Part shown: piece after piece, positions 1-64,000 of the stretch
How positions within the stretch are numbered: the stretch's first letter is position 1
Layout: every line of letters starts with the position of its first letter
Source: Patescibacteria group bacterium
Lineage (GTDB): Bacteria; Patescibacteriota; Patescibacteriia; JACQRZ01
NCBI GenBank assembly: GCA_038065125.1
Contig: JBBTRP010000006.1
Span: forward strand, 172 to 64,171
Reading direction: 5' to 3'
Length of the DNA: 64,000 nucleotides
The notes under the pieces: generated by a model
Databases searched by the model: none
What the model was told of the DNA's origin: nothing
The model's input: only the letters and a program-made list of their open reading frames with translations
Translations under genes and position numbers: made by a program

Positions 1-849
1 TCCTCGCCACAGTATCCGACATCGCTCGGACAACTCTATGACGCTCCATTCATTCTGTATGTGAGGGGGAGACTTCCGGAGAATTGGTCACGGGCGTTAG
101 CGGTGGTCGGAACACGGAAGCTGACTGCGTACGGCATGCAGATTACCGCGCCGATTATTGCAGATCTCATTCGGTTCGAGTCAATCATCGTGAGCGGTCT
201 TGCTATCGGCATTGATGCGCTCGCCCACACCGCAGCCCTGGACGCGGGAGGTGTGACGATTGCGGTGCTGGGTGGAGGAGTGGATCGAGCGACGGTCGGG
301 CCGCGGCAGAATTATCTTCTCGCCGAATCAATCGTGACGCACGGAGGTGCGCTGATTTCTGAGTATCCGGTCCACGCTCGTCCCAATAAAAGTTCTTTTC
401 CGCAGCGGAATCGGATCATTGCGGGACTCTCTCGAGGCGTGCTTGTGATCGAAGCGCCGCAGGCGTCAGGTTCTTTGATCACCGCAAAAATCGCGCTTGA
501 TGAGAATCGAGAGGTGTTTGCGGTGCCCGGAAGTATTACCAACCCTTCCGCCCGCGGATCAAACTCTCTGATTCAGCGCGGTGCGCATGTGGCGCTGTCA
601 GGGAGCGACGTTGCCGAGGTGTTGCAATTCAGTGAGGGGGCGTCGCGGGGTCGGGAGGTCTCTGGACCCGCACTAACCGACACAGAGCAGATGCTTTACT
701 CGCTCGTGACTGCCGATCCGCTTCATGCTGACGAGCTTGCACGCACCGCAAAACTTGACATTGGAGAGACCCTCCGTACACTAGTACTCATGGAATTAAA
801 AGGATGCATTGCACAAGTGGGACCCTTGCAGTACGTCCGTTCATGGTAG
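1..849 (+). CDS. dprA: DNA-processing protein DprA/Smf, 5' end truncated by window edge
   Basis: Frame is open from base 1 (..LYDAPFILYVRG..). Rossmann-like DprA core (GIDALAHTAAL, GGVTIAVLGGG, FPQRNRIIAGLS, EAPQASGSLITA). Sits directly upstream of topA, a common synteny. Confidence 0.85.
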   Translation, partial: SSPQYPTSLGQLYDAPFILYVRGRLPENWSRALAVVGTRKLTAYGMQITAPIIADLIRFESIIVSGLAIGIDALAHTAALDAGGVTIAVLGGGVDRATVGPRQNYLLAESIVTHGGALISEYPVHARPNKSSFPQRNRIIAGLSRGVLVIEAPQASGSLITAKIALDENREVFAVPGSITNPSARGSNSLIQRGAHVALSGSDVAEVLQFSEGASRGREVSGPALTDTEQMLYSLVTADPLHADELARTAKLDIGETLRTLVLMELKGCIAQVGPLQYVRSW

Positions 850-852
850 ATT

Positions 853-3078
853 ATGACATCAAAGCGAACAAAAAAAACCAGCACGCATCGCGCACTGGTG
901 ATCGTCGAGTCACCGACAAAGGCAAAAACGATCAGCAAGTTCCTCGGATCTGAGTATCAGGTCGAGTCATCCTTTGGGCACATTCGCGATCTGCCAAAAA
1001 GTAAGATGGGCGTTGATATCGAAAATGATTTTGCGCCGCAGTATATTGTCCCGCTCAAGAGTAAAAAACGAGTAACGCTCCTGAAAAAGATGGCCCACGA
1101 TGCGGAGGAAGTCTACTTTGCGACTGATGAAGACCGCGAAGGCGAGGCGATTTCCTGGCATCTGTGTGAACTCCTTGATGTCGATCCTGAGAAGGCAAAG
1201 CGAATTGTGTTTCATGAGATTACCGAGAGCGCGATAAAAAATGCTCTTGCAAACCCGCGGACGATCAACGGGAATCTCGTGGATGCCCAGCAAGCGCGGC
1301 GAGTACTGGACCGGCTTGTGGGATACGAACTTTCGCCGTTCTTGTGGAGAAAGATCGCAAAGGGTCTGTCGGCTGGACGCGTTCAATCGGTCGCATTGAG
1401 GCTCATTGTTGAACGCGAACGTGAGATTGGTGCGTTCACACCACAGGAGTACTGGACGATCGAAGCGTCTGCGCAGAAGTTCACGGGCGACACTGCACCA
1501 TTTGAAATTAAACTCGTAAAAATTGACGGTAAAACACTTGATAAATTTCACATAACAACCGAACGGGACGCAAAGGGGATAGTCACCAATCTTTCCGGAT
1601 CATTATTTGCGGTCCAGAACAGTGAGTCAAAGGAGTCAAAAAAAGCCGCCCCGGTACCGTTTACGACCTCCTCGCTCCAGCAAGACGCAAACAGACGACT
1701 GCGCTATTCTCCGAAACAGACGATGATGATCGCGCAGCAGCTCTATGAGGGCATCGATCTTGATTCGGGATCTGAGGGTTTGATCACCTATATGCGTACC
1801 GACTCGGTAAATCTGGCGGACGTATTTAGATCTCAGGCACAGGATTTTCTTCAGACGCAGTACGGACCGCAGTACGCCCAAGGCCAGCGAGTGTACAAAA
1901 CAAAATCAAAACTCGCGCAGGAGGCGCATGAGGCGATCCGTCCTACCTCCGTATCGCGTACCCCGGAGTCGGTAAGGGGCTTTCTTGATGAAAGCCAGTT
2001 CAAGCTCTATGACCTTATCTGGCGTCGCGCCGTCGCGAGCCAAATGCCTGATGCGCGGTATCAGCAGACCGTAATTGATATTGCCGCGCAGAAAGATGGG
2101 ATTCCCTCGTATCTTTTCCGAGCGGCTGGTCAGGTAGTTACTTTTGACGGGTTTACCAAAGTGTATGGAATTGAAAGCGAGGAGGTGACCCTTCCGCAGG
2201 TGTCACTTGGCGAGAAGCTCTCCGTGTCAGATTTGAAATCCTTGCAACACTTTACCAAGCCGCCTGCGCGATACTCAGAGGCGGGACTCGTGAAGGTTCT
2301 TGAGGAGCACGGGATCGGACGCCCTTCGACCTATGCGCCTACCATCAGCACGCTAGTCGAGCGCAATTACGTGCAGCGCGAAGATAGGCGCCTCAAGCCG
2401 ACAGATATTGCATTTCTCGTGAACGATCTGCTCGTGGAGCATTTTAATCAGATCGTTGATTATGCGTTCACCGCGAAAATGGAGGACACTCTTGATGAAG
2501 TTGCCGAGGGGGAAAAGAAATGGGTCCCTGTCATGAAGGAGTTCTACGAACCGTTCCACGCAAACCTTGTGGAGAAGGATAAAGAACTTTCAAAAAAATC
2601 CCTTGCCACTATCGAGGAGACGGATATTGTGTGCGAAAAATGCGGCAAACCAATGGTGAAGCGCATGGGGCGTTTCGGGAAGTTTCTTGCGTGCACGGGG
2701 TTCCCTGAATGTAAAAACGCGAAAGCTCTTGAAGAGGTCGGGGCGTCGGGAAGCGAGGGACAAGAAAATGAACAGACAGCAATTCCACCGTGCGAAAAAT
2801 GCGGCGCGCCCATGGCCATGAAAGCGGGACGCTTTGGAAAGTTTTTGGGGTGCAGCAAATATCCGGATTGCAAGAATATCCGGAATCTCCGAGATAAAAA
2901 TCTGGGAATTCCCTGTCCCACCTGCACGGCTGTCGGCGTATCACCCGCGGGGTCGATTATTCAGAAGCGGAGTAAGCGAGGGAAAACTTTTTACGGCTGC
3001 AATCGGTATCCCGACTGCGATTTTGTATCCTGGACGCGGCCGGGAGTGCCGGAAGAAAAAAATCAGGACGCAGACTGA
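853..3078 (+). CDS. topA: DNA topoisomerase I with three C-terminal zinc-ribbon repeats
   Basis: 741 aa. TOPRIM N-terminus (LVIVESPTKAKTI, ATDEDREGEAI). Three C4 zinc ribbons (CEKCGKPM..CTGFPEC, CEKCGAPM..CSKYPDC, CPTC..CNRYPDC). Confidence 0.95.
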   Translation: MTSKRTKKTSTHRALVIVESPTKAKTISKFLGSEYQVESSFGHIRDLPKSKMGVDIENDFAPQYIVPLKSKKRVTLLKKMAHDAEEVYFATDEDREGEAISWHLCELLDVDPEKAKRIVFHEITESAIKNALANPRTINGNLVDAQQARRVLDRLVGYELSPFLWRKIAKGLSAGRVQSVALRLIVEREREIGAFTPQEYWTIEASAQKFTGDTAPFEIKLVKIDGKTLDKFHITTERDAKGIVTNLSGSLFAVQNSESKESKKAAPVPFTTSSLQQDANRRLRYSPKQTMMIAQQLYEGIDLDSGSEGLITYMRTDSVNLADVFRSQAQDFLQTQYGPQYAQGQRVYKTKSKLAQEAHEAIRPTSVSRTPESVRGFLDESQFKLYDLIWRRAVASQMPDARYQQTVIDIAAQKDGIPSYLFRAAGQVVTFDGFTKVYGIESEEVTLPQVSLGEKLSVSDLKSLQHFTKPPARYSEAGLVKVLEEHGIGRPSTYAPTISTLVERNYVQREDRRLKPTDIAFLVNDLLVEHFNQIVDYAFTAKMEDTLDEVAEGEKKWVPVMKEFYEPFHANLVEKDKELSKKSLATIEETDIVCEKCGKPMVKRMGRFGKFLACTGFPECKNAKALEEVGASGSEGQENEQTAIPPCEKCGAPMAMKAGRFGKFLGCSKYPDCKNIRNLRDKNLGIPCPTCTAVGVSPAGSIIQKRSKRGKTFYGCNRYPDCDFVSWTRPGVPEEKNQDAD

Positions 3079-3650
3079 AATCGCTCTTCTACCCGAGTCC
3101 AGTCGACAGCCTTCATGAATGCTTCGATATAATCTGCGCGCTTGATGCCGTAGTCGGTTATATAGGCGTGTTCGAAAACATCCATAATGAGTAAAATTTT
3201 TGTTCCGGCGAGATGACCAACATCGTGCTCATTTGCCCATGCATTGAAAAGCATACCTGTCTCGCGCTCATACCGCAGGATCGCCCAACCAATTCCACGC
3301 ATTGCAGCAGTTGCCCTAAAGTCTTTTTCCCACATTTCATAACTGCCAAACTGAGCCGCAAGTTGTGCTCGAAGGCTGGAGCCTTGATCTAATGGCGAGT
3401 TGGCGTTTAGCATATTGCCAAAGTAGAATTCATGTAGTCTCATGCCGTCAAACTCCCATCCAAAATGACGCTTTAGTTCACCATACTCGGGCGTTGTTTG
3501 TTTTTCATCTGCTAGAAGTTGCTTCAATTTTTCTAAGAGGGTGTTTGTATTCTTCACGTATCCTTCGTAGAGGGCAAAGTGGTTTATCAGAAGCGTATCG
3601 GAAAACCCCGGTGTACCCAGGAGCTGATCGTATTTTTTTGCTTCGTACAT
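3063..3650 (-). CDS. Fe/Mn-family superoxide dismutase
   Basis: Internal ATG (MYEAKKYDQLLGT..) gives about 195 aa with SOD motifs (HHxKHH-like region, DVWEHAYY-like DVFEHAYITDY). The longer ORF-track start would overlap the peroxiredoxin gene in another frame. Stop overlaps the topA 3' end by 16 bp, convergent. Confidence 0.85.
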   Translation of the reverse strand: MYEAKKYDQLLGTPGFSDTLLINHFALYEGYVKNTNTLLEKLKQLLADEKQTTPEYGELKRHFGWEFDGMRLHEFYFGNMLNANSPLDQGSSLRAQLAAQFGSYEMWEKDFRATAAMRGIGWAILRYERETGMLFNAWANEHDVGHLAGTKILLIMDVFEHAYITDYGIKRADYIEAFMKAVDWTRVEERFQSAS

Positions 3651-3652
3651 AG

Positions 3653-4216
3653 TTATATTTTCCCGACCAGATCGAGTCCGGGTGTGAGCGTGCCCTTGCC
3701 TGGCTCCCAGCTTGCAGGACAGACCTGGCCGGGATGTTGGGTTACGTATTGAGCCGCTTGCGTTTTTCGCAGCAACTCCTGTGCATTCCTCCCGATGCTG
3801 TTGTCGTGGTATTCGCACGCCTTCAAGACTCCGTCCGGATCAATAATGAACGAGCCGCGCAGCGAGAGCCCCTCATGTTCGATATAGGTATCAAATGCGC
3901 GTGCCAATGCGCTGGTGGGATCCGCTGCCATGGGGAAGGTAATTTTTTTTATTGCCGGAGAGTTGTCATGCCAGGCCTTATGAACAAAAACGGTATCCGT
4001 GCTAACGCTGACGATCTCAGTATTTATTTTTGCAAACTCTGGGTACAGCTTTGCCATTTCTTCAAGCTCTGTCGGGCAAATGAAGGTGAAGTCAGCTGGA
4101 TAGAAAAAAAGAATAAGCCATTTTCCTCGGTAATCCGAGAGCTTTTTTTTCTCTATCTCATCATTGTGGTATACCTGGAACGAAATATCCGGTACCGGTT
4201 GTCCGATTGGTATCAT
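3653..4216 (-). CDS. peroxiredoxin (AhpC/TSA family, 2-Cys type)
   Basis: FTFICPTE peroxidatic Cys motif. Thioredoxin fold signature. Its stop lies 2 nt before the SOD start. Confidence 0.9.
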   Translation of the reverse strand: MIPIGQPVPDISFQVYHNDEIEKKKLSDYRGKWLILFFYPADFTFICPTELEEMAKLYPEFAKINTEIVSVSTDTVFVHKAWHDNSPAIKKITFPMAADPTSALARAFDTYIEHEGLSLRGSFIIDPDGVLKACEYHDNSIGRNAQELLRKTQAAQYVTQHPGQVCPASWEPGKGTLTPGLDLVGKI

Positions 4217-4347
4217 AGGTGAGAGGTTAGGGGGGGTCTAAGGTTATAGGTTATAGGTGAGAGGTTGAGGGGCTGGGGTAGGTTTATAGATAAGAGGTAT
4301 ATAGAATTCCAACCTCTAACCTAACACCTCTTACCTCTAACCTGCAT
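4217..4347. repeat. G/T-rich AGGTTA/AGGTGA-GAGG repeat array with inverted complement; long imperfect hairpin
   Basis: Direct reading: aggtgagaggttagg..aggttataggttataggtgagaggttgagg.. on top strand, followed by ccaacctctaacctaacacctcttacctctaacc (reverse complement of the same motif family). Confidence 0.7.
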
Positions 4348-4515
4348 TTACGGTCCATCGTATAGTTCGAACATAACCTTTGTGGCGCCGCAAATAGGGC
4401 AGATCCAGTCATCGGGGATCGCCTCGAACGGAGTGCCGGGATCGATTCCGCCATCTGGATCTCCTTTTTCTTGGTCATAGACATAACCGCAAGGCGGACA
4501 AATATATTTTTTCAT
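4348..4515 (-). CDS. rubredoxin (55 aa; absent from ORF track because <60 aa)
   Basis: Hand translation of minus strand: [55 protein letters not shown]. Classic CxxCG..CPxCG rubredoxin. Confidence 0.85.
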
Positions 4516-4622
4516 AGAATACTGATATGGGAGTGAAAAGGTATGATAAGTGTAAAGAACGGGCGGCAGCTGTCAAGCATTGAAGTTTTGCCGTCTCTTT
4601 GCTAGGCTTTGGGTGAACGAGT

Positions 4623-6086
4623 ATGTCAAAGGAGGAGCTGATCTCACGAGTCAAAGGATACAATCCTTTGGCCGATACGACAATGATCGAGCTGGCATAC
4701 GACTTTGCCGAGAGCGCGCATGCAGGGCAGGTGCGGCTCAACGGGGAGCCGTATTTTTCGCATTGCCTGGGTGCCGTCGAGCATTTGTTAAAAATGCACT
4801 TGGACGACGCGACAATCATTGCGGGGTTACTTCACGATGTTCCCGATGAGACATCTGTCACGATTGATGAGATTCGAAAAAATTTCGGAGATGATATTGC
4901 GACCCTCGTTGACGGGGTGGGCCGATTGGGAACGCTGAAATATCGTGGCATCGAGCGGTACGCCGACAATCTCAGGAAGCTGTTCATCTCCATGGCGCAC
5001 GACATTCGCATTATCTTCGTGAAGTTTGCTGATCGTCTTCACAATCTGGAAACACTCTCCGTTCTTCCGGCAGAAAAGCAGCAGCGTATCGCGCGCGAGG
5101 TCGTCGACATTTACGCACCAATCGCGCATCGACTCGGTATTGGGTATATCAAGACAGAACTTGAGGATCGCGCATTCCAATACGTTCATCCGCAGGATTA
5201 CGAACAGATTTCCTTGCTCGTTGCGCCCCGACAACAGAAGAAAACGGAGTACTTGGAGGCAATACGCGACAACCTGCTTGCTGAACTGCAGCGGACAGGA
5301 ATTCCGGTGACCCTTGTGGAGAGTCGTGTGAAGTCTTTTTTTAGCATTTATCGAAAAATGCAGAAGAAGCGGATTTCCGACCTCGAGGGAATATATGATA
5401 TTACCGCGATGCGGGTTATTGTGCCGAACATCAGTGACTGCTACGCGACATTGGGGTGCATTCATCAGCTCTGGAAGCCGCTTCCCGGAAGGATCAAGGA
5501 TTACATTGCGCAGCCAAAACCCAACAACTACCGCTGTCTTCATACGACCGTATTCTGCGATGAGGGCGAGGTGGTCGAGTTCCAGATTCAAACCCGAGCC
5601 ATGCACATCGAAGCGAAGTACGGAGTTGCCGCGCACTGGCATTATTCAGAGGCAAAAAAGCGGTCTGAGAAAATCACCCGCGATCTGGACTGGGTCCAGG
5701 AGATCCTCTCGATCCAGGAGCGAACGCCCGACAATCAAGAATATCTCCGGTCGCTCAAGTTTGATGTTTTCAAAAAGCGCATTTTCGTCTTTACCCCGAA
5801 AGGAGATGTAATCAACCTGCCAGAGGACGCCACACCGATCGATTTTGCGTATACGATCCACTCAGATATCGGGCGACGATGCGTCGGTTCACGAATCAAT
5901 GACTCGCTCTGCGCGTTAAGCACGCAACTCAAGAGTGGCGACGTTGTGGAAATTCTTACCGAAAAAAATCGAAAAATTCCCAGCGTCCACTGGCTCTCAA
6001 TCGCCAAAACCCATCTTGCGCGCGCAAAGATAAAAGCACAGCTGCGCGAGCACGAGCTGCATACCGGAAGCGGATTCTCGAAATAA
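4623..6086 (+). CDS. rel: short bifunctional (p)ppGpp synthetase/hydrolase (Rel/SpoT homolog: HD + synthetase + TGS, no ACT domain)
   Basis: HD hydrolase motif (LLHDVPDET). RelA/SpoT synthetase motifs (DITAMRVIVP, YRCLHTTV, EFQIQTRAMH). TGS-like C-terminus (GDVVEIL). Confidence 0.9.
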   Translation: MSKEELISRVKGYNPLADTTMIELAYDFAESAHAGQVRLNGEPYFSHCLGAVEHLLKMHLDDATIIAGLLHDVPDETSVTIDEIRKNFGDDIATLVDGVGRLGTLKYRGIERYADNLRKLFISMAHDIRIIFVKFADRLHNLETLSVLPAEKQQRIAREVVDIYAPIAHRLGIGYIKTELEDRAFQYVHPQDYEQISLLVAPRQQKKTEYLEAIRDNLLAELQRTGIPVTLVESRVKSFFSIYRKMQKKRISDLEGIYDITAMRVIVPNISDCYATLGCIHQLWKPLPGRIKDYIAQPKPNNYRCLHTTVFCDEGEVVEFQIQTRAMHIEAKYGVAAHWHYSEAKKRSEKITRDLDWVQEILSIQERTPDNQEYLRSLKFDVFKKRIFVFTPKGDVINLPEDATPIDFAYTIHSDIGRRCVGSRINDSLCALSTQLKSGDVVEILTEKNRKIPSVHWLSIAKTHLARAKIKAQLREHELHTGSGFSK

Positions 6087-6094
6087 CAGTTTTT

Positions 6095-7444
6095 ATGACT
6101 CGATATCGCTGGATCATTTTTCTTATATTTTCGATTCTGTTCTGCGCAACAGGAGTTGCTCTATTATTGTATGCGCAAGGATACCGCTATCATTTCGGCA
6201 GAAAAACGCTTGAAAAGACCGGGCAATTGAGTATTGAATCAAAACCAAAAGGCGCATCGCTCAGCGTGAATGGTCAGCAGTCTTTTGGTAGAGCGCTCTT
6301 TTCAGGAGGGGAACAGGACGGCAAAACTCCCGAACGCATCCCCGGCCTTCTGTCAGGAACCTATACTGTTCATCTAGAGAGTGACGGGTATTATCCCTGG
6401 ACACGAGTTGTTACCGTTGAGTCGGGGCAGGCCACGCTCATTCGGCCTGCAATCCTCATTCGGAAAAATGCGACAGATGAGATTACACCAACCCTTGAGA
6501 GAACCGCAACACTTGCCGCAGTGCCCCTCTCCCAGGTTTTTGTTGCCACTCAAAATGAACTCACTGTTTTTAATCCAAAAACAAAGCAGTCCCGAATCAT
6601 CCTTCGGGCAGGGGAGCCATTTTCATTCGTCTCGAAAAGCCCGAACGAACAATCGATTCTTCTGGCAAGCAAGAAAAACGCATGGTTGGTCGGAAGTGAC
6701 GGACGACTCGACCCCCTCATTCTCCCGCGCGATACCATAGATCAATTCCGTTGGAGCACGAACGGCGACCGTATAGTAGGACTCACGGGCGGCAAGATTT
6801 TCCAGTTGTTTTCGCGTTCCAAGCCTCGTGTCTTGACAACAACCTCTGCATCTGACGCTCTTCTTCATGGTTCGTCGCTTATTTTTGTCCCGAAGGAAAA
6901 TCCCAGAGAAGTGCGTCGGCTATCTCTGCTTGAAAAGACTTCGCCCGAGGAGGTTGTCGTCCGGGTGTCAAGCGCGATATCTCGAATCATTGCAACACAC
7001 GGGAGCCACCTCGTTATTGCGTATGGAAAAAATGATCTTGCGGTGGTGGACGACTCTTCTGACGGGACAACGCAATCGTCATTACGCGCGGGCACAGAAG
7101 CTCGATTTTGGGATGCTCGTACTCTTATTTCCTGGAATGATTTTGAGGTGTTCCGGACTGATTTTATAAACGAACGGGCTGCAACACCCCAACTCATAGT
7201 CCGTAGGAGTGTACCGATTCGTAAAGTTGAACTCCTTCCCGAAATCGGATATATCGCAGTACTATTCGATGATGGATCCGTAAGTGTGATAGAACAAACG
7301 GGGGCAGAGTCGCGAAACCGATATACTCTTGCTGATCGGTCGATTAAGGATATTACTGCCCTTGATGGGAAGGGGTTGGTGTGGATTCGGTCGGAATCTG
7401 GAAAGGACGTGATGAGGTTGGAGACGGTACGTCTTGTCCAGTGA
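6095..7444 (+). CDS. membrane-anchored PEGA-domain protein (hypothetical)
   Basis: N-terminal TM helix, then PEGA-like beta-sandwich segment (SVNGQQ..PERIPGLLSGTYTVHLESDGYYPW). Rest has no recognisable catalytic motif. Confidence 0.5.
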   Translation: MTRYRWIIFLIFSILFCATGVALLLYAQGYRYHFGRKTLEKTGQLSIESKPKGASLSVNGQQSFGRALFSGGEQDGKTPERIPGLLSGTYTVHLESDGYYPWTRVVTVESGQATLIRPAILIRKNATDEITPTLERTATLAAVPLSQVFVATQNELTVFNPKTKQSRIILRAGEPFSFVSKSPNEQSILLASKKNAWLVGSDGRLDPLILPRDTIDQFRWSTNGDRIVGLTGGKIFQLFSRSKPRVLTTTSASDALLHGSSLIFVPKENPREVRRLSLLEKTSPEEVVVRVSSAISRIIATHGSHLVIAYGKNDLAVVDDSSDGTTQSSLRAGTEARFWDARTLISWNDFEVFRTDFINERAATPQLIVRRSVPIRKVELLPEIGYIAVLFDDGSVSVIEQTGAESRNRYTLADRSIKDITALDGKGLVWIRSESGKDVMRLETVRLVQ

Positions 7445-8858
7445 CCATGTCGCTTCCTAATATAATGACAAAATCAGGCGGGAGAGCAGGGGAAGATGTT
7501 GCTTGAGAATTATCCTCAATCAGTGTCGACGATGGAAGAAGTGAGAGAAGCGTTTCTCGACTGAATTTTTTTAACGGTACGGGCGGAGAGAAAAGGCGCG
7601 AAACCACTGCGTCGCGCTGCTCTGCATTTTCAATGGAGACGACCGTGTAGCCCGCTTTGGTGAGAGAGGAGGCAAACCGGCCCGCAAGTCCGGGCGTGCG
7701 CGTGCCATTTTTGACGACGACGCGAGGCGCCTCGTCGCGGATTTTTCGTGCGGTTTCTTTTTTGACCTCGCGGCTAAAAATATCACGGACAACGACTTGC
7801 ATCTGCTCGAACGTCCCGTCTCGGGGAAGAAGGACATACGCCCCCTCAACGACCGAGCTGGTCAAAAAGTTTTCCGGTCCGTCATCAAAGACAAAGGAAA
7901 GGATATGGTCCTGATCGATCGATCGGGCGAGCGAGAGAAAGGCGAGGAGCTCCCACGACTTGATGTTGGTCGAGATGTGCTCGCGAAGCGATGAAACGAC
8001 GTCGTTTATTTTTTGCGGATTGAGCAGGAATTGAGCAGAGAATACTTTTTCCTTGACCGCGGTGATGACTTTTTGCTGTCGTGCACTGCGAGCAAAGTCC
8101 GATCCCTCATTATTCATTCCGCTATGGCGCGACCGCACGAACATGAGTGCACGCGCGCCGTCCATGGTTTGCGGTCCGGCGGAAAAGGAGATCGTCTGGT
8201 ATTTGTAGTCATCAGTCGGGTAGCTGTAGTCGGTGAACGGTTTGTCTACGTCAATCTCAAGTCCGCCGAGGATGTCGACAATCTCGCTAAAGCCGGCAAA
8301 ATCGACCCGGAGTGTGTAGTGGACGGGAACATTCAACACCTTACTGATGACCGCGGCAGCCGTTTCTGGTCCGGAGCCGGGCGCATTCATCTCTGCAAAG
8401 GCGTTTGCGTTATTGATTTTTCTCCATCCGTATCCTTCAATGGGGACGAGAAGATCGCGCGGGATGGATATGAATGCCGCTGAACGGGTTGAGGGTTTCA
8501 CGCTTAGGAGAATGTTGGTGTCGGAGAGCTGGGGGCCATCATGGTCTTTGCCGCCCACACCCAAGAGTAGTAGATTAATTCGATCTTCCTGTTCACCCAA
8601 GAGCGCACGATCTTTCGTCTCTCCGAACTGAGGACGCGATCCGAATAGGATCGAATGAAGCACAGAATTAAGTGCCGAGGTATCGTTTTGGGATTGCTGG
8701 TAGGAGAATACCGACGTTGCGCTCAAGATGACGATGCCGATCGCGAAAAAACCCAGGAGGGAGGGAAGGACACGAATGGTTGTTTGTTCTTGTTTTCGAT
8801 CGGGTTTTTTCGGTGTATTTTCGTCAAGTCGGAGCAAATTGATCTCAACTTTGTTCAT
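7353..8858 (-). CDS. LytR-CpsA-Psr (LCP) family glycopolymer transferase with LytR_C domain
   Basis: N-terminal TM. LCP core (NILLLGVGGKDHDGPQLSDTNILLSV, SIPRDL, MFVRSRH). C-terminal LytR_C-like region (PRVVVKNGTRTPGLAGRF..DFVIILGSD). Confidence 0.8.
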   Translation of the reverse strand: MNKVEINLLRLDENTPKKPDRKQEQTTIRVLPSLLGFFAIGIVILSATSVFSYQQSQNDTSALNSVLHSILFGSRPQFGETKDRALLGEQEDRINLLLLGVGGKDHDGPQLSDTNILLSVKPSTRSAAFISIPRDLLVPIEGYGWRKINNANAFAEMNAPGSGPETAAAVISKVLNVPVHYTLRVDFAGFSEIVDILGGLEIDVDKPFTDYSYPTDDYKYQTISFSAGPQTMDGARALMFVRSRHSGMNNEGSDFARSARQQKVITAVKEKVFSAQFLLNPQKINDVVSSLREHISTNIKSWELLAFLSLARSIDQDHILSFVFDDGPENFLTSSVVEGAYVLLPRDGTFEQMQVVVRDIFSREVKKETARKIRDEAPRVVVKNGTRTPGLAGRFASSLTKAGYTVVSIENAEQRDAVVSRLFSPPVPLKKFSRETLLSLLPSSTLIEDNSQATSSPALPPDFVIILGSDMVTGQDVPSPTSSRPFQIPTESTPTPSHQGQ

Positions 8859-8920
8859 AGTCCTTGCGAAGACGGAAAAATTGACAGGTGATTGCGTTAG
8901 GATACACTAAAATTGTCGTT

Positions 8921-8952
8921 CTGGCAATTATTGGTTTGTGATTCTGTACAAT
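8921..8952 (+). promoter_or_regulatory. possible sigma70-like promoter for tRNA-Val (-10 TACAAT at 8947-8952, preceded by TG)
   Basis: Sequence tggcaat..ctgTACAAT about 60 nt upstream of the tRNA. Weak -35. Confidence 0.25.
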
Positions 8953-9012
8953 GAGCTGGAGCTGATTATCCGACGAAGACACAAAAACTTCATCATTACT
9001 CATGGGCGATAT

Positions 9013-9086
9013 GGGCGTTTAGCTCAGCTGGTTAGAGCGCACCGTTCACATCGGTGAGGTCAGAGGTTCGAGTCCTCTAACGCCCA
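9013..9086 (+). tRNA. tRNA-Val (anticodon CAC)
   Basis: Cloverleaf folded by hand. Acceptor GGGCGTT/AACGCCC, D-stem GCTC/GAGC, anticodon stem CACCG/CGGTG with loop TTCACAT, T-arm AGAGG-TTCGAGT-CCTCT, discriminator A. No encoded CCA. Confidence 0.9.
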
Positions 9087-9097
9087 TGAGTGAAGGG

Positions 9098-9143
9098 GAG
9101 GTCACATCCGTGAGGTCACGGGTTCGATCCGCGGGTCTGGGGA
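9098..9143 (+). other. degenerate duplicate of the tRNA-Val 3' half (anticodon loop to T-arm), not a complete tRNA
   Basis: cacatcCgtgaggtcaCGggttcgaTCcgCGGgtctgggg aligns to cacatcGgtgaggtcaGAggttcgaGTccTCTaacgccca of the upstream tRNA. Confidence 0.4.
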
Positions 9144-9151
9144 TTGTATTG

Positions 9152-10999
9152 TCAATTTTTTACTTCTTGAGTTGTGATCTGAATGAGGGCTTCGCAGGCG
9201 GCGCTGGCATTATTCCCGGCGCATTCTTTTTTGATATTTTCAAGCGCTGACATCAAGTTCGCTTGCCGCTCTGATCCGTGAAGCCGCGCAATAAAGATTT
9301 TTTCTAACGGGGTGGGAATCTCGCCGGCAATTAGGAGTTCTTCGGAGAGGCGCTCTCCCGGGCGGGGAGCGGTCGTGATGATTTGAATATCGATTTCAGG
9401 TTGATAGCCCGCAAGGCGGATCATTTCAGTGGCAAGGTCGCACACTTTGACGGGCGTGCCCATGTCAAGGCAGAAAATTTCCCCGTTTCCCGAGAGCGCT
9501 CCGGCTTGTAGGACCAGGAGGCACGCCTCTGATGTCACCATAAAGTATCGCTGCATGTCCGGGTGTGTAATTTCTACCGGGCCACCTTTTTTGATTTGCT
9601 CTCGGAAGATTTCTATCACGTTACCTTGTGAGTCAAGGACATTACCAAAGCGCACGGCGCAAAATGAGGTTTTGCCCGGCCCGGTTCCGTGGAGCTCGAC
9701 GCAGAGCATCTCCCCGACGCGTTTGGTGCGACCCATGACTGAGACCGGTCTGACCGCCTTGTCAGTCGAGATGAAAATGAATTTTTCCGCCGCATGTTCA
9801 ATCGAAGCACGCGCAACGGAGAGCGTACCGAAGATATTGTTTTTGATCGCCTCCAGGGGGTTTTCTTCCATCACCGGTACGTGCTTGTACGCGGCGGCGT
9901 GGAATACGATCTGGGGTTGCCGCTCGCTAAAGATCGCCGCGATTCGACCCTCATCACACACGTCCGTAACGATTCCGGCAAAGGGAGCATGGGGAAGTTT
10001 TTCCCGAATCGAACGGGAAAGATAAAACATTGCCGTCTCATTCTGATCAATGCCGATGACGGATTGTGGATGAAACGCGAGTAATTCGCGGATAAGCTGC
10101 GAGCCGATCGAGCCGGCGGCGCCAGTCACCAAGATCCTCTTGCCCTGAATAAAATCGCGCATAAGCCGTGTGTCGATTTTGACGGACTCGCGTCCCAGCA
10201 AATCTTCGATAGAAATGTCGCGAATAGTGGAGAGCGTTACCCGCCCTCCTATAACATCTTCGAGCGAGGGAAGGACTTTGAGGCGTGCAATATCGACCTG
10301 CTGTTCGCGTGCCGCGGCGATACATTTACGGATCTGTGGGTTTTCCGTTGCAAGAAGGACTTCGTCGATCGAGTACAACCGGAAGAGACGACCGAGATCT
10401 CCAAGTGTGCCGAGGACCGGGATGCCGTGGATCGTGGTGTGCTGTTTCACATTACTACCATCGAGAAAGCCGACCAGATGGTAGGTCGCGCTCATTAGGA
10501 GCGAGCGCGCAAGCTGCGCGGCGGCGTCCTCGGCGCCGATAATAAGGACTCTTTTCCCCGTGCGGTAGCGTCGCACGTCCCGTATCATTCGCTTGAGAAT
10601 TCGTACCGAACCCAAAAGGACAATCGAGAGGAGAAAATTCAGGAGCAGTGTCGAGCGAGGGAAGCTTTCGATGACGCCATAATCGCGGAGTACAAAGACG
10701 GTGAGAAGCTCGAGAAGCGTTACCAGGAGAACTCCTTTCAGGAGTTGGTACAAGTCTCTGATACTTACGAAAGAGAGATTGATGGTGTAGAGTTTTTGCC
10801 ACAAAAAAATCGGAATTGAGTAGGCGACATTCAGTGCGGAAAGGAGCACAAGGTTTCGCGTGAATATAGGGGGAAGAGCACCGTCGAAGCGCACGAGGAA
10901 GGCGGCAAGAGCCGCGACGCAGACGAGAAAAATATCGGCAGCGATAAATAGCGCATACCGATAAGGCGGTCGGGACAGGGTTGAATACAGTGAACTCAT
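9152..10999 (-). CDS. membrane-bound CapD/PglF/WbpM-family UDP-N-acetylglucosamine 4,6-dehydratase
   Basis: 4 N-terminal TM helices. Two Rossmann domains (ILVTGAAGSIGSQL, HAAAYKHVP, YxxxK context). Confidence 0.85.
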   Translation of the reverse strand: MSSLYSTLSRPPYRYALFIAADIFLVCVAALAAFLVRFDGALPPIFTRNLVLLSALNVAYSIPIFLWQKLYTINLSFVSIRDLYQLLKGVLLVTLLELLTVFVLRDYGVIESFPRSTLLLNFLLSIVLLGSVRILKRMIRDVRRYRTGKRVLIIGAEDAAAQLARSLLMSATYHLVGFLDGSNVKQHTTIHGIPVLGTLGDLGRLFRLYSIDEVLLATENPQIRKCIAAAREQQVDIARLKVLPSLEDVIGGRVTLSTIRDISIEDLLGRESVKIDTRLMRDFIQGKRILVTGAAGSIGSQLIRELLAFHPQSVIGIDQNETAMFYLSRSIREKLPHAPFAGIVTDVCDEGRIAAIFSERQPQIVFHAAAYKHVPVMEENPLEAIKNNIFGTLSVARASIEHAAEKFIFISTDKAVRPVSVMGRTKRVGEMLCVELHGTGPGKTSFCAVRFGNVLDSQGNVIEIFREQIKKGGPVEITHPDMQRYFMVTSEACLLVLQAGALSGNGEIFCLDMGTPVKVCDLATEMIRLAGYQPEIDIQIITTAPRPGERLSEELLIAGEIPTPLEKIFIARLHGSERQANLMSALENIKKECAGNNASAACEALIQITTQEVKN

Positions 11000-11970
11000 A
11001 GGAAACGGTAGAGAGCGAGTCCGCAGACTACAAGCGCGGCCTGAATACCATAGAGAATGAAGAGCGTTTTTTTGATCGAACCAACACGCCGGTGTAGCGC
11101 GTCATAGAAATGATCGCGATCCGCGAGGAGCGGCACCTGTTTTTTGAGCGTTCTTCGAATTATTATATAAATGCAATTCACGAGCGGCAAGCCGACCACC
11201 AAGAGGAGCGAGAGGATAAGAAGCGGGGAGAGAATCTTCAATGCAAAAAACATTTGAACACTGACGAGAAAGCCGAACAGATAGCTCCCATTATCACCGA
11301 GAAAAATCGATGCGGGGGGAAAGTTATGTAGAAGAAATCCAAGAGCCGCTCCGCCGGTTAGCGCCGCGATAATCATTCCAAGCGCATTTTGCTCGTGAAG
11401 GAATATGACGAAAAACCCAAGCGATGAGAGAGCCACCAATCCCGCCAGGAGACCGTCAAGTCCGTCGATAATGTTACTTGCGTTGATAAGGGTAATGAGA
11501 AGTACCGCGCCAATGAGTGACCCAACAAGGGTTGAGGTGGAAAGGATGACTCCTGCGTCGGCACTCATGAGGAGGACACTCGCAAGAGTGGCCATCACAA
11601 TTTGAGATACAATTTTTTGCAAAAGTGCAGGGGTACTTCGAACTTGCCACTTAAGGTCGTCCCACAGTCCAAAAAGCCACACGACGATGCCGGCAAGAAA
11701 AACAGTCCAGAGCGTGGGTGAGGCGTATAAAACTCCAAAAACTCCAAATGTTTCAGCGAGGGTGCTGCCAAGAGCAACTGCCGCAATACTGACGAGAATC
11801 GCAAGGCCGCCAAGGAATGGGATGGGTTTGTTATGGATCTTGAGGCCGTCGTTGGCCGGGTTGTCCGTGAAATTAAATAATCGCGCACCTCGCTTGATGA
11901 GAGGCAAAACGGCTGCGCATACCAAACCCCCCAGAAGGAATATCAGGCCCAGAAGTACCGGAAATGTCAT
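10996..11970 (-). CDS. polyprenyl-phosphate HexNAc-1-phosphate transferase (WecA/MraY family initiating transferase)
   Basis: Polytopic, about 10 TM. MraY/WecA motifs (NFTDNPANDGLKIHNKPIPFLGGLAI, NASNIIDGLDGL). 4-bp overlap with upstream gene. Confidence 0.8.
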   Translation of the reverse strand: MTFPVLLGLIFLLGGLVCAAVLPLIKRGARLFNFTDNPANDGLKIHNKPIPFLGGLAILVSIAAVALGSTLAETFGVFGVLYASPTLWTVFLAGIVVWLFGLWDDLKWQVRSTPALLQKIVSQIVMATLASVLLMSADAGVILSTSTLVGSLIGAVLLITLINASNIIDGLDGLLAGLVALSSLGFFVIFLHEQNALGMIIAALTGGAALGFLLHNFPPASIFLGDNGSYLFGFLVSVQMFFALKILSPLLILSLLLVVGLPLVNCIYIIIRRTLKKQVPLLADRDHFYDALHRRVGSIKKTLFILYGIQAALVVCGLALYRFL

Positions 11971-13196
11971 TGGTTGGTGATAAGTTTCAAGGCGTTACTG
12001 TAGGTTTCTGCAAGAGCTTCCCGGGTATAGTGCGCGGTCACAAACGAATATCCATTGCGACCCAGCTCTTCGCCCTTCTCGCGGTTACCGGCGAGAAAAA
12101 GGATTTTTTCCTTTAAATCATGAGGATTTTCCGGTTCGCAGAATACACCCGCGTGTGCCCCTTGTACCACAAGATCGCGCGCGGCACCGTCGATTGCGAG
12201 GATGACGGGCCTTGAACAGGCCATATAGTCAAAGACCTTATTCGGATAAACCGTCTTAAAAATATCAAGTTTTTTGAGTACCGCAAGCCCCGCATCGCAC
12301 GCCTCAATCATGTCGGCAATTTTTTCTTTCGGCATGGGATCGAGGAAGGCGACCTGTTTTAGTCCTTCTCGCTGTGCGCGATCCTGGAGTTCCTTCTTTT
12401 TCATGCCCTCGCCCATGAGCAGAAAAACAATATCCGCGCGGTCCTTGAGCAGCGCGGCGGCGTCAAGAATCTGGTCAAGGTGGTTCGCGATACCATGCGC
12501 ACCGATATAGAGTACTGTATATGCGTTCTCGATCCCGAGACGCTGTCGCATAATCTCGCGGGGCGTAGTGACGCGAAGTAAGTCCATATCCGCACCGTTG
12601 GGGAGGAGGATGATTTTTTCGCGCGGAACCTTCTTTTCGTCGATGAGCTTGTCGCGGAATGCTGGAGTAAGTACGGGAATTAGTGACGCTGCAAGGTACA
12701 GTTTTTTTTCGAGCCACAGCGCAGTGGCGATGAGAAAACGGTTTTTGAGGACCCCGACCTCGATAGCGGACTCCGGCCAGAGGTCGCGTACTTCAAAAAC
12801 CAACGGGATACGCCATCTCCAACTTGCAAGAAGCCCCGGTATGCCGACATGCAGGGGTGGCGAGGTCGCGATCACCACATCGGGCGTGCCGGCCATAAGC
12901 ACGCCAACACTCGCGCTCACGGTAAAAGAGAGATATCCCCACATGCGGCCTAAGAAATTTTTATTGTACGCATCAGAGACGAATGTGCGGATTAATGTGA
13001 CGTCATTATCTTTTTCAATTGCAATAAGTTTTCCGCGGTATTTTTGCGGCTTCGTGCCGGTCAGATAGTGCGCCATGCCACAGACCACCGTGACAGTGTG
13101 CCCCTCACGCGTCCAATATTTTGCAAACTGATTGAAGCGCGAAATCCCCGCACCGCCCTGCTCAAGATAGTATTGGTGGATGATAAGGATCTTCAT
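11967..13196 (-). CDS. glycosyltransferase family 4 (WbuB-like)
   Basis: GT-B fold. N-terminal MKILIIHQYY, C-terminal EGxxxxxxE region. Confidence 0.8.
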   Translation of the reverse strand: MKILIIHQYYLEQGGAGISRFNQFAKYWTREGHTVTVVCGMAHYLTGTKPQKYRGKLIAIEKDNDVTLIRTFVSDAYNKNFLGRMWGYLSFTVSASVGVLMAGTPDVVIATSPPLHVGIPGLLASWRWRIPLVFEVRDLWPESAIEVGVLKNRFLIATALWLEKKLYLAASLIPVLTPAFRDKLIDEKKVPREKIILLPNGADMDLLRVTTPREIMRQRLGIENAYTVLYIGAHGIANHLDQILDAAALLKDRADIVFLLMGEGMKKKELQDRAQREGLKQVAFLDPMPKEKIADMIEACDAGLAVLKKLDIFKTVYPNKVFDYMACSRPVILAIDGAARDLVVQGAHAGVFCEPENPHDLKEKILFLAGNREKGEELGRNGYSFVTAHYTREALAETYSNALKLITNQ

Positions 13197-15118
13197 ACCC
13201 TGCCTGCCTTCTCAATAAAAATTTGATGCCAAAGTGAGAAGGTGATGAGCGACCAGAGCTGATAGCTCGTGTCCCCGATATCTCGCTCGTGTGCACTCAC
13301 GAGCTGCTGGACTGCTGCAGCGTTGAAGTACTGCATCGATGGACGGTTGGGGGAGAGGAGGTCTGACCCGAGCTCCTGGAGCGATTTTTTCCACGATCGG
13401 ATCGGAAGCGCGAAACCGGTTTTTTTCTGATACACCAGATCCCTGGGAAGCGTTGCTTCCGCGAATTTTTTTACCACATATTTCCCCTCCACACCTCTCA
13501 ACTTGAATTGGAGGGGCAGCGAGAATGCAAACTCGATAATATCGCGGTCAAGAAACGGCGAGCGGACCTCGCAGCCCGATGCCATGCTCATCTTGTCGGT
13601 GTACATGAGGTTGTGCTCCGGGAGGAATGTCTTGAAGTCCGTGTAGAGTTGCCGCGTGAGAAGATCACGACTCCCAAAGCGTGCGAAGTGCCGACGTTTT
13701 GACGCGAGGGTGTCGAGAGGCACGACAGGCCTTGCAAGTAGATGCCCGACCTCCGAATCGGTCAGCCAAGCAGTGAGTCCCAGACTTCGCTCGTCGCGCG
13801 GGAGCACCAGGAATTTTCCCTTACGGACGAGATAGCGAATCCAGGAGTTGGTGTGGCTCAAGCGTTCCAAGGCGGGCGAACCTACCGAGAGTGCGATTTT
13901 GACGAGCGGATTTACGAGACACTGGACAGCGTCCAGGTTCCGGAGCTTCCAGGCCATGAGATAGTGATTGTATCCGGCAAAAAGTTCATCGCTTCCCATT
14001 CCCGAGAGAAGCACGGTGATGCCGCCGCGGCGCGCTTCACGGCAGATGAGATACGCGTTGATTTCGGCAGGATCCGTGATCGGTTCATCAAGGTGCCAAA
14101 TAACGCTGGGTAGGAGCTCGAGGAGATTCGGTTCGAGAATGAGCTCTCGATAGTCGATCCGAGGCCCGAGAAGATTTTTGAGTTGTCGAGCAAAAACAAG
14201 TTCGTTTTTTCCCGCAGTGTCCCGGTGTGTGTCGACTGCGCGAAACCCGGTGGTGAAGGAGACCAGAGGCTCATCGGTGAATTCGCAGGCGTGTCGGACA
14301 ATAAGACTTGAGTCTAGTCCGCCCGAAAGAAAGGCGCCGACTTTCACGTCTGCAATCATATGACGTTTGACTGCCGAGCCAAACAGACGTCCGAACTCGT
14401 CGACTGCATCAGTGAACGTGCCGGAGAACGGCGTCACTCGCTCAAGGGGATTCCACCACTCCTTGAGTGTCACGGTCCCGTCTTTCCACAAAAGAGAATG
14501 GGCTGCGGGGAGCTTGAAGATTCCCTCAAACATAGTGCCGGGTTCGTGCACGCGCAGGGAGGCGAGGTACCCCGGGATTGCAGTAGTGTTGACGCGAGGA
14601 GAGACGAGGCCGGATGCAAGGATCGCCTTGATCTCGGATGCCCACACGAGACTGCCGTCCGGCAGGTGTGAGTAGTACAAAGGTTTTTGGCCGGTATGAT
14701 CGCGCGCAAGGAGCAGCGTATTCTCGCGTTGATCCCAGAGCGCAAGCGCGAACATGCCGTTGAATTTGGACAGCGCGTCCGCGCCCCACGCTCTGACGCT
14801 TTCCACAATAACCTCGGTATCCGATCTAGAGCGGAACGTGTGTCCGAGGTGCTCAAGGTCCGCTTTGATTTCTCGGAAGTTATAAAGCTCACCGTTGTAG
14901 GTGATCCAGAGTTTTTGTGACTCGTCGCTCATCGGCTGGTGTCCCGCTGGGGAGAGATCGAGAATTGCCAGACGGCGCATGCCCAGGAAGACGTTCCATT
15001 CGCCCGCACGGCGCACGACGGTGCCGCGGTCGTCGGGGCCACGATGCGCGATGCGATCCGTCATCGCATCGATAGGTACGGTGTTATTTTTTGTAATTGC
15101 TCCGACGATGCCGCACAT
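13193..15118 (-). CDS. asparagine synthetase B-like glutamine-dependent amidotransferase (WbpS-like)
   Basis: MCGIVG N-terminal nucleophile Cys. SGGLDSS PP-loop. Confidence 0.85.
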   Translation of the reverse strand: MCGIVGAITKNNTVPIDAMTDRIAHRGPDDRGTVVRRAGEWNVFLGMRRLAILDLSPAGHQPMSDESQKLWITYNGELYNFREIKADLEHLGHTFRSRSDTEVIVESVRAWGADALSKFNGMFALALWDQRENTLLLARDHTGQKPLYYSHLPDGSLVWASEIKAILASGLVSPRVNTTAIPGYLASLRVHEPGTMFEGIFKLPAAHSLLWKDGTVTLKEWWNPLERVTPFSGTFTDAVDEFGRLFGSAVKRHMIADVKVGAFLSGGLDSSLIVRHACEFTDEPLVSFTTGFRAVDTHRDTAGKNELVFARQLKNLLGPRIDYRELILEPNLLELLPSVIWHLDEPITDPAEINAYLICREARRGGITVLLSGMGSDELFAGYNHYLMAWKLRNLDAVQCLVNPLVKIALSVGSPALERLSHTNSWIRYLVRKGKFLVLPRDERSLGLTAWLTDSEVGHLLARPVVPLDTLASKRRHFARFGSRDLLTRQLYTDFKTFLPEHNLMYTDKMSMASGCEVRSPFLDRDIIEFAFSLPLQFKLRGVEGKYVVKKFAEATLPRDLVYQKKTGFALPIRSWKKSLQELGSDLLSPNRPSMQYFNAAAVQQLVSAHERDIGDTSYQLWSLITFSLWHQIFIEKAGRV

Positions 15119-15124
15119 ACTGGG

Positions 15125-15152
15125 TAGCCGTTAGCTTTTAGCCGTTAGCTTT
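15125..15152. repeat. perfect 14-bp tandem duplication (TAGCCGTTAGCTTT)x2 at the SDR stop codon / asnB-like start junction
   Basis: Read directly: tagccgttagcttt tagccgttagcttt tagctggg. Confidence 0.8.
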
Positions 15153-16079
15153 TAGCTGGGAATAATAATCTCGCCAATACTGGAGGAGGTGGGGGAGGGT
15201 GTTGTTGAGGAAATCGAATTGAGGGTGCCAGCCGGTTTCGCGCGTCAGTTTTTCGTGCGACCCGACACTGACTGAAGGCTCTCCGGATACGGACTCACAA
15301 ATCTCGATGGGCACCTTCGCAAGCCCAACCGCCGCCTGAGCGATCTGGCGGATCGAGAGCTGACGACCTGAGCAGACATTAAAGATGTCACCTTTCATTT
15401 CGTGCTCCAGAAGGAGCTGATACGCAGACACCACGTCTCCAACATCGAGATAATCGCGCAGATTCTCTGGATTTTCAATATGAATAATCGGCTTGCGCAA
15501 GCCTTGTTCGATCTGCGCTATCTGCTGTAAAAGACTACTCACGAATGTGATCGGTTTTTGTCCACCTCCCGAATGTTGGAACGGGCGTACTATGGTGAGT
15601 GGTATTTGATGTCGATCGGCAAAAAATTTCGCACAGCACTCCGCACCGTATTTACTGAGCGCATAGGGTGTGTCAAGCGAGAGGAGCGACTCCTCAGCGA
15701 TTGGGTCTGGGGAAGGGGAGTACACGGCAGATGAACTTACCAAAATGACGCCAGTGTGTGCAGTTCTGCACGCATCAAGCACGGCAAGAGTTCCTTCGAT
15801 ATTCGTCTCAATGGTTACTTGAGCACCCTGAACGGTTCTTGATGAGGGTCCGTGCGCGGCGGCAAGGTGAATCACGGTGTCGGGCTTCAGGTCAGAGACG
15901 ATACGCGAAACGCCTGAGGCGTCAGTGACGGAGCAGTTAAATGTCTGACCGCGCAGGAGAGCGGGCGGATGCGAATCTTTTCGCGTAATACCAAACACCT
16001 CATACCCCGAAGCAATCAAAGAAGCGGCAAGATGCCTCCCCACGAATCCATTCACTCCGGTAATCAGTATTTTTTTCAT
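15138..16079 (-). CDS. NAD-dependent sugar epimerase/dehydratase (extended SDR)
   Basis: ILITGVNGFVGRHL glycine-rich motif. YxxxK (YALSKYGAE). Confidence 0.8.
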   Translation of the reverse strand: MKKILITGVNGFVGRHLAASLIASGYEVFGITRKDSHPPALLRGQTFNCSVTDASGVSRIVSDLKPDTVIHLAAAHGPSSRTVQGAQVTIETNIEGTLAVLDACRTAHTGVILVSSSAVYSPSPDPIAEESLLSLDTPYALSKYGAECCAKFFADRHQIPLTIVRPFQHSGGGQKPITFVSSLLQQIAQIEQGLRKPIIHIENPENLRDYLDVGDVVSAYQLLLEHEMKGDIFNVCSGRQLSIRQIAQAAVGLAKVPIEICESVSGEPSVSVGSHEKLTRETGWHPQFDFLNNTLPHLLQYWRDYYSQLKANG

Positions 16080-16897
16080 TTCTTCATTTCTCGTTCATTC
16101 AACTCCTTGAGTTTAATCGAAATATGAAACTCCTGGATACCACGCAATATGCAAAACACAAATCCCGGATAGCCGTCCAGAAAACCCCGTTGGATGACGT
16201 ACATAATGAAGAAGCGTAAAAAGGGCCTCCCCGGCAGCCGGTAAAAAATATTTTTTAGCGCGCGTTTTTGCTCGACCGGATTTCGGGAAAAAAGTGAACC
16301 GTCGAGCGTCTCGGTTGGGCGTATGCGTTCTGTCGCCTCAAGCGATGAGTAGCGGTTATGTTTTTTAATCCACGCCTCCAGTCCTTTATGATCCTCGTGA
16401 ATGAGGTCTTTGGCGATATAGCCGACCGACCCGGACGGAATCATATGCTCGTCAACGCCGCGGTCTTCATACCGCGCCGCGCTTTTTTTGAAGAAGCGAA
16501 GACTCCACGACGGATACCATCCCGCGTGACGGATCCATCGGCCGAGAAAATAAAAACGTCGGTTGACATACCAGCATTCAGGGCTTAAAGAGTCGCTAGT
16601 AACACGGACGAGCTCATCGCGCAGCTCTGGAGTGATGCACTCATCAGCGTCAAGAATAAAGATCCACTCGCCAGTGAACGGGAGGGTATCAAGTGCCCAA
16701 TTTTTTTGTTTTGCATACCCGTCAAACTGCCGCTGAACCAGGTGTGTGTTTGAAAAACTCTTTACAATGTCTGGCGTGGCATCCGAACTGAAGTTATCAA
16801 CGACGAAAATTTCATCCGCCCATGCGCAACTCTCCAGCGCATGACGGATATTTGTTTCTTCATTATAACTTTGGATGAGAACCGAGATTCTGTTCAT
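16076..16897 (-). CDS. glycosyltransferase family 2
   Basis: SVLIQSYNEE..VVDNFSSD..ILDADE (DxD) GT-A motifs. Confidence 0.8.
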   Translation of the reverse strand: MNRISVLIQSYNEETNIRHALESCAWADEIFVVDNFSSDATPDIVKSFSNTHLVQRQFDGYAKQKNWALDTLPFTGEWIFILDADECITPELRDELVRVTSDSLSPECWYVNRRFYFLGRWIRHAGWYPSWSLRFFKKSAARYEDRGVDEHMIPSGSVGYIAKDLIHEDHKGLEAWIKKHNRYSSLEATERIRPTETLDGSLFSRNPVEQKRALKNIFYRLPGRPFLRFFIMYVIQRGFLDGYPGFVFCILRGIQEFHISIKLKELNEREMKK

Positions 16898-17508
16898 AGC
16901 TTGACCCCAAAGGCGATAGTGTCCATCCAGAGAGGCGCAAAGCGACCAATATGGCGAAATGCGGGCGCAAGACCGCGCTTACGTAAAAGATTGTGCAGCG
17001 CCCGGTCAGAAAAAAAACGGATATGCGGTCCGGTGACGTCAAAGTGCTTATCGAATCCAATTAGTGCGAGAATGAAATTTTTTACATACCCGTGAAATGG
17101 AGTTGTGATGAAGAAAAATCCGCCGGGCGCAAGTACCCGAGCAATCTCCGTGACGAATTGCTCGGTATCATACACATGCTCAATCACTTCCGCGCAAAAA
17201 ATTGCGTCAAATTGTCCTGGCGCGTAGGGGAGTGTGCCGTTCGATCGAATGAGATCGAACGAGATATGAGGAAACGATGTTTGTGCTTTGCGAATGGCAG
17301 TTTCGGATAGGTCGACGCCGGAAATATTAAAACCAAGTTTTCCGATACGGTCAGTGAGCGCACCATCGCCGCAACCGATGTCGAGAATTGATTGCGGCCT
17401 ACTCTGCTGAATATGATTCAGAAATAAAGACAACCGAATTGGAGAAAGAGGGTCATTTTCCGGCGGGGCTTCGTGTTGCCAATAGGTGTTATAGTACTCT
17501 CTGCTCAT
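16894..17508 (-). CDS. class I SAM-dependent methyltransferase
   Basis: ILDIGCGDGALT motif I. Methyltransf_11-like order. Confidence 0.8.
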   Translation of the reverse strand: MSREYYNTYWQHEAPPENDPLSPIRLSLFLNHIQQSRPQSILDIGCGDGALTDRIGKLGFNISGVDLSETAIRKAQTSFPHISFDLIRSNGTLPYAPGQFDAIFCAEVIEHVYDTEQFVTEIARVLAPGGFFFITTPFHGYVKNFILALIGFDKHFDVTGPHIRFFSDRALHNLLRKRGLAPAFRHIGRFAPLWMDTIAFGVKL

Positions 17509-18628
17509 ATGAAGAAAATAATTCTAAAATCCTTGAAACATGATCATCCCATCGAAAATAGTGAATCCGCTCTTGAGTTTTGCGGATGAGCTGATCTTGG
17601 AGTCCCTTATTCAATGCGAGCTCCCGTATTGTACGTGCCCAGGCGCTTGAATCAAGAGGTGAAACATAGAGCGCGGCATCAGCGCACAGCTCGCGGTTGA
17701 CGGGAAGATCCGAGCAAACAATCGGCAGGCCCGCCGCCATCGCCTCAATGAGAGGGTGTCCGAACGACTCGGCAAGCGAAGGCCAAACGAAAATATCTGC
17801 ATCCGCATAGAGTGCCGGCAGTTGCGGGGGTGGGAGGGGTCCCAGCGCATTCAGTGAGTCTCCCAGAGCCTTCATAAGGTCGAGGTCGTGGCTGGCGGTT
17901 GGAACCGTTTTGAAGAGGGGGAGCGATGGATCAATCGTCGCGGTCAATAAAAACTGCAAGGAGCCCTCGTTTTTGAGCCTCAGAAGGCCTTCCAGAAGCG
18001 AGGAGTAGTTTTTATAGTCCGAATAATGGCTGGTACATAAAATTCGCACCGGCGTACGTAGTGGCACTGTATTTCTGGAAAATGCACTTGGGTCTGTCCC
18101 ATACCAGTTTATGCTCGTCCTGACTGAGTCAACGGGTTTTGGCGTGAAAAAATCTTGTTGGAGGCTCGCAGTCGGGAATAGTGTATGTGTGGCAATTTTC
18201 TGGGAGGCGCTGATCAGGAGCGAACGCAGTGTAAACGTGAGGCGACTCGACAGAGATTTTTTTCGAAGAATGTGAGTTTTGTAGAGCTCTGAGAAGTACA
18301 GCGGGATGCGCACCAAGAGGATTTGAGGACAGGGAGAAAAAAAAGTTGCGAAATTCGCCGTTGAGTAGAGAAGATCGAATTTTTCTTTCCATAGGAGAAT
18401 TGGCAGTGTGATTTGTTGCCACAAAAAAATTCGAATAGGTGACTCGCATATACTCGCGTCGACAATTGCCAGCCGAATATTTTTTGCTGCACAGTCCACA
18501 ACTCCTTGTCGCACGACGATGGTGATTTCGTGTCCACGGGGGCGAGCATCCAGCTCGCGGATGAGCCGCTCAAGATACGTGAGCGCGCCCCCCATCCGCG
18601 CCGAAGTCGCGTTAATCAAGATTCTCAT
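17489..18628 (-). CDS. glycosyltransferase family 4
   Basis: C-terminal GT-B motif (FVWPSLAESFGHPLIEAMAAGLPIV). ATG at 18628 forms an ATGA overlap with the upstream gene's stop. The ORF-track start at 18646 is a TTG with no SD. Confidence 0.75.
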   Translation of the reverse strand: MRILINATSARMGGALTYLERLIRELDARPRGHEITIVVRQGVVDCAAKNIRLAIVDASICESPIRIFLWQQITLPILLWKEKFDLLYSTANFATFFSPCPQILLVRIPLYFSELYKTHILRKKSLSSRLTFTLRSLLISASQKIATHTLFPTASLQQDFFTPKPVDSVRTSINWYGTDPSAFSRNTVPLRTPVRILCTSHYSDYKNYSSLLEGLLRLKNEGSLQFLLTATIDPSLPLFKTVPTASHDLDLMKALGDSLNALGPLPPPQLPALYADADIFVWPSLAESFGHPLIEAMAAGLPIVCSDLPVNRELCADAALYVSPLDSSAWARTIRELALNKGLQDQLIRKTQERIHYFRWDDHVSRILELFSSYEQRVL

Positions 18629-19845
18629 CGTTCGGTGAGCCCACAAAAATCAAGGATCTGCGCGCCTTGGGGGAAAGAAACTTTTTTGAACACATCATGC
18701 GCGACCAGACACACGATAATATCGCCAGATTCCAACGAAGGAGCAGTATTAGTAATGTAGAACTCAAGCGCGCGCGTGATGTGCGGATCGACGCAGAAAA
18801 CATCGTATCCCTCACGGATCAGTTGTCGCACGATTGAGAGAGCCGGTGATTCGCGAATGTCATCGCTATTTGGCTTGTATGAGAGTCCAAGACAGGCGAT
18901 TGATGGCGCGCGATGGTTGACTCGCGTAAACTCAAATGCCGCCTTCCGAATCTTATCGACAACCCACTTTGTTTTTTCGGTGTTGCGATGATGTGCCGCG
19001 GAAATGAGTTTTGCCTCGTCTCGCGCAGCATGGGAGATGAAAAGCGGGTCGACGGCGACGCAGTGCCCACCCACTCCGGGGCCGGGTTTGAGAATGTTGA
19101 CGCGCGGATGCTTGTTTGCGCACTCAATCACATTCCAAACATTAAGCCCCGACTCATCGCAGATCATGGAGAGTTCGTTTGCAAAAGCGATGTTAACATT
19201 GCGATAGGCGTTCTCGACGAGCTTTGCCATTTCCGCAGTGCGCGCGTCAGTAACAATCAGCTCACCGGTGACGAACGATGCGTAGAACTCCCGGGCGCTC
19301 TGCGATGCTCGTGGAGTGAGTCCGCCGATGATTCGGGAATTTTCAATAAGCTCCGACAGAGTGTTTCCCGGTAATATTCTCTCCGGACAGTACGCGATAT
19401 CAATATCGTCGAGCGGTACGCCGCACTCGGCAAGTTGAGCCGCAACTTTTTCTGTCGTGCCGACCGGAGAGGTAGACTCCAAAATGATGAGATTGCCAGG
19501 TCGCACATGGGGTGCTAGTGCGTGTGCCGCCGCAAGGACGTGATCGATATTCGGGATGAAGTCATCCTTGAGTGGCGTGGGAACGGTAATCAGGAAAATA
19601 TTGGCGGCACTTGGCTCAAGCGCTGCCGTCAGCAAGCCCGTACCAACGCTCCCCGAAACAAGCTCATCAAGGCCTTCTTCGGCAATATGAATCTTGCCAT
19701 GATTGATCGTCTCGACAACTGATTTATTGATGTCCACGCCAGCGACACGGTAACCGTGACGTGTGAGTATTGCCGCCGTCGGCAGTCCGACGTAGCCAAG
19801 ACCCATCACACAGACTGTTTTTTTTGTTTTTTCGGGTATTTCCAT
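18625..19845 (-). CDS. nucleotide-sugar dehydrogenase (UDP-ManNAc/UDP-GlcNAc 6-dehydrogenase, WecC/Cap5O-like)
   Basis: VCVMGLGYVGLPTA NAD-binding. Catalytic Cys region (GGHCV). UDPG_MGDP_dh order. Confidence 0.8.
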   Translation of the reverse strand: MEIPEKTKKTVCVMGLGYVGLPTAAILTRHGYRVAGVDINKSVVETINHGKIHIAEEGLDELVSGSVGTGLLTAALEPSAANIFLITVPTPLKDDFIPNIDHVLAAAHALAPHVRPGNLIILESTSPVGTTEKVAAQLAECGVPLDDIDIAYCPERILPGNTLSELIENSRIIGGLTPRASQSAREFYASFVTGELIVTDARTAEMAKLVENAYRNVNIAFANELSMICDESGLNVWNVIECANKHPRVNILKPGPGVGGHCVAVDPLFISHAARDEAKLISAAHHRNTEKTKWVVDKIRKAAFEFTRVNHRAPSIACLGLSYKPNSDDIRESPALSIVRQLIREGYDVFCVDPHITRALEFYITNTAPSLESGDIIVCLVAHDVFKKVSFPQGAQILDFCGLTER

Positions 19846-20013
19846 ATCGTATTTATCAAAGGCAATCCTACCGTACCCTCACTATTCTGTGAAGCGTCTT
19901 TTGTATGGAGATTCTTCATATTTCATTATTCTATCACGACCCGGTTGTGTTCATTGACAATAGGTCGCTCAAGCTGTAGTTTCATAGCGTTCTGAATGTA
20001 TGGAGGAATTGAA

Positions 20014-20811
20014 ATGAGCGTCATTAATGGAGTGGGCACGCTCCTTGAAACAGTTGTGGGTCCGCGGGTGCTTGAAATCAGGAAAAGCGGAGAACTCGGC
20101 ACGGAGCACAAGGTGTCCTTTAGGGACATAAAAACCAAAGGCGATACCGAGTCTCAGCGACTCATCTTCGCTTTCCTTCGTGAGCATTTTCCCGAGCATA
20201 GCATTCGAGGCGAGGAAGATGAGCAGGCAACTGCGCATCAGGGCACGAGCGAGTACGAGTACATCATCGACCCTATCGACGGGACGACGAACTACGCGTG
20301 CGGCAGCCCGTTCTTCGGTATTTCGGTCGGCGTCGCCAAGGCCGGAGTTCCGTATGCAGGTGTCATCCACTACCCGGCCATGAGTGAGACTATTTGGGCC
20401 GAGTCAGGAAAGGGTGCATTCATCAATGGGCGACCGCTTGTCATGAGGCAGTACACAGGTGAGAAGTGTGAGCTCCTCATGGCGGGAGACCTTCTGCCCG
20501 GTTCCGAGCACTTGTTTGCGCCGCTGAAGGAGCTTGCGGCAAACGTCGTCATGTTTGCGTGCTTCACGGTTACCGCCCGGTTCGTTGCTGAGGGTGTATT
20601 TAAGCTCTACGTCCACACCGGCGCAACTCCATTCGACATATGCGCGGCAATTGCGATCGTGCGCGAGGCAGGCGGTGTCGCAGTGGGTATTGTGAGCGAC
20701 GAACTCGATCTCTCTCGCGGGCAGATTCCTATCATTCTTGCGTGCAACCGCGCGATTGTCGAGGAGCTTCGTTCACGGTTTGCAAACTCTGCGAGAACTG
20801 TGCGGGTGTAA
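20014..20811 (+). CDS. inositol monophosphatase-family phosphatase (SuhB/CysQ-like)
   Basis: IDPIDGTTNY metal-binding motif. Second ATG (MSVING) is preferred because GGAGGA lies 7 nt upstream. ORF track starts at 19996. Confidence 0.75.
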   Translation: MSVINGVGTLLETVVGPRVLEIRKSGELGTEHKVSFRDIKTKGDTESQRLIFAFLREHFPEHSIRGEEDEQATAHQGTSEYEYIIDPIDGTTNYACGSPFFGISVGVAKAGVPYAGVIHYPAMSETIWAESGKGAFINGRPLVMRQYTGEKCELLMAGDLLPGSEHLFAPLKELAANVVMFACFTVTARFVAEGVFKLYVHTGATPFDICAAIAIVREAGGVAVGIVSDELDLSRGQIPIILACNRAIVEELRSRFANSARTVRV

Positions 20812-20891
20812 CCCCACTCAATCCCAAAGCGGCTCATACGCACGCATCGGGACGAAGTGGGGATCTTCTTTTTATAAAAGAATAAGAGGAA

Positions 20892-20921
20892 TTGACAAAA
20901 TACGATAATAATAGCTATATA
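20892..20921 (+). promoter_or_regulatory. near-consensus sigma70-like promoter (TTGACA, 18-nt spacer, TATATA) for the 20961 gene
   Basis: attgacaaaatacgataataatagctatatag, then AAGGAGGA and TTG start at 20961. Confidence 0.35.
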
Positions 20922-20960
20922 GTGCCAGTAGAGTGAGAATGATATGAAGGAGGATATCCC

Positions 20961-21764
20961 TTGAAGCGAGATGTGAAGGTTCTGGTCGGGTCAGGCTTTG
21001 CCTACAACCAGGCCGATCCCGGCCAGGTGTTTCTCGACGTGAAGACGGCGGATTACCCGTGGAAGATCTTTGCAGGCCGTATAATGTTCATCGGCGGCCA
21101 GTGGATCAACAAAGCATGGGAAACCGATGTAAACCCTCGCGAGACCTATGTAAGGGAGGTGCTTGAGGAGATATCGTTTTCACGGCCTAAAATCTCTACC
21201 GAGGAGATGGCCGTCCTCTGTCCACTAGTGACAACCGATAGCTATATCGCGCCCGCGATCAAAGGGGCGCCGACTGCCGAAGATGAGAGGCACTTGACGC
21301 ACGTGAAGGCCTCACTCGTTGATCCGGCGCACATGTGCTCGTTCGGGGACTATCACATTCGAACTCCTGCGTCACTCATCCAGACTCTTCAGCCGGAATA
21401 CAGCGGCACTGATTTGACGGCAGTCTTCTCAATCTTTGCTGTCGGTCTACCACCGGACGAGTGGGATATGCTGTGCGACTTGCAGGCGCGGTTCGAAAAC
21501 CTTTCAAATGAGTCACAATCGGTTGTGACCTCGCTCAAAAGGATTCTCGCCGGCGAGATCGCCTTCGCTTCTGGCTATGACCAGATCATGCAAGATTTCT
21601 GGATCTTCAAGGGCCTTCCCGGGGTCGAGGGGATGCCGACCCAGAAAGGAGTCGAAGTGGTGCGTATGGGCTTGGCACTCGGTTCGTACCGCGACTATCT
21701 CGCCAGGTACGATGTCGAGAAGCGGCCGCCTGTCACAGAATCACTTACCCCCAACCTACCATAG
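20961..21764 (+). CDS. hypothetical protein (267 aa), no recognisable family
   Basis: Long ORF with strong SD (AAGGAGGA, 6-nt spacer, TTG start; GTG at 20973 is an alternative). No motif I can assign. Confidence 0.5.
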   Translation: MKRDVKVLVGSGFAYNQADPGQVFLDVKTADYPWKIFAGRIMFIGGQWINKAWETDVNPRETYVREVLEEISFSRPKISTEEMAVLCPLVTTDSYIAPAIKGAPTAEDERHLTHVKASLVDPAHMCSFGDYHIRTPASLIQTLQPEYSGTDLTAVFSIFAVGLPPDEWDMLCDLQARFENLSNESQSVVTSLKRILAGEIAFASGYDQIMQDFWIFKGLPGVEGMPTQKGVEVVRMGLALGSYRDYLARYDVEKRPPVTESLTPNLP

Positions 21765-21807
21765 GCGGGGGTTTTATTTTCTTTCGAAGGGGTTATGATA
21801 CTCAAAT

Positions 21808-22863
21808 ATGAAAATTGCGGTTATCAGTAGCGACCCATCTGTGCGTGGGGGTATACAACGATACACGGCTGAGCTCATCGGCGCGCTTGAGAGCAAAAAA
21901 GACGCGCGGATTGCAACGTATTTTTTTACAAAAAAAAGCGAGTTGTCAAAGGCGGTTTTTGCAATCAAGACACTGATATCAATCTACTTCCAGCGGCCTG
22001 ATGTTATTCTGTGCGCCCATATACAGTATGTTCAGGTCTGCATACTTGCAAAGCGCTTGTTCGGTATCCCGTATGCGCTCTTTTGTTACGGTATTGAGGT
22101 TTGGGACAAATCACGAAACATAACACATCGCGTATTGTTTGAGCAGGCTACTCTACTAATCGCTATCTCGCCCTATACACGAGATCAAATCACTGAGGGG
22201 TTGCCCCAGGAAGAAAAAAAAATCCGGATCATTTCTCCCTGTGTAGATGACGAACGCTTCGTACTGCGCGAGTCTTCTCGAAAGGATTTGCCAAATGGTA
22301 TTGGACGGAAACACCCCCTCATTCTTTCGGTTTGCAGACTTTCCGCGTCTGAGCGGTATAAGGGATATGACGATGTTCTATCAGCGCTACCTCGGGTTTT
22401 GGAGCACTTTCCAACGGCTGTGTATGTTATTGTAGGAAGTGGAGACGATCTCAAGCGCGTGCGTGCGCGCATTGTAAACGAGGGTTTGTCTAACCATGTC
22501 ATATTGGCAGATGACATTGCGGATGATGATCTTCCTCATGTATACACCGCGTGCGATGTGTTTTGTATGCCGTCTCGTGAGGAGGGCTTTGGTATTGTTT
22601 TCCTGGAGGCGATATGCAGTGGAAAACCGGTGATTGCGGCACGCTCTGCAGGGGCGGTGCACGCACTCCTTGCCGGAGCTGCAGGTGAATTAATTGAACC
22701 TGGGGAAACAGAGGAGCTTGCAACTTGTCTGATAAAAACTCTTGATGGCGGGCATGGACGCGACCCTATGAGTGTTCGGAGACTGATTGTCGACGCATTT
22801 GGAAGGCGCGCCTTCCGGCTAGCGGTGCACACCCTCCTTGATGAGTTTAAGGGCATGCGGTAG
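21808..22863 (+). CDS. glycosyltransferase family 4
   Basis: FCMPSREEGFGIVFLEAICSGKPVI GT-B C-terminal motif. Confidence 0.8.
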   Translation: MKIAVISSDPSVRGGIQRYTAELIGALESKKDARIATYFFTKKSELSKAVFAIKTLISIYFQRPDVILCAHIQYVQVCILAKRLFGIPYALFCYGIEVWDKSRNITHRVLFEQATLLIAISPYTRDQITEGLPQEEKKIRIISPCVDDERFVLRESSRKDLPNGIGRKHPLILSVCRLSASERYKGYDDVLSALPRVLEHFPTAVYVIVGSGDDLKRVRARIVNEGLSNHVILADDIADDDLPHVYTACDVFCMPSREEGFGIVFLEAICSGKPVIAARSAGAVHALLAGAAGELIEPGETEELATCLIKTLDGGHGRDPMSVRRLIVDAFGRRAFRLAVHTLLDEFKGMR

Positions 22864-22889
22864 GCTTTGAAAGTTCTTTACTTGCTATT

Positions 22890-23873
22890 ATGGTCATTAC
22901 CAGAACACCATTTCGCATCTCATTTTTCGGCGGAGGCAGCGACTATCCGACGTGGTTTAATCAGCACAGTGGAGCCGTGCTGTCCGCAACGATCAATAAG
23001 TACTGCTATATTAGCTGCCGCTATCTGCCGCCATTTTTTGAGCATACAAGCAGGGTCGTGTGGTCAAAAATCGAGTCAGTGAAAGGTGTCGACGAGATTC
23101 AGCACCCAGTTGTGCGTCATGCCCTGCAATGGCTCGGCATTTCCGAAGGTCTGGAGATCCACCACAATGCCGACCTTCCGGCACGTGCGGGCCTGGGATC
23201 AAGTTCGTCGTTTACGGTCGGTTTTCTCAATGCCCTCCAAGCACTGCAAGGCCGACTAAGCACTAAGTATCAGTTGGCACTCGACGCAATTCATGTCGAG
23301 CAGGAGCTCTTGAAAGAGAACGTCGGCTGTCAGGATCAAACGGCAGCAGCGTTCGGGGGGCTCAACAAGATCGAGTTCGGCGGAATGGAACAGGTGAAGG
23401 TCTCGCCCATGGTTTGTTCGCGCGAGCGCTTGAAAGAGCTGGAGAGTCATTTGCTTCTGTACTTTACGGGTATGTCGCGAACGGCATCTGAGATTGCTGC
23501 GGAGCAAATCGCAAATATTCCCGACAAAGAACGCGAGATACGCGAGATGGTCAGGTTCGTCGACGAGGCGGTCACCATTCTTCACTCGCTCCAGTGGGCG
23601 GATCAGTTTGGCAAGCTTTTGCATGAGACCTGGCTTTTAAAAAAAACGCTTTCGAGCAAGATTGCAAACCCTCTTATCAATTCGTTATACGAAGAGGCGA
23701 GAAGTGCAGGCGCTCTTGGCGGCAAGTTGTTGGGCGCGGGTGGCGGAGGTTTTATGCTCTTTTTTGCGAAGCCGGAAAATCATCCAGCTATCAAGCAGCG
23801 CCTCGCAAATTTTTTACATGTACCGTTTGAGTTTGAGACGTCAGGGAGTCAGATCATTTACCATGCAAATTAA
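22890..23873 (+). CDS. GHMP-family sugar kinase, D-glycero-alpha-D-manno-heptose-7-phosphate kinase (HddA)-like
   Basis: TPFRISFFGGGSDYP N-terminus. GHMP motif PARAGLGSSSSF. C-terminal GAGGGGF. Confidence 0.65.
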   Translation: MVITRTPFRISFFGGGSDYPTWFNQHSGAVLSATINKYCYISCRYLPPFFEHTSRVVWSKIESVKGVDEIQHPVVRHALQWLGISEGLEIHHNADLPARAGLGSSSSFTVGFLNALQALQGRLSTKYQLALDAIHVEQELLKENVGCQDQTAAAFGGLNKIEFGGMEQVKVSPMVCSRERLKELESHLLLYFTGMSRTASEIAAEQIANIPDKEREIREMVRFVDEAVTILHSLQWADQFGKLLHETWLLKKTLSSKIANPLINSLYEEARSAGALGGKLLGAGGGGFMLFFAKPENHPAIKQRLANFLHVPFEFETSGSQIIYHAN

Positions 23874-24976
23874 TGAGAATTGGAATAATCGGCGCCGGTA
23901 TTATTGGTCTTTCGTGCGCACGAGAGTGCCGGAAGATTTTTCCGAACGCAGAGATTATCGTCTTTGAAAAAAATGCCGCGGCATTTTCTGAAAACAGCAT
24001 CCACAACAGCGGAGTCGTACATTCGGGCATTCATCAAAAATTAGGGTCGCTCCGCAGTTCATTCGCGCACACCGGAAGCAAGCTACTGACCGATTACTGC
24101 CAGCAAAATGAAATCCTATGCAAACCGACTGCGATGCTCATCGCTATTGCCCCCGCCGATATGCCCTCGCTTATCCGAGAGGCATCAATACTGTTTCGAC
24201 TCTGGGAAAACTCCCGTCGACAGAGGATTCGGCCGCCGAAGGTCGTGTTTAAAAAAGATATATACGCGCTTGAGCCAAACATTTCAGCGATCTGCGGACT
24301 ACTGCTCTCAGGCATTTGGGTGATCGATCAGAAGTCATTGGGCACGCAACTAGTCCGTGAGATGGAAGGTATCGGTGTAGACATTCGTTTACGGACGGAA
24401 ATAAAAAGCATTTCATTTAATGGCGAGTATGCGGTGTTCGGTACCGATACTGCCGAGGAGAGTGTTACCCACGTAATTAATTCAGCAGGACTGCACGCCG
24501 ACATCATCGCGCGCATGGCAGGATTCGACGCGCCAGAGATCTCTCCAGTACGTGGCGAATACTATGAAGTCTTCAGTGATAAAAAAAATCTCATTCATTC
24601 ACACCTCATCTATCCTGCGCTCCCCCCAGGCCATCCGGTGAAAGGTATACACTTCACAAAAACTGCTGACGGACGACTTCTCATCGGGCCAAATGCCACC
24701 GCCTGGGATCGGCGTGAGGACGATGCTTCGGACCAGAGCCCTAAGAAGGAGTTTGTCGACGCGGTCAAAAAATTTTTGCCTTCCCTCACACCAGAGGACA
24801 TACAGTGGGCCTACTCCGGCATTCGCCCCAAGATCGGTGGGAGCGCTGAAGAGCATGACTTTATTGTGCGGAGAGAGCAATCCAGAATTCCATTTGTCAA
24901 TCTCATCGGCATCGAATCCCCGGGCTTTACCGCAAGTTTTGCCCTCGCAGAATACGCTGCAGGACTCCTACTGTGA
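23873..24976 (+). CDS. FAD-dependent oxidoreductase (DAO/LhgO-like)
   Basis: MRIGIIGAGIIGLSCA dinucleotide-binding motif. DAO-family C-terminus (GIESPGFTAS). Confidence 0.75.
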   Translation: MRIGIIGAGIIGLSCARECRKIFPNAEIIVFEKNAAAFSENSIHNSGVVHSGIHQKLGSLRSSFAHTGSKLLTDYCQQNEILCKPTAMLIAIAPADMPSLIREASILFRLWENSRRQRIRPPKVVFKKDIYALEPNISAICGLLLSGIWVIDQKSLGTQLVREMEGIGVDIRLRTEIKSISFNGEYAVFGTDTAEESVTHVINSAGLHADIIARMAGFDAPEISPVRGEYYEVFSDKKNLIHSHLIYPALPPGHPVKGIHFTKTADGRLLIGPNATAWDRREDDASDQSPKKEFVDAVKKFLPSLTPEDIQWAYSGIRPKIGGSAEEHDFIVRREQSRIPFVNLIGIESPGFTASFALAEYAAGLLL

Positions 24977-24981
24977 CCGAC

Positions 24982-26436
24982 TTATTTTTTGCAGCGGTAT
25001 ACCGCATAACCGTATCCGGGAATCGTGTTTGCAATAGGGAGTCTCCAAAGAGCAACCTTGCCCCGAGCATAGTTTTCCTCCACAAGCGTACAGCTGCCAT
25101 TCGCCACTTGCGGAGCCTTGGTTTCACCGGTTGAAAATTGCTGTCGTATGAGCAGGCGGTTCGCATTCGAAAGATCTTCGCGAGGCTCTTCAATCAGGGA
25201 GTAGTTCTCCGTAAGTGGCCACATTCGTTGAGTGACCAGGAATAGATCGGATACATGAGATGACTTCGTAAGGCGCAGAAACGACTCGCGCGCTTCATCC
25301 AGGGAGATACCCTCCGTTGCATAGAGGGGGAATAGATAGAGTAGTCGAATAAATCCAATGCATGTTAGCGTAAGGGTTGTCCATGATAGAACGCGTAATG
25401 CTTTATATCGACTTTTGATAGCCGCAGTCGCTACCGCTATGAACATGAGAGGAGCAAAAATGTATATATACGAAAGATGGCGCGGCGCGACTGCACCGAA
25501 AGCAATAACCAGAAAAGCAATAAAGAAAGAAGTGAAGAAAAGAGGGGACTTGATTGAAGAACGATGAATGAAGGAATAGAGTCCAAGGAGAACCACGCTT
25601 AGGATGGCGAGTAGGCCATAGAAGGTCGTATTTGGCGCGAAAAAGTGGTAGTATAAAAAACTCCATGACAGGCCCTTTTTATAGATCAATGTGAAGTGGT
25701 CGGCAATTCCATTGAGTGTGGTTGGGAGTCCATAGGGAGTGAGTGAGACAATCAATGCAAACGAGATTGCAGCGGTAAGCCCTATTACCCCCAAGTTTAG
25801 CAGACCTCGTTTCCAAGGGACGGAGTAGAAAATATACAGGGCAATGAGGCCCGCAACGAGCGCAGCAGCGGTAATATGCATTGACCCAATACTGCCAAGG
25901 AAAATGCCAAGTACGATGGCGAACGGCAGCGAATCGGCACGAGCGCGCATGAAGTACATCAATACCGCGATCAATAGTACGATCGGTCGTAGAGGTGTTT
26001 CTGGTCGGAAATCATTAGCAAGGAGAGTGGTGGAAAGGCCGCAGAGCGCAAGGGCCGTCGCCACGCTTAGTCGCCATTTAGAAATTTGCTCGCTCGAATT
26101 AACAATGCGCACGAGTAAGAGTGAGGTGAGAATGAGTGTGACAATATCGATTCCGGCAAGAGCGAGGTCGAGACCCCGAGGTGTTGCAGTAGGAGAGATA
26201 GCGGCGAGCAACAATGGGTAGAGCGGGGGGTAAAAAATTAGGCGGTGCTGTCCGGGATCAATCGCATGTCCAATTGCGTTTATTTCATTAATAAGAGGCT
26301 TGCCATGCATAGTGTTGATGGCAGTTGGGCCGAAGTAAATCGAATCTCCCTCGAAGACCGGGTAGGACCAGTATCCAAAAATGAGATATATCGCCGCGAG
26401 AAGTAAAATTGTCCCAATTAAAAATACCCGGTGCAT
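24982..26436 (-). CDS. polytopic membrane protein, putative GT-C fold glycosyltransferase
   Basis: About 11 predicted TM segments. Acidic EGD motif in the first extracytoplasmic loop. C-terminal soluble domain. Confidence 0.5.
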   Translation of the reverse strand: MHRVFLIGTILLLAAIYLIFGYWSYPVFEGDSIYFGPTAINTMHGKPLINEINAIGHAIDPGQHRLIFYPPLYPLLLAAISPTATPRGLDLALAGIDIVTLILTSLLLVRIVNSSEQISKWRLSVATALALCGLSTTLLANDFRPETPLRPIVLLIAVLMYFMRARADSLPFAIVLGIFLGSIGSMHITAAALVAGLIALYIFYSVPWKRGLLNLGVIGLTAAISFALIVSLTPYGLPTTLNGIADHFTLIYKKGLSWSFLYYHFFAPNTTFYGLLAILSVVLLGLYSFIHRSSIKSPLFFTSFFIAFLVIAFGAVAPRHLSYIYIFAPLMFIAVATAAIKSRYKALRVLSWTTLTLTCIGFIRLLYLFPLYATEGISLDEARESFLRLTKSSHVSDLFLVTQRMWPLTENYSLIEEPREDLSNANRLLIRQQFSTGETKAPQVANGSCTLVEENYARGKVALWRLPIANTIPGYGYAVYRCKK

Positions 26437-26438
26437 AG

Positions 26439-27143
26439 GTGGAGCGGTTTCAGCACTTGTATGCTAGTATGGCAACTATGGTCTGTCAAAAGAGTTCGTC
26501 CCCCGTCATTTTTTTTGACGTAGACGGGACGTTGATTCTCCGTACATCATGCGAATATTTACTACTGCGACACCTATTGATACGCGGAAATTTTCCTCTC
26601 ACCAATCTGGTTCATGCTTTGGTGTGGAATCTTGGGAAAGCAAGGACTTTTTTTTACTCCCTCCATTTCAATAAATTGTGGTATAGGGGATACTCAGTCG
26701 ACGGACTCAACAAGCATATCGATGCAGTATTTCCATCAATTTGCAGACACATATCGCAAGGGGCCATCAATGAAATGCGGCGAGCTCATGACGGCGGATC
26801 TCGCATCGTCCTTCTTTCTGCGGCTCCCGATATTCTCGTGCGCCGGATAGGGGAGTATATTGGCTATCATGAGGTGGTTGCAACATCCTTCGAGATTCAT
26901 AATACTATCTACACAGGCAGAGTAACTGGCATTGTACCTTATGCCGCCGGGAAGATTGCCGCAGCTAGCGCATATGCCGCGTCACTAGGTGTTCGTTTAA
27001 GCGATTGCACCGCATATGCAAATGCAGGCTCAGACATTCCGCTCCTGGAGAGCGTCGGGACGGCGTATGCAGTGAATCCGTCAGTGGGACTGCAAAAACA
27101 CGCAATGAGTAAGGGATGGAGTATTTTAAGATTCAACACATAA
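26439..27143 (+). CDS. HAD-superfamily subfamily IB hydrolase (phosphatase)
   Basis: FFDVDGTLI motif I. Alternative start at 26469. Confidence 0.7.
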   Translation: MERFQHLYASMATMVCQKSSSPVIFFDVDGTLILRTSCEYLLLRHLLIRGNFPLTNLVHALVWNLGKARTFFYSLHFNKLWYRGYSVDGLNKHIDAVFPSICRHISQGAINEMRRAHDGGSRIVLLSAAPDILVRRIGEYIGYHEVVATSFEIHNTIYTGRVTGIVPYAAGKIAAASAYAASLGVRLSDCTAYANAGSDIPLLESVGTAYAVNPSVGLQKHAMSKGWSILRFNT

Positions 27144-27152
27144 CAATTTAAT

Positions 27153-28163
27153 ATGAAGACGCTTGTAACAGGTGTTCCGGGTTGGCTTGGATCGCGACTC
27201 ACGTCGGTTCTGACAAACCCTAACGACCCCCTGAATCATTTTTCCGGTTATTCAGATCGGGAAGTTCGCTGTTTCGTGCTTCCCGGAATGAATGCAACGG
27301 GGATTAACCATGCAGAGATTATCGCTGGAGATGTGCGAGATGCGGACTCTCTTCATAGGGCCCTTGATGGGGTTGAAACAGTTTTCCACTTAGTCGGCAT
27401 TATCCACCCAAAAAAAATATCAGACCTTTATGCTGTCAACAGGGAAGGTTTTCGAAATTTGTTGAACGCCGCTGAGGCCGCGGGGGTGCGCCGAGTCGTG
27501 TTCGTGAGCAGTAACTCACCCGCGGGAACAAACAAAAACAGGAACATTCTCATGAAGGAGAGCGATACCCCTCAGCCCTACAAGCATTACGGCATAAGTA
27601 AATTGGAAGCCGAGCAAATCGGACTGGATTTTGTGAAGAGAGGGAGAATTGAGGTCGTTATTGTGAGGCCCTGCTGGTTTTATGGTCCCGGCCAGCCGGA
27701 CCGCCAGACCAGATTCTTTCGAATGATTAAAAGCGGAAAGCCGCTCATGTTCGGTGATGGAAAAAATCTTCGCAGCATGTCGTATGTTGACAATACCATC
27801 CAGGGCCTCCTTCTGGCCGAGAAAACTCCTGACATCTCAGGGAGGACGTATTGGATAGCTGATGAAAAGCCATACTCTACAGAAGAGATCTATTGGACAA
27901 TTGCCGAACTCCTTGACGTGCGCCATCTCACACCGCGTCATCTTCCAGAACTCGTTTCGAAGTGTTGTGAACTTGCTGACGACCTACTCCAGGCTGCGGG
28001 CATATATTCCCAAGAGATTCACGTCGCAGGAGAAATGGTAAAGGATATTGCGTGCAGTATTGAAAAAGCGAAATTAGAGCTTGGGTACGCACCAGAGATT
28101 TCACTTCGAGAGGGAATGAAGAGATCGATCGAATGGTGTCGGCAGCGCGGTGATGAGATCTAA
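27153..28163 (+). CDS. NAD-dependent epimerase/dehydratase (extended SDR)
   Basis: MKTLVTGVPGWLGSRL. YxxxK (YGISKLEAE). Confidence 0.8.
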   Translation: MKTLVTGVPGWLGSRLTSVLTNPNDPLNHFSGYSDREVRCFVLPGMNATGINHAEIIAGDVRDADSLHRALDGVETVFHLVGIIHPKKISDLYAVNREGFRNLLNAAEAAGVRRVVFVSSNSPAGTNKNRNILMKESDTPQPYKHYGISKLEAEQIGLDFVKRGRIEVVIVRPCWFYGPGQPDRQTRFFRMIKSGKPLMFGDGKNLRSMSYVDNTIQGLLLAEKTPDISGRTYWIADEKPYSTEEIYWTIAELLDVRHLTPRHLPELVSKCCELADDLLQAAGIYSQEIHVAGEMVKDIACSIEKAKLELGYAPEISLREGMKRSIEWCRQRGDEI

Positions 28164-29184
28164 TATGGTATTAGTGACAGGTGGCAGCGGATTTATTGGA
28201 AGCGAGCTTGCTCGACAGCTCTCAGTGTCCGGAGAGCGCGTTCGGGTTCTCGATGTTGTTGGTTTCCCTCAGCCGAATCCAGACATTGAATTTTGTCATG
28301 GCGATATACGGAACAGAGATGATGTTGAAAAGAGTCTAGAAGGGGTAAAAGACGTCTACCACTGTGTCGCACTCGTCCCGCTTGCAAAGGCCGGGCGAAA
28401 GTTTTGGGAGGTGAATGTTGGGGGGACTCAGGTGCTTCTCGATCAATGCGAAAAAAAAAATGTGAGGCATATTGTCCACATCTCCTCCAGCGCTGTATAT
28501 GGCACGCCCGAGTGCCCCATTACTGAAAAGACGCCGTTTCATCCTCTTGAAATTTACGGGAGAGCGAAGTATGCCGGAGAACGATTGGTATTTGACTATC
28601 AGGCGAGGGGCGGATCTGCAACCATTATCCGTCCACGAACCGTTCTGGGCGATTTCCGGCTGGGCATTTTCGATATCCTGTTTGAGTGGATTTTTGAAAA
28701 TAGGAACATCTATCTGATTGGCAATGGGCAGAATCCATTCCAGTTTGTACATGTCGCCGATGTCGTCTCGGCCTGTATGCAGGCGTGTTCATTGAGGCGC
28801 ACCGGCGCATACAATATCGGAACCGACCGATACGTAACACTCAAGGCCGACCTGGAGTCGTTCATCTTGCAAGTTGAGTCACGCTCTTCTATTAGGTGTA
28901 TTTCTGAATATCTCGCGATTCCTATGCTGGAGCTTCTCGACTTGCTCAAGTTCTCACCGCTTGCGCCGTGGCACTACAAAACCTATCACAAGCCATTTTA
29001 TTTTGACATTTCAAAATCCGTCAAGGAACTTGAGTGGAGGCCGCTCTACTCGAATGTCGATATGCTTGTTAGTTCATACCGCTGGTTTATTGCGAACAGG
29101 GGGGTGAGCTCGAAAACGCCCGGCTCCACCCACCACACCTCGCCAAAGCAGAAGCTATTAAAAGTCCTTAAATGGTTCTCATAA
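28150..29184 (+). CDS. NAD-dependent epimerase/dehydratase (extended SDR)
   Basis: VLVTGGSGFIGSEL. YGRAKYAGE. Start could be 28165. Confidence 0.8.
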   Translation: MMRSNMVLVTGGSGFIGSELARQLSVSGERVRVLDVVGFPQPNPDIEFCHGDIRNRDDVEKSLEGVKDVYHCVALVPLAKAGRKFWEVNVGGTQVLLDQCEKKNVRHIVHISSSAVYGTPECPITEKTPFHPLEIYGRAKYAGERLVFDYQARGGSATIIRPRTVLGDFRLGIFDILFEWIFENRNIYLIGNGQNPFQFVHVADVVSACMQACSLRRTGAYNIGTDRYVTLKADLESFILQVESRSSIRCISEYLAIPMLELLDLLKFSPLAPWHYKTYHKPFYFDISKSVKELEWRPLYSNVDMLVSSYRWFIANRGVSSKTPGSTHHTSPKQKLLKVLKWFS

Positions 29185-30071
29185 AAAAAATACAAGGTTT
29201 ACTACTGCTTGCCCGTCCGTATCAATGGCATAAAAATGTACTCGTCCTAGCCGCGCTTTTATTTTCCGGGCAACTTGAGAGTGTGTCCTCAGTTCAGCTT
29301 TCACTCGTGGCATTCTTTGCTTTTTGCCTCCTTTCTTCAGCGATCTATGTAATAAATGACATTCGCGATTGCGATGACGATCGTCATCACCCAGTAAAAC
29401 AAAAACGCCCGCTTCCGACAGGAGATGTGACATTGATTCACGCATGGGTACTGAGTATAGTTCTTCTCGTTTGCGGAATGTTGGTAAGTTTCTTTCTTGG
29501 AATTTCTTTTTTTGCGGCTGCAGGTGCATATGTCGTTTTGAACGGTTGTTATACATTTGCCCTGAAGAGGATTCCACTTCTGGAGATTTTTTCAGTCGCT
29601 ATGTGTTATGTGCTTCGTGTTGTTGCTGGCGCCTTTGCGATCCATGCTCCCGTAACACCCTATCTACTGATTGCAAGTATGTTGCTATCCATTCTCCTCA
29701 TTCTTGGAAAGCGCAGGCATGAGCGTATGCTCTTTCTTGAAACGGTCCCATTACACCGACCGGTTCTTGCTCAGTATTCCATACAATTTTTGGACCAGCT
29801 TACTACAATATCAGCCGCGGCGACTCTTATTGTGTATATTCTCTATACCCTTGACGAGCACACAAGGACACTTACAGGAAGTTCACTCATGCCCCTCACT
29901 ATACCGTTTGTCATCTATGGTCTCTTCCGCTATCTTTTGATTGTTGGTAATCTTGATCGCGGCGGCGATCCGTCGAGAGATCTTCTTCTCGACAAACCTC
30001 TTCTCGCCACGTCGTTGGTATGGGTAGGAAGCATTATCCTCATTATTTATTCTGCCCGCCACTCCTTATGA
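29172..30071 (+). CDS. UbiA-family prenyltransferase, decaprenyl-phosphate phosphoribosyltransferase (DPPR synthase)-like
   Basis: NDIRDCDDDRHHPVKQKRPLPTG (NDxxDxxxD + basic patch). About 8 TM. Confidence 0.75.
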   Translation: MVLIKKIQGLLLLARPYQWHKNVLVLAALLFSGQLESVSSVQLSLVAFFAFCLLSSAIYVINDIRDCDDDRHHPVKQKRPLPTGDVTLIHAWVLSIVLLVCGMLVSFFLGISFFAAAGAYVVLNGCYTFALKRIPLLEIFSVAMCYVLRVVAGAFAIHAPVTPYLLIASMLLSILLILGKRRHERMLFLETVPLHRPVLAQYSIQFLDQLTTISAAATLIVYILYTLDEHTRTLTGSSLMPLTIPFVIYGLFRYLLIVGNLDRGGDPSRDLLLDKPLLATSLVWVGSIILIIYSARHSL

Positions 30072-31405
30072 AGCATGATCCGCTCCAAATCCAATTGTTT
30101 CGTAGTAAGCGCGTTCTTGTTTTAGGAGACATCATGATTGATCATTACATCTACGGCGATTCAAACAGAATTTCTCCAGAAGCCCCAGTTCCTATAGTAA
30201 ATCGTAAGTCAGAATCCTACCATCTTGGCGGAGCCGCTAATGTGGCGCACGCAATTACGTCTCTTGGTGCAGAGGTTCTCCTGTGTGGAGTGGTTGGTAA
30301 TGATGATGCAAAGTCGATCGTTTTTAACCTCCTCCACAAGGCCGCAATCGCATCGCACGGCATTTTCTTTTCGGACACAAAAAAAACGGTCATCAAACAA
30401 CGCATCGTCGTCAACGGTCATCACATGCTTCGTCTTGACAGCGACGACACCCCGTACTTCTCTGAGGAGGATTGTCGGCGTTTTACGGCCATGGTCGAGC
30501 CGTTGATTGTTTGGGCAGACGTGGTGCTTTTTTCCGACTACGGAAAAGGCGTGTGTTCCCCGTCGCTGGTCAAACGAATCCTTGCACACGCAAAAGCGCA
30601 TGGCAAAGCCGTGATTGCAGATTTTAAACCAGGAAATGACGCACGCTTTTGCGGGGCGAACCTTATTGTTCCGACCGAGCAGGAGACGCGAGAACTTACC
30701 GGATGCAGTACATTTATGGAGGCGGGCCCACGTCTCGTGAGTGAATACCAGTCAGATGTGTTGGTGACACGCGGAAAAGAAGGAATGACGATTTTCTTCA
30801 AAAATGGGGACACCACTTCCATTCCCCCTAATCCCATGAACGAGTTTGACGTTACGGGAGCAGGGGATACGATCCTTGCGATTCTCGGTTTGGCATATGC
30901 GGTCGGAATGCCGCTGCATGAGGCAGCAACACTTGCGAATCGAGGAGAGGGGATTGTGGTGCAAAAGCCCGGAACTGCGACCGTAAGTCTTGAAGAACTA
31001 ATTTCGAGTGTCGAAGACAATCGTCATATCGAAGGCGTTAGTCTTGTGCCCAAGATCTGGGGATATGAGAAATGGTTGGAAAATAGTGATAAGTACTGTT
31101 CAAAAATTCTTTCACTCAATAAAGGGTTCCAGTGCAGCCTTCACTACCACAAAATGAAGGACGAGATGTTTCTTATACTTAAGGGGCATGTACGCATGGA
31201 GGTTGGCGACACCGTTTCACATATGCGCGAAGGTAACTTTGTTCGTATCGCACCCGAGACCCCGCATCGATTTACTGGAATTGACAATTCGATGATTTTG
31301 GAGGTTAGTACCTATCACGACGAGGGTGACTCATATCGAATACAAGAGAGTAGGAAACTAGACGAGTATGAATTCAGCTTCCTCGCTCCCGGTCGCACTA
31401 TATGA
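30068..31405 (+). CDS. HldE domain I-like (pfkB) D-heptose-7-phosphate kinase fused to a C-terminal metal-binding cupin domain
   Basis: RfaE-I motifs (VLVLGDIMIDHYIYGDSNRISPEAPVPIV, GGAANVA, DVTGAGDT). C-terminus contains the cupin motif G(x5)HxH(x4)E(x6)G as GFQCSLHYHKMKDEMFLILKG. ATGA overlap with the upstream gene sets the start at 30068. Confidence 0.75.
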   Translation: MKHDPLQIQLFRSKRVLVLGDIMIDHYIYGDSNRISPEAPVPIVNRKSESYHLGGAANVAHAITSLGAEVLLCGVVGNDDAKSIVFNLLHKAAIASHGIFFSDTKKTVIKQRIVVNGHHMLRLDSDDTPYFSEEDCRRFTAMVEPLIVWADVVLFSDYGKGVCSPSLVKRILAHAKAHGKAVIADFKPGNDARFCGANLIVPTEQETRELTGCSTFMEAGPRLVSEYQSDVLVTRGKEGMTIFFKNGDTTSIPPNPMNEFDVTGAGDTILAILGLAYAVGMPLHEAATLANRGEGIVVQKPGTATVSLEELISSVEDNRHIEGVSLVPKIWGYEKWLENSDKYCSKILSLNKGFQCSLHYHKMKDEMFLILKGHVRMEVGDTVSHMREGNFVRIAPETPHRFTGIDNSMILEVSTYHDEGDSYRIQESRKLDEYEFSFLAPGRTI

Positions 31406-31926
31406 GAAGAGCTGTGTTCTTTGATCGGGATAACACTTTAAATAAAGATGCTGGGTACACACATACAATCGAAGAATACCAACTTCTGCCCAGCGTTCTG
31501 TCCACTCTCAAGAGGTTGGAGAAAACAAATTTTTTGAAAATCATTATCACTAATCAGTCTGGCATTGCGAGAGGATATTATGCGGTAGAGCATTTCGATG
31601 GGTTTATGACTCACATGCTCAATGATTTTAAGGGCAATGGAGTTACAATAGATGGCGTGTATCACTGTGCTCATTTACCTGATGATTCGTGCAACTGCCG
31701 AAAACCGCAGCCCGGCATGTTTTTTCAAGCTGCCACAGATCACGGCGTTGATCTTTCAATCAGTTGGTCCGTTGGTAACTCCCACTCAGATGTCGTCGCC
31801 GGAAAACGTGCGGGAGTCCGAACGATAATGCTCGGCGCAAGTAATACTGTTGACGAGGAGGCGACACCTCACCATAGTGTCGAGACGCTTGATGCTGCGG
31901 TCGATATTATTATGGGCACTCAATGA
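31402..31926 (+). CDS. gmhB: D,D-heptose 1,7-bisphosphate phosphatase (HAD-IIIA)
   Basis: VFFDRDNTLN motif I. CxC zinc-binding loop (DDSCNCRKP). Confidence 0.8.
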   Translation: MRRAVFFDRDNTLNKDAGYTHTIEEYQLLPSVLSTLKRLEKTNFLKIIITNQSGIARGYYAVEHFDGFMTHMLNDFKGNGVTIDGVYHCAHLPDDSCNCRKPQPGMFFQAATDHGVDLSISWSVGNSHSDVVAGKRAGVRTIMLGASNTVDEEATPHHSVETLDAAVDIIMGTQ

Positions 31927-33455
31927 AAGTCAGCCAGCTTGGGAAAAATATTATTACGTCATTCGTCGGCCAGGGCATTCTCCTGGTTTCTTCTTTTATC
32001 TCAACACACGTTATATATCATCACTTAGGACGAGATGTATTGGGACTTCTGAATTTTTCGCTTCTGATCACATCCTTTTTGGTAAGCTTTTTGGATTTTG
32101 GCATCAGTGTGGTTGCGACACGCGAGTTGGCCGCCTATCGATCAACGAGGCCAGAATACACTGAGTCGATTATTCGTTCACTTTCGTTTATCTCACTCCT
32201 TACGTTCTGCCTCTCTTCTCTTGTGATCGCGCTCCTCTCGCCACTTCTATTGAACGGTTGGGTGCGTCTTGAAAATATTTCTGTTGTTAATTCCTGGGTG
32301 CTTGTCTCCTTTGTATGTATCTCTGTTGGGCTTTTGCTGGGAATTCTGAGAACATTTTACAGTATTGTCCTCAACGGCTATGAGCGTGTTGACGCCGTAC
32401 AATGGTCGCAGGTTTCGTTCGTCGCGATCCAGCAGATTGGACTTATTACACTACCGCTTATCAAGAGTAGCTTATTTGTTATTGCTGCGTGGTATTTGGT
32501 ATCGGGCCTGGCGGGAACGGCTCTATTCGGGTGGCGAGCATTTCGTGTTGCGGGGTGGCCGTTGTTTCGGCCGCGCGCATCCTTTTTTTTCCTCCGTAAT
32601 AATGCGAGGTATGCCGTGGAAAATTTTTTTGCAAGTTTTTCAGGAACACTCATTTTCCAGTCGGACAAGTGGCTCATGAGCAGATTTTTCCCGATCGGAA
32701 TGCTGGGGTTTTACACATCCACGCAGGCGCTAGCCGGTAAGGGTACGATCCTTGCAAGCTCGGTGGTTAGCGCAATTTTCCCCTCGATTTCACATGACGT
32801 GGAGAATGTGAGCGTAAATGAGTGGCGGAAACGGTATGCGGTTGCGCAAGATATTTGTTTAGTTACGTCGGGGTGTCTACTTGCTGCCATCTATTTTTTT
32901 GGGACAGATCTTTTGACCGGAATTTTTTCTGCAGAGATTGCCCTACAGATGAAGTATCCGCTGTTCATCTTGTGTGTGGGGGCGTTTTTTCACGCGAGTC
33001 TCTATGTGCCCAGCTGGGTTGCTATTGCGATGAAGAAGACCGATATGCTTGTGAAGGCAAATTGTGTAAGCATGGTAATAGTTTTTCCGTTGTTGTGGTT
33101 CCTTGCCAGTAAATTCGGAATACTCGGCCTCTCGACAATCACGCTTCTGTTCATTTGCGTCCAATATGTTTTTTTTATCCCGCGCTTTGCAGCCGAGTGC
33201 ATCCAATCGTCAGCGTGCCTATGGTATCGTCATGCATTCGCTCTTGCAATGTCTGCGGGCGTGACGTATGGTAGTTTCTATGCTCTCTCGACTTTTTTTC
33301 CTGGGATCGCGATCCGAGTAGCGTTCTATTGCGCTGGCACTGCGGCCTTCCTTGTAATCAGTAGTCAGTTGGTTAGCGTTCGACTTGCTGATGTCCTACG
33401 CGAATTAATTACAAACGCTTTTTCAAAAATACTTCCTTACCGTAACATCGTATGA
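31923..33455 (+). CDS. wzx: O-antigen/polysaccharide flippase (Wzx, MOP superfamily)
   Basis: 510 aa, 12-14 TM. PST-family order. Confidence 0.8.
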   Translation: MKVSQLGKNIITSFVGQGILLVSSFISTHVIYHHLGRDVLGLLNFSLLITSFLVSFLDFGISVVATRELAAYRSTRPEYTESIIRSLSFISLLTFCLSSLVIALLSPLLLNGWVRLENISVVNSWVLVSFVCISVGLLLGILRTFYSIVLNGYERVDAVQWSQVSFVAIQQIGLITLPLIKSSLFVIAAWYLVSGLAGTALFGWRAFRVAGWPLFRPRASFFFLRNNARYAVENFFASFSGTLIFQSDKWLMSRFFPIGMLGFYTSTQALAGKGTILASSVVSAIFPSISHDVENVSVNEWRKRYAVAQDICLVTSGCLLAAIYFFGTDLLTGIFSAEIALQMKYPLFILCVGAFFHASLYVPSWVAIAMKKTDMLVKANCVSMVIVFPLLWFLASKFGILGLSTITLLFICVQYVFFIPRFAAECIQSSACLWYRHAFALAMSAGVTYGSFYALSTFFPGIAIRVAFYCAGTAAFLVISSQLVSVRLADVLRELITNAFSKILPYRNIV

Positions 33456-34669
33456 GTGGCACGATTACCGAGTGTCGGGTCTGCGCCTCGCCCATTCTTG
33501 AACCGGTCATCGATCTTGGATCGCAGCCATGGTGTGGCAATTTTCTGAAAGAAGATGCAGTTGGTACGGAGCCGCTATTTTCTTTGCGGTTAGTATATTG
33601 TGAGCGATGTTGTACACCGCAACTCGACTACACCGTGCCAAAGGAGTATATGTTTTCCGACCATACATATCTCTCGAATATCACATACACGCTGAGTAAT
33701 CACTTTAAGTCAGTTGCGCAGGAGGTGAAGCAGCGATTTTTCAGGGCACAAGACACGCCATCAGTTCTTGACATAGGCTCAAACGACGGTCTCGCACTCA
33801 AACACTACCAAGACCTTGGATTTGATGTATTAGGCGTTGAGTCAGCTAAAACTGCGGCACGTCTTGCGCGGGAAGCGGGGATACCAACAGAGAATGCGTT
33901 CTTCGATCTTGGGTTTGCAGAGCGACTCGGTCGCACGTTCGATGTGGTGAGCGCCTCAGGAGTCTTTTTCCACCTCGAAGATCTCCATTCGGTCGTAGAA
34001 GGGATTAAAAGAGTCCTCGCTCACGACGGAATATTCGTTGTACAGTTTTTGTACATGAAGAGAATTATAGAAAACCGGGCATTTGATCAGATCTACCACG
34101 AACACTTGCTGTACTATACTCTCAAGAATATTGCAACACTTCTCAATAGTCATGGAATGGAGATGTTTGATGCATATCTATCCTCGATTCATGGTGGTTC
34201 GATCATCGGATTCATCACGCATAAGGGGAGACAGCCCCAGTCACAGCGCCTCGGCGACCTTCGATCCATCGAGGATCGAGATGAGACAAACATGAAAAAA
34301 ACATACCTTTCTTTCGCAAAATCGATTGAGGTGATGAAGGTAGAAAATCTTGAGTACCTTGAGAGAAAAAAATCTCAAGGTAAAACCATCTTCGGCTTTG
34401 GCGCACCTGCAAAAGGAAATACACTTCTGAACTATTTTAATATCGGCGGGCAGTACCTTGATCTTTTGGTCGAGAAAAATCGTCTTCGTAAAAATTTATA
34501 CTCGCCAGGACAGCACCTTAAAATCGTGATGGAAGACGAGCTCGCCGCCCCTCCGGATGTGTACTATGTGTTGGCATGGAACTTTAAGGACGAGATCCTC
34601 GCTAAGAATGCGCACCTTATCGAAAAAGGAGTTGAGTTTTATTTTCCGGTCGACCCTCTCGCCGTATGA
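33452..34669 (+). CDS. NDP-hexose C-methyltransferase (TylCIII/NovU/EvaC family) #1
   Basis: N-terminal Zn ribbon (CRVCASP..CERCCTPQL). SAM motif (VLDIGSNDG). C-methyltransferase C-terminal domain. Confidence 0.85.
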   Translation: MSGTITECRVCASPILEPVIDLGSQPWCGNFLKEDAVGTEPLFSLRLVYCERCCTPQLDYTVPKEYMFSDHTYLSNITYTLSNHFKSVAQEVKQRFFRAQDTPSVLDIGSNDGLALKHYQDLGFDVLGVESAKTAARLAREAGIPTENAFFDLGFAERLGRTFDVVSASGVFFHLEDLHSVVEGIKRVLAHDGIFVVQFLYMKRIIENRAFDQIYHEHLLYYTLKNIATLLNSHGMEMFDAYLSSIHGGSIIGFITHKGRQPQSQRLGDLRSIEDRDETNMKKTYLSFAKSIEVMKVENLEYLERKKSQGKTIFGFGAPAKGNTLLNYFNIGGQYLDLLVEKNRLRKNLYSPGQHLKIVMEDELAAPPDVYYVLAWNFKDEILAKNAHLIEKGVEFYFPVDPLAV

Positions 34670-35580
34670 GGGTGTGTGTTACAGGAGCGAGCGGGTTTGT
34701 CGGGAGTGCCCTTTGCCCATTTTTAGAGGGTCAAGGGCATGAAGTTGTGCGTCTCACCTCACGAAGCGCAGATCTCACTAAGCAAGGAAGTCTCGAGCCG
34801 TATGCCTCGATGAAGTTCGACGTGATCTACCACCTTGCGGCATGGACACAAGCAGGTGACTTCTCGCTTCATCATTGCGGTGAGGAGTGGATGATCAATC
34901 AGGCAATGAATACCAACCTGCTCACTTGGTGGGCGACTGTCCAGCCTCAAGCAAAACTGATTGCAATTGGAACAAGCTGCTCCTACGACCCGTCACTTCC
35001 TCATGTTGAGGAGAATTACACGCTCGGCATGCCAACCGAGAGCCTTGTGACGTACGCGATGACAAAGCGGATGATCTATTACGGCCTTAGTGCGCTTAAC
35101 CGTCAGTTTGGTTTACGCTATCTTACGGTCGCACCATCTACTATCTATGGTCCGGGCTATCAGTTAAGAGACGGTAAGCAATTACATTTTATTTTTGATC
35201 TGATCAGAAAGATTGTACAAGGAAAGCTCACTGGCGAGGAGGTCGTACTGTGGGGCGACGGATACCAGAAACGCGAGCTTATTTACATCGACGACTTTAT
35301 TGCTGTCTTAGTTGGGCTTGCTGGCATATGCGAGAATATGTTGGTCAACATCGGAGGGGGCGAGGAGCACACCATCCGGGAGTTTGCGGGGATGATATGC
35401 GATGACGTTGGATATGATCCTGCACTTATCCAGTATGACACGAGCAAGTTTGTTGGTGCGCGAGCAAAATTTTTGATTATTGACAAGCTCAAGGGCCTTC
35501 TTCCCGACATCTCATTTACACCGCTTCGCCAGGGGCTGACACAGACGATTGCGTGGTATTGGAATCAGTTGAATGCATGA
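34666..35580 (+). CDS. GDP-L-fucose synthase-like NAD(P)-dependent epimerase/reductase (extended SDR)
   Basis: MRVCVTGASGFVGSAL. YAMTKRM (YxxxK). Confidence 0.75.
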   Translation: MRVCVTGASGFVGSALCPFLEGQGHEVVRLTSRSADLTKQGSLEPYASMKFDVIYHLAAWTQAGDFSLHHCGEEWMINQAMNTNLLTWWATVQPQAKLIAIGTSCSYDPSLPHVEENYTLGMPTESLVTYAMTKRMIYYGLSALNRQFGLRYLTVAPSTIYGPGYQLRDGKQLHFIFDLIRKIVQGKLTGEEVVLWGDGYQKRELIYIDDFIAVLVGLAGICENMLVNIGGGEEHTIREFAGMICDDVGYDPALIQYDTSKFVGARAKFLIIDKLKGLLPDISFTPLRQGLTQTIAWYWNQLNA

Positions 35581-36625
35581 GTATGTCTTCGTGGAGCACA
35601 AAATCAGCAAGCCCCCACTGCTCAGTATTGGGTAGTACCACCTGCGAGGTCTGAATCATTTTCTTAAAAGCAGGCACCTCCTGCAAGTGAGCAGTCGGTC
35701 GATATTTTTGCGCTTCCCTGCTGTGCTCCTGGTGGTAGATCGGGTGGGGAATTAGTACTTGTAGAAGGCGTGCATAATCGGCAAGAATAACCATGTAACA
35801 GTCGACGCTTCTATCAGCTCCGATTTCCGGATATCCACGCAACCGAGTCCATTGCGTGGAGGGCATAAGAAAGAAGTCGCCACAATTGATAAACAGTCCG
35901 TCAAACGAGCGTCCGTGTTCATCCTCTACTGTCATCTCTTTTCCGACCCCGATCCGATGAAGTTCGCGCATGATTTTTTCTTGTATCATGGCAAGAGAGA
36001 AGAACTCTCTACGATGGCGCAGCTGTGCTTTTTTCCACTCCTTATTATCCAAAATGACTTGGCCGCGAAGGCTTTGAACTCGAAATGAGTGATCTTTGCA
36101 AAAAAACTCCCTCTCGATGGGAGTGAGCTCATCTGGTACGAGATCGTAGAAGTCATATCGCTCAATGCGAAAAAAAGCATTATCAGGTATCTCAATATTT
36201 TTAAGGTATGAGATTAGTCCATCGGATACAATGATGTCTGAGTTCATTGCCGCTATATATGCGCCTCGCGCTCGGCGGATTCCGACATTCTTTGCTAAGA
36301 ATTCGCAGTAGGGGATGTCGTTGGAGTGGGAAGTCTTTTCATGTACATCGGATGGGACAGTGATTATCCGTATGGGTTTCTTTTTGAGTTCATCTGGTAG
36401 ACTTAGTACATCTATGAGTCGGGGCGCATTATCGGGCGGGTTCCACTCGACGATGATCAGCTCCATACTAAGGTCGTGCTTGATGGAGAGTTCCAAAAGC
36501 GTTCGAATACACATGGAAAATCGATGGAGGAAATTACCACCGAAATTGTCGTTCCGAGCGGGAATTACAAAACTATAGCGAGGAGAACCATTCATATACA
36601 CGTTACTATACGAACTGAAAAGCAT
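35516..36625 (-). CDS. hypothetical protein with GT-A-like N-terminus
   Basis: SFVIPARND and AAMNSDII (DxD-like) hint at a GT-A fold. Otherwise unassignable. 65-nt convergent overlap with the upstream gene end. Confidence 0.45.
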   Translation of the reverse strand: MLFSSYSNVYMNGSPRYSFVIPARNDNFGGNFLHRFSMCIRTLLELSIKHDLSMELIIVEWNPPDNAPRLIDVLSLPDELKKKPIRIITVPSDVHEKTSHSNDIPYCEFLAKNVGIRRARGAYIAAMNSDIIVSDGLISYLKNIEIPDNAFFRIERYDFYDLVPDELTPIEREFFCKDHSFRVQSLRGQVILDNKEWKKAQLRHRREFFSLAMIQEKIMRELHRIGVGKEMTVEDEHGRSFDGLFINCGDFFLMPSTQWTRLRGYPEIGADRSVDCYMVILADYARLLQVLIPHPIYHQEHSREAQKYRPTAHLQEVPAFKKMIQTSQVVLPNTEQWGLADFVLHEDILMHSTDSNTTQSSVSAPGEAV

Positions 36626-36681
36626 TGGGTCAACCCATTGACGAGAAAGGTCTTGCCTGGAATACTATCTTCACTGTACGA

Positions 36682-37914
36682 ATGACTATGGACACTATTA
36701 GTTGCTGTAGAGTCTGTCAAAACCCGCGCCTACATAATTTTTTTCATTTGGGCGATCATCCGCTTGCCAACTCGCTTCTCTCAAATCCAAATGATCCGGA
36801 GCAGAAATACCCGTTATCTTTAAGCTGGTGCCAAGATTGTTCGCTCGTACAACTAAATGAGACCGTAGACCCTAAGGTGCTCTTTTCACAGTACGTCTGG
36901 GTAACGGGGACATCGCAGGGCGCACGAGAGTATGCCGAAGTGTTCTGCAAAGAGCTCTTAGAACGGATTGAGCTTTCTGCCGGAGACTTTGTTCTTGAAA
37001 TTGCAAGCAATGATGGGACATTTTTAAAACCTTTTCGCGCACGAGGAATCACTGTCGTAGGCATCGATCCAGCTGAAAATATTATCAAAACAGCTAACGA
37101 GGATGGTATCCCAACTGAGCCAGTGTTCTGGGGGGTCGAATCTGCTCATGTATTGCGAAAAAAATATGGGAGGCCGCGTGTTATTTTTGCGCGCAACGTA
37201 CTGCCTCATGTCGCCAATACGCAAGACTTTGTTCGCGCGATTGCTGACACGGTCGTTGAGGATGGGCTTGTTGCCATCGAGGTTCATTATGCCCGGACCA
37301 TCCAGAAAGAGTTACATTACGACTCCATTTATCATGAGCATCTTTGCTACTTTACCGTTGAGAGTCTCGAGCGACTGTTGCGCGAGGCAGGATTGTACGT
37401 ATTCGATGTGAATGAGAGTCCTTTGAATGGTGGGTCAATAGTTGTCTATGCTTCTCGCACTCCGAAGCAGACGTCACCGCGACTTGATGGGAGTCGAGCG
37501 AATGAGCGAGAGAGTAAAATAAATTCCCTCGAGAAGTGGCAAGAGTTTTCTCGCGCTGCCACGCGCCACGCCTCAGAGTTTCGAGCCCTTCTTTCGAGAG
37601 TCGGTGGAAATCACGTCGTTGGATGGGGGGCCTCTGCAAGGAGCTCAACGCTTTTAAATTATTGTGGTATTACGCGAGAGACAATAGCGGAAGTTGCAGA
37701 CATGAACCCACTCAAGCAGGGATTATTCACGGCAGGAACCGGAATTCCAATTCGAGCACCGGGTGTCGTTTTTCAGACAAAGCCTGACCTTGTCGTTCTC
37801 CTTGCATGGAACTTTACTGACGAGATTCGTGAAAGTCTCCGGACCGACTTTTCTTATTCCGGAGCAGTCATTACCCCTCTACCAGGAGCTCCGACACTCC
37901 ACCCTTCATCGTAA
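36682..37914 (+). CDS. NDP-hexose C-methyltransferase (TylCIII/NovU/EvaC family) #2
   Basis: CRVCQNP..CQDCSLVQL Zn ribbon. VLEIASNDG. Paralog of 33452-34669. Start taken at the MTMDT Met, since the longer ORF abuts a divergent gene. Confidence 0.8.
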   Translation: MTMDTISCCRVCQNPRLHNFFHLGDHPLANSLLSNPNDPEQKYPLSLSWCQDCSLVQLNETVDPKVLFSQYVWVTGTSQGAREYAEVFCKELLERIELSAGDFVLEIASNDGTFLKPFRARGITVVGIDPAENIIKTANEDGIPTEPVFWGVESAHVLRKKYGRPRVIFARNVLPHVANTQDFVRAIADTVVEDGLVAIEVHYARTIQKELHYDSIYHEHLCYFTVESLERLLREAGLYVFDVNESPLNGGSIVVYASRTPKQTSPRLDGSRANERESKINSLEKWQEFSRAATRHASEFRALLSRVGGNHVVGWGASARSSTLLNYCGITRETIAEVADMNPLKQGLFTAGTGIPIRAPGVVFQTKPDLVVLLAWNFTDEIRESLRTDFSYSGAVITPLPGAPTLHPSS

Positions 37915-37942
37915 CTTCTCCCATATTTTTAATCAGGAATAT

Positions 37943-38392
37943 ATGCTTGACGGAGTTCAAGTCACGCCACTAAAAAAAATTCCAGATGTGCGCGGCACCA
38001 TTATGCCTGGTGTCCGTTGTGACACGTTGATGAATCCTTTCGGCGAGGTCTATTTCAAGAAGCTGTATGCAGGTATTATCAATGGGTGGCATGTACATGA
38101 GACGCTGACGCTGAATTACATCTGTATTGCGGGAATGATCAAGATCGTTCTTTACGACATGCGGGAGAGCTCTCTGACATTCAAGCAGTTGCAGGAAGTG
38201 TATCTTGGTGATGACAACTATGCGCTCCTCCACATTCCTCCTGGGATTGCGAATGCCGTAAAAAGTATCGCCTTACCTCACGCACTTTTTTGCAACATCG
38301 CATCTGAGCCGCATAATCCGAATATAAAGTACAGAAGAATCGATCCGCACTCGAGCGAGATACCATACGATTGGAGCAAAAAAGATTTTTAA
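37943..38392 (+). CDS. RmlC/FdtA-like cupin sugar-nucleotide 3,5-epimerase or 3,4-ketoisomerase
   Basis: 149 aa from the internal ATG. RmlC-like segments (HVHETL, LLHIPPGIANAVKSI). Confidence 0.7.
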   Translation: MLDGVQVTPLKKIPDVRGTIMPGVRCDTLMNPFGEVYFKKLYAGIINGWHVHETLTLNYICIAGMIKIVLYDMRESSLTFKQLQEVYLGDDNYALLHIPPGIANAVKSIALPHALFCNIASEPHNPNIKYRRIDPHSSEIPYDWSKKDF

Positions 38393-38404
38393 GAAGTCCA
38401 CCCG

Positions 38405-39007
38405 ATGACGGACGTTAATGTATTTATCGAGACCTTTACGCATAAAGTCACTACTGCGCTTTGCTCTGTTTCAGTCGAGCAGATAAAATCGGCAATTGCA
38501 GCCCTTCGAGCGTGTTGCACTCGTTCGGGTCGCGTGTATGTTTTCGGAAACGGTGGTTCCTATGCAATGGCAGGGCATTGGTCAAGCGACTTGAATAAAG
38601 CAATTCTGTATAGGAGGGGCCGCAAGCGAACACAGAGTGATTTCTGTGTCGTTCGCTTGCCGATGAGTGACGCCGAATTAACCGCATGGGCAAACGACAG
38701 TGGCTATGATAGTGTATTTGCGGGTCCCCTGATGCATCTTGTCCGACCCGCCGATCTTGTAATTGCTCTTTCATGTTCCGGAAACTCTCTCAATGTTCTC
38801 AATGCTGTCAATGTCGCGAAACAGCTGGCCGTTCCCGTCATCGGATTCACTGGCTTTGATGGCGGAGAGCTTAAAAAAATTTCTGATATTTCAATTCATG
38901 TGCAGACAGAAAAGTCGGAGTATGCTGCGGTTGAAAGCGTTCACGCGACAGTCCTGAATCTCTTAACTGACTTCTTCAACACGAACGACAGTACGCTTGC
39001 GATATGA
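38405..39007 (+). CDS. gmhA: phosphoheptose (sedoheptulose-7-phosphate) isomerase, SIS domain
   Basis: GNGGS, ANDSGYDSVF, SCSGNSLNV, GFTGFDGG match GmhA signatures. Confidence 0.85.
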   Translation: MTDVNVFIETFTHKVTTALCSVSVEQIKSAIAALRACCTRSGRVYVFGNGGSYAMAGHWSSDLNKAILYRRGRKRTQSDFCVVRLPMSDAELTAWANDSGYDSVFAGPLMHLVRPADLVIALSCSGNSLNVLNAVNVAKQLAVPVIGFTGFDGGELKKISDISIHVQTEKSEYAAVESVHATVLNLLTDFFNTNDSTLAI

Positions 39008-39819
39008 CCATGAATAAGAACATCCCGATTGTGATTTTGTGCGGTGGAAAAGGAACTCGTCTCAAAGAGGAGACGGAGTATAAACCAAAACCTCTCGTTC
39101 GAATCGGTGAAAAGCCGATCCTTTGGCACATTATTAAACTTTACGCGCACTTTGGCTTCTCGCGTTTTATCCTCACACTTGGATATAAAGGAGATATGAT
39201 TAAGGATTATTTTCTGAATCATCGCTTTCTCGGCAACGACTTTACGCTTCACTGTTCCACTAATCAAATTGACTTTCATAGCGACGACACACTTGACGTT
39301 TCAATTACCTTTGTAAATACCGGCAGCGAAGCACTGACCGGCGAGCGTCTTCAAAAGATTAAGAAGTATATTGACACAGATTATTTTATGGTAACCTATG
39401 GGGATGGAGTTGCTGACATCAACATTGAACGACTGCTGCGCTTTGCTCTGGAACAAAAAACACTTGGAACGATTACCGGTGCTCACCCCCATTCTAAATA
39501 CGGAATGCTGAAGGTACACAAAGATCTAAAGGTTGCTGAGCATTTTGTGCAAAAACCGTTGATGCACGACCTTATCAACGGTGGATTTATGGTTTTTCAA
39601 AAAAGTTTTTTTGAATATCTCGACAACACTATCATGGAAAATGCATTTGAAAAATTAATTCAGGAAAAGCATCTTTCTGTCTACGAGCACGATGGTTTTT
39701 GGATGGGAATGGATACTTATTCCGATGTCGAGGCACTCAATGAACTATGGAGGACTGAGAGGCCTTGGGCTCTGTGGGAGGAAAACCCCGAGTATGTTAC
39801 AGGTTCACGCCTTGCATGA
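39004..39819 (+). CDS. rfbF: glucose-1-phosphate cytidylyltransferase-like sugar-1-phosphate nucleotidyltransferase
   Basis: VILCGGKGTRLKEETEYKPKPLVRIGEKPILWHII is a near-canonical RfbF N-terminus. ATGA-type overlap with gmhA. Confidence 0.85.
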   Translation: MTMNKNIPIVILCGGKGTRLKEETEYKPKPLVRIGEKPILWHIIKLYAHFGFSRFILTLGYKGDMIKDYFLNHRFLGNDFTLHCSTNQIDFHSDDTLDVSITFVNTGSEALTGERLQKIKKYIDTDYFMVTYGDGVADINIERLLRFALEQKTLGTITGAHPHSKYGMLKVHKDLKVAEHFVQKPLMHDLINGGFMVFQKSFFEYLDNTIMENAFEKLIQEKHLSVYEHDGFWMGMDTYSDVEALNELWRTERPWALWEENPEYVTGSRLA

Positions 39820-40870
39820 TTTTTACAAAGGAAAGAAGGTTCTCATTACCGGACATACTGGTTTTAAGGGGGGCTGGCTTTCGCTAGCGCTTATTCGTCT
39901 TGGCGCACGCGTCTCCGGGATCTCCCTAGACCCGCCCGAGAAGAGTTTTTTTAATTGCGTGGGTATAGGTACTCTTCTTATTGACCACCGTCTCGACATT
40001 CGTAATGCCGATGCCATTGCTGGAGTAATTGCAGCAGAGCAACCTGATGTCATTTTTCATTTAGCGGCTCAACCTCTAGTGCGCGAGAGCTATAATGAAC
40101 CACTTGCTACATTTGCAACGAATGCGCTTGGCACTGCGCATGTCCTCGAGGTGATCCATTCTATCGAATCAATCCGCTCAGTCGTTTGTATCACCACAGA
40201 CAAGGTATATGAAAATGTCGGAGACGGTAGAGCGTACGCAGAAACTGACCGGCTTTCCGGCCATGATCCGTACAGTGCGAGTAAAGTGTGCGCTGAAATG
40301 GTTGCGCGCGCATACCACGCATCCTATGAGACTCTCGAACGAGAGGTTGGCATTGCAACAGCTCGCGCGGGAAATGTCATCGGGGGAGGGGATTGGGCAT
40401 GCGATCGTCTCGTTCCGGATATTATACGTTCTCATTTTGAGGGGACTCCGCTCGTTATTAGAAATCCTCAGGCATCCCGTCCGTGGCAGCATGTGCTTGA
40501 ACCTCTTTATGGATATATGCTTCTCGGTCGTGAGTTATACATGAGACCGAAAGAATTCTGCGGGGCATGGAACTTCGGACCGCGAGATGAAGACCAGTGT
40601 TCGGTTCAGGAGATACTCACAAAGATCGAGTATGTTCTCGACGTCAAGATGCGATACAATGTCTCGAGCGATTTATTGAGGCCAGAGGCACATCTACTTC
40701 GATTGAGCAGCGAAAAAGCAAGGATGCGGCTTGGATGGTGTCCGCTTCTTAATCTTGATCAAACCATATACATGACGAGTGATTGGTATCGACTCCAGAA
40801 TACGGGGCAAGACATGCGGAAAGTGAGTGAGTCCCAAATAGAAACTTTTTTCTCTGCAGTTACACCATGA
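39794..40870 (+). CDS. rfbG: CDP-glucose 4,6-dehydratase-like (extended SDR)
   Basis: FYKGKKVLITGHTGFKGGWL. YSASKVCAE. Start ATG 39794 overlaps the rfbF end by 26 nt; TTG 39812 is an alternative. Confidence 0.85.
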   Translation: MLQVHALHDFYKGKKVLITGHTGFKGGWLSLALIRLGARVSGISLDPPEKSFFNCVGIGTLLIDHRLDIRNADAIAGVIAAEQPDVIFHLAAQPLVRESYNEPLATFATNALGTAHVLEVIHSIESIRSVVCITTDKVYENVGDGRAYAETDRLSGHDPYSASKVCAEMVARAYHASYETLEREVGIATARAGNVIGGGDWACDRLVPDIIRSHFEGTPLVIRNPQASRPWQHVLEPLYGYMLLGRELYMRPKEFCGAWNFGPRDEDQCSVQEILTKIEYVLDVKMRYNVSSDLLRPEAHLLRLSSEKARMRLGWCPLLNLDQTIYMTSDWYRLQNTGQDMRKVSESQIETFFSAVTP

Positions 40871-41751
40871 CCATGAAACGATTACTCATTATTGGTGGAT
40901 CGGGTCAGCTTGGAGCGGCGCTTCGTAAAGACGCATCTTTTTTCGGCTATGAAGTATTCTCGCCGTCGAAGAAAGATCTTGATATTACCTGCGAGAGTTC
41001 AATCCTAGAAGAGTACGTACAAGACTGCGCACCGAATCTCGTTATTAATGCGGCGGCATATAATCTCGTTGCGTCGTCCGAAAATTTTCCGCTTGAAGCT
41101 ATGAACCTCAACTGTTTTTTTGTGGCAAATCTTGCTGCAGCGTGTTCAAAGATCTCTGCTCCTCTCGTGACTTATAGCACGGATTACGTCTTTGATGGAA
41201 AGAAAGGATCGCCGTATATTGAGCATGAACAGCCAAATCCCCTCCAGATGTATGGTATTTCAAAGTGTGCCGGCGAGTATGCAGCCCGAGCGTACTATGA
41301 AATGGGGTCGATTGTTATTCGCACCTGCGGCATCTATGGAGGCATTTCGGGAAGTAGACAAAAAGGGGGAAATTGCGTACTCAACTTCATTCGCCAATTG
41401 CGATTGGGCCTCAGCTTTTCCGTCAGCGCAGACCAGTGGGCAACCCCGACCTACGCCCAGTCAGTCAGTTGTGCGACCCTTGCTCTTCTTGAAACAGAAC
41501 CAGCGGCTGGCATCTATCATCTTGTCAACGAAGGGCATTGCTCATGGTATGACTTCGCACGAGAGATCAAACTCTTGATCGGCAGTTCAACACATATCGA
41601 GCCGATAGAGACTGATAAAAGTACTGTACCTGCCAGACCCCTTTTTTCAGTTCTTAGCAATGCGAAAGCGAAACGTCTAGGCATCCAACTGCCTTTTTGG
41701 AAAGATGCATTGGCCCAGTATATTGAGAGTGAACTCCTCCTAAATCGCTAA
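40867..41751 (+). CDS. RmlD-like NDP-4-keto-6-deoxyhexose reductase
   Basis: RLLIIGGSGQLG. YGISKCAGE. RmlD substrate-binding domain order. Confidence 0.8.
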   Translation: MTMKRLLIIGGSGQLGAALRKDASFFGYEVFSPSKKDLDITCESSILEEYVQDCAPNLVINAAAYNLVASSENFPLEAMNLNCFFVANLAAACSKISAPLVTYSTDYVFDGKKGSPYIEHEQPNPLQMYGISKCAGEYAARAYYEMGSIVIRTCGIYGGISGSRQKGGNCVLNFIRQLRLGLSFSVSADQWATPTYAQSVSCATLALLETEPAAGIYHLVNEGHCSWYDFAREIKLLIGSSTHIEPIETDKSTVPARPLFSVLSNAKAKRLGIQLPFWKDALAQYIESELLLNR

Positions 41752-41764
41752 CCGACCTGTAGGC

Positions 41765-42853
41765 ATGAAGCAAAAAGTAAGTATTTGCATCCCGGTATAT
41801 AATGGAGGTCAGTTACTGCGAAGGGCCATCGAGTCCGCGCTTACTCAAACGCACCCCACTGTTGAGGTTGTCATTGTGGATAACGCGAGTACAGATGAAA
41901 CGCCTACGCTTGTGGCAGAGTACGAGGCAAAGGACTCACGCGTAAAAAGCTTTCGGAACGAAAAAAATATCGGTAACAACCCGAATATTTTAAGGTCTTT
42001 TCAGCTTGCCACTGGCGACTTCGTCCAGCTACTGTGCCACGATGACTGGCTCTCACCCACGTATATTGCTGATGTTTATAGATTATTTGAACTTCATCCC
42101 GAGAGCTTATTTTGTACAGGAAAGGTTGTCGGATTTTTGTCAGATGAAGGCTTTTCGATCACAGAGTGCAATTATCAGAACTATTTTACCCGTGAAAAGT
42201 ACTCGATCTCGGATATACTAGGAAAGCTCTATTCATCAATCTGGTTGCACTATACTATTCTTGGAATGATGAGAAAAGATGATGTTGATAAGGCGATAGC
42301 GAACATGCCCGATGCCGTCTATCAGCAAAACTTCAGTTCTACTGATACGAATGGCTATTTACGGCAGATTTTTTCTGATGCATTTTTGATTCTTGTCATC
42401 CAGTCTCTTTTCTCATATCGATGGATCGGGGCGACTAATTCATGTTTTTATGCAAAAGTAGGCACAACGGTGACCAAAGAGCGCGTGGAGCGTATCTACC
42501 CGCGTAACACAATTCAGCAAGTCGTTGAATACCAAACAATGATTGCGGAGCACTATAGTAAGCTTTATTCGACGCTTGGTTTTTTAAAGTACCTTCCAGC
42601 GATGAAATACTATTTTTCACGCACGCTACTCAATGAACTTGTGATCCACTGCCTGAAGACTAAAACCTCATTACGGGCACTCTTACAGCATAAAAATGTA
42701 AGAGATTATCTAGCCTCCATCCCAAGAGTGCGACTCTTGGCTGAAATTATTCGCTGTTTGCCGTGGCTTGTCTTGAGAGGATTAGCGTATAATGCCCGCG
42801 GGCAAAGAAAAAAAAGGTTTACCAGCTTCTGCGTGCCGCCTACGCCCCTGTAG
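41765..42853 (+). CDS. glycosyltransferase family 2
   Basis: VSICIPVYNGG..VVIVDNASTDET..HDD. Confidence 0.8.
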   Translation: MKQKVSICIPVYNGGQLLRRAIESALTQTHPTVEVVIVDNASTDETPTLVAEYEAKDSRVKSFRNEKNIGNNPNILRSFQLATGDFVQLLCHDDWLSPTYIADVYRLFELHPESLFCTGKVVGFLSDEGFSITECNYQNYFTREKYSISDILGKLYSSIWLHYTILGMMRKDDVDKAIANMPDAVYQQNFSSTDTNGYLRQIFSDAFLILVIQSLFSYRWIGATNSCFYAKVGTTVTKERVERIYPRNTIQQVVEYQTMIAEHYSKLYSTLGFLKYLPAMKYYFSRTLLNELVIHCLKTKTSLRALLQHKNVRDYLASIPRVRLLAEIIRCLPWLVLRGLAYNARGQRKKRFTSFCVPPTPL

Positions 42854-43823
42854 TATAACGTTTCATGTCCGCATCGACCATCATTTCAACGAGGCCAGAA
42901 AAGTCAACCGTGTGCCGCCATCCGAGAATGCGGAGTGCTTTCTCTGAGTTTCCGTGCAGATGATCGACGTCTGTGGGACGCTTGTGGGTAGACGTCGAAA
43001 TAACATATCGCTCCCAGTCAGCAATGTCTACATGTTCGAACGAACGCTGAACGAATTCGCGCACAGAATGACTCTCGCCGGTTGCTACGGCAAAGTCGTC
43101 TGGCACATCGTGTTGGAGCATGCGATACATCGCTTCTACATAATCTCCCGCAAAACCCCAATCGCGCCGAGCGTCTAGGTTCCCAAGCTCGAGCTTTTCA
43201 GCAAGTCCAAGCTTGATGCGCGCAACGGCGTCCGTGATTTTTCGTGTAACGAACTGCTTGCCGCGAAGAGGGGATTCATGATTGAAGAGAATGCCGTTTG
43301 CCGTAAAGAGGCCATAGGAGTGGCGGAAGTTGACAGTAATCCAGTAAGCGTTCAATTTTGCAATGGCGTAGGGACTTTGGGGATTGAAGGGCGTATTTTC
43401 GTCTTGTGTTCCGTCCTCTGATTTGCTCCCGCCGTACATCTCAGACGTCGACGCCTGGTAGAATTTCGAAAGCGGAGAAAAGAGCTTGATAGCGTTCAGG
43501 AGGTAAATCACACCGAGTGCGTTGACTTCAGTTGTGAGTTTTGCGAGGTCCCACGAGAGGCCCACAAAGGATTGCGCGGCAAGATTGTAGACTTCAGTGG
43601 GTCTGAGTTGCTTGACGAGGCGCAACAGTGACGCCTCATCCGTGAGGTCGCCGTCGACCAACTCAACATCCTTCGTGATTCCCAGCCAGTCGAGATTCGA
43701 GAAGTTTGGGTTTGAGTACCTACGGAGCATGCCGTAGACCTTATAGTCCTTCTCAAGTAGGAGTTTTGCAAGATAGGGACCGTCTTGGCCCAAAATTCCG
43801 GTAATCAGTGCCGTCTTTTTCAT
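42840..43823 (-). CDS. gmd: GDP-mannose 4,6-dehydratase
   Basis: ALITGILGQDGPYLAKLLLEKDYKVYG, SEMYG, YAIAKL, NHESPLRG are canonical Gmd motifs. Confidence 0.9.
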   Translation of the reverse strand: MKKTALITGILGQDGPYLAKLLLEKDYKVYGMLRRYSNPNFSNLDWLGITKDVELVDGDLTDEASLLRLVKQLRPTEVYNLAAQSFVGLSWDLAKLTTEVNALGVIYLLNAIKLFSPLSKFYQASTSEMYGGSKSEDGTQDENTPFNPQSPYAIAKLNAYWITVNFRHSYGLFTANGILFNHESPLRGKQFVTRKITDAVARIKLGLAEKLELGNLDARRDWGFAGDYVEAMYRMLQHDVPDDFAVATGESHSVREFVQRSFEHVDIADWERYVISTSTHKRPTDVDHLHGNSEKALRILGWRHTVDFSGLVEMMVDADMKRYTTGA

Positions 43824-43839
43824 ATGCCAAAGATTAGTA

Positions 43840-44835
43840 TTGACTGGTAAACAGTATCAAATTCATGATATGGTGCAAGTAGCTCACAGTATGGGAAAAA
43901 ACATCTCATTCAGCATTATTGTCCCAACGTATAATGAGGAGAGCGACATCGCACGAACGCTCTCAGCTCTTGAGGTACTTGAATATGAACAGTATGAAGT
44001 TATTGTGGTCGATGGACGATCGCACGACAGAACGGTTGAAATCGTGGAGTCATACACGAAGCGCCTGCCGTACTTCTCTCTTCTGTTTGAGCAGGTGAAC
44101 TACGGCGTATCCGCTGCCCGAAACATTGGCATTCAGGCCGCAAGACATGATGTCCTTGTGATTCTCAATGCAGATGTGATCCTACCTCCCAACTACTTGC
44201 ACCAGCTGGAGCCATACTACCAGCAAGGCTATGAGTGGGTTGCGGTTGTGGACCGAGTTATGAATTTGGAGACTGCATACGCACGGTTCATTGAAAGCGA
44301 AGCCTACATCGCTAGATTCGTGAAAAAAAACCACTGGGTCTGGACAGAAGGGTTCTCGTGTACTAAAAAAGCCGCGCTTTCAGTCGGGTGTTTTCCAGAA
44401 AAGATGCCAGGCTGCGGCGGGGAGGATGGCGTCTTTGGCGAGATGCTTGAAAAGTCGAATAAGGGCTTACGGGCCCTGGATATCATCGCGCCACATATCG
44501 CCCCTTGCGACTTTGACTCGTTCTATCGTGCGCAGATTGTTCGCGGGCGTGGTAGGACATTCCACTATTTTTTTGTGAAGCACTATACCTTCACGCACGT
44601 CGTTGTAGATACGCTCCTTTCATCGATCGTGCGTATCATGAAAATGTTGAGCGTTCTGTTCCCGCTTGCGGTAGTATTGAGACTTTCACGCTATTCGAAG
44701 CGCGGTAGTGCCGACGTGCCTATCTTTTTGTACCTTTTTTATCTTCGGGAAGCGGTTCTCTTACGAGGTATGTGGGAGGCGCTCTTGCGCGTTGCTGCGA
44801 GAGCGTTCAAAACGGCAGATACTCCCGTCCCATAA
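43840..44835 (+). CDS. glycosyltransferase family 2
   Basis: SIIVPTYNEE..VIVVDGRSHD..ILNADV. True start may be 43891. Confidence 0.75.
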   Translation: MTGKQYQIHDMVQVAHSMGKNISFSIIVPTYNEESDIARTLSALEVLEYEQYEVIVVDGRSHDRTVEIVESYTKRLPYFSLLFEQVNYGVSAARNIGIQAARHDVLVILNADVILPPNYLHQLEPYYQQGYEWVAVVDRVMNLETAYARFIESEAYIARFVKKNHWVWTEGFSCTKKAALSVGCFPEKMPGCGGEDGVFGEMLEKSNKGLRALDIIAPHIAPCDFDSFYRAQIVRGRGRTFHYFFVKHYTFTHVVVDTLLSSIVRIMKMLSVLFPLAVVLRLSRYSKRGSADVPIFLYLFYLREAVLLRGMWEALLRVAARAFKTADTPVP

Positions 44836-45947
44836 CTCCATTCTACAATGATTTCACTCGAACGCTTACCCATTTGCTCTCGCTCGTGTGGGTTATTGAG
44901 AAGTAGAGAGATATATTCCCCAAGCCGTACAACGTCGCCGACCGGATAGATGTACCCACTTCCGTCTTGCACGAGATCAGTGGCGCATCCGACAGCATCG
45001 GAAGTGATTATTGGCAACCCAAAACACATAGCCTCATTGACGACAAGTCCAAATGTCTCAAAGCCTGACGGCAAGACGAAAATGTCAGCGGCACCGAAGT
45101 AGAGAGAAAGTTCACTTTGATTTTTGAACCCCTCAAAGAAAACACCATCTATGGAGTTTTTTTTTGCGTAGGACTCAAGTTCGGATCGAAGTGGACCGTC
45201 GCCGACGAAAACGAGCACCGCACTCTTTTTTGGCAAGCAGGAAAACGCTTGCAAGACATCGTGCGGTCGCTTTCGATTGATCAACTTTGCGGCAAATAGA
45301 ACGATAGGAAGATCCGGATACCCCAGTCTTTTTTTAAGGTCAGATTTTTTTGGAAGTGCTTTGCGTTGTGTGAAGAAGTACTCATTGTCTACGGCATACG
45401 GCATAAAATAAAGCTTGCTTTCGGGAATTTTATAGTAATCGTAGAAAGCTCTGCTTTTTTTTCCAACGGGAAAGCATGCGGAGCATCCACTGAAAAAAAA
45501 TTTAAAAAAAAGTTTCTGTACATATGCCCGTACCCCTGAGTGGGGCGTGATGATCGTCTCGCCGCGGAAAAAGATCGGAACTCCTTTTATTCTCGCTGCA
45601 ACGTATGCAATGAGTGTCGTTGCGTGCGTGTATCCGTGGATGAGAAGGGCGTCATACGTGCCCACAAGGATTTCGTGCACAATTCCAAGATTGACCAGTC
45701 CAAAAAATGAGTTGACGTCAGGTTTAAAGGAGTAGTTCTTGAGAAAATGACAGACGTACCCACTCACAAGGTCGCGATCCCAGGTAAATCGGACGCCGAA
45801 ACCCGGATCAATAGCAGGCCGAAGTGCGTGGTCGGAACAGTAAAAAACAGTCACGTCAATTTCTGTGCACTCGGCAAGCTTTCGAAAGAATGGCGCGTGG
45901 TATTGAATTGGGTGAGTTTGCAGGATCGCAAGCCGGAACGGGTTCAT
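44739..45947 (-). CDS. glycosyltransferase family 4
   Basis: FVLPSGFETFGLVVNEAMCFGLPII. 97-nt convergent overlap with the preceding GT2. Confidence 0.8.
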   Translation of the reverse strand: MNPFRLAILQTHPIQYHAPFFRKLAECTEIDVTVFYCSDHALRPAIDPGFGVRFTWDRDLVSGYVCHFLKNYSFKPDVNSFFGLVNLGIVHEILVGTYDALLIHGYTHATTLIAYVAARIKGVPIFFRGETIITPHSGVRAYVQKLFFKFFFSGCSACFPVGKKSRAFYDYYKIPESKLYFMPYAVDNEYFFTQRKALPKKSDLKKRLGYPDLPIVLFAAKLINRKRPHDVLQAFSCLPKKSAVLVFVGDGPLRSELESYAKKNSIDGVFFEGFKNQSELSLYFGAADIFVLPSGFETFGLVVNEAMCFGLPIITSDAVGCATDLVQDGSGYIYPVGDVVRLGEYISLLLNNPHEREQMGKRSSEIIVEWSYGTGVSAVLNALAATRKSASHIPRKRTASRR

Positions 45948-47542
45948 TTCTTTTGTAGAATATAATAATCGACATACTGGAAGCTATTCTTATCCTGTAC
46001 GAGTAGAGATGAGAGGGGTGAGTTGGCGAGAACATTTTTTACGAGTGTTTTAGCCGTAACAAGAGGTACGAAGTACGGGCTTGTCGACCGCCAAACAAGG
46101 CGATATCTCTTCAATAGATCATCAAGGACTGCTTGAGTGTATTCGACATGAGCCTGCGGCACAAGCAACAGAATGTCTCCGGTTTGGCATTTTTCAAGTC
46201 CTGGTGAAAAAACAGAATAGTGCAGATCAAATTTAAGGCTGGAAAAACGAGTTGAGCGGGGGGTGGCCGAGCGAAGATCAAAGTCTTTATTCGTTAGGCC
46301 CCGGAATTCGAGAAATTGAGCCATAATCGAATAAGTACCCAGTCCCCCTGTATTGGCATCGAGCACGGAGTCAATAAATATACTAACGGGTTTATTCTTT
46401 GACTCCTTTATCAGTGGGATAAGGGTGTCAAGCATGTTATTGAAATTAAGAGGAAGGTACTTATTATAGGTGAGGTAGTGCGCCCCTGCCGGTATCACAT
46501 TGACCGCAAAGATAAGTAAGACAAGGATTACCGGAGCGATAATTTTTTTTGCCTGCATGCGTGAGATAAAAAAGGCAGCGGACGGGATAGCAAACGCATA
46601 AGCGCCGAGCAGGTATTGCGGACCGTAGAATCCAAGGGCAAGGTATGCGATCATAAAACACAAAGCAGCAAAAAGAAGAGCGTCGTAGAGAGGATGTGGC
46701 GAGTCGTGCTTGAGGGCTATTCTATAGATCCGATGCAGCCCGAGCGGCAGAATTGCAAAAAAAAGAAATGGATCAGAAAATGTGGCGTAGTTGATCAAGT
46801 TTTTTGCGAATACCAGAAGATTGAACGACTGATGGGTTATGAGTCCAAGATCTGCATATGGCAGGACAAGAAATTTATAAAAAACAAGATAGGTAATACT
46901 GGAGGCGAGAAGGAGTGTATCGAGTGCTTTTTCACGCGCGGTGCCTCCTTTCCAAAACAAAAAGATTCTGGCGATAGAGACCCCTCCAATAAGGATAAAG
47001 GCGGTTTCCTTATAGTAGATTGTTGCGTTTGCGGCCACTAAGGTTGCAAGAAGTAATGGAATAGTTTGCCTATTTAAAAACAGAGAGTAAAAAAATATGA
47101 ATAGGAGCGCATAAAAAATTACATTACGATCCGTAAGCTGCAGCCGAAACCACGATATTGTAAACGCCGGGAGGAGAAAGAGAAATATCGATGTGCATAA
47201 TGTTCGCCATCTACTCAGCCCACTCCAGCGAACAACGATCCACAGAAACACAGCAAACAGAATAAATTGGACCGCATGAAAGAAGAAATAGGCACGAGGG
47301 TGGTTTGAAAACAATGCTACGGCGTTATATTCCAGATCTGAAAGAGGCGTGAAGCGTCCAGTTGCCATCGAGTCGTAGTAGGGAAAATCTGGCGAATAGT
47401 AAAAAAGAGATTTATTAATTTGAAGAGTCTTAAGAAAAACAAAGTCGTCCGTCGGGCCAAGTAATGGTGAGACAAGAAAGATTGCCGAATATACCGCGAC
47501 GATAAGTATGTATACGAAAATGGCAGGATGAATTTTTTCCAT
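45944..47542 (-). CDS. polytopic membrane protein, putative GT-C glycosyltransferase (ArnT/PMT-like)
   Basis: About 13 TM. Acidic DD motif in the first loop (GPTDDFVFL). Confidence 0.5.
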   Translation of the reverse strand: MEKIHPAIFVYILIVAVYSAIFLVSPLLGPTDDFVFLKTLQINKSLFYYSPDFPYYDSMATGRFTPLSDLEYNAVALFSNHPRAYFFFHAVQFILFAVFLWIVVRWSGLSRWRTLCTSIFLFLLPAFTISWFRLQLTDRNVIFYALLFIFFYSLFLNRQTIPLLLATLVAANATIYYKETAFILIGGVSIARIFLFWKGGTAREKALDTLLLASSITYLVFYKFLVLPYADLGLITHQSFNLLVFAKNLINYATFSDPFLFFAILPLGLHRIYRIALKHDSPHPLYDALLFAALCFMIAYLALGFYGPQYLLGAYAFAIPSAAFFISRMQAKKIIAPVILVLLIFAVNVIPAGAHYLTYNKYLPLNFNNMLDTLIPLIKESKNKPVSIFIDSVLDANTGGLGTYSIMAQFLEFRGLTNKDFDLRSATPRSTRFSSLKFDLHYSVFSPGLEKCQTGDILLLVPQAHVEYTQAVLDDLLKRYRLVWRSTSPYFVPLVTAKTLVKNVLANSPLSSLLVQDKNSFQYVDYYILQKK

Positions 47543-47625
47543 ACCAGGAGGACGTTTGACGGTGAAGTGTCTATCTGTATACTATATTCAAAAGGAAATT
47601 TAATGCAAAGCTTTGAGTCGCAGAT

Positions 47626-48813
47626 ATGGAATCAACTCCGTTGCGCTATCACCTCGCAAAAGACACAATCGATCGAAGCGATATCGACGCTCTTATTGAG
47701 TGGCTCAAAGGATATCCGCGATTGACAAAGTCAACCCTCACGACCGAGTTTGAAAAAAAATGGTCAGAGTGGCTAGGCATGGATTTCTCCGTTTTTTGCA
47801 ACTCTGGATCTTCGGCGAATCTATTGATGTTTGCCGCGCTCCTGGAGTCAAAGCGTCTTGCAAATAAGAAGGTGATCGTGCCGTCAGTTGGTTGGGGAAC
47901 CACAATTGCGCCTGCTATGCAGCTGGGATTTGAACCAATCATGTGTGAAGCGGATTCTGAAACCTTCGGCCTCGACCTCGATCATCTACGTATTCTACTT
48001 GAAAAGCATCATCCATCGACAGTCATTATGGTGCAAGTATTGGGGGTTCCCCATAAGATGGACGAACTCCTTTCTCTAAAGGAGCAATATGGCTTTATTT
48101 TACTTGAAGATGCCTGTGCAGCAATGGGTGCGTCGTATAAGGGAAAGCATGTTGGCACGTTCGGAGACATGGCGAGTTTTTCCCTCTACTTCGGTCACCA
48201 GATATCGACAATCGAGGGTGGACTTGTATCGACTAATGACCCCAAGTTCCGTGATCTACTCCTTATGCTAAGAAGTCATGGGTGGGGCAAGGACCTGGAC
48301 GAAGAAACGCATAACGCATTTGTAGACAAACACGCGATCGATGATTTCCACAAACCATTCGTTTTTTACATCCCGGGATACAATGTGCGATCAACAGACT
48401 TGAACGCATTTTTGGGTATCCGCCAGATCGATAAGATGGAGCGACTCATCAAGTCTCGATCAGAAAATCATAGTCGCTACACGCAGCTGCTCGGATCGTT
48501 TTTCCAGTGCCAAAAAGCACCCGACCAGTCGGTTGTGTGTAGTATCCATTTCGGCGCACTTGCACATAGTCGAGAGCAGCGGAAAGCAATCGTCTCAGCG
48601 TTATTGGAGAACGGCATCGAAACACGCATATTTTCTGCAGGCAACCTCGGCCTTCATCCGTTTTGGACGAGAAGCTATGGAGAGACATCGTTCCCTGTTG
48701 CCGATCGCATTCACCACGCCGGTTTTTTTCTGCCCAATCATCCGTCCTTAGGGGAGAAAGACATCGAGTTTATCGTGCGAGTTGTGCTTCAAGCCGCTTC
48801 TGTCACCAGCTAA
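47626..48813 (+). CDS. PMP-dependent NDP-4-keto-6-deoxyhexose 3-dehydrase (E1/DdhC- or ColD-like; DegT fold with Lys replaced by His)
   Basis: DegT/DnrJ/EryC1 fold. The Schiff-base Lys position reads SLYFGHQISTIEGG (His), as in E1 and ColD. Confidence 0.75.
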   Translation: MESTPLRYHLAKDTIDRSDIDALIEWLKGYPRLTKSTLTTEFEKKWSEWLGMDFSVFCNSGSSANLLMFAALLESKRLANKKVIVPSVGWGTTIAPAMQLGFEPIMCEADSETFGLDLDHLRILLEKHHPSTVIMVQVLGVPHKMDELLSLKEQYGFILLEDACAAMGASYKGKHVGTFGDMASFSLYFGHQISTIEGGLVSTNDPKFRDLLLMLRSHGWGKDLDEETHNAFVDKHAIDDFHKPFVFYIPGYNVRSTDLNAFLGIRQIDKMERLIKSRSENHSRYTQLLGSFFQCQKAPDQSVVCSIHFGALAHSREQRKAIVSALLENGIETRIFSAGNLGLHPFWTRSYGETSFPVADRIHHAGFFLPNHPSLGEKDIEFIVRVVLQAASVTS

Positions 48814-48814
48814 T

Positions 48815-49750
48815 ATGGCAAAAGTTTGCGTTACCGGCGGAGCAGGGTACATCGGATCAATGCTTGTGCCAGAACTCCTTAGGCGCGGGCATGAGGTCGT
48901 CGTCGTTGATAATTTTATGTATCGACAAACATCCTTGCTTGAGTGTGTGCACGACCCCACGCTCAACCTTGTACGAGGCGACGCCCGTAACCGACAGACC
49001 ATACAACGTGCCGTGAAGGGTTGCGATGTTATCATTCCGCTTGCGTGTATTGTCGGCGCCCCTGCATGCGATAAAGACTCTCAGCTTGCGCGTTCGACAA
49101 ACCTCGATGCCATACTTCTCCTTTTGGAACTTCGCGATCAAGGCCAGCGAATTATTTTTCCGAACACTAATAGCGGGTATGGTATTGGGCAGGACGGTAT
49201 GTTTTGCACAGAGGAGAGTCCTCTCAATCCAGTTTCGCTCTATGGACAGCTAAAGGTAGAGGCGGAAAAGCGACTGCTCGAGGCGGGCAACGCCATTACA
49301 TTTCGACTTGCAACAGTATTCGGTATTAGCCCACGCATGCGGTTAGACCTTTTGGTAAATGACTTCGTCTACCGCGCGGTCTTTGATCGCTTCGTAGTCC
49401 TCTTTGAGCCTCATTTTAAGCGTAACTACATTCATGTTCGCGATGTTGTTTCTGCGTTCTTGCACGCGATTGATCATTTTGATGAGATGAAGGATACGAC
49501 CTATAATGTCGGTCTTTCTAATGCTAATTTATCAAAGCATGAACTCTGTCAGGAAATTCAAAAAATTCTTCCATCTTTTGTTTTTCAGGAGGCGTCGATC
49601 GGGGAAGACCCAGACAAACGAAACTATGTTGTCAGTAATGAAAAAATAGAAGCAACCGGCTACCGCCCACAAGTGTCGTTGCGGCAGGGAATCGAGGAGC
49701 TGGTTAAGGGGTATCAGGTCATTCCACCGCATCACTACTCCAACCGGTAG
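48815..49750 (+). CDS. NAD(P)-dependent sugar-nucleotide reductase/epimerase (CDP-abequose/paratose-synthase or ColC-like SDR)
   Basis: MAKVCVTGGAGYIGS. YGQLKVEAE. Lies immediately downstream of the 3-dehydrase. Confidence 0.7.
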   Translation: MAKVCVTGGAGYIGSMLVPELLRRGHEVVVVDNFMYRQTSLLECVHDPTLNLVRGDARNRQTIQRAVKGCDVIIPLACIVGAPACDKDSQLARSTNLDAILLLLELRDQGQRIIFPNTNSGYGIGQDGMFCTEESPLNPVSLYGQLKVEAEKRLLEAGNAITFRLATVFGISPRMRLDLLVNDFVYRAVFDRFVVLFEPHFKRNYIHVRDVVSAFLHAIDHFDEMKDTTYNVGLSNANLSKHELCQEIQKILPSFVFQEASIGEDPDKRNYVVSNEKIEATGYRPQVSLRQGIEELVKGYQVIPPHHYSNR

Positions 49751-49754
49751 TTCT

Positions 49755-50753
49755 ATGGGACGCACCTTTCAAAAAGTGCTCGTTACGGGCGCGAGTGGTT
49801 CTGGTGGAAGTTATCTCGTTGACTACATAGCAGCGAATCATCCCCATGTTGAAATTCACGGCGCTACGCGTTGGCACAGCACGACTACAGGAGCCAACCT
49901 TTCACGCTCGCGCGACAAGGTCAAACTCCACGAGTGTGATTTGTGTGATTTAAGTTCCGTCGTCCGAGTGCTCAGCGAGGTCAAGCCAGACGCGATTTTT
50001 CATCTTGCAGCATACGCAAACGTCCGAGCATCGTTTCAAACTCCGCTCACGGTCATTGAGAACAATGTGATGGGAACGGCAAACCTCCTCGAGGCTATGC
50101 GCCTAACGGGGTGTGATGCGGTACTGCAACTGGCCAGTACGTCAGAAGTGTACGGACAGGTTGACCCCAGTGACGTACCCATTAAGGAAGACTGTCCAAT
50201 CCGGCCCTCGAGCCCCTATGCAGTCTCGAAAACGACACAAGATTTGCTTGGTGGAGTGTATTTTAGAAGTTACGGTATGAAGATTGTACGTACACGGATG
50301 TTTGCGTACATCAATCCGCGAAGAGAAGATCTATTCGCGACCTCTTTTGCAAAACAAGTCGCACTTATCGAGACCGGGATGCAGACAGAACTTTTGCATG
50401 GCAACCTGGACTCGACCCGAACCCTTCTTGACGTACGTGATGCGATGGAATCTTACTGGGTTGCGACATCGCTTTGCGAGTTCGGCGAGATATACAATAT
50501 CGGCGGGGAGACCGTGATTACGGTCGGGGAGTTTTTAGAGCTCCTAAAGAAAAACTCTACCGTTACCATACAGTCGCGCGTCAATCCAGACCTTCTCAGA
50601 CCATCGGATGTGACCTTGCAAATACCCGATACATCGAAGTTTTTTAAGGCTACCGGATGGCGCCCTAAGTACTCCTTTGAGGAGAGCGTGCTTTTTCTTT
50701 TAAATTACTGGCGCGAGCGCATTCGTGCGGGTAATCTAACAAAATTGATATGA
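49755..50753 (+). CDS. NAD-dependent epimerase/dehydratase (extended SDR)
   Basis: VLVTGASGSGGSYL. YAVSKTTQD. Confidence 0.8.
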   Translation: MGRTFQKVLVTGASGSGGSYLVDYIAANHPHVEIHGATRWHSTTTGANLSRSRDKVKLHECDLCDLSSVVRVLSEVKPDAIFHLAAYANVRASFQTPLTVIENNVMGTANLLEAMRLTGCDAVLQLASTSEVYGQVDPSDVPIKEDCPIRPSSPYAVSKTTQDLLGGVYFRSYGMKIVRTRMFAYINPRREDLFATSFAKQVALIETGMQTELLHGNLDSTRTLLDVRDAMESYWVATSLCEFGEIYNIGGETVITVGEFLELLKKNSTVTIQSRVNPDLLRPSDVTLQIPDTSKFFKATGWRPKYSFEESVLFLLNYWRERIRAGNLTKLI

Positions 50754-51460
50754 AAGTCAGCTTATTCATACCGACACTAAATGAGATTGAGGGCGTCAAG
50801 GCGATCATGCCGCGCGTTAAGCGCGAGTGGTTCGATGAAGTTATTATTGTGGACGGAAATTCAACGGACGGGACACGGGAGTATCTTGAATCTCTCGGGT
50901 ATAGTGTATTGTCCCAAACAGTTCCGAACCTGATGGGCGCATGGTGGCAGGGATTCCAGGCTGCAACAGGAGATGTGATTGTTCTCTTCAGTCCGGATGG
51001 AAACTCTATTCCAGAGCTCCTTCCAGCACTCATTAAAAAAATGCGGGAGGGCTATGATATGGTGACCGTTTCCCGCTATAAAGATGACGCAAAAAGCGAA
51101 GATGACGATTTACTAAGCAAGCTTGGTAACGGTTTTTTTACGGGTATGATTAATTTGCTTTTCCGTTCACATTATACCGACGTTCTTGTCATCTTTCGGG
51201 GATTCAAAAAAGAGTTACTTACGTCTTTCCATCTTACTAAAGATTCCGGAGCTCAGTTCAACCCAACGAGGTTAGGAATTTATGAGCTTTTTCTATGTAT
51301 CGGCTGCGCAAAACAGAAAAAAAGGGTTGCTGAAATTGCTGGTGATGAGTTGCACAATATTGGACGAAATGAAAGTAGGGCGTTTAAAAATAATTATGCA
51401 AAAATCGCTGCCGCGTTCACCATGCTGTACCATATTGTGAGGGAACGGATTTCTTCTTGA
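50750..51460 (+). CDS. GT2 glycosyltransferase, polyprenyl-phosphate sugar synthase-like (DPM1/GtrB-like catalytic domain)
   Basis: VSLFIPTLNE..IIVDGNSTDGT..FSPDGN. Confidence 0.7.
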   Translation: MKVSLFIPTLNEIEGVKAIMPRVKREWFDEVIIVDGNSTDGTREYLESLGYSVLSQTVPNLMGAWWQGFQAATGDVIVLFSPDGNSIPELLPALIKKMREGYDMVTVSRYKDDAKSEDDDLLSKLGNGFFTGMINLLFRSHYTDVLVIFRGFKKELLTSFHLTKDSGAQFNPTRLGIYELFLCIGCAKQKKRVAEIAGDELHNIGRNESRAFKNNYAKIAAAFTMLYHIVRERISS

Positions 51461-51509
51461 TTCGAACCATTTTTTTTGTATTCAGATATTTTTTACTCAT
51501 GCAAATTGA

Positions 51510-52493
51510 CTAAGCAATCCTATTGCGCGGCGGTCCGCCTTCCAGTGTTCTTTTGACGTTTGTCGAAGCTTTTTTTCGCATTTCCTCCCACGACTGCTTA
51601 GAATAGTATGCGGAATGAGGAGTGATGATAATTCTGTCATGATAGGCAGATGACTCATTAGTCCACATGCGAAGAAGTTTATCAGAAAAATTCGGCGGCT
51701 CCTGCGGAAGAACATCAAAACCAACTCCTGCCAAGGTTCCGTTTTCAAGTGCGACGGCAATACTATCAAGACTTGCAATAACTTTACCTCGGGCGGTGTT
51801 AATAAGAATGGATCCATGGTTGAGTCGTGAGAGGATTTTCTCGTCGATCATACCCAGTGTCTCATCTGAGAGCGGGCAATGAATAGAAATGATAGTCGAA
51901 GAAGAAATAAGATCGCTGAGAGAATCGTATCGGACCATGTTTAGTATTTTCTCATAGCCTGGGGAGATAAAAGGGTCGTAGCAGCCGATCTGCATACCGA
52001 ATGCACTCATCCGTAGAGCTACAGCAGAGCCAATCCTGCCAGCGCCTATGATCCCAAGGCGGTGTTCGTTGAGGCGTCGTATGTCGGGTAAAGAGTTTTG
52101 GCTCCAGGCATGCGGCCCTTTTTTTGAAAAACGATCGTATTCAAGGATTTTTCTGGTTAACGTGAGTATCATCGCGCAGGCGGTATCGGCAACTTCGTGT
52201 ACACCATAGTCCGGTGTGTTGCACGTGATTATTCCCTTCGTGCTGGCATAGGTGTGGTCGATATTGTCAAATCCCACGCCATATCGCTGGATGATTTTGC
52301 ACTTTTTCAGTCTGTCGATCGTCCGAGCAGACACACGCGCGCCCCAGACAAGCAGGGCGTCTGCATCCGCAACTGCCTCTCCAAATAGAGACTCATCGCC
52401 TTTATTTAAGCATATGACCTCATACTCCTCGCCAAGGGTAGCCGTTTCAATATCGGGATTGACTACGTAGTCAGTTATCACGATTTTTTTCAT
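51510..52493 (-). CDS. D-isomer-specific 2-hydroxyacid dehydrogenase
   Basis: GIIGAGRIGSAV NAD motif. 2-Hacid_dh catalytic and NAD-binding order. Confidence 0.8.
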   Translation of the reverse strand: MKKIVITDYVVNPDIETATLGEEYEVICLNKGDESLFGEAVADADALLVWGARVSARTIDRLKKCKIIQRYGVGFDNIDHTYASTKGIITCNTPDYGVHEVADTACAMILTLTRKILEYDRFSKKGPHAWSQNSLPDIRRLNEHRLGIIGAGRIGSAVALRMSAFGMQIGCYDPFISPGYEKILNMVRYDSLSDLISSSTIISIHCPLSDETLGMIDEKILSRLNHGSILINTARGKVIASLDSIAVALENGTLAGVGFDVLPQEPPNFSDKLLRMWTNESSAYHDRIIITPHSAYYSKQSWEEMRKKASTNVKRTLEGGPPRNRIA

Positions 52494-53026
52494 ATCCCGC
52501 CGCCGAGAACCCGCAGGACGGCCACCATGAAAGCCGCCGTATCGCGAGGATGACGTGATGTAATTAGTGAGCCATCGATTATGGCCGGAGCATCTTCATA
52601 AAGCGCGCCGGCATTTAATAGATCTATTGCAATGGCTGGGTGACAGGTTGCTCGGCGTCCATCGAGTATTCCCGCCGAAATCAATACCTGTGGTCCATGG
52701 CAAATGGCCGCAACCATTTTCCCCTCGTCATGCAGCGTTTTAATGAGCGAGAGTGCTTGCGGAATACGTCGGACCCTGTCGGGAGCCTCAAAGCCACCGG
52801 CAATAATTACGCCATCATAATCGGCGGGTTGAAGGTAGGCAATATCTGACTGTGAGGCGTAAAACTCGACAAGACGACTTGCCGGATAGCCCAGTCGCCC
52901 TACTGCCGGCAATCCATTCGGGGTGGCAATAATCGGCTCGTACCCAGCCTCTTTCAACCGAATAATTGGATAGATAAGCTCCTCATCTTCAAAGCCATTT
53001 GCTGTAAGAAAGATGATTTTTTTCAT
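52490..53026 (-). CDS. DJ-1/PfpI family protein (glyoxalase III/protease-like)
   Basis: AAICHGPQVL nucleophile-elbow Cys. 178 aa. Confidence 0.8.
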   Translation of the reverse strand: MKKIIFLTANGFEDEELIYPIIRLKEAGYEPIIATPNGLPAVGRLGYPASRLVEFYASQSDIAYLQPADYDGVIIAGGFEAPDRVRRIPQALSLIKTLHDEGKMVAAICHGPQVLISAGILDGRRATCHPAIAIDLLNAGALYEDAPAIIDGSLITSRHPRDTAAFMVAVLRVLGGGI

Positions 53027-53115
53027 AAAAGTAGCCGTATATTATTTTATGTGATGCTAAATCGCTATTGAGGAAAGGTCAACTATTCGCTGGCGATAAG
53101 CGGTGATTTGACAGG

Positions 53116-54027
53116 ATGAACGATACGGTTACAGTATATCAGTATATGGAAAATTTTGTCACAGGAATAAACACAGAGAACGCCACATCACAGTCGCTCG
53201 AGTGCTGGCGAAAAATGTGTGTTGCCCGGACCTTTGAACTGAATGTCAAAAAGGCTTTTGATGCCAAAGCGATTCGCTGCCCCATTTATCTTTCTCTTGG
53301 ACAGGAGTCAATCCCTGCAGCGGTCTCAACCCTCTATAAGAACCCGGCAATTTTTGCTCAACACCGCGCGCATTCGACATATCTTTCATTCGGAGGAGAT
53401 CCTGAAACACTCATTGATGAGCTGCTTCTTAAGCCAACCGGGTGTAGTGGAGGGATGGGGGGGTCAGCATCGATTCAGGACAAATCCATCTCAATGTTTG
53501 GCCATACGGGATTCATTGGAGATCAAATTCCCATATCGGTTGGTTTCGCGCTTGGAGCAGCACGTAACGTGTTAACGATATTTGGAGACGCTGCAGCAGA
53601 GGAGGATTATGCGGCATCATCAATCGGGTATGCTGCGCATAAGAAGCTTCCGATTCTTTTTGTGTGCGAGGATAATAATCTGTCCATCTTAACAGAAGTA
53701 AAGGTTCGCAGGAGCTGGAAAATTGTGGATGTCGCTCGAGCGATGGGTGTTGCAGCCGAAGACATATCGGATGATCCGTGGGAAATCATGCAGTCGGTGA
53801 GCGAGATGATCGGCCACCTCCCGGCACTTCTCAACATTCATACCATTAGACATCTATGGCATTCAGGTACCGGTATTGATGGCGCTCCCGCCTATGATCG
53901 TTTCCTTCTCACGCGTGAAAAATTATCTTCCATGGGTTTGTCATCCGAAGTGGCAGCCATAGAAGACGAAGCCGCGAAACGCATGGAGAATCTGTGGCAA
54001 ACAAAAGTGTATCAACGAGTGAGCTAA
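53116..54027 (+). CDS. ThDP-dependent dehydrogenase E1 component alpha-subunit homolog
   Basis: ThDP-binding GDAA..EDNN motif (IFGDAAAEEDY..LFVCEDNNLSI). Confidence 0.8.
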   Translation: MNDTVTVYQYMENFVTGINTENATSQSLECWRKMCVARTFELNVKKAFDAKAIRCPIYLSLGQESIPAAVSTLYKNPAIFAQHRAHSTYLSFGGDPETLIDELLLKPTGCSGGMGGSASIQDKSISMFGHTGFIGDQIPISVGFALGAARNVLTIFGDAAAEEDYAASSIGYAAHKKLPILFVCEDNNLSILTEVKVRRSWKIVDVARAMGVAAEDISDDPWEIMQSVSEMIGHLPALLNIHTIRHLWHSGTGIDGAPAYDRFLLTREKLSSMGLSSEVAAIEDEAAKRMENLWQTKVYQRVS

Positions 54028-54049
54028 TCAAGAAACAAGTTACGCATTC

Positions 54050-54958
54050 ATGACGGTAGCAGAAACAATCAGTGAGCTTACGAGGGAGCATCTCCAAAAG
54101 AATAATGGCCTTGCCCTGGGGCAGTGTCTCACCGCGGTAGGCTGGGTCGGTGGAACTGTGCCGCAGATGCGAGAGGAGGATGGCCTTGTCGAGCTACCGG
54201 CGACAGATGTTGCCGGAAGTGGCTTTGCGGTTGGCGTTGCACTTGCTGGTAGACGCCCGATATATATCGTTCGGTATCAGGGATTCCAGTGGTATAACGC
54301 AGTCTCTGTAGTTAATTATGCCGCTAAATCAAAGCACATTTGGGGGAGGCCGTGCCCGGTATTTGTTCGATCGATCGCTATGGACGGGGGTATAGGACCG
54401 GTAGCAAGTGGTAGCCACCATAGCATGTTCACACGCATGCCGGGTATACCCGTTGTCGCGCCGATGACTCCGAACGAGTATCGGGCAATTTGGCATCATT
54501 TTCTCTCGCACGATGACCCGATGTACGTGAGTGAGCACAGACGAAGCTTTTCGATTGACTACGAGATGCAAGACAGTATAGGAGAGGCAGATGTAACCCT
54601 ATTTGCCATTTCATCAACGAGACTCAATGCACTCCAGGCAAAAAAAATACTTGAAGAGCAGCATATTCCTTGTAACATTATTCATCTACTCTGGCTGAAG
54701 CCATTCATCGTTGAACAACGCATGCTCTCTGCACTAAACCTCTCGCGGTTTGGCGGATTGGTGATTGATGGAGATTTTGAAAACGGTGTACTTAAACATG
54801 TCGCTTATGACCTTATGCGTAGTTCAAAAGCTGAGATCGAGGTTCTCGGTCTTGAAGATCGCGTAGCGGGTTTTGCACCCGAGCTTGATAACCTTCCTCC
54901 TTCGCCTGATCGAATAGTGGCAAAGGTTATCGATATTATAAACAAGAAGCGGGCATGA
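54050..54958 (+). CDS. ThDP-dependent dehydrogenase E1 component beta-subunit homolog
   Basis: Transketolase-like pyrimidine-binding domain (ELPATDVAGSGFAVGVALAGRRP) plus C-terminal domain. Confidence 0.8.
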   Translation: MTVAETISELTREHLQKNNGLALGQCLTAVGWVGGTVPQMREEDGLVELPATDVAGSGFAVGVALAGRRPIYIVRYQGFQWYNAVSVVNYAAKSKHIWGRPCPVFVRSIAMDGGIGPVASGSHHSMFTRMPGIPVVAPMTPNEYRAIWHHFLSHDDPMYVSEHRRSFSIDYEMQDSIGEADVTLFAISSTRLNALQAKKILEEQHIPCNIIHLLWLKPFIVEQRMLSALNLSRFGGLVIDGDFENGVLKHVAYDLMRSSKAEIEVLGLEDRVAGFAPELDNLPPSPDRIVAKVIDIINKKRA

Positions 54959-55704
54959 TCATTTCCATTATTCCGACCAAGGAAGACATTGAGGCGATTG
55001 CTGACCTTCCTCACGACCCGTCAATTGAGGAAGATGATCTATTTGACTACTCAAGCGTTGTTATAGACAAGCCGTGGGGGTTTGAGTATTCGATTTATAA
55101 AAATGATATGCTCGATGTATGGCTTCTGCGACTGGAGTCCAGCCAGCAGACATCACTGCACTGCCACCCGGGCAAGGATACGTCGCTTATTGCGCTCTCG
55201 GGTAGACTTTCGGTATCAACTCTTACCTCGACACACTGCATTTCATCCGGAGACACCCTACGTATTGCCCGCGGCGCATTCCACTCCACACTCTGTCTCT
55301 CAAATGGTGGTGCGCTAGTGTTGGAGTGTGAAACTCCCGCGAATAAAAAAAACCTTGTGAGGTATAACGATCGGTATGGTAGGCGCGGTAAACGGTATGA
55401 AAGTGGACATTTTGTACAACCGAGAAACGCTGCTCTCCATCCATGTTTTTACTCGTCGGCGATGGATGATATTCACCAGTTCGGCGACTGGAGATGCAAA
55501 CGTGTTGTTTTGTCTGACTCGCAAGCGAAAGACGCGATTCTTGACAGTGTTTCCGAGGGGAGCGCACTTATTTTGCAAGGAAGTATTTATTGCGGCAAGA
55601 GTCGCGATGTGAATTCGCCTGGCAGCGTTGTAATCCTCAATCAGCTCAAAGATGGGTACTCCTTGGCAGGTTCGACCTGCGACCTGCTCCTTCTCTATCG
55701 CTAA
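54955..55704 (+). CDS. cupin-domain protein
   Basis: IDKPWGFE..LHCHPGKDTSLIALSG cupin motifs. Confidence 0.6.
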   Translation: MIISIIPTKEDIEAIADLPHDPSIEEDDLFDYSSVVIDKPWGFEYSIYKNDMLDVWLLRLESSQQTSLHCHPGKDTSLIALSGRLSVSTLTSTHCISSGDTLRIARGAFHSTLCLSNGGALVLECETPANKKNLVRYNDRYGRRGKRYESGHFVQPRNAALHPCFYSSAMDDIHQFGDWRCKRVVLSDSQAKDAILDSVSEGSALILQGSIYCGKSRDVNSPGSVVILNQLKDGYSLAGSTCDLLLLYR

Positions 55705-55705
55705 T

Positions 55706-56401
55706 ATGCCTCGGCGTTACGAAAGTCGTAATTTTCAATCTATTCTCTTTGACTTTGACGGAGTGCTTGGCGACACGATGGAAGATCACTTCCGAGCATG
55801 GAGATCCGCCCTGGCCTTTGTTGGTATCATCCTCAAGCGAGAAGCTTTTTTTCCGCTTGAGGGAATGAGTGTATATGATACCGTTGAGCACTTTTGCAAA
55901 CTTTTTAACATTCCGGCCTCTCGCGCAGACGAGATATTAAACAAGAAGATCGAGCACTATCTCAAACACCACTCATTTGTATTCTTTCCTTTTGTTGAGG
56001 AGTTCATAGATTCTCTTCGGCTGAAAAACATATCCTTTGCTTTGGTGACTGCGGGTATGCGAAACCGTCTTAACGCAACCGTGCCGTTGGATTTCTTGGC
56101 GAAGTTCCCCGTTATTATTACTGGTGAGCGGGGTGTACGCATGAAACCATGTCCCGACCCATACTTGGCGGCAGCCCAAGAGCTTGGGGTCGATCCCCGT
56201 GAATCAATCGTTGTGGAAAATGCGCCACTCGGAGTGCAGGCCGCAAAAGCCGCCGGTTGTTTTTGCATAGCCCTCGAAACCAGTGTATCAAAGGAGTATC
56301 TCACTCAGGCAGATGAAACATACCCATCATTTCTCGATATGCAAAAATCTTTAGCAATCCAAAACCTTACTATTAGTACCATATGCCTACAAAAAAAATA
56401 G
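55706..56401 (+). CDS. HAD-IA hydrolase (beta-phosphoglucomutase/phosphatase-like)
   Basis: ILFDFDGVLGDT motif I, taken from the internal ATG just after the cupin stop. Confidence 0.75.
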   Translation: MPRRYESRNFQSILFDFDGVLGDTMEDHFRAWRSALAFVGIILKREAFFPLEGMSVYDTVEHFCKLFNIPASRADEILNKKIEHYLKHHSFVFFPFVEEFIDSLRLKNISFALVTAGMRNRLNATVPLDFLAKFPVIITGERGVRMKPCPDPYLAAAQELGVDPRESIVVENAPLGVQAAKAAGCFCIALETSVSKEYLTQADETYPSFLDMQKSLAIQNLTISTICLQKK

Positions 56402-57336
56402 TTATCACGGGCGCAGACGGGTTCATAGGTCGAAACCTCTTCGACTTTTTTGCATCACATAAGGAGTATGATGTTTGGGGGACGTATCACCTCAAAAAAT
56501 CATTCGATCATCCTAATCTTATTCAGGCTGATTTGATGCGTCGTGAGGATGTATCACGCATCTGTACGGGCGCAGACATCATTGTCCACGCCGCAGCAGT
56601 TACCTCCGGGGCGAAGAATATAGTATCGCGACCCTATATTTATGTGACAGACAATACAATCATGAACACCCTCCTGTTTCAGGAGGTATATGACAGATCA
56701 ATTTCACGATTCATTTTTTTTAGTTGCTCCGTAATGTACCCGATGGATCGTACTGTTCCCGTGAAGGAAGAAGACGTCGATCTTGAGAACGGCATCCATC
56801 GAGCGTACTTCGGCGGTGCTTGGATGAAGGTGTACGCAGAAAAAATTTGTGAGTTTTATTCGCGATTAGGACGCACGTCGTTTACGGTGATTCGACATTC
56901 GAACATCTACGGCCCTCATGACACTTTTGACCAAGATAAAGCGCATGTGTTTGCCGCAACGATTCTTAAAGTGATGAACGGCAAGGACTCAATCACCGTG
57001 TGGGGAGACGGGTCGGAGCGGCGAGATCTTCTCTATATCGACGACCTCATTCGTTTCGTCGGTCTTGCTCTCGCAAAACAGAAATCTCCGTATGAGCTAG
57101 TTAATGTCGGGGTTGGCCGCGCAGTGTCAGTTGCAGAGCTCGTATCAAGAATTGTCACACATTCCGGCAAGAAACTACAGATACATTTTGATCCATCGAA
57201 ACCGACAATTCCGAGCAGGCTCGCGCTTGATTACTCAAAAGCCCGCGAGCTGTTCAATTGGGAGCCAAGCACAACACTGGATGATGGCATTAAAAAAACT
57301 CTTGACTGGTACGGTCGTCAGTCTTTGGCGACCTGA
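56383..57336 (+). CDS. NAD-dependent epimerase/dehydratase (extended SDR)
   Basis: IVITGADGFIGRNL. YAEKICE-region YxxxK. Confidence 0.8.
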   Translation: MPTKKIVITGADGFIGRNLFDFFASHKEYDVWGTYHLKKSFDHPNLIQADLMRREDVSRICTGADIIVHAAAVTSGAKNIVSRPYIYVTDNTIMNTLLFQEVYDRSISRFIFFSCSVMYPMDRTVPVKEEDVDLENGIHRAYFGGAWMKVYAEKICEFYSRLGRTSFTVIRHSNIYGPHDTFDQDKAHVFAATILKVMNGKDSITVWGDGSERRDLLYIDDLIRFVGLALAKQKSPYELVNVGVGRAVSVAELVSRIVTHSGKKLQIHFDPSKPTIPSRLALDYSKARELFNWEPSTTLDDGIKKTLDWYGRQSLAT

Positions 57337-58349
57337 ACCGAATCACGAAAGACATTATATTTTGTGTCAGACGCGGTACGGTGAGCAAGAAACCATTTGA
57401 CGGTTTCGCGGATTCCGTCCTCAAGCGCAACGCGGGGTGCGTAGCCGATGGATTTTGCACGCTCTATATCCATAATTCGGATTGCGTCGCCGCTCTTTTT
57501 TGAACTATCCCACACAACGTTTGGCGGCTGTGGAAATGCTGCGCAGATTGCGTCGACGAGCTGTCGAATACTCACTCCTGTTCCCGAGCCAAGGTTGATC
57601 GGACGACCATCCGCATGTTCCATTGCAAGGAGCATTCCATGCGCGACGTCTTGCGAATGGACAAAGTCACGGATTTCCGAACCGTCGCCCCAGACAGTGA
57701 GCGGGTTTTCGCCATCCGCAATTCTTCGAATGAGCGAAGGGATCACCATGGCATTAGCTGGGTCAAAATTATCAAAAGGCCCATAGGTGTTTGCCGGGCG
57801 AACGATCGCGATTTTCGTCCAGCCATATTCGATCGCGTACGCTTCTGCCTGCAACTCTCCCATGCGCTTTGCCCATCCGCCGAACCAGTCGAGCCTCGAG
57901 GGCATTGTCTTCCAAACATCATCTTCAAAAAACCGCTGAGCAGGTCCATAGACGCCGAGGGTGCTTGTGTAGAGATAACGCTTTACACCAGAGACTCGTG
58001 CAGCTTCCATCATGTTGGTGTTGAATAAGATGCCGGGCACGAAAATACTCGCGGGACGCGACAGTGTCGTGCCGGCGCCGACTTTTATTCCGGCGAGATG
58101 GAAGACGAACTCAATTCCCTCACACGCCTTTAGACAGTTCTGATACTGCATGAGGTTCAGCTTGATGCATTCGACGCCCTCGGGCATTCCCTTCTGCTCA
58201 TCAAGCGAAACGACGCGGACGCGTGCACCTAGGTCAACTAATTGAGAGACGAGCTGTCTTCCAATCATTCCAGTGCCGCCAGTTACAAGAATACTCTTGT
58301 TCAAATAGATACTTTTGTCCATGTGCTTACTATTTTTGTGATGTTTCAC
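57318..58349 (-). CDS. NAD-dependent epimerase/dehydratase (extended SDR)
   Basis: ILVTGGTGMIGRQL. Start may be the internal Met at 58322. Confidence 0.8.
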   Translation of the reverse strand: MKHHKNSKHMDKSIYLNKSILVTGGTGMIGRQLVSQLVDLGARVRVVSLDEQKGMPEGVECIKLNLMQYQNCLKACEGIEFVFHLAGIKVGAGTTLSRPASIFVPGILFNTNMMEAARVSGVKRYLYTSTLGVYGPAQRFFEDDVWKTMPSRLDWFGGWAKRMGELQAEAYAIEYGWTKIAIVRPANTYGPFDNFDPANAMVIPSLIRRIADGENPLTVWGDGSEIRDFVHSQDVAHGMLLAMEHADGRPINLGSGTGVSIRQLVDAICAAFPQPPNVVWDSSKKSGDAIRIMDIERAKSIGYAPRVALEDGIRETVKWFLAHRTASDTKYNVFRDSVQVAKD

Positions 58350-58419
58350 TAGTCTATCAGTCTACCTTAATCTGGACAAGGAGCCCGAGACTGTCTCCAT
58401 GATTGAGGAGTGAGTGGGG

Positions 58420-58448
58420 TTGACAAGAATAAAAAAGTTGCATATAAC
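58420..58448 (+). promoter_or_regulatory. sigma70-like promoter (TTGACA, 17 nt, TATAAC), followed by AGGAGG SD, for the Nudix-DUF218 gene
   Basis: ggttgacaagaataaaaaagttgcatataac, then gaaggaggaacaatcATG at 58481. Confidence 0.4.
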
Positions 58449-58480
58449 GTGGAAGCAAAGGTATAGAAGGAGGAACAATC

Positions 58481-59749
58481 ATGAATAGGAAGAATCTTCC
58501 CACTCTGTATGTGGAGAGCGGAGCTTCTCTGGTAGTCCACAACCGCATCTCTGACAGCGAATTTGCGGCTGCTCAAGACAGGCTGCCTATTCCGTCGACC
58601 GATATTGTCGTGATCAACCTTCAACGAAGAACACTGTATCTCGCTCGGCGGAGTTCTGCACCGGCTGCCGGCCAGTACTGGTGGTTCGGCGGCGCTATGG
58701 TAAAGAGTGAGACCGACCTCCAGGCGGCGCAAAATCGTTTCAGGGACGAAGCAGGGCTCTATCTACCCGAGAACCGTTTTGAATTTGTACGAGCATTCGA
58801 CAATATTTGGGCGGATCGCTGTCAGGAGCCATGCCGCAATGGTGTCCACTTCAAAACTCGTCTCTTCACTGTCGACTTACGGCCAGACGAGCTGGAGGCC
58901 GTACAAAGAAAGGTTGATGACGAGGAGGTTCACTTTTCGTCTCCACTCATGGAGTGTGACCGAAGTGAACTGAACTGGCGGCACCATGCCGGCCAAATCC
59001 CTTCCACGGTTCTTGACGCATATGACGCGATCTTTGCTCCGCAGCAGTTCGCGACCAAGGAGGAATGGTTCGAGCTCCTCATACGCATCTATGGCGACTC
59101 CGTGTCTGCCGTGTATGTCGATGCGGGAAATCGAATCACCTACATCTTCGGTCAAACTAAAGACAACCAGGGGGAGGTCCTCGATGCAGTTTCCGGGCCG
59201 ATGCCTAGTCGCCCAGTTTCTAGACTGATCGCGATCCCGACACTGGAGGCTGGATACGGTTTTCCCGGATACGCCGCATGGAGAAAAGATCTTCTTGAAC
59301 GGGGATTCGATGAGCAGAACATCATCGGCATCGACGAGGCTATAGACCTCGTGCAGCCCTGCACTTCCGCGGAAGCTCTCGGGCTTGTCCGGTGGTTGCA
59401 GGGTCACCCCGAGGTGACGGTCGTTTATATCGTGGCGACGCGGTTGCATATGGCGCGGGTTTTCATTACAACTGTCAGTGCGCTCTATCGCTTGGGCATG
59501 ACACAAGTGAAGGTGTATGCGGCGCCGACGGATGCAGCGTCATGGTGCGAGCACGTCACCCACTCGCAAGGGGTTGAAACCGGCATGCGGCTCGACCTTC
59601 TGCAAGGAGAGCTGGTCCGGATCGAGCGGTACTACGAAAAGTCCGCGAGAGACCCTGATGTTGTCGGGCTGGTGTCTGCCCGCAAGGTACTTGATTATCT
59701 TAACGCTCGCAGCACTCTCGAAACCGTGGTGGAATCAAGCACTCTGTAA
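58481..59749 (+). CDS. Nudix-like hydrolase domain fused to DUF218/YdcF-like domain (hypothetical)
   Basis: Degenerate Nudix box GGAMVKSETDLQAAQNRFRDEAG. C-terminal YdcF-like segment (VVYIVATRLHMARVF). Confidence 0.55.
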   Translation: MNRKNLPTLYVESGASLVVHNRISDSEFAAAQDRLPIPSTDIVVINLQRRTLYLARRSSAPAAGQYWWFGGAMVKSETDLQAAQNRFRDEAGLYLPENRFEFVRAFDNIWADRCQEPCRNGVHFKTRLFTVDLRPDELEAVQRKVDDEEVHFSSPLMECDRSELNWRHHAGQIPSTVLDAYDAIFAPQQFATKEEWFELLIRIYGDSVSAVYVDAGNRITYIFGQTKDNQGEVLDAVSGPMPSRPVSRLIAIPTLEAGYGFPGYAAWRKDLLERGFDEQNIIGIDEAIDLVQPCTSAEALGLVRWLQGHPEVTVVYIVATRLHMARVFITTVSALYRLGMTQVKVYAAPTDAASWCEHVTHSQGVETGMRLDLLQGELVRIERYYEKSARDPDVVGLVSARKVLDYLNARSTLETVVESSTL

Positions 59750-59791
59750 GGGTGCTTCTTTATTTTATGCTCCATGCTAGAGTGAGACCGT

Positions 59792-60955
59792 ATGAACGTG
59801 ACCATTTCTGTCGGAGGAAAGTTCCAAGCGTTTGATCTTGCGAGAGAGCTTGAAAAGAGAGGAGGGCTTTCGCGACTAATTACGTCGTACCCCCGTTCAT
59901 TTCTGGACCCATACGAGGTTCCGCGGTCGAAGGTGCGCTCTGTTCTTCTCAAAGAGGGGATTGAGCGGGCATGGAAGCTGTTACCGTTTAGATTAAGAAC
60001 GTGTTTGAATCCACAGAACCTTGCGTGTGAGACGTATGACAGAATTGCAGAGCAGCTGCTCCCGGGCGAGATAGACATTTTTGTTGGCTTCAGTTCGTTT
60101 TCACTTCACAGTTTGCGAGAAGCAAAAAAGCGCGGAGCAAAAATCGTTATCGAGCGCGCAAGCTCGCACATCGCGTACCAAGACAAGCTCTTGCGTGAGG
60201 AGTATAATAGGCTCGGCACCACAATTTTTCCCTGGCAGCTCTCTCACCCGAAGAATATCGAAAAGGAGCTACTTGAGTACGAGGAGGCAGACTTCATTTC
60301 CGTTCCTTCAACGTTTGTAAAAAATACTTTTCTCGAGTATGGCTTTCCACCCGAGAAGATTGTTGCCATTCCTTACGGTGTAGATGTGCGCATGTTCAGC
60401 CCCACTGTCAAGCGCGACTCGGTTTTCCGACTCATCTTCGGCGGGGGTCTCGTAATCCGCAAGGGCGTACACTATCTTCTGCAGGCCTTCGCGGAGCTTA
60501 ATCTACCCAAAGCCGAGCTCCTTCTTATTGGTCCGGTGACAGAAGAGATTAGACCATTTTTAAAAAAGTATGCCGGATCTTTTAGACAAATCAACTATCA
60601 GCCGCTCTCTGAACTATACAACTTCTACTCCCAAGGTTCTGTTTTTGTTTTTCCTTCACTCGAGGAGGGGCATGGCCTTGTAATCTCCCAGGCTATGGCG
60701 TGCGGCTTACCGGTTATCGTGTCTACAAACACTATTGCGCATGACTTGGTCCGGGAGGGCGCTGACGGGTTTGTGATCCCAGTCCGTGACGTCGATGCGC
60801 TCAAGGAAAAAATACTTTTTTTCTATAATCACCCAGAAAAGAGAGATGAAATGGGCGAGAGTGCCTTACAACGCATGAGACGCTCATTCACTTGGGATGA
60901 GTATGGTGATACAATGATGCGTGCCTATAAAATGATATGCCAATCAGCACGATAG
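59792..60955 (+). CDS. glycosyltransferase family 4
   Basis: VFVFPSLEEGHGLVISQAMACGLPVIV. Confidence 0.8.
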   Translation: MNVTISVGGKFQAFDLARELEKRGGLSRLITSYPRSFLDPYEVPRSKVRSVLLKEGIERAWKLLPFRLRTCLNPQNLACETYDRIAEQLLPGEIDIFVGFSSFSLHSLREAKKRGAKIVIERASSHIAYQDKLLREEYNRLGTTIFPWQLSHPKNIEKELLEYEEADFISVPSTFVKNTFLEYGFPPEKIVAIPYGVDVRMFSPTVKRDSVFRLIFGGGLVIRKGVHYLLQAFAELNLPKAELLLIGPVTEEIRPFLKKYAGSFRQINYQPLSELYNFYSQGSVFVFPSLEEGHGLVISQAMACGLPVIVSTNTIAHDLVREGADGFVIPVRDVDALKEKILFFYNHPEKRDEMGESALQRMRRSFTWDEYGDTMMRAYKMICQSAR

Positions 60956-61998
60956 TCCGCGAAGACATTAAGGTAATTGTCGAAAGCCTTTCGAGTGACT
61001 TGCAGACATTTACTGGTAAATCCGTTCTTGTGACAGGTGGGTGCGGTTTTTTGGGAAGATACCTGATAGCGACATTACTGGAGATGAATGAGAATCTCTC
61101 TATCCCTTGTAAAGTTATATGCGCGGATACATTCATTACTTCTTCTCGGGAGCAGGCAATCTTTGACTCCGACGATCCCAACTTTACCCTTCTGGAGCAC
61201 GATGTGTGCGTGGAGTTGCCGCAGCATATTCGGCCCGACTACATTATCCATGCCGCTGGACTTGCGTCGCCTTTTTACTACCGCAAACATCCGATCGATA
61301 CGATGCGCGTATCAGTTGAGGGTACGCGTACACTACTCGATCGCGCTCGATTTGCGGGTACGAGTAAAATAATTTATTTTAGCTCATCGGAAATCTACGG
61401 CGACCCTGTTCCTGAATGTATTCCCACGCCCGAAACGTACTGGGGAAATGTTTCATGTCTTGGCCCTCGCGCGTGCTATGATGAATCCAAGAGGCTCGGT
61501 GAGACGATTTGTAGCGTCTACCAGTCACTATACGGAGTCCCTGTTTCTATCGTCAGGCCGTTTAATGTATATGGACCTGGGGGACTTGCCGCCCAGGATT
61601 TTCGAGTCATCCCTGCGTTCCTCACGGCAGCTTTTGCGGGGAAAAAGATGCCGGTACACGGCAAAGGGAATCAGACGAGGACATTTTGCTATATGACAGA
61701 CGCAATTGTCGGTTTCTTTAAGGTGCTTCTACATGGAAGGCCTGGCGAGGCGTATAATATTGGGCACAATCAAGATGAAATCAATGTGATCTCGCTTGCT
61801 CACGTCATTACAGAGCTGATCGGCGGGGGTACTCAAGAGCTTGTTGACTATCCGGAGACATACCCTGCGGGCGAGCCTCAGCGACGCTGCCCCGATCTAT
61901 CCAAGGCGCAGCGGGAGCTTCATTTCTCCCCGACAATTGATTTGCGATCTGGTCTTATTCGAACGATTCAATGGTATAGAGAGAGTCAGTTGATATGA
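60937..61998 (+). CDS. UDP-glucuronate decarboxylase (UDP-xylose synthase/ArnA-decarboxylase-like SDR)
   Basis: VLVTGGCGFLGRYL. SSSEIYGDP, YDESKRLGE, RPFNVYGP are characteristic UXS motifs. Confidence 0.85.
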   Translation: MPISTIVREDIKVIVESLSSDLQTFTGKSVLVTGGCGFLGRYLIATLLEMNENLSIPCKVICADTFITSSREQAIFDSDDPNFTLLEHDVCVELPQHIRPDYIIHAAGLASPFYYRKHPIDTMRVSVEGTRTLLDRARFAGTSKIIYFSSSEIYGDPVPECIPTPETYWGNVSCLGPRACYDESKRLGETICSVYQSLYGVPVSIVRPFNVYGPGGLAAQDFRVIPAFLTAAFAGKKMPVHGKGNQTRTFCYMTDAIVGFFKVLLHGRPGEAYNIGHNQDEINVISLAHVITELIGGGTQELVDYPETYPAGEPQRRCPDLSKAQRELHFSPTIDLRSGLIRTIQWYRESQLI

Positions 61999-62780
61999 TG
62001 AATGCTCACCAAACAACAGAGGCGTGGAGAAGAGTCATGACCCCAGAGAGTTATCGTGAGACGGTTACCTCACAAACGGAGCTCAAGCGCGTTACCTCAT
62101 TCTCACGCCTCTGGAGACGTATCTTTCGTCACCTACCACCAGTCAGCCTCGATACGCTTGCAATATTTGAGGCTGGCTGCGGAGGGGGGAAACACCTCGC
62201 ACCGTTTGCATACGCCGGCGCGCGCATCTCCGGACTTGACTGCTCAGAAGCAGCGATTCTCAACGCGCGACAGTTATTTGTAGATATTGAGCGCATCTCC
62301 GGTAAGAACCTGTCTGCGACCCTTGAGTGTGGAGATTTTTTTGTATATAACTCGAAATCAAACTATGACATTGTTTTCCACTCCGGGGTTATTGAACACT
62401 TTTTGGATGCAGGTGAGAGAATACAGTTTTTAAGAAAAATGACCTCGTGTGTAGTGAGTGGAGGAACGGTCGTCTCAATAGTTCCCAACGGTTGTCACCC
62501 GCTGCGTGGTCGTATGAAAAAAGAGGGTCTGGGCGGCTATCTAATTCCTGAAATTGATTATACGCCAGAGCTCATGCATGCAGAATTTGAAGAGGCGGGT
62601 CTCGAAAATGTGACGATTCTTGCGCATAACCTTTTCGACTACCTGACACTCGATAAACCTTCCGTATTTGCCCGAGTTGCATACATTGGGTTACAGCTTT
62701 TATCGCCGAATCTTTTCCCATTATCATTTTCGAGTCGCCACGCCGGCACCCTCATTGCACTTGGCACTGTTCGACGATAA
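61995..62780 (+). CDS. class I SAM-dependent methyltransferase
   Basis: IFEAGCGGGKHL motif I. Confidence 0.75.
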   Translation: MMNAHQTTEAWRRVMTPESYRETVTSQTELKRVTSFSRLWRRIFRHLPPVSLDTLAIFEAGCGGGKHLAPFAYAGARISGLDCSEAAILNARQLFVDIERISGKNLSATLECGDFFVYNSKSNYDIVFHSGVIEHFLDAGERIQFLRKMTSCVVSGGTVVSIVPNGCHPLRGRMKKEGLGGYLIPEIDYTPELMHAEFEEAGLENVTILAHNLFDYLTLDKPSVFARVAYIGLQLLSPNLFPLSFSSRHAGTLIALGTVRR

Positions 62781-62783
62781 GAA

Positions 62784-64000
62784 ATTGTTGTTATGGATGA
62801 TTTGAGAGAGCGCGTTCTAATTTCGGTGGTGCGATACGTCTCCTACGGAGTTTTTATTATTCCGTTGTTTATTACGCGGACCACATTTTTTCCGTATATA
62901 TTCGGCAAGATGCTCGTATTCCAGGCGCTTGTTGAAATTGGGGGTTTGGCGTGGCTGCTCCTTGCGATGATGTCTCCTCGATATCGACCATCATGGCGTA
63001 ATCCGATCGTTTCTAGCGTTACGGCGTTTATCGGCGTCCTCGTTATAAGCACTTTTGTAAGTACGTCGCCCCAAGCATCGCTGTGGTCAAGTCAGGAGCG
63101 TATGACCGGATTAGTCGCGCTTCTTCATTTCTGGCTATGGTTCCTGACGCTTCACGCCTGCTTCCGCTCCTCAAGGGAGTGGGATCAGTTCATTCGTTTC
63201 AGTATCGTCATCTCACTCGTTGTTGGACTCTATGGCCTCGGACAGAAGTTTCATCTGCCGTTTGTCATGCCAAACGCCACTGGTGAGAGGCTTGCATCAA
63301 CACTGGGAAATCCCATTTATCTCGGGATCTATTCGATGATTCATGTTTTTCTATCCGGAATTCTGGCGCTAAAAGCGACCTCAAGAAAAGGAATCTTTTT
63401 TTATAGTGCATTAGTGGTTTTTAACGTAGCGATACTTTTATTATCCTATAGTAGGGGGGTGTTTTATGTATTTCTTCTCTCCTGCGTTATCCTCGCGATA
63501 TACGCGGTGATGCTAAGGGTCAAAAAATTCTCATGGGCCGCCGTCGCAGGCTCACTCGGAATAATAATCCTTTTGATATTCGGCCTTCTCTGGATTCGAT
63601 CACCGGCCGCGTCTGCGTATCTATCAAAAACCCCCGAAGCATTTCAAAGAGTCATCACGCGTAATGTCGTCGACAACGATCGCATCGCGCTGTGGTCGGT
63701 GGGCATACGCGGCTTTCTGGAAAGGCCGCTTTTCGGCTGGGGCTTGGAAAACTTCAATCTCGTTTATTATAAATTGACGCACCCTACTGAGCGAGGAGCT
63801 CATTTGCAACAGGCGTGGTTTGATCGATCGCACAATCAAGTTATTGATATACTCTCGCTGAGTGGTGTCATCGGATTTACGGCCTACGCTGCTGTCTGGG
63901 TGCTCCTCATGGGGTGTTTGATGCGGCATATACGGAAAGCGCTATCCGTCCGCGAGAAATTGTGCAGTGCAGCGCTCCTTGTACTCTTTGGCGCCTATTT
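62784..64000 (+). CDS. O-antigen ligase/polymerase-like polytopic membrane protein (Wzy_C domain), 3' end beyond window
   Basis: Frame translated by hand is open to the window end, so it is absent from the ORF track. About 10 TM. Wzy_C signature SHNQVIDILSLSGVIG (HNxxL..G). Confidence 0.65.
   Translation, partial: MVVMDDLRERVLISVVRYVSYGVFIIPLFITRTTFFPYIFGKMLVFQALVEIGGLAWLLLAMMSPRYRPSWRNPIVSSVTAFIGVLVISTFVSTSPQASLWSSQERMTGLVALLHFWLWFLTLHACFRSSREWDQFIRFSIVISLVVGLYGLGQKFHLPFVMPNATGERLASTLGNPIYLGIYSMIHVFLSGILALKATSRKGIFFYSALVVFNVAILLLSYSRGVFYVFLLSCVILAIYAVMLRVKKFSWAAVAGSLGIIILLIFGLLWIRSPAASAYLSKTPEAFQRVITRNVVDNDRIALWSVGIRGFLERPLFGWGLENFNLVYYKLTHPTERGAHLQQAWFDRSHNQVIDILSLSGVIGFTAYAAVWVLLMGCLMRHIRKALSVREKLCSAALLVLFGAY

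What the first reader, a model, noticed from the sequence alone, without database searches (positions are those of the whole stretch)
9013..9143. tRNA-Val followed 11 nt later by a decayed copy of its own 3' half, at the exact boundary of the 54-kb glycan island
The intact tRNA-Val(CAC) ends at 9086. Positions about 9098-9143 repeat its anticodon-loop to T-arm segment with about 10 substitutions (cacatcCgtgaggtcaCGggttcgaTCcgCGG versus cacatcGgtgaggtcaGAggttcgaGTccTCT). Partial tRNA 3'-end duplications are the classic scars of tyrosine-recombinase-mediated integration or excision at tRNA genes. The glycan island begins 9 nt downstream, at 9152, and continues to the window end. This suggests the whole glycan locus, or an earlier occupant of the site, was acquired or exchanged at this tRNA.
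Basis: seen in the sequence. Interest (0 to 1): 0.55.

Follow-up and report, generated by a model that had tools for sequence, protein, structure and literature searches.

The report
Dead tRNA-Val piece beside tRNA-Val
A working valine tRNA gene in a groundwater Patescibacteria genome is followed by a short dead piece of a second copy; it looks like a scar of break-and-rebuild events that recur at tRNA genes in this phylum, and it gives no evidence that the neighbouring 54-kb sugar-coat gene region arrived there.

Summary
The tRNA-Val(CAC) gene (9013-9086) is real. A direct partial copy follows it, but it is shorter than described. It is a 26-29 nt internal piece (9102-9130, 23/26 identical) running from anticodon loop to T loop. 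It does not reach the tRNA 3' end and is not a tRNA.

The integrase/island reading fails its own tests:
- No integrase, no second repeat and no composition step occur at 9.1 kb.
- Two relatives (L008, L096) have the same nine glycan genes at the same site and no fragment.
- The upstream neighbour is an LCP glycan-attachment gene.
- LCP-tRNA-Val adjacency is conserved across Patescibacteria.

Such fragments recur. Of 42 tRNA-Val(CAC) loci, 10 have 3' pieces downstream, and upstream pieces are always 5' pieces. In the best-preserved relatives (L055, L038, L121) an intact tRNA sits nested inside a precisely split older copy. In some, the insert carries an ~80-aa GIY-YIG nuclease gene and a conserved GC-rich hairpin.

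Best reading (confidence 0.5): the window fragment is a relic of such a tRNA-gene break-and-replace event. Rivals are slippage duplication and an integrase att scar from an earlier occupant. The fragment's 26-mer occurs exactly in three viral contigs next to tyrosine recombinases.

The parts
7353..8858 (-). LCP (LytR_cpsA_psr + LytR_C) gene, divergent from the tRNA. It is the conserved neighbour of tRNA-Val(CAC) across Patescibacteria.
   Evidence: Pfam 123.5 and 41.5 bits. A tRNA-Val(CAC) lies within 1.5 kb upstream of the LCP gene in about 40 of 80 GTDB loci.
8881..8908 (+). Promoter-like site TTGACA-16-TACACT, about 105 nt upstream of the tRNA. The equivalent leaders in relatives are roughly 25-50 nt (read by eye).
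   Evidence: Consensus scan, 10/12 matches. A consensus match only.
8988..9008 (+). Leader arm CTTCA..ACTCATGGGCG. It includes a 5-nt copy (GGGCG) of the tRNA 5' end and is complementary to 9081-9095.
   Evidence: Inverted repeat I1 and direct reading of the sequence. L089 has the same two-part design with different, co-varying sequence.
9013..9086 (+). Intact tRNA-Val(CAC). No CCA is encoded.
   Evidence: ARAGORN. Rfam RF00005 69.1 bits, full length.
9087..9101 (+). Spacer/trailer TGAGTGAAGGGGAGG. Its first 9 nt pair with the leader arm.
9102..9130 (+). Relic internal piece of a tRNA-Val(CAC) copy, from anticodon loop through variable loop and T-stem 5' strand to T loop. The CAC anticodon is retained. 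The core is 9102-9127.
   Evidence: 23/26 identity and 0 expected by chance. nhmmer profile positions 34-62, E 3.8e-5. Not called as a tRNA.
9131..9151 (.). Unrelated sequence between the relic and the stop codon of the convergent glycan gene. No terminator is predicted.
9152..19845 (-). Proximal glycan operon: Polysacc_synt_2, GT4 (WecA-like), GT1, AsnB-like, epimerase, GT2, methyltransferase, GT1, UDP-sugar dehydrogenase. It is syntenic in relatives that lack the fragment. This is context and not part of the scar.
   Evidence: Pfam. Synteny in L008 and L096.

Best explanation
Positions 9102-9130 are a dead internal piece (anticodon loop to T loop) of a second tRNA-Val(CAC) gene copy. I propose it was left when the tRNA gene was broken in a loop-coding position and rebuilt from, or invaded by, another tRNA-Val copy. 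One intact gene is regenerated. The remains of the older copy are pushed outwards, 3' remains downstream and 5' remains upstream.

In better-preserved relatives the whole product is visible: an intact tRNA with short complementary flanking arms sits nested inside a precisely split older tRNA. In some relatives the insert still carries an ~80-aa GIY-YIG nuclease gene, the likely agent of the break. In the window only a 3'-side relic survives, and it has no present function. The glycan genes were already next to the tRNA when this happened.

Shown:
- The repeat is real and is not a tRNA.
- The glycan genes are syntenic in relatives that lack the fragment.
- Such pieces recur in relatives with a consistent polarity.
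- Nested structures with precise junctions exist in relatives.
- The nuclease ORF is associated with tRNA genes in relatives.

Inferred:
- The window's relic arose by the same process.
- The nuclease makes the break.
- The order of events.
For: 1. Recurrence. In 10 of 42 tRNA-Val(CAC) loci a profile finds a partial copy just downstream at E<1e-3. Pairwise searches place these 15-82 nt after the gene. The same pattern occurs at tRNA-Ile, Asp and Leu genes.

2. Polarity. At E<0.01, upstream pieces contain the tRNA 5' end in 3 of 3 cases, and 12 of 12 downstream pieces lack profile positions 1-7. Fisher p is about 0.002 by my own arithmetic.

3. Nested structures with exact junctions and no target duplication or deletion.
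- L055: outer copy 9539-9576 plus 9392-9430, split at 37/38. When joined it is called tRNA-Val(CAC) by ARAGORN. It is the allele that is uninterrupted in relative L042.
- L038: outer copy identical to the inner one, split in the D loop.
- L121: a 5' piece GGGCAAT.. and a matching 3' piece ..ATTGCCCA enclose an ORF plus an intact tRNA.

4. The 3' pieces often carry a different acceptor strand from the intact gene while being identical in the centre (L044, L009, L013, L066). This points to two functional alleles and away from random decay of a local copy.

5. Nuclease association. A GIY-YIG ORF (Pfam 49 bits) lies inside the insert in L044. In 6 of 6 independent contexts its homologues sit directly upstream of an intact tRNA and downstream of a 5' tRNA piece that carries a conserved hairpin at 21/22.

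6. Breakpoints. The window fragment ends in the T loop, as do those of L009, L048 and L089. The phage GIY-YIG enzyme SegB cuts tRNA genes at a motif (RAWTSGAAC) whose reverse complement, GTTCSAWTY, resembles the T-loop coding sequence (PMC13096335; the T-loop reading is mine).

7. In both the window and L089 the fragment begins 3-6 nt after the trailer arm that pairs with the leader. This is the position of the outer 3' pieces in the nested cases.

8. Timing. L008 and L096 have the same glycan operon but no fragment.
Against: - The 64-kb window contains no GIY-YIG gene and no GC-rich hairpin.
- No significant 5' piece lies upstream of the window tRNA (p about 0.2).
- Among 42 LCP-linked loci only L044 has the nuclease gene in place.
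- The mini GIY-YIG is a single catalytic domain of the UPF0213 type, with no DNA-binding domain and no tested activity.
- The fragment differs from its neighbour by only 3 of 26 bases, so a local duplication is not excluded.
- The fragment's 26-mer matches integrase-linked sites in viral contigs, which favours a rival.
- How a complete tRNA comes to lie between complementary arms inside another tRNA is not explained mechanistically.
Confidence: 0.5

Rival explanations
1. Local partial tandem duplication. Replication slippage or unequal exchange copied about 30-45 nt of the adjacent tRNA gene a few bases downstream, and the copy has since decayed. No mobile element or nuclease is involved.
For: The copies are 56 nt apart, direct, and 88% identical over 26 nt. 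In L038, L009, L048 and L044 the downstream pieces are 100% identical to the neighbouring gene over 32-55 nt. The window leader also shows a 9-nt tandem-like repeat, GGGCGATAT/GGGCGTTTA.
Against: Similarity ends abruptly at both sides (anticodon loop and T loop) with no gradual decay. Slippage does not predict 5' pieces upstream and 3' pieces downstream, the nested arrangement, or different acceptor alleles in the pieces. The fragment is 2 mismatches from the alleles of relatives (L008/L016 and L010 types) and 3 from its neighbour (mismatch counts are my own, from the sequences). Its 26-mer exists exactly elsewhere in nature, which is unexpected for a randomly mutated copy.
Confidence: 0.2
2. 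Integrase att scar from an earlier occupant. An integrative element with a tRNA-Val(CAC)-like attP once recombined here. The element has been lost and only part of one att copy remains. The strong version, that the 54-kb glycan region is that element, is the first reader's proposal.
For: The exact 26-mer TCACATCCGTGAGGTCACGGGTTCGA occurs in three IMG/VR contigs. In two of them (L122, L124) the next gene downstream on the same strand was confirmed as a tyrosine recombinase (Phage_integrase 126 and 118 bits). The third contig (L123) is nearly identical to L122 across the site but its ORFs were not examined. Three control 26-mers from the window tRNA and from relatives gave 0 hits. Partial tRNA copies are known products of integrating elements (bioRxiv 10.1101/2022.07.05.498093).
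Against: The window has no integrase and no distal repeat. The fragment does not reach a tRNA 3' end. The order is the reverse of what integration gives: here the intact host-type gene comes first and the foreign-type piece lies 15 nt after it. Similarity to the viral contigs does not extend one base beyond the tRNA-derived 26-mer. Those elements appear GC-rich by eye in the stretches read (GC was not computed). Their nearest named integrase homologue is from Chloroflexota at 46% identity. The controls were Patescibacteria-specific alleles, which are likely rare in viral collections, so the contrast may be biased. The strong version is contradicted by L008 and L096.
Confidence: 0.2
3. The segment is a functional RNA element of the tRNA transcript, such as a tRNA-like 3' module, a processing signal or a terminator.
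For: Leader and trailer pair in the window and in L089 with co-varying sequence. Fragments sit at a similar place in several lineages.
Against: The fold is no better than shuffles on either strand. No Rfam family matches and no terminator is predicted. The fragment's T stem and acceptor cannot pair. The fragment is absent from L008 and L096. Its extent and sequence differ between lineages.
Confidence: 0.05

Closest known systems
attL/attR direct repeats left by tyrosine-recombinase elements integrating into tRNA genes
   Same: A partial direct copy of a tRNA gene lies next to the intact gene, at a site whose downstream content varies between lineages.
   Different: There is no integrase and no distal partner. 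The copy is internal (about positions 33-60) and does not run to the 3' end. Only 15 nt separate the copies. The adjacent genes are ancestral to the clade.
Phage T4/T6 SegB, a free-standing GIY-YIG homing endonuclease in tRNA gene clusters (PMC13096335)
   Same: A GIY-YIG nuclease gene sits next to tRNA genes. Breaks fall inside tRNA genes at a motif that resembles the T-loop coding sequence. Recombination then produces duplicated or amplified tRNA segments. Relatives of the window show mini GIY-YIG ORFs abutting tRNAs, and arrays of partial tRNA copies (L099).
   Different: The Patescibacteria proteins are about 80 aa and consist of the catalytic domain only (UPF0213-like). They are chromosomal and not phage-borne. 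They are accompanied by a conserved hairpin at D-loop 21/22 and by nested tRNA copies. None is present in the window.
tRNA-Thr gene disruption by a mobile element in Caldiarchaeum subterraneum (PMC3293823)
   Same: A 5' tRNA fragment is left upstream of a newer complete tRNA copy after insertion of mobile DNA. Population heterogeneity occurs at the locus.
   Different: The organism is an archaeon. The inserted element is 1.8 kb and encodes a recombinase. The tRNAs have BHB introns spliced by an endonuclease. None of this is seen here.
Group I introns in Patescibacteria tRNA genes (PMC13011429)
   Same: Same phylum, with insertions in tRNA anticodon loops that annotation tools miss.
   Different: The inserts here are about 30-170 nt, too short for group I ribozymes, and give no Rfam intron hit. 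The paper does not mention fragments, hairpins or nested tRNAs.
Small palindromic insertion elements that enter genes precisely (Rickettsia RPEs, mitochondrial GC clusters; from my own knowledge)
   Same: GC-rich hairpins are inserted without target duplication at defined positions of structured genes, here the tRNA loops of relatives.
   Different: Here they mark disabled tRNA copies, sit beside a nuclease gene, and sometimes enclose a whole tRNA. None is in the window.

Membership tests
Integrase-mediated tRNA att repeat bounding a genomic island | Tyrosine (or serine) recombinase gene in the island, usually next to the tRNA | tested here: not met
   Pfam scans of the 52 ORFs chosen as likely genes between 9152 and 64000 show only glycan, sugar and metabolic families. 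Seven have no hit.
Integrase-mediated tRNA att repeat bounding a genomic island | Second direct copy of the tRNA 3' segment at the far end of the island | tested here: inconclusive
   None occurs within the window at up to 3 mismatches. The island runs off the window end, so the far end was not seen.
Integrase-mediated tRNA att repeat bounding a genomic island | Repeat extends from the crossover point to the 3' end of the tRNA | tested here: not met
   Similarity stops in the T loop at about 9130. The 3' 22-mer of the tRNA has no second match.
Integrase-mediated tRNA att repeat bounding a genomic island | Island absent from the same site in related genomes, and compositionally distinct | tested here: not met
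   L008 and L096 have the same nine genes at the site. GC/GC3 is equal on both sides of the tRNA. L098 does have another glycan cluster there.
Bona fide tRNA or tRNA-like RNA | Cloverleaf or covariance-model match, or stable structure | tested here: not met
   ARAGORN calls only one gene. Rfam gives no hit at E<=10 for 9098-9143. Fold z-scores are -0.09 and -0.60.
SegB-like free-standing GIY-YIG homing endonuclease locus | GIY-YIG ORF adjacent to the tRNA gene | tested here: not met
   None in the window. The feature is met in relatives: L044, L099, L109, L113, L115 and L121.
SegB-like free-standing GIY-YIG homing endonuclease locus | Breakpoints of rearranged copies at the T-loop motif of tRNA genes | tested here: inconclusive
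   The window, L009, L048 and L089 fragments end at positions 57-60. Other pieces break in the D loop or anticodon loop.
SegB-like free-standing GIY-YIG homing endonuclease locus | Sequence-directed DNA cleavage and homing | not testable with these tools
   Needs biochemistry or crosses. The protein lacks a recognisable DNA-binding domain.
Archaeal-type split or intron-containing tRNA (bulge-helix-bulge splicing) | BHB motif at the junctions of the interrupted copy | tested here: not met
   By inspection of L055, L038 and L070, the first and last bases of the inserts pair with each other, with no staggered 3-nt bulges. No formal BHB search was run.
Group I intron in tRNA | Ribozyme core detectable, insert of at least about 200 nt | tested here: not met
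   No Intron_gpI hit in seven loci. Inserts are 30-170 nt.

The most novel reading that the evidence does not exclude
Patescibacteria may carry an undescribed class of self-complementing tRNA-gene invaders. Each is a small cassette made of a conserved GC-rich hairpin, sometimes an ~80-aa GIY-YIG nuclease gene, and a complete replacement tRNA. It enters the cognate resident tRNA gene precisely at a loop position (D loop 21/22, anticodon loop 37/38 or T loop). It keeps the cell supplied with the tRNA while splitting the old copy, and successive rounds pile up 5' pieces upstream and 3' pieces downstream. The window's fragment would be one footprint. A bolder sub-reading is that some interrupted outer copies, which are perfect cloverleaves in L055 and L038, are still expressed and spliced. 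That would be a tRNA nested in the intron of another tRNA in a bacterium.
Probability: 0.35. Interest if true: 0.75.

Novelty: new variant of a known kind. Interest (0 to 1): 0.45.

Why it matters
For this window, the tRNA fragment should not be used as evidence that the large glycan region is a recently integrated island. The proximal operon is vertically inherited in this clade.

More broadly, the comparison suggests that tRNA genes in Patescibacteria are recurrent targets of a break-and-replace process that leaves polar tRNA debris. Its signs are nested tRNAs, precise hairpin insertions and mini GIY-YIG genes abutting tRNAs. I found no description of this in the searchable literature, which covers only group I introns in these tRNAs.

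If confirmed, this would add a new kind of selfish element to very small genomes. It would help explain assembly breaks and mis-called tRNAs in these MAGs. It would also provide a natural system in which a mobile element compensates for the gene it destroys.

Tried and rejected
- ARAGORN in intron mode did not call any outer or interrupted copy.
- Rfam at gathering threshold on seven relatives found only the intact tRNAs.
- Folding of 9087-9175 on both strands showed no structure beyond shuffles.
- A decayed 5' piece upstream of the window tRNA (8952-8983, collinear with the D arm and anticodon loop) was not significant (p about 0.2).
- The JGI metagenome scan with the LCP protein found no close relative; the best was 51%.
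- BLAST of the viral att-like block against plasmids and phages gave one weak, uninformative plasmid match and no phage match.
- The hairpin pattern and GIY-YIG homologues are absent from the window.
- BHB-type splicing of the inserts was considered and dropped, because the junctions pair end to end.
- Integron attC-like sites were considered and dropped, because the hairpin ends do not fit the RYYYAAC/GTTRRRY consensus (my reading).
- Assembly artefact was rejected, because the same sequence appears in four independent assemblies.

Full report
**1. Observation**

ARAGORN finds one tRNA in the 64-kb window, tRNA-Val(CAC) at 9012-9087. Rfam places it at 9013-9086 with 69.1 bits and a full-length match.

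A direct repeat follows. Positions 9046-9071 and 9102-9127 are identical at 23 of 26 positions, at an offset of 56 nt. With up to 3 mismatches the 26-mer occurs only at these two places in the window, and shuffles give 0. A profile built from 42 Patescibacteria tRNA-Val(CAC) genes hits 9102-9130 at profile positions 34-62 (E 3.8e-5).

The similarity begins in the anticodon loop, where the CAC anticodon is retained, and ends in the T loop. The following bases (TCCGCGGGTCTGGGG) do not resemble the T-stem 3' strand or the acceptor. The last 22 nt of the tRNA have no second match. The piece is therefore internal and is not a 3' half.

It is not a tRNA or a tRNA-like RNA. ARAGORN does not call it, Rfam gives no hit at E<=10, and its fold is no better than shuffles on either strand.

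The same sequence is present in four independent assemblies from the same groundwater site, one of them indel-rich and so probably from long reads. It is not an assembly artefact.

**2. Surroundings**

The window comes from a Patescibacteria (CPR) genome related to Candidatus Uhrbacteria, sampled from Hainich groundwater metagenomes.

Upstream lie dprA, topA, a superoxide dismutase, a peroxiredoxin, relA/spoT, a PEGA-domain gene and, divergent from the tRNA, an LCP (LytR_cpsA_psr) gene at 7353-8858.

Downstream, from 9152 to the window end, 45 of the 52 ORFs examined match sugar-nucleotide, glycosyltransferase, flippase, Wzy-type or related metabolic families. Seven have no Pfam hit. None matches an integrase, transposase or other mobility family.

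There is no compositional step at the tRNA. GC/GC3 is 0.513/0.549 for genes in 1-8858 and 0.521/0.571 for 9152-19845. The only shift is a lower-GC block at about 26.4-57.3 kb (0.474/0.488).

**3. Synteny**

Two relatives, L008 (LCP 56% identical) and L096 (50%, GCA_030647285.1), share the whole backbone: der-pth-dprA-topA-sod-prx-rubredoxin-relA-PEGA-LCP, then tRNA-Val(CAC). They then carry the same nine glycan genes in the same order and orientation as window 9152-19845.

Neither relative has a fragment after the tRNA. L008 has a stem-loop followed by a T run (terminator-like, by eye) there, and the profile finds nothing.

L098 (51%) has the same backbone and tRNA but a different glycan cluster there (Bac_transf, Wzm/Wzt ABC transporter, WbqC, formyltransferase, DegT).

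Across the phylum the LCP/tRNA-Val(CAC) pair is conserved in about 40 of 80 GTDB loci. In 24 of 45 loci the next gene, co-oriented with the tRNA, is signal peptidase lepB.

The flank downstream of this tRNA has therefore changed over deep time. In the window's clade, however, the proximal glycan operon predates the fragment.

**4. The fragment is one of many**

Pairwise and profile searches around the tRNA-Val(CAC) genes of the relatives show partial copies just downstream in 10 of 42 loci at E<1e-3. These are the window, L009, L013, L022, L038, L044, L048, L055, L066 and L070, with a weaker case in L089. Similar cases occur at tRNA-Ile, Asp and Leu genes.

The pieces are polar. At E<0.01 all three upstream pieces start at tRNA position 1. 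All twelve downstream pieces lack profile positions 1-7, and most run to a tRNA 3' end. Fisher p is about 0.002 by my arithmetic.

In the best-preserved cases the pieces fit together around the intact gene:
- **L055.** GGTCGCA...TTCACA | cctgcccgccgc + intact tRNA + gtccgctttggcaggcggg | TCCGTAAGG...TGCGACCACCA. The two outer parts join into a sequence that ARAGORN calls tRNA-Val(CAC). The split is exactly between positions 37 and 38. The outer allele is the one found uninterrupted in relative L042.
- **L038.** The outer copy is identical to the inner one. It is interrupted twice in the D loop, once by a 30-nt palindrome and once by complementary arms that enclose the intact tRNA.
- **L013, L022, L066, L070 and L121.** These show the same plan.

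Junctions are exact, with no target duplication or deletion. The intact tRNA is flanked by complementary arms of 11-22 nt whose sequences differ between lineages. These arms score high only in the nested cases.

The 3' pieces often have a different acceptor strand from the intact gene while being identical in the centre (L044, L009, L013, L066). This suggests two functional alleles and argues against a decaying local copy.

**5. A nuclease gene travels with these structures**

In L044 the insert between the outer 5' piece and the intact tRNA holds an 84-aa ORF with a GIY-YIG domain (49 bits). Its homologues (142 found, about 80 aa, 60-70% identical) come from Uhr-, Moran-, Magasanik-, Falkow- and Parcubacteria. 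Many lie on very short contigs.

In all six independent contexts examined (L044, L099, L109, L113, L115, L121), three features hold:
- The ORF lies directly upstream of, and often overlaps, an intact tRNA on the same strand (Val-CAC, Val-GAC three times, Asp-GTC, Ile-TAT).
- The ORF is preceded by a 5' tRNA piece.
- That piece carries the hairpin CCCGCCCG...CGGGCGGG exactly between GGTTA (position 21) and GAGCG (position 22).

L099 has a tandem array of at least five such 5' pieces. Sample L100 differs from it by 275 nt, which may reflect a different number of units.

The closest solved proteins are single-domain UPF0213 GIY-YIG proteins. Neither the ORF nor the hairpin is present in the window.

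**6. A conflicting clue**

The fragment's exact 26-mer occurs in three IMG/VR contigs. There it is part of a tRNA-Val(CAC) 3'-half-like site. In two of the contigs (L122, L124) the next gene downstream on the same strand is confirmed as a tyrosine recombinase (126 and 118 bits). The third contig (L123) is near-identical around the site but its ORFs were not examined.

Three control 26-mers, from the window tRNA and two relatives' alleles, gave no hits.

The similarity does not extend beyond the tRNA-derived 26-mer. The flanking stretches that were read look GC-rich by eye; GC was not computed. Contigs carrying close homologues of the integrase top out at about 36-40 kb. The nearest named integrase homologue is from Chloroflexota at 46% identity.

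This shows that the fragment's 26 nt equal a real allele used as an att site somewhere. It keeps an att-scar origin alive. The controls may be biased, because Patescibacteria alleles are expected to be rare in viral collections.

**7. Interpretation**

My best explanation (0.5) is that the fragment is a relic of a break-and-replace event in the tRNA gene itself, of the kind seen intact in relatives. A nuclease-induced break is the probable trigger. The phage enzyme SegB is a precedent: a GIY-YIG nuclease linked to tRNA genes, it cuts inside them at a motif resembling the T-loop coding sequence and drives segmental duplication (PMC13096335).

Several steps remain inference: the link from the relatives to the window, the role of the nuclease, and how a complete tRNA comes to lie between complementary arms.

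The rivals are:
- simple slippage duplication (0.2);
- an att scar of a lost earlier occupant (0.2);
- a functional RNA element (0.05).

**8. Known versus new**

Partial tRNA gene copies next to tRNA genes are a known kind of scar (bioRxiv 10.1101/2022.07.05.498093; PMC3293823 for an archaeal case).

For Patescibacteria tRNAs the literature I could search describes group I introns only (PMC13011429). GIY-YIG proteins appear there only as horizontally transferred genes (PMC12455944).

The nested tRNAs, the precise loop-position hairpins and the mini GIY-YIG/tRNA units seen in the relatives appear to be undescribed. My searches were limited to open-access text.

The window feature itself is a small decayed relic of modest interest. 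The pattern it led to is the more interesting result.

Noticed in passing
L055:9392-9576 (minus strand): A complete tRNA-Val(CAC) (9450-9526) with 12- and 19-nt flanking arms is nested exactly between positions 37 and 38 of a second tRNA-Val(CAC). The halves of that second tRNA (9539-9576 and 9392-9430) join into a sequence ARAGORN calls tRNA-Val(CAC). The outer allele equals the uninterrupted gene of relative L042.
   Followed up: partly
L038:9659-9902 (minus strand): The outer tRNA-Val(CAC) copy is 100% identical to the inner intact gene. It is interrupted at D-loop 17/18 by a 30-nt palindrome (TCCACCAAATGCGGATCCGCCTTTGGTGGA) and at 21/22 by arms CCCGCCCGAACGACC.../...GTCGTTCGGTCGGGCGGG that enclose the intact gene. 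ARAGORN mis-calls the 3' part as a second tRNA.
   Followed up: partly
L044:9432-9683; L099:2001-2282; L109:2001-2243; L113:2001-2240; L115:1501-1743; L121:1501-1761: A family of ~80-aa single-domain GIY-YIG ORFs. Each abuts or overlaps the 5' end of an intact tRNA (Val, Asp, Ile). Each is preceded by a 5' tRNA piece bearing a conserved hairpin CCCGCCCG..CGGGCGGG at D-loop 21/22. L099 has a tandem array of such pieces, and array length differs between samples.
   Followed up: partly
L070:8100-8800; L048; L121:1830-1864: GC-rich hairpins are inserted precisely, with no target duplication, at tRNA loop positions 17/18, 21/22, 37/38 and in the T loop of disabled tRNA copies. Their ends are of the type CCC...GGG.
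   Followed up: partly
window:8988-9008 with 9081-9095; L089 upstream and downstream of tRNA 71-144: The leader contains a 5-nt copy of the tRNA 5' end (GGGCG; GGGCA in L089) preceded by an arm. Together these are complementary to the 3' acceptor strand, the discriminator and the trailer (11+4 bp in the window, 14+6 bp in L089). The sequence co-varies between the two lineages. It may be a processing or regulatory helix competing with the acceptor stem.
   Followed up: partly
window:26439-57336: A block of 32 glycan genes has lower GC (0.474, GC3 0.488) than the rest of the window (about 0.51-0.52, GC3 0.54-0.57). If any part of the glycan region was exchanged horizontally, this is the candidate, and its edges are not at the tRNA.
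   Followed up: no
L002, L003, L005 (same strain) and L007 (LCP 65%): Several short-read and Logan contigs end inside the tRNA-Val gene, at window positions of about 9048-9073. This suggests assembly-graph branching at this tRNA, either from k-mers shared with other community members or from structural variants downstream.
   Followed up: no
L122:7950-7975, L123:7541-7566, L124:5667-5692: Three IMG/VR contigs carry the window fragment's exact 26-mer within a tRNA-Val(CAC) 3'-half-like site. In L122 and L124 a tyrosine recombinase gene lies directly downstream; L123's ORFs were not checked. L122 also has a second integrase, an HTH gene and an FtsK/SpoIIIE-like gene. The host is unknown.
   Followed up: partly
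L098:1-9713: A relative with the same backbone and tRNA has a different polysaccharide cluster (Bac_transf, Wzm/Wzt ABC transporter, WbqC, formyltransferase, DegT) at the position of the window's Polysacc_synt_2 operon.
   Followed up: no
24 of 45 loci, e.g. L011, L012, L056, L075: The widespread arrangement in Patescibacteria is LCP (divergent), then tRNA-Val(CAC), then signal peptidase lepB, co-oriented and 30-350 nt after the tRNA. In L008 an S26 peptidase gene lies elsewhere, between sod and topA.
   Followed up: partly
L032:14442-14627; L053:11866-12302: ARAGORN in intron mode predicts tRNA-Val(TAC) with a 111-nt insert and tRNA-Lys(TTT) with a 348-nt insert in the anticodon loop. The latter could be a group I intron of the kind reported for this phylum.
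   Followed up: no

Follow-up and report, generated by a model that had tools for sequence, protein, structure and literature searches.

A precedent for polyprenyl-phosphate phosphoribosyltransferases (PPPRS) accompanied by a GT-C enzyme as well as an SDR epimerase is found in the work of Kelly et al. (2024; PMC11127046). Likewise, E1 alpha/beta pairs adding two-carbon branches are known from the literature and are documented in the pathways of paulomycin, avilamycin and kosinostatin (PMC4802897). Genes of both kinds lie within the DNA analyzed here, a stretch of 64,000 nucleotides to which all coordinates refer and which is called the window in the following. For this stretch the gene families, the integrity and extent of the locus, its taxonomy and synteny and one GT-C fold were established. 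We consider it probable (about 0.8) that it carries part of a super-locus for glycan biosynthesis in the chromosome of an uncultivated CPR bacterium from groundwater; this locus comprises at least 65 genes on at least 71 kb, and its products would be made in three stages.

Extent and Integrity of the Locus

Between positions 9152 and 64000, 53 ORFs were counted, none of them interrupted. The genes are tightly packed with a coding fraction of 98%, and 15 neighboring ORF pairs overlap by 4 bp. Searches with Pfam, NCBIfam and PDB sequences and a fold search assigned 45 of the 53 ORFs to glycan-related functions, so that the dense glycan-gene block proposed in a preliminary description of this DNA is borne out. 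The assigned ORFs include 13 SDR-type sugar-nucleotide enzymes, nine Leloir glycosyltransferases, one WecA-type initiating transferase, one Wzx flippase, one Wzy_C protein, two C-methyltransferases and two other SAM methyltransferases, and additionally an AsnB-type amidotransferase, a UDP-ManNAc dehydrogenase, a UbiA-type phosphoribosyltransferase, a GT-C glycosyltransferase, heptose-pathway enzymes, a ThDP E1 alpha/beta pair and a ColD-like 3-dehydratase. Four ORFs are not obviously glycan genes (19996-20811, 23873-24976, 51510-52493 and 52490-53026) and four received no assignment in these searches (20961-21764, 35516-36625, 45944-47542 and 54955-55704). Measured against the curated NCBI cut-offs, WecC, the AsnB type, RfbG, RmlD and HAD-IB score above, Gmd, RfbF, PPPRS, the HldE kinase and GmhB near, and GmhA, the HddA-like kinase, the CapD subtype, WecA and the Fcl-like SDRs below the threshold. 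Judged by sequence, the assignments of the UDP-ManNAc dehydrogenase, the AsnB-type amidotransferase, the CDP-glucose 4,6-dehydratase, RmlD and the two NDP-sugar 3-C-methyltransferases are firm.

The locus is confirmed at 9152-64000, the range claimed for it earlier, but its right limit was underestimated by at least 16 kb. The ligase-like protein at which the block was thought to end is a Wzy_C protein whose gene is cut by the window, and on two overlapping contigs (L004 and L090) glycan genes run on to a point which, in the numbering of the window, would lie at about 80.4 kb or beyond. Beyond the window these contigs encode a second and a third Wzy_C protein, a WcaJ-type initiating transferase, a second Wzx flippase, further glycosyltransferases and a methyltransferase. 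As the right end was not reached there either, the figures for the whole locus are lower bounds.

At least six assemblies or runs contain the window sequence at 99.6-100% identity, and Hainich contigs of 8x coverage align gap-free to it over the shared stretches. The frameshifts found in two contigs of about 5x coverage do not occur in the window, which answers the concern that large parts might be pseudogenized.

Host and Left Boundary

The genome belongs to a Patescibacteria (CPR) bacterium of Hainich groundwater related to Uhrbacteria. Its TopA shares 64% and 62% identity with the two best matches from Uhrbacteria MAGs, and the CPR-type host considered earlier is thereby supported. On the left the glycan block is bounded by a tRNA-Val(cac) gene (9012..9087, plus strand, ARAGORN), upstream of which an LCP (LytR-CpsA-Psr) transferase is encoded (7353..8858, minus strand; PF03816 with 123.5 bits and PF13399) that has a single N-terminal TM helix. 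In three relatives (L006, L013 and L052) the tRNA gene lies between the LCP gene and lepB and in two others (L011 and L012) it also adjoins lepB; the order lepB, tRNA-Val(cac), LCP is conserved in at least five relatives. The glycan block stands where these relatives have lepB, and the slot between tRNA-Val and lepB is empty in them. The LCP gene is therefore part of the conserved backbone and lies outside the inserted block. From its sequence the LCP protein is a candidate for the transfer of a lipid-linked glycan onto the wall, as suggested in the preliminary description; however, the adjacency put forward there argues only weakly for a functional link, because the pairing of LCP and tRNA-Val is kept in lepB-bearing relatives without a glycan locus at this site.

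Gene Content of the Locus

The left part of the block is encoded on the minus strand and begins with a membrane-anchored UDP-HexNAc 4,6-dehydratase of the CapD/PglF/WbpM type (9152..10999; PF02719, 332 bits; three TM helices), for which the PseB (151 bits) and FnlA (127 bits) models both remain below their cut-offs. It is followed by a polyprenyl-phosphate HexNAc-1-P transferase of the WecA/MraY family (10996..11970; PF00953, 92 bits; WecA model 75 bits, below cut-off; ten TM segments), which is the first initiating transferase, a GT4-type glycosyltransferase (11967..13196; PF00534 and PF13579) and the AsnB-type glutamine amidotransferase (13193..15118; TIGR01536, 429 bits, cut-off 267; 421 bits with the XrtA/PEP-CTERM amidotransferase model), a candidate for the amidation of a uronic acid. 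An SDR epimerase/dehydratase, a GT2, a SAM methyltransferase, a GT4 and the UDP-ManNAc dehydrogenase WecC (NF008286, 475 bits, cut-off 459) occupy 15138..19845. On the plus strand, 19996..24976 encodes an IMPase/CysQ-like phosphatase (19996-20811; CysQ 71 bits, HisN 119 bits, both below cut-off), an unassigned 267-aa protein, a GT4, an HddA-like GHMP sugar kinase (HddA model 143 bits, cut-off 600) and a DAO-family FAD oxidoreductase (23873-24976). Genes for WecB, ManC, UDP-glucose dehydrogenase (Ugd) and PRPP synthase were not found in the accessible sequence; with the first three missing from the window, several branches must depend on genes elsewhere.

The ORF at 24982..26436 (minus strand) has no Pfam match, but a fold search with its structure model confidently places the modeled protein among the GT-C glycosyltransferases, as a newly recognized member of an uncharacterized family which is predicted to take a polyprenyl-phosphate sugar donor outside the membrane. 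Next to it, 26439..30071 (plus strand) codes for a HAD-IB phosphatase (101 bits, cut-off 98), two 3-beta-HSD/HpnA-like SDRs and a UbiA-type polyprenyl-phosphate phosphoribosyltransferase with the NDxxDxxxD motif (decaprenyl-phosphate phosphoribosyltransferase model NF008977, 226 bits, cut-off 234; NF008978, 206 bits, cut-off 207). Together the HAD-IB protein, the SDRs and the UbiA-type enzyme are a putative module for a polyprenyl-phosphate-pentofuranose donor. The order UbiA-SDR-GT-C-HAD recurs in an unrelated locus of 35.5% GC (L091), which points to extracytoplasmic pentofuranosylation. A GT-C paralog is encoded beyond the window on L090 (30% identity, E 9e-61). Since members of the family are also found without UbiA, in the case of this paralog and in the loci L089 and L093, the donor of the first GT-C enzyme is deduced from adjacency only.

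A heptose-7-P kinase of the HldE domain I type fused to a cupin (TIGR02198, 298 bits, cut-off 345) and a GmhB-type heptose bisphosphate phosphatase (NF006506, 154 bits, cut-off 178) are encoded at 30020..31926 (plus strand). The first Wzx-type flippase of the MOP superfamily follows (31923..33455, plus strand; PF01943, 65 bits; 12 TM segments). Region 33452..38392, with genes on both strands, comprises the first 3-C-methyltransferase, an Fcl-like SDR, an unassigned 369-aa protein (minus strand), the second 3-C-methyltransferase and an RmlC-like cupin; the methyltransferases carry PF08421 and PF08484 and match a solved 3-C-methyltransferase (PDB 4rv9) with 218 bits and TcaB9 with 188 bits. At 38405..41751 (plus strand) lie the genes of a GmhA-like SIS isomerase (95 bits, cut-off 276), a glucose-1-P cytidylyltransferase-like NTP transferase (RfbF, 256 bits, cut-off 300), which is the only nucleotidyltransferase in the locus, the CDP-glucose 4,6-dehydratase (RfbG, 426 bits, cut-off 278) and an RmlD-type reductase (238 bits, cut-off 224). 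A GT2, a GDP-mannose 4,6-dehydratase (minus strand; Gmd, 399 bits, cut-off 415), a GT2 with a C-terminal TM helix, a GT4 (minus strand) and a polytopic 532-aa membrane protein matching no family (45944-47542, minus strand) are found within 41765..47542.

The PMP-dependent 3-dehydratase, two SDRs and a small GT2 are encoded at 47626..51460 (plus strand). With 178 bits to ColD, 128 to CDP-E1 and 108 to aminotransferases, and with a His at the position of His188 of ColD, the dehydratase is ColD-like, which argues for a GDP-sugar rather than a CDP-sugar as substrate; an E3 reductase is not present. The small GT2 resembles polyprenyl-phosphate hexose synthases, with weak matches to AglJ and Dol-P-hexose transferases. 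A D-2-hydroxyacid dehydrogenase (51510-52493) and a DJ-1/PfpI protein (52490-53026), both on the minus strand, have no clear place in glycan synthesis. Region 53116..58349 (mixed strands) contains the ThDP-dependent E1 alpha/beta pair (PF00676, PF02779 and PF02780; ThDP motif GDA-x27-NN), a 249-aa protein with a weak cupin match (54955-55704), a HAD-IA phosphatase and two Fcl-like SDRs. In L089 and L093, E1 pairs stand next to GT-C homologs. The last part of the window (plus strand) encodes at 58481..62780 a protein with a Gmm-like NUDIX N-terminal domain (PDB 2gt4, 29 bits, E 4e-6), a GT4, a UDP-glucuronate decarboxylase-like SDR, which is closest to human UXS1 (198 bits, 111 for RmlB), and a SAM methyltransferase, and at 62793..64000 the first protein of the Wzy_C family of O-antigen ligases, polymerases and O-oligosaccharyltransferases (PF04932, 56 bits; 11 TM segments), which has 629 aa on an overlapping contig. 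By sequence the three roles are indistinguishable within Wzy_C. A chain-length regulator or dedicated exporter was not seen in the 80 kb.

Most of the sugar branches named in the preliminary description were thus recovered, i.e., those of CDP sugars, GDP-mannose, amidated UDP-ManNAcA, UDP-xylose and polyprenyl-phosphate sugars, the last now extended by the GT-C enzyme, together with the methyltransferases and the ThDP pair. The heptose branch stands in part: kinase and GmhB score near their cut-offs, but activation is incomplete within the window, with weak GmhA and HddA-like proteins and the single nucleotidyltransferase. The 3-dehydrase exists as proposed, with a GDP sugar rather than a CDP sugar as its predicted substrate.

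Alternative Explanations

The position of the block directly past a tRNA gene, where relatives carry lepB, and a degenerate copy of the tRNA-Val 3' half just beside it (about 9100-9143) would suit a recently acquired integrative island, as opposed to a long-resident locus that expanded gradually. We regard such a recent acquisition as doubtful, since the accessible 80 kb hold no integrase, transposase or distal direct repeat, the composition shows no marked deviation, and the nearest available relative has a TopA identity of only 62-64%, so that the insertion could be old; an island origin is compatible with the function of a glycan super-locus. That assembly or binning fused a foreign glycan locus with a CPR backbone at the tRNA, the artefact feared earlier, is scarcely credible. 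The Hainich assembly does break exactly at tRNA-Val, with one contig reaching to 9073 and its successor starting at about 9019, and the partial tRNA repeat lies at this junction, but the junction is spanned independently in two assemblies (NODE_123 and NODE_2417), both Hainich contigs have 8x coverage according to their names, the genes of the locus have 49.0% GC and those of the flank 51.3%, and backbone and block share one 87.6-kb contig in the NCBI record.

As to the product, the preliminary description predicted one glycan. An assembly line in which all of the roughly 65 genes serve a single LCP-attached repeat unit would agree with a block uninterrupted by housekeeping genes and with the one Wzx and one Wzy_C protein inside the window. 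The full region, however, encodes two initiating transferases of different classes (WecA-type and WcaJ-type), two Wzx, three Wzy_C and two GT-C proteins, a redundancy typical of at least two adjacent pathways, and its roughly 14 strand switches likewise speak against one line; the duplications argue for more than one assembly line and make a single glycan product unlikely. Very improbable is a biosynthetic cluster whose product would be a small glycosylated molecule, for instance an oligosaccharide resembling antibiotics, instead of a surface polymer. It is true that 3-C-methyltransferases and two-carbon branching by E1-type enzymes, as in the three pathways named at the outset, are best known from deoxysugar pathways of actinomycetes, and that among solved structures the C-methyltransferase is most closely related to the mycarose, TcaB9 and KijD1 enzymes. 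Yet genes for a PKS, NRPS, terpene or other aglycone are absent from the block, whereas lipid-carrier initiating transferases, Wzx, Wzy_C and GT-C proteins are present and an LCP gene adjoins. Moreover, surface glycans can carry C-methyl branched sugars as well, for example virenose in the LPS of Coxiella.

Proposed Biosynthesis and Significance

For the glycan super-locus we infer as follows which substrates are used, in which order the steps proceed, how many products arise and of what kind, and how they are anchored. In a first stage, cytoplasmic enzymes would supply the activated sugars. UDP-GlcNAc would give rise to a 4-keto-6-deoxy-HexNAc derivative, UDP-ManNAcA would be made and amidated, and CDP-4-keto-6-deoxyglucose would yield C-methylated, epimerized and reduced derivatives. 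Derivatives of GDP-mannose, with a 3,6-dideoxyhexose of the colitose type among them, would be joined by a heptose, by UDP-xylose or a pentose related to it, and by a sugar with a two-carbon branch derived from pyruvate. In the second stage oligosaccharides would grow on polyprenyl phosphate, started by the WecA-type HexNAc-1-P transferase or the WcaJ-type hexose-1-P transferase, elongated by the products of at least 13 Leloir glycosyltransferase genes, modified by the methyltransferases and carried across the membrane by the two Wzx-type flippases. Outside, in the third stage, Wzy_C proteins may polymerize or transfer them, and GT-C enzymes may add side-chain sugars from polyprenyl-phosphate donors, one of which is predicted to be a pentofuranose that the UbiA-type synthase, the HAD phosphatase and the SDR epimerases derive from PRPP. 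Anchoring might proceed to peptidoglycan via the neighboring LCP transferase or to proteins via a PglL/WsaB-like Wzy_C enzyme.

Each part is of a known kind and the kind of system is known as well; what is unusual is its size and its host. So large an investment in sugar genes is remarkable for so reduced an organism.

Gene content and integrity of the glycan block

Between positions 9152 and 64000 of the window, an ORF listing combined with a non-overlapping gene model yielded 53 ORFs, each of them uninterrupted. Coding sequence accounts for 98% of the bases of this block and 15 pairs of adjacent ORFs overlap by 4 bp. For family assignment every ORF was scanned against Pfam and the enzymes additionally against NCBIfam, which bore out the gene-by-gene account of the preliminary description almost entirely. 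The block encodes 13 SDR-type sugar-nucleotide enzymes, nine Leloir glycosyltransferases, two C-methyltransferases (Methyltransf_13/14) and two other SAM methyltransferases, as well as one WecA/MraY-type initiating transferase, one Wzx flippase and one Wzy_C protein. Further members are an AsnB-type amidotransferase, a nucleotide-sugar dehydrogenase, a UbiA-family protein, heptose-pathway proteins, a DegT-family protein and a ThDP E1 alpha/beta pair. Four genes have no obvious glycan role (IMPase/CysQ-like, DAO flavoprotein, 2-hydroxyacid dehydrogenase and DJ-1/PfpI) and four ORFs received no family assignment.

The sequence is deposited at NCBI as an 87,632-bp contig within a "Patescibacteria group bacterium" MAG. 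The exact TopA protein of the window and other window proteins are also present on ENA/Logan metagenome contigs from groundwater of Hainich well H52 and related samples. Window positions 14,982-36,436 match the 78.4-kb contig Hain_H52_02um_R3_115, over the part of it that was retrieved, with 99.995% identity and no gap; judged from its coordinates, this contig starts at about window position 9,019. Positions 1-9,073 differ from a second Hainich contig by 2 mismatches. The Hainich assembly thus breaks beside the tRNA gene at the left border of the block, as a chimeric join would lead one to expect, but two more assemblies, NODE_123 (70.9 kb) and NODE_2417 (18.4 kb), both with about 5x coverage, run across this junction. 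These differ from the window mainly by small indels, which split three genes in them; the frameshifts are most plausibly errors due to low coverage. As independent assemblies match the window both across the junction and inside the block, a chimera, which had been named as a possible artefact, was rejected. Pseudogenisation of large parts found no support either, all 53 ORFs being intact in the window.

Genomic setting and extent of the locus

A single tRNA-Val(cac) is located in the window at 9012-9087. Among the relatives with a long contig the closest is a representative of the Uhrbacteria (L006). It shares the gene order TopA, SOD-like, AhpC, RelA/SpoT, PEGA protein, LCP and tRNA-Val(cac), and there the signal peptidase gene lepB follows directly after the tRNA. 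lepB, tRNA-Val(cac) and LCP are likewise contiguous in two further relatives (L013 and L052), and in another two (L011 and L012) lepB adjoins the tRNA. In our sequence the glycan block starts 65 nt past the tRNA, at the position where lepB would be expected, and it is missing from this tRNA-adjacent site in all five relatives. Because it occupies the place of lepB, the block is, to judge from gene order, an insertion or expansion at the tRNA-Val/lepB slot. The 3' half of the tRNA (anticodon loop to T-arm) recurs as a degenerate copy at about 9100-9143, 13 nt past the intact gene (26 nt, 88% identity, E 0.047), and the break of the Hainich assembly coincides exactly with this copy, which may be the scar of a past integration or excision. 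No integrase was found in the accessible 80 kb, and apart from the adjacent degenerate copy no distal copy of the tRNA 3' end (att repeat) was found in the window or on the overlapping contigs L004 and L090. The GC content of the genes is 49.0% in the block and 51.3% in the flank, which was not counted as deviant composition.

The preliminary description had taken the neighboring LCP gene (7353..8858, minus strand) as a hint to the attachment of the product. The gene is indeed present, but since its synteny in the relatives marks it as a member of the conserved backbone, its adjacency is weak evidence for an LCP enzyme handling the products of the locus. Adjoining the LCP gene is an ORF for a PEGA-domain protein (6095-7444) with an N-terminal TM or signal segment, which is syntenic in the Uhrbacteria relative with 25% identity; this protein could be wall- or S-layer-associated and is possibly a glycan acceptor. 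Left of the locus an oxidative-stress cluster is located (3063-4520, minus strand), consisting, by the gene calls of overlapping contigs, of a Fe/Mn-SOD C-terminal-domain protein, an AhpC/peroxiredoxin and a rubredoxin. Its SOD-like and AhpC genes also occur in the Uhrbacteria relative. Since the well is anoxic, the presence of such a cluster is notable.

To the right, the locus was followed through two overlapping contigs, L004 and then L090. The Wzy_C gene that is cut at the window end encodes 629 aa in full on L004, and to its right a Wzy_C-TPR protein of 688 aa is encoded. Beyond the window there are also a WcaJ/EPS-type phosphoglycosyl transferase, a third Wzy_C protein (427 aa), a second, Wzx/MurJ-like flippase, a 487-aa membrane protein, a methyltransferase, a GT4-GT2 fusion with two more GT4s, a 395-aa protein without assignment and an APS-kinase-like protein. 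Glycan genes reach about 80.4 kb (window-equivalent) with no boundary met in that stretch, so that the right limit of 64000 assumed before does not hold and the locus spans at least 71 kb, with a minimum of 65 genes. The APS-kinase-like protein stands at the far end of the accessible locus (L090:12364-12909, about 79.9-80.4 kb window-equivalent), and some of its homologs are annotated as cytidine diphosphoramidate kinase, an enzyme of the Campylobacter MeOPN pathway. A CysQ/IMPase-like phosphatase is encoded within the locus at 19996-20811, and the two genes suggest a glycan decoration by sulfation or phosphoramidate.

Sugar-nucleotide pathways

Among the pathways listed in the preliminary description, the UDP-ManNAcA branch with its amidotransferase is firm. 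The UDP-ManNAc dehydrogenase reached 475 bits with the NCBIfam model for WecC (cut-off 459) and the AsnB-type amidotransferase 429 bits (cut-off 267); WecB is absent from the window. For the UDP-GlcNAc branch a membrane-anchored CapD/PglF-type dehydratase adjoins the WecA-type transferase. The CDP branch holds as well, with the 4,6-dehydratase RfbG (426 bits, cut-off 278) and RmlD (238 bits, cut-off 224) above and the cytidylyltransferase RfbF (256 bits, cut-off 300) near the cut-off, and with C-methyltransferases that match solved NDP-sugar 3-C-methyltransferases with 218 and 188 bits. The GDP-mannose branch is upheld by Gmd (399 bits, cut-off 415), by a NUDIX domain resembling GDP-mannose mannosyl hydrolase (Gmm) and by four Fcl-like SDRs with scores of 128-137 bits against a cut-off of 500.

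A 3-dehydrase had been predicted and is present in the form of the DegT-family protein. The best PDB matches of this protein are ColD/WbdK (178 bits), compared with 128 bits to CDP-E1 and 108 bits to aminotransferases, and its G-H-Q aligns with S-H188-H of ColD, which places a His at the His188 position. The reading as CDP-E1 (RfbH) was rejected on these scores, and an E3 (RfbI) ferredoxin-reductase-type enzyme was not found. With a ColD-like protein that carries the His and the E3 reductase missing, a colitose-type sugar on GDP is the more likely reading of the 3,6-dideoxy sugar. For Gmd, ColD and ColC of the enterobacterial GDP-colitose pathway there are candidate counterparts here, namely a Gmd-like protein, the ColD-like protein with its active-site His and Fcl/ColC-like SDRs. 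In contrast to that pathway, Gmd and ColD are not adjacent, ManB and ManC are missing from the window, and several alternative reductases are present, so that the end product is uncertain.

For the heptose pathway the kinase (298 bits, cut-off 345) and GmhB (154 bits, cut-off 178) lie near their cut-offs, whereas GmhA (95 bits, cut-off 276) and the HddA-like kinase are weak, the HddC model gave only 72 bits, on the RfbF-like protein, and the locus has one nucleotidyltransferase only. A heptose branch is plausible and, as far as the scores indicate, incomplete. The ORF at 30020-31405 encodes an HldE-domain-I-type heptose kinase that is fused at its C-terminus to a cupin (mannose-6-P isomerase-like), where an adenylyltransferase domain would be the norm; this architecture is unusual. 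The candidate enzyme for UDP-xylose is the SDR at 60937-61998, which clearly resembles UXS (198 bits with human UXS1 compared with 111 bits with RmlB). As the locus lacks UDP-glucose dehydrogenase, the enzyme for the supply of UDP-GlcA, this SDR might act on a different UDP-uronic acid.

The ThDP pair carries the cofactor motif GDA-x27-NN and belongs to the E1 type whose members in the paulomycin, avilamycin and kosinostatin pathways attach two-carbon branches derived from pyruvate to 4-keto deoxysugars (PMC4802897). The same C-methyl and two-carbon-branch enzyme families (TylC3/TcaB9/KijD1; Plm8/9, AviB1/B2) serve in actinomycete deoxysugar tailoring and in the branched sugars of Coxiella LPS. 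Unlike in the actinomycete antibiotic pathways, the branching enzymes are embedded here in lipid-carrier surface-glycan machinery; a small-molecule biosynthetic gene cluster was rejected because the block contains no aglycone genes. The nucleotide carrier of the branched sugars is probably CDP or GDP and not dTDP, since the one RmlA-like enzyme present has a cytidylyltransferase as its closest match.

A putative pentofuranose module and its GT-C family

The UbiA-family protein scored just below the cut-offs of two models for decaprenyl-phosphate phosphoribosyltransferases (NF008977, 226/234 bits; NF008978, 206/207 bits) and contains the Asp-rich motif NDIRDCDDD. Directly upstream, two 3-beta-HSD/HpnA-like SDRs and a stand-alone HAD-IB hydrolase are encoded, the latter (26439-27143; 101 bits, cut-off 98) being a predicted phosphatase. 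A Wzx-type protein follows 1.9 kb downstream of UbiA; it is a candidate flippase for the lipid-linked donor but may just as well flip repeat units. On the opposite strand lies an ORF (24982-26436, minus strand) for a polytopic protein of 484 aa without any Pfam or NCBIfam match, for which a word-indexed search retrieved one homolog and an exhaustive HMMER search about 260 cluster representatives. Its AlphaFold2 model from a 70-sequence alignment (pLDDT 94.5, pTM 0.94) has the GT-C fold. The family shares the N-terminal motif YPxPxxDSxxFxPPAIN, and the nearly invariant D31 just past the first helix stands where GT-C enzymes place the catalytic acid, which is its predicted role. A second membrane protein of the block (45944-47542, 532 aa) showed no sequence relationship to this family, and its single-sequence AlphaFold2 model (pLDDT 43) was unusable.

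The best homolog of the GT-C protein (P0034, 31% identity) is part of a glycan locus with 35.5% GC on contig L091, in which the gene order is UbiA, SDR, GT-C, HAD. The neighbourship of HAD-IB and GT-C is kept there, and identities to the proteins of our locus are 33% for the SDR (to SDR3) and 34% for UbiA. The same unrelated low-GC locus encodes two radical-SAM/SPASM proteins among its glycan genes (L091:12193-15297). On two other contigs (L089 and L093) the GT-C homologs adjoin ThDP E1 alpha/beta pairs and a GT2, which is small in L093 (234 aa), and not UbiA; this hints at a second conserved module of E1 alpha/beta, GT2 and GT-C. Our locus itself contains a paralog at L090:4482-5945 (about 72.0-73.5 kb window-equivalent; 30% identity, E 9e-61) beside the second Wzx, and a small GT2 at 50750-51460 with weak resemblance to dolichyl-phosphate hexose synthases. 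Given the homologs beside E1 pairs and GT2 and the paralog beside a second Wzx, the GT-C family as a whole probably uses several lipid-linked donors.

Kelly et al. (2024; PMC11127046) established a scheme in which pentofuranoses are added as side chains outside the membrane. It comprises a PRPP-dependent polyprenyl-phosphoribose synthase, a phosphatase, an SDR epimerase that is optional, a flippase of the MOP family and a GT-C enzyme, and by its gene families the module of our locus appears to match this scheme. For the components of the scheme and of the mycobacterial decaprenyl-phosphoarabinose pathway the module offers a putative UbiA-type polyprenyl-phosphate phosphoribosyltransferase, a predicted phosphatase, SDRs that are candidates for the epimerase, a protein of the MOP flippase family in the neighborhood and a glycosyltransferase of GT-C fold. 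It differs in that the predicted phosphatase is a separate HAD-IB protein and not a fused PRP domain, that two SDRs are present and not one, and that a DAO-family flavoprotein is found nearby but no DprE1-type enzyme. The GT-C protein belongs to a family without Pfam match; the enzyme of Kelly et al. is a GT136. An epimerisation by DprE1/DprE2 was considered and rejected, as Pfam and NCBIfam revealed no FAD_binding_4 enzyme in the window, where the DAO protein is the sole flavoenzyme, and as the two SDRs are 3-beta-HSD/HpnA-like. If these two SDRs acted as epimerases at both C2 and C3, they would yield lyxofuranose, which is absent from all solved glycan structures in the survey of Kelly et al. 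(PMC11127046).

Assembly machinery and comparison with known systems

Two classes of initiating enzymes are encoded, a WecA/MraY-type transferase (PF00953) at 10996-11970 and, beyond the window, the WcaJ/EPS-type Bac_transf protein (TIGR03025, 267 bits from partial sequence, cut-off 296). Wzx (PF01943) is located at 31923-33455 and a second copy on L090 (PF01943, PF13440 and PF03023); neither matched an NCBIfam equivalog. Three proteins of the locus carry PF04932 (Wzy_C), a domain common to polymerases, WaaL ligases and O-oligosaccharyltransferases. The duplicated assembly machinery argues against the single glycan that was proposed for the whole locus and for at least two products. No chain-length regulator (Wzz/GNVR) was matched in Pfam scans of the window, L004 and L090, and such a gene could lie in the remaining 7 kb of the 87,632-bp contig or elsewhere.

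Gene families, fold, extent, synteny and taxonomy were observed directly; for the substrates, the order of the steps and the products we infer the following. Cytoplasmic enzymes would make the activated sugars, and the two initiating enzymes would start oligosaccharides on polyprenyl phosphate, to be elaborated by the products of at least 13 Leloir glycosyltransferase genes and by methyltransferases. After flipping over the membrane by the two Wzx proteins, the oligosaccharides would be polymerised or transferred by the Wzy_C proteins and decorated by the GT-C enzymes from lipid-phosphate donors outside the membrane. Anchoring could occur to the wall by LCP or to protein by a PglL/WsaB-like Wzy_C enzyme.

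All components belong to known families, and the overall logic is that of a Wzx/Wzy-type surface-glycan locus. Sugar-nucleotide genes, Leloir glycosyltransferases, a polyprenyl-phosphate initiating transferase, Wzx and Wzy-family proteins are likewise combined in O-antigen and capsule loci, Enterococcus epa, Lactococcus cwps and Leptospira rfb, and in the Gram-positive ones among them the product is linked to the wall by an LCP enzyme. The present locus is distinguished from these by its CPR host, its size and gene number, the duplicated assembly machinery and the lack of a visible chain-length regulator; rfb loci of comparable size are found in Leptospira. With protein O-glycosylation and S-layer systems (Neisseria PglL, Geobacillus WsaB, the Tannerella locus; PMC6120980) it shares a PglF/CapD-type dehydratase, a phosphoglycosyl transferase, Wzx and Wzy_C, and one of its Wzy_C proteins carries C-terminal TPR repeats. 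In contrast to these systems no acceptor protein was identified, and an O-oligosaccharyltransferase and a ligase or polymerase look alike at the sequence level.

Host and genomic investment

When GTDB genomes were scanned with the LCP protein, no relative could be confirmed, and TopA was used for taxonomic placement in its place. The best two matches, both from Candidatus Uhrbacteria MAGs, show 64% and 62% identity and are followed by Kerfeld-, Falkow-, Kuenen- and Buchananbacteria, so that the host is, by this marker, an ABY1-like CPR lineage with no close species representative. Hainich Patescibacteria MAGs that are enriched on 0.2-um filters average 883 +/- 204 kb (PMC8672522). The host genome is presumably sub-megabase to roughly 1 Mb in size, and the locus would represent about 8% of a genome of typical size. 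CPR genomes in general encode many glycosyltransferases and cell-surface modifications (PMC12911398), but in the literature searched no description of a CPR locus of comparable scale was found.

For the specialist, the GT-C family with its conserved UbiA-SDR-HAD module, the two SDRs of this module and the antibiotic-type branched-sugar enzymes within surface-glycan machinery are of particular interest. The about 260 sequence clusters constitute a new candidate glycosyltransferase family, and the module would extend PRPP-dependent extracytoplasmic pentofuranosylation, known from Proteobacteria and Actinobacteria, to CPR. Concrete targets for metatranscriptomics, for heterologous expression and for probes based on lectins or antibodies are this family, the UbiA-SDR-HAD module and the branching E1 pair.

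CPR bacteria count as metabolically minimal and depend on physical contact with other cells, and next to nothing is known of their envelope chemistry. The most far-reaching reading, to which we give roughly one chance in four, is that a CPR genome of about 0.9-1.2 Mb devotes roughly 6-8% to one surface-glycan super-locus. This would include a hitherto uncharacterised GT-C family in two paralogs, one of them coupled to a PRPP-dependent polyprenyl-phosphate pentofuranose route with two SDR epimerases and lyxofuranose as a possible product, and would also encode C-methyl and two-carbon-branched deoxysugars of a kind that is otherwise typical of antibiotics. Should this hold, the glycan coat could chiefly determine the host-cell recognition of the episymbiont or its evasion of phages. 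Devoted to rare and energetically costly sugars, a locus of this size indicates that surface glycosylation can rank among the largest biosynthetic investments in a CPR genome.

Follow-up and report, generated by a model that had tools for sequence, protein, structure and literature searches.

A candidate lipid-linked pentofuranose branch with a conserved SDR pair in a Wzx/Wzy-type locus of a groundwater Patescibacteria genome

In Citrobacter youngae O1/O2, pentofuranoses are added outside the cytoplasm by a three-component glycosylation system (Kelly et al., PNAS 2024; PMC11127046), the closest described counterpart of the genes discussed here. Its parts are ORF15 (HAD-PPPRS), ORF14 (flippase), ORF12 (GT-C, family GT136), and ORF13, an SDR epimerase giving Xylf; the UbiA-type synthase, HAD 5'-phosphatases, SDR epimerase, and GT-C were all shown experimentally (PMC11127046). 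A system in which a lipid-linked pentofuranose donor is combined with HAD, SDR, and GT-C enzymes is, as a type, already known, and was first described in 2024 (PMC11127046). The first-pass annotation of our locus had proposed a “non-orthologous reinvention” of such a donor pathway; as a new idea this is anticipated by C. youngae.

Several other systems deserve consideration. The mycobacterial decaprenyl-phosphoarabinose pathway (Rv3806c, Rv3807c, DprE1, DprE2, Emb/Aft) begins with an enzyme homologous to ours (32% identity, PRPP contacts conserved) and, as in our proposed route, continues with dephosphorylation, epimerization of the lipid-bound sugar by redox chemistry, and extracytoplasmic transfer by GT-C enzymes. 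The noeCHOP/noeCNHOP arabinosylation of Nod factors (Azorhizobium, Rhizobium sp. IRBG74) and Pseudomonas aeruginosa pilin Araf modification (TfpW) also pair a DPPR-synthase homolog with a membrane transferase, and such systems decorate surface or secreted glycoconjugates outside Actinobacteria (PMC5080398). Their enzymes are of the DprE1-like and DprE2-like kinds, with GtrA in addition, and the window has none of these; a Rhizobium phaseoli plasmid locus is of the same type, with all three. Rhizobial symbiosis plasmids (pNGR234a, pMLa) and plasmids of haloarchaea hold clusters for which we found no experimental characterization in the literature searched; like ours, these have a UbiA-type synthase, with a fused HAD in pNGR234a and an adjoining PHP phosphatase in Haloterrigena, and they carry SDR2 orthologs (34-43% identity). 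Transporters (SMR or DMT) and large membrane proteins are also present. By contrast, ArnC/ArnT (undecaprenyl-P-Ara4N) and GtrA/B/V O-antigen glucosylation rely on a GT2 enzyme that forms the donor from a nucleotide sugar, not on a UbiA-type enzyme using PRPP.

The window, that is, the whole 64-kb stretch of DNA analyzed, comes from a groundwater Patescibacteria metagenome-assembled genome. It holds a large surface-polysaccharide locus in which numerous genes for glycosyltransferases and sugar-nucleotide pathways accompany Wzx, Wzy_C, and a phosphoglycosyl transferase (PGT). The six open reading frames that the first-pass annotation had placed within 23873-30071 were all found at the coordinates it gave. 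We consider it probable that a HAD-SDR1-SDR2-UbiA operon among them, together with a divergent GT-C gene, forms a side-branch of a Wzx/Wzy-type locus, and that this branch adds a pentofuranose to the glycan on the outer side of the cytoplasmic membrane.

In common with C. youngae, the window has a predicted polyprenyl-P-ribose synthase of the PRPP-dependent UbiA type, which carries the NDxxDxxxD motif found there too, a candidate HAD-superfamily 5'-phosphatase, cytoplasmic GalE-like SDR proteins with TGxxGxxG and YxxxK motifs as candidate auxiliary epimerases, and a GT-C protein with a candidate catalytic Asp just past TM1 and a C-terminal beta-rich domain, all embedded in a polysaccharide locus. 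Several features differ. The HAD is a separate gene in the window but fused in C. youngae, two SDRs, conserved as a pair, stand where C. youngae has one, the locus is of the Wzx/Wzy rather than the ABC-transporter type, the small 4-TM flippase of C. youngae has no counterpart, and the host is a member of the Patescibacteria. The window GT-C, at 484 aa, also differs in its merely small C-terminal beta domain and in belonging to a family without a Pfam match.

The anchor of the module is a 299-aa protein of the UbiA superfamily (29172..30071, + strand; Pfam UbiA 92.8 bits), annotated here as a polyprenyl-phosphate 5-phosphoribosyltransferase of the PPPRS/DPPR synthase type. It falls narrowly under the cut-offs of both NCBIfam equivalog models for DPPR synthase (NF008977, 226.2 bits against 234; NF008978, 205.9 against 207), while the best non-DPPRS UbiA subfamily reaches 61 bits. 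With phmmer it matches Rv3806c (PDB 8j8j) over its full length at E = 1.1e-33, with 32% identity over 278 positions. The motif quoted in the first-pass annotation is present at residues 62-84 (N62-D63-I-R-D66-C-D-D-D70 ... K76-Q-K-R79-P-L-P-T-G), and N62, D63, D66, and D70 are invariant across 30 homologs. Among the PRPP/Mg contact residues known for Rv3806c (PMC10994848), R15, K21, Y59, N62, D66, K76, R79, Y127, K132, and Y146 are identical in our protein; Q135 is replaced by N124 and K208 by P197. These sequence comparisons support its assignment as a DPPR-synthase-type phosphoribosyltransferase, as the first-pass annotation had proposed, and not as a quinone, heme, or chlorophyll prenyltransferase.

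The closest UbiA homologs in 80 GTDB genomes stand mostly alone or beside DUF362, outside modules of this kind. In the window and in four independent metagenomic loci (L099, L101, L103, L104), the order SDR1-SDR2-UbiA is identical, with the genes overlapping or abutting, even though the UbiA proteins of these five loci share just 40-45% identity and their surroundings are otherwise unrelated. Both SDRs are of the extended type; both lack signal peptides and are cytoplasmic. SDR2 (28150..29184, + strand, probable start 28165; Pfam Epimerase 145.9 bits), a candidate polyprenyl-P-ribofuranose epimerase/oxidoreductase, has the motifs TGGSGFIG and YGRAK and Asp35 after beta2. Its partner SDR1 (27153..28163, + strand; Pfam Epimerase 107.5 bits) has TGVPGWLG and YGISK. 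In the four other cassettes, SDR2 orthologs (56-60% identity) lie directly upstream of UbiA and SDR1 orthologs (54-64%) directly upstream of SDR2.

SDR2 is the more consistent UbiA partner of the two. SDR2-like genes adjoin UbiA in three further bacterial loci (L004, L039, L089) and on haloarchaeal plasmids (32-35% identity), and occur with UbiA on rhizobial symbiosis plasmids (41-43%); a basic amphipathic C-terminal tail (KQxLLKxLKWFS) is conserved in all of these homologs. SDR1 is not present in L089, L004, or L039, and haloarchaea have only the SDR2 type, whereas the window has both. In pNGR234a, an SDR1 homolog (42%) follows the HAD-UbiA fusion, in a cluster that also holds an SDR2-like gene and SMR transporters, and in Gemmatimonadota an SDR1 homolog (47%) is paired with SDR2.

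The phosphatase gene (26439..27143, + strand, with the true start possibly an ATG at 26469 or 26478) encodes a HAD-IB protein (PF12710, 88.5 bits; TIGR01490, 101.2 bits, above the cut-off of 98.3) with the DxDxT nucleophile motif in FFDVDGTL (residues 25-32), and is a candidate polyprenyl-P-ribose-5-phosphate 5'-phosphatase. It is thus a HAD enzyme, as first annotated, where mycobacteria use PAP2. HAD-type phosphatases (PF12710 or other) adjoin UbiA in L089, Paenibacillus L054, L099 (a small one), and Lactococcus pLLF27D, where DPPR synthase and GtrA accompany one labeled “HAD-IB family phosphatase”; pairwise similarity between the HADs of different loci is weak (E = 5e-6 to 0.08). In L101 and in Haloterrigena, a PHP phosphatase takes this place. 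L101 further encodes GtrA, a small transporter of the SMR/EamA type, and two GT-C proteins, one PMT_2 and one with weak likeness to AftD; in Haloterrigena, the accompanying genes encode DPPR synthase, an SDR2-like protein, a DMT transporter, and two GT-C proteins.

L089 has, on a single strand, the genes for UbiA, an SDR2-like protein, a PF12710 HAD, and a relative from the window's GT-C family. The genes are clustered above chance, because the SDR1-SDR2-UbiA order recurs in four other loci and UbiA, SDR2-like, GT-C, and HAD genes occur together in L089. Conserved synteny therefore supports a functional link of the HAD phosphatase, the SDRs, and the GT-C protein to UbiA, and upholds the logic, proposed earlier, of a lipid-linked pentofuranose donor feeding a GT-C enzyme.

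The candidate extracytoplasmic pentofuranosyltransferase (24982..26436, - strand) is a polytopic protein with a GT-C fold, of an unclassified family with no match in Pfam or NCBIfam. The suggested DDx motif is absent; the family has instead a single near-invariant Asp, D31. Of all the distinct loci in which family members turned up, the window and L089 are the only two where UbiA lies within 10 kb. Elsewhere GT2 genes occur in the vicinity, and the family is accordingly not specific for pentose. This raises the possibility, which we consider unlikely, that the protein uses another polyprenyl-P-sugar or acts as a polymerase or ligase, with the pentose moved by, for example, the second polytopic protein without a Pfam match (45944-47542) or one encoded outside the window; the large membrane proteins of other SDR-UbiA loci are indeed unrelated to it. 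However, its gene divergently adjoins the HAD-SDR-SDR-UbiA operon, and in L089 its relative is flanked by the SDR2-like and HAD genes, within the UbiA operon. For polymerization or ligation a separate Wzy_C protein is available, and C. youngae ORF12 demonstrates that a GT-C of this pathway can be donor-promiscuous.

The flavoprotein gene at 23873..24976 (+ strand) encodes a DAO-family oxidoreductase (Pfam DAO 166.7 bits), correctly distinguished in the first-pass annotation from the VAO/DprE1 type. It resembles L-2-hydroxyglutarate and glycerol-3-phosphate oxidases (best NCBIfam match LhgO, 211.7 bits, cut-off 299; type 2 GlpO 159.4 bits; PDB neighbors L2HGDH 8w75 and GlpO 4x9m). Could it replace DprE1, oxidizing the 2'-OH of polyprenyl-P-ribose for an SDR to reduce the keto intermediate to polyprenyl-P-arabinofuranose? 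The gene lies 1.5 kb from the pentose module, and a combination of flavoprotein and SDR is not implausible, since rhizobial SDR1/SDR2/UbiA clusters conserve a GMC flavoprotein, of a family distinct from both (absent from the window, as are their SMR transporters), and L103 has a DprE1-like gene ~10 kb from its cassette. We nevertheless regard this role as quite improbable. The gene overlaps the GHMP kinase stop codon and is therefore the last member of the GT4-GHMP kinase operon upstream, running convergently to the GT-C gene; tblastn (E <= 1e-3) found no homolog in any of the 107 other fetched loci, with L089, L004, L039, L099, L101, L103, L104, L109, L110, and every locus that has the SDR-UbiA cassette included. 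Both observations leave a DprE1-like role unsupported. The enzymes closest to it have small alpha-hydroxy acids or glycerol-3-phosphate as substrates, and epimerization in C. youngae needs just one SDR. Membership in the pentose module is doubtful, and the enzyme most probably works in a different branch of the locus.

In the pentofuranose side-branch that we favor, the UbiA-type PPPRS would transfer ribose-5-phosphate from PRPP to polyprenyl phosphate at the cytoplasmic face, as expected from its family. The HAD-IB enzyme would then remove the 5'-phosphate to give polyprenyl-P-beta-D-ribofuranose, a role suggested by recurring adjacency and fused forms. Judging by synteny, the lipid-linked ribose may next be altered by the two SDRs through NAD(P)-dependent redox steps; one of them would be either an epimerase of the GalE type that works by itself or one partner in an oxidase/reductase pair. 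The expected product is an epimeric pentofuranose, with Xylf, Araf, and Lyxf as candidates. That the SDRs instead serve main-chain nucleotide sugars as neighbors through locus density, the GT-C transferring unepimerized ribofuranose, is very unlikely: the locus does have at least six further SDR genes for sugar-nucleotide pathways, Ribf-only systems are known (C. youngae O1, Lactococcus pLLF27D), and the Gemmatimonadota pair lacks an adjoining UbiA, but the order and overlaps of the cassette are kept in five loci despite their divergence, and SDR2-like genes flank UbiA in archaea too. The arabinofuranose product suggested earlier is not supported. The enzymes known to make Araf donors are absent: the window has two extended SDRs in place of the VAO-type DprE1 and classical-SDR DprE2 of mycobacteria, and its pentose is not known to be arabinose.

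Export of the donor would fall to a further flippase or possibly to the Wzx-like MOP protein (31923..33455, + strand; Pfam Polysacc_synt 65 bits; ~9 TM segments), the sole flippase candidate in the window, which holds no GtrA- or SMR-size membrane reading frame or small flippase; this protein may act on the repeat unit or the lipid-linked pentose, or on both. In the last step, the GT-C enzyme would attach the pentofuranose to the polymer; its putative catalytic base is D31, which lies in the first external loop.

What marks out this window is the SDR1-SDR2-UbiA cassette. Within the kind of system described in 2024, it brings an unstudied SDR pair and an unclassified GT-C transferase.

An ORF check, together with Pfam and NCBIfam searches, confirmed all six genes that the first-pass annotation had placed in this part of the window, in position as well as in family. 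They sit on a contig from the Hainich groundwater metagenomes, and an NCBI MAG bearing the label "Patescibacteria group bacterium" has identical genes. Judged by Pfam content, their surroundings form a single large surface-polysaccharide locus that runs from ~9.1 kb to the window end and includes a WecA/MraY-type phosphoglycosyl transferase (10996-11970, minus strand), a Wzx-like flippase of 510 aa (31923-33455), a Wzy_C protein (62793 onward), many GT2 and GT4 genes, heptose-pathway genes, and two C-methyltransferases. The DAO-type flavoprotein gene (DAO; 23873-24976, plus strand) overlaps a GHMP kinase stop codon, comes last in its plus-strand operon, and faces, tail to tail, the gene for a 484-aa polytopic membrane protein (GT-C; 24982-26436, minus strand). 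A second plus-strand operon opens with a HAD phosphatase gene (26439-27143), continues with two extended SDRs (SDR1, 27153-28163; SDR2, 28150-29184) and a UbiA homologue (29172-30071), all four abutting or overlapping, and runs on into heptose genes and the Wzx gene.

Please note that the public gene calls are too short for three of these proteins: the NCBI records give GT-C as 442 aa and UbiA as 262 aa, and ENA gives HAD as 122 aa. The shortened calls lose the conserved D31 of GT-C, R15 and K21 of UbiA, and the DxDxT nucleophile of HAD. Family conservation supports the longest ORFs as the probable genes in all three cases, and with these the start codons of GT-C and HAD lie 2 bp apart on opposite strands.

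By family, the UbiA homologue is a PRPP-dependent polyprenyl-phosphate phosphoribosyltransferase, an activity predicted from its sequence. It scores 226.2 bits against the NCBIfam DPPR synthase model NF008977 (cut-off 234) and 205.9 against NF008978 (cut-off 207), both just under the equivalog cut-off, and other UbiA subfamilies reach at most 61 bits, except for the HAD-fused PRK08238 model at 170 bits. Grouping with quinone or chlorophyll prenyltransferases, the outcome that had been named as telling against this assignment, did not occur (DPPR synthase at 226 bits versus 61 for the best-scoring enzyme of another kind). The alignment with the Mycobacterium tuberculosis DPPR synthase Rv3806c is full length (E = 1e-33, 32% identity). 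The NDxxDxxxD motif in the first cytoplasmic loop region (N62, D63, D66, and D70) is invariant in 30 homologues and aligns with N73, D74, D77, and D81 of Rv3806c, of which N73 and D77 are Mg/PRPP ligands. We also compared the phosphoribose/pyrophosphate-binding residues of Rv3806c, which distinguish it from UbiA enzymes using prenyl diphosphate (R22, K28, Y70, K87, R90, Q135, Y138, K143, Y157, and K208), with the PRPP and Mg2+ contacts taken from the structure paper (PMC10994848). Ten of the 12 contacts are identical in the window protein (R15, K21, Y59, N62, D66, K76, R79, Y127, K132, and Y146); of the remaining two, Q135 is conservatively replaced by N124, and K208 is lost to P197, with R196 adjacent.

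The HAD protein belongs to PF12710/HAD-IB, has an intact DxDxT motif, and is encoded first in its operon. On the rhizobial plasmid pNGR234a a member of this Pfam family is fused to UbiA, and other members adjoin UbiA in the comparison locus L089 and on a Lactococcus plasmid, with weak pairwise similarity among these UbiA-linked HADs (E = 5e-6 to 0.08). SDR2 carries the motifs TGGSGFIG and YGRAK, and SDR1 carries TGVPGWLG and YGISK; both lack a signal peptide and lie beside UbiA. A Pfam scan of 30 window proteins, among them every one between 9152 and 48813, found no DprE1-type protein (FAD_binding_4/ALO, VAO family), and for the DprE2 type (classical adh_short SDR) it gave only a sub-threshold 18.3 bits, in SDR2. 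Similarly, the phosphatase candidate is the HAD-IB protein and not a PAP2-type enzyme such as Rv3807c. The window system is thus not a strict member of the mycobacterial DPA pathway, since the DprE1, DprE2, and PAP2 types are all absent; canonical DprE1/DprE2 pairs were seen elsewhere, for example in locus L075 and in Chondrinema.

Neighbourhood conservation was surveyed first from the UbiA side, in 80 GTDB loci centred on its closest homologues. Relevant neighbours were missing from the majority, and canonical DprE1-like plus DprE2-like genes were present in only 3-4 of the 80, counts that rule out the idea that the closest UbiA homologues all lie in DPA-like clusters. A DUF362 protein of ~360 aa is encoded directly downstream of UbiA in 20 of these 80 genomes, from many phyla (e.g., L040, 3123-4205).

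The search from the side of SDR2, whose family is well conserved, was decisive. The order SDR1-like, SDR2-like, UbiA is kept in four more independent loci (L099, L101, L103, and L104), with overlaps similar to those in the window and identities to it of 54-64% for SDR1, 56-60% for SDR2, and 40-45% for UbiA. L101 additionally encodes a 122-aa SMR/EamA transporter, a PHP phosphatase, a PMT_2-type GT-C, a weak AftD-like GT-C, and GtrA, and L099 encodes a small HAD and two large membrane proteins. Remoter SDR2-type genes (32-35% identity), which have in common a distinctive basic, amphipathic C-terminal tail, adjoin UbiA in L004, L039, L089, and haloarchaeal plasmids, so the pairing of SDR2 with UbiA is found in both Bacteria and Archaea. 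L089 resembles the window most closely: on one strand it encodes UbiA, an SDR2-like protein, a PF12710 HAD, and a protein of the window GT-C's own family. On the rhizobial symbiosis plasmid pNGR234a (L109, 299.6-307.7 kb), homologues of SDR2 and SDR1 (42% identity each) accompany a HAD(PF12710)-UbiA fusion, SMR transporters, and a GMC flavoprotein. The SDR2-like, SMR, and GMC arrangement recurs on pMLa (L111), where the match lies at the record start and so covers only part of the cluster. In the Lactococcus plasmid, a DPPR synthase, a "HAD-IB family phosphatase," and GtrA lie behind a large membrane protein. Overall, the SDR cassette ranges over candidate-phyla-radiation (CPR) bacteria, Bacteroidota-like genomes, and rhizobial symbiosis plasmids.

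Several of these loci hold further genes. The haloarchaeal plasmids of Haloterrigena (L110) and Natronococcus (L112) encode a PHP phosphatase, a DPPR synthase and, divergently, an SDR2-like protein (34%), a GT-C resembling DolP-Man mannosyltransferases, a GT39, and a DMT transporter. The pNGR234a cluster also includes a 658-aa membrane protein and is close to nodS/nodU; searching the literature turned up nothing specific to this rhizobial SDR/GMC/UbiA cluster. Three Gemmatimonadota loci (L100, L102, and L107) carry SDR1-like and SDR2-like genes (47-51% identity) with a conserved 192-201 aa protein between them and no UbiA within 10 kb; there the two SDRs may use a different substrate, or a donor supplied from elsewhere.

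Neither Pfam nor NCBIfam has a match for the window GT-C, and the best hit of a PDB profile search (E 0.08) was an unrelated protein. A word-indexed homologue search gave only one relative, but exhaustive phmmer gave the family, with ~260 cluster representatives of the same length as the window protein; a metagenome scan with a 4-sequence alignment returned 10 loci. Directly after TM1, members have a near-invariant P26 and D31; R144 is invariant, and the C-terminal beta domain is conserved. A polytopic core, a conserved acidic residue in the first external loop, and structural likeness to solved GT-C enzymes place the window protein in the GT-C superfamily, and the window encodes this GT-C fold transferase alongside the synthase. 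The earlier guess of a GT-C protein was right at the level of the fold; the DDx motif expected with it is replaced by a single Asp. Most loci of the family are without UbiA and have GT2 genes nearby, so the family is not pentose-specific, and we infer the pentose donor of the window member from gene adjacency and from L089. It is not detectably related to the 519-aa membrane protein beside the L004 UbiA or to the 533-aa one in Lactococcus, and the family HMM does not match the large membrane proteins of L099, L101, and L103.

UbiA-less loci of this family (L006, L090, L091, L093, and L097) tend to have common upstream neighbours, among them the Pfam families E1_dh, Transketolase_C, CmcI-type methyltransferase, malic enzyme, and GT2, the full set being confirmed only in L006. 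These neighbours may constitute another lipid-linked sugar donor route feeding the family. Elsewhere in the window, the product of 45944-47542 (minus strand) is another polytopic membrane protein, of 532 aa and with ~7 or more TM segments, that matches neither Pfam nor the first GT-C family HMM and could be a further GT-C or a polymerase.

The window can be compared with the Citrobacter youngae pentofuranose system (Kelly et al., PNAS 2024, PMC11127046). There, a HAD-fused UbiA-type synthase makes undecaprenyl-P-ribofuranose from PRPP, ORF13, a single cytoplasmic GalE-like SDR, turns this into the xylofuranose donor, flipping is presumably the task of a small transporter, and the GT-C protein ORF12 (GT136) transfers the pentofuranose in the periplasm (PMC11127046). 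The window matches this scheme in logic and in most components, and the D31 of its GT-C mirrors the proposed catalytic D31 of ORF12. It differs in having a separate HAD, a conserved SDR pair instead of one SDR, a GT-C of unassigned family, and a Wzx/Wzy context in a CPR genome; the likeness of SDR1 and SDR2 to an ORF13-type 3-epimerase (extended SDR, TGxxGxxG, YxxxK, position beside the synthase) consists of family-level features only. In addition, no free-standing 90-200 aa membrane ORF that could be a small flippase (4-TM SMR/"MATE"-like or GtrA) is present in the whole 64 kb, where the 510-aa Wzx-like protein is the only candidate, whereas related loci have such a transporter (SMR and GtrA in L101, SMR on pNGR234a, and GtrA in Lactococcus). 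The "non-orthologous reinvention" of the first-pass annotation therefore keeps its pathway logic but gives up its novelty, as the phosphatase and, in principle, the epimerase were already described (PMC11127046).

Beyond these demonstrated families, folds, and syntenies, a scheme can be proposed in which UbiA would load a polyprenyl phosphate from PRPP, HAD would remove the 5'-phosphate, SDR2 with SDR1 would carry out redox remodelling of the lipid-linked ribose, and the lipid-linked pentose would be flipped across the membrane and transferred to a polymer by GT-C. The fact that an SDR2-type gene alone accompanies UbiA in several lineages suggests that this enzyme can be a self-sufficient epimerase. 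The tightly linked SDR1 suggests either an NAD(P)-based oxidase/reductase relay analogous to DprE1/E2 or a second epimerisation, giving lyxofuranose. We regard it as rather unlikely that the pair makes an undescribed lipid-linked pentofuranose donor, with a flavoprotein as additional partner in some lineages (GMC in rhizobia and possibly DAO here). The product could then be D-lyxofuranose, through C2 and C3 epimerisation, or a pentose that is oxidised or modified in another way; lyxofuranose is reported as never observed (PMC11127046), the only ribose epimer still unseen in a glycan.

Participation of DAO itself in the pentose module is unlikely. Its sole support is indirect, namely that the rhizobial clusters have a flavoprotein, of another family (GMC), and that a DprE1-like gene lies ~10 kb away in L103. 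The DprE1-like role proposed for it was not borne out: DAO is part of the adjacent operon, L-2-hydroxyglutarate and glycerol-3-phosphate oxidases are the proteins closest to it, no homologue is present among the other 107 loci that were fetched, and plasmids gave only generic matches of ~30% identity with no informative context. Arabinose as the product is likewise not supported; Araf-containing glycans go with DprE1/E2 homologues (PMC11127046). Of the earlier interpretation as a whole, what survives is the logic of the pathway.

The same operon prompts a word on heptoses. A PfkB kinase 3' of UbiA was considered as a source of ribose phosphate and rejected; its best match is a heptose-7-P kinase domain, and it adjoins GmhB, which assigns it to the heptose branch. 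This gene (30020-31405) encodes an RfaE-like heptose-7-P kinase fused to a cupin (residues 343-431). Stand-alone cupins with 34-38% identity to that domain lie directly 3' of UbiA homologues in two GTDB loci (L042, 10843-11250; L027, ~10888-11226), each followed by a 322-aa ORF, which in L042 begins with an SDR-type TGxxGxxG, and this combination may represent a third kind of UbiA-linked sugar-remodelling cassette. The wider toolkit (22890-23873, 30020-31926, 33452-34669, and 36625-41751) includes an HddA-like GHMP kinase, an RfaE-like kinase, GmhB, a SIS isomerase, and a nucleotidyltransferase, and the same regions also encode a dehydratase, a 3,5-epimerase-like cupin, a reductase, and two sugar C-methyltransferases. 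As a set, the genes point to a C-methylated deoxyheptose. Patescibacteria are thought to be without LPS, and so rich a heptose toolkit is unusual there.

Arabinofuranose, ribofuranose, and xylofuranose on bacterial surfaces are antigenic, pentofuranoses are to our knowledge absent from animals, and the mycobacterial version of the pathway is a validated drug target. The route from PRPP to lipid-linked ribose, optional epimerisation, and GT-C transfer was generalised only in 2024, on the basis of a few cultured Proteobacteria and Actinobacteria. The window system is a variant of this recently described kind; what makes it valuable is the SDR1-SDR2-UbiA cassette, together with the CPR host and a GT-C family that is still unclassified. 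It puts the route in a Patescibacteria genome, in a group whose surface glycans are essentially unknown, and it draws attention to a ~260-cluster GT-C family currently without a Pfam model and to a position taken by phosphatases of at least two superfamilies (HAD and PHP). The two-SDR cassette, tightly linked to the synthase and kept across phyla and on rhizobial symbiosis plasmids, has so far been uncharacterised, and the pNGR234a cluster offers a genetically tractable model for it. If the pair does make a new epimer, the list of known sugar donors would grow by one; should the product be arabinofuranose or xylofuranose, the pair would be a non-homologous alternative to DprE1/DprE2, insensitive to DprE1-directed drugs.
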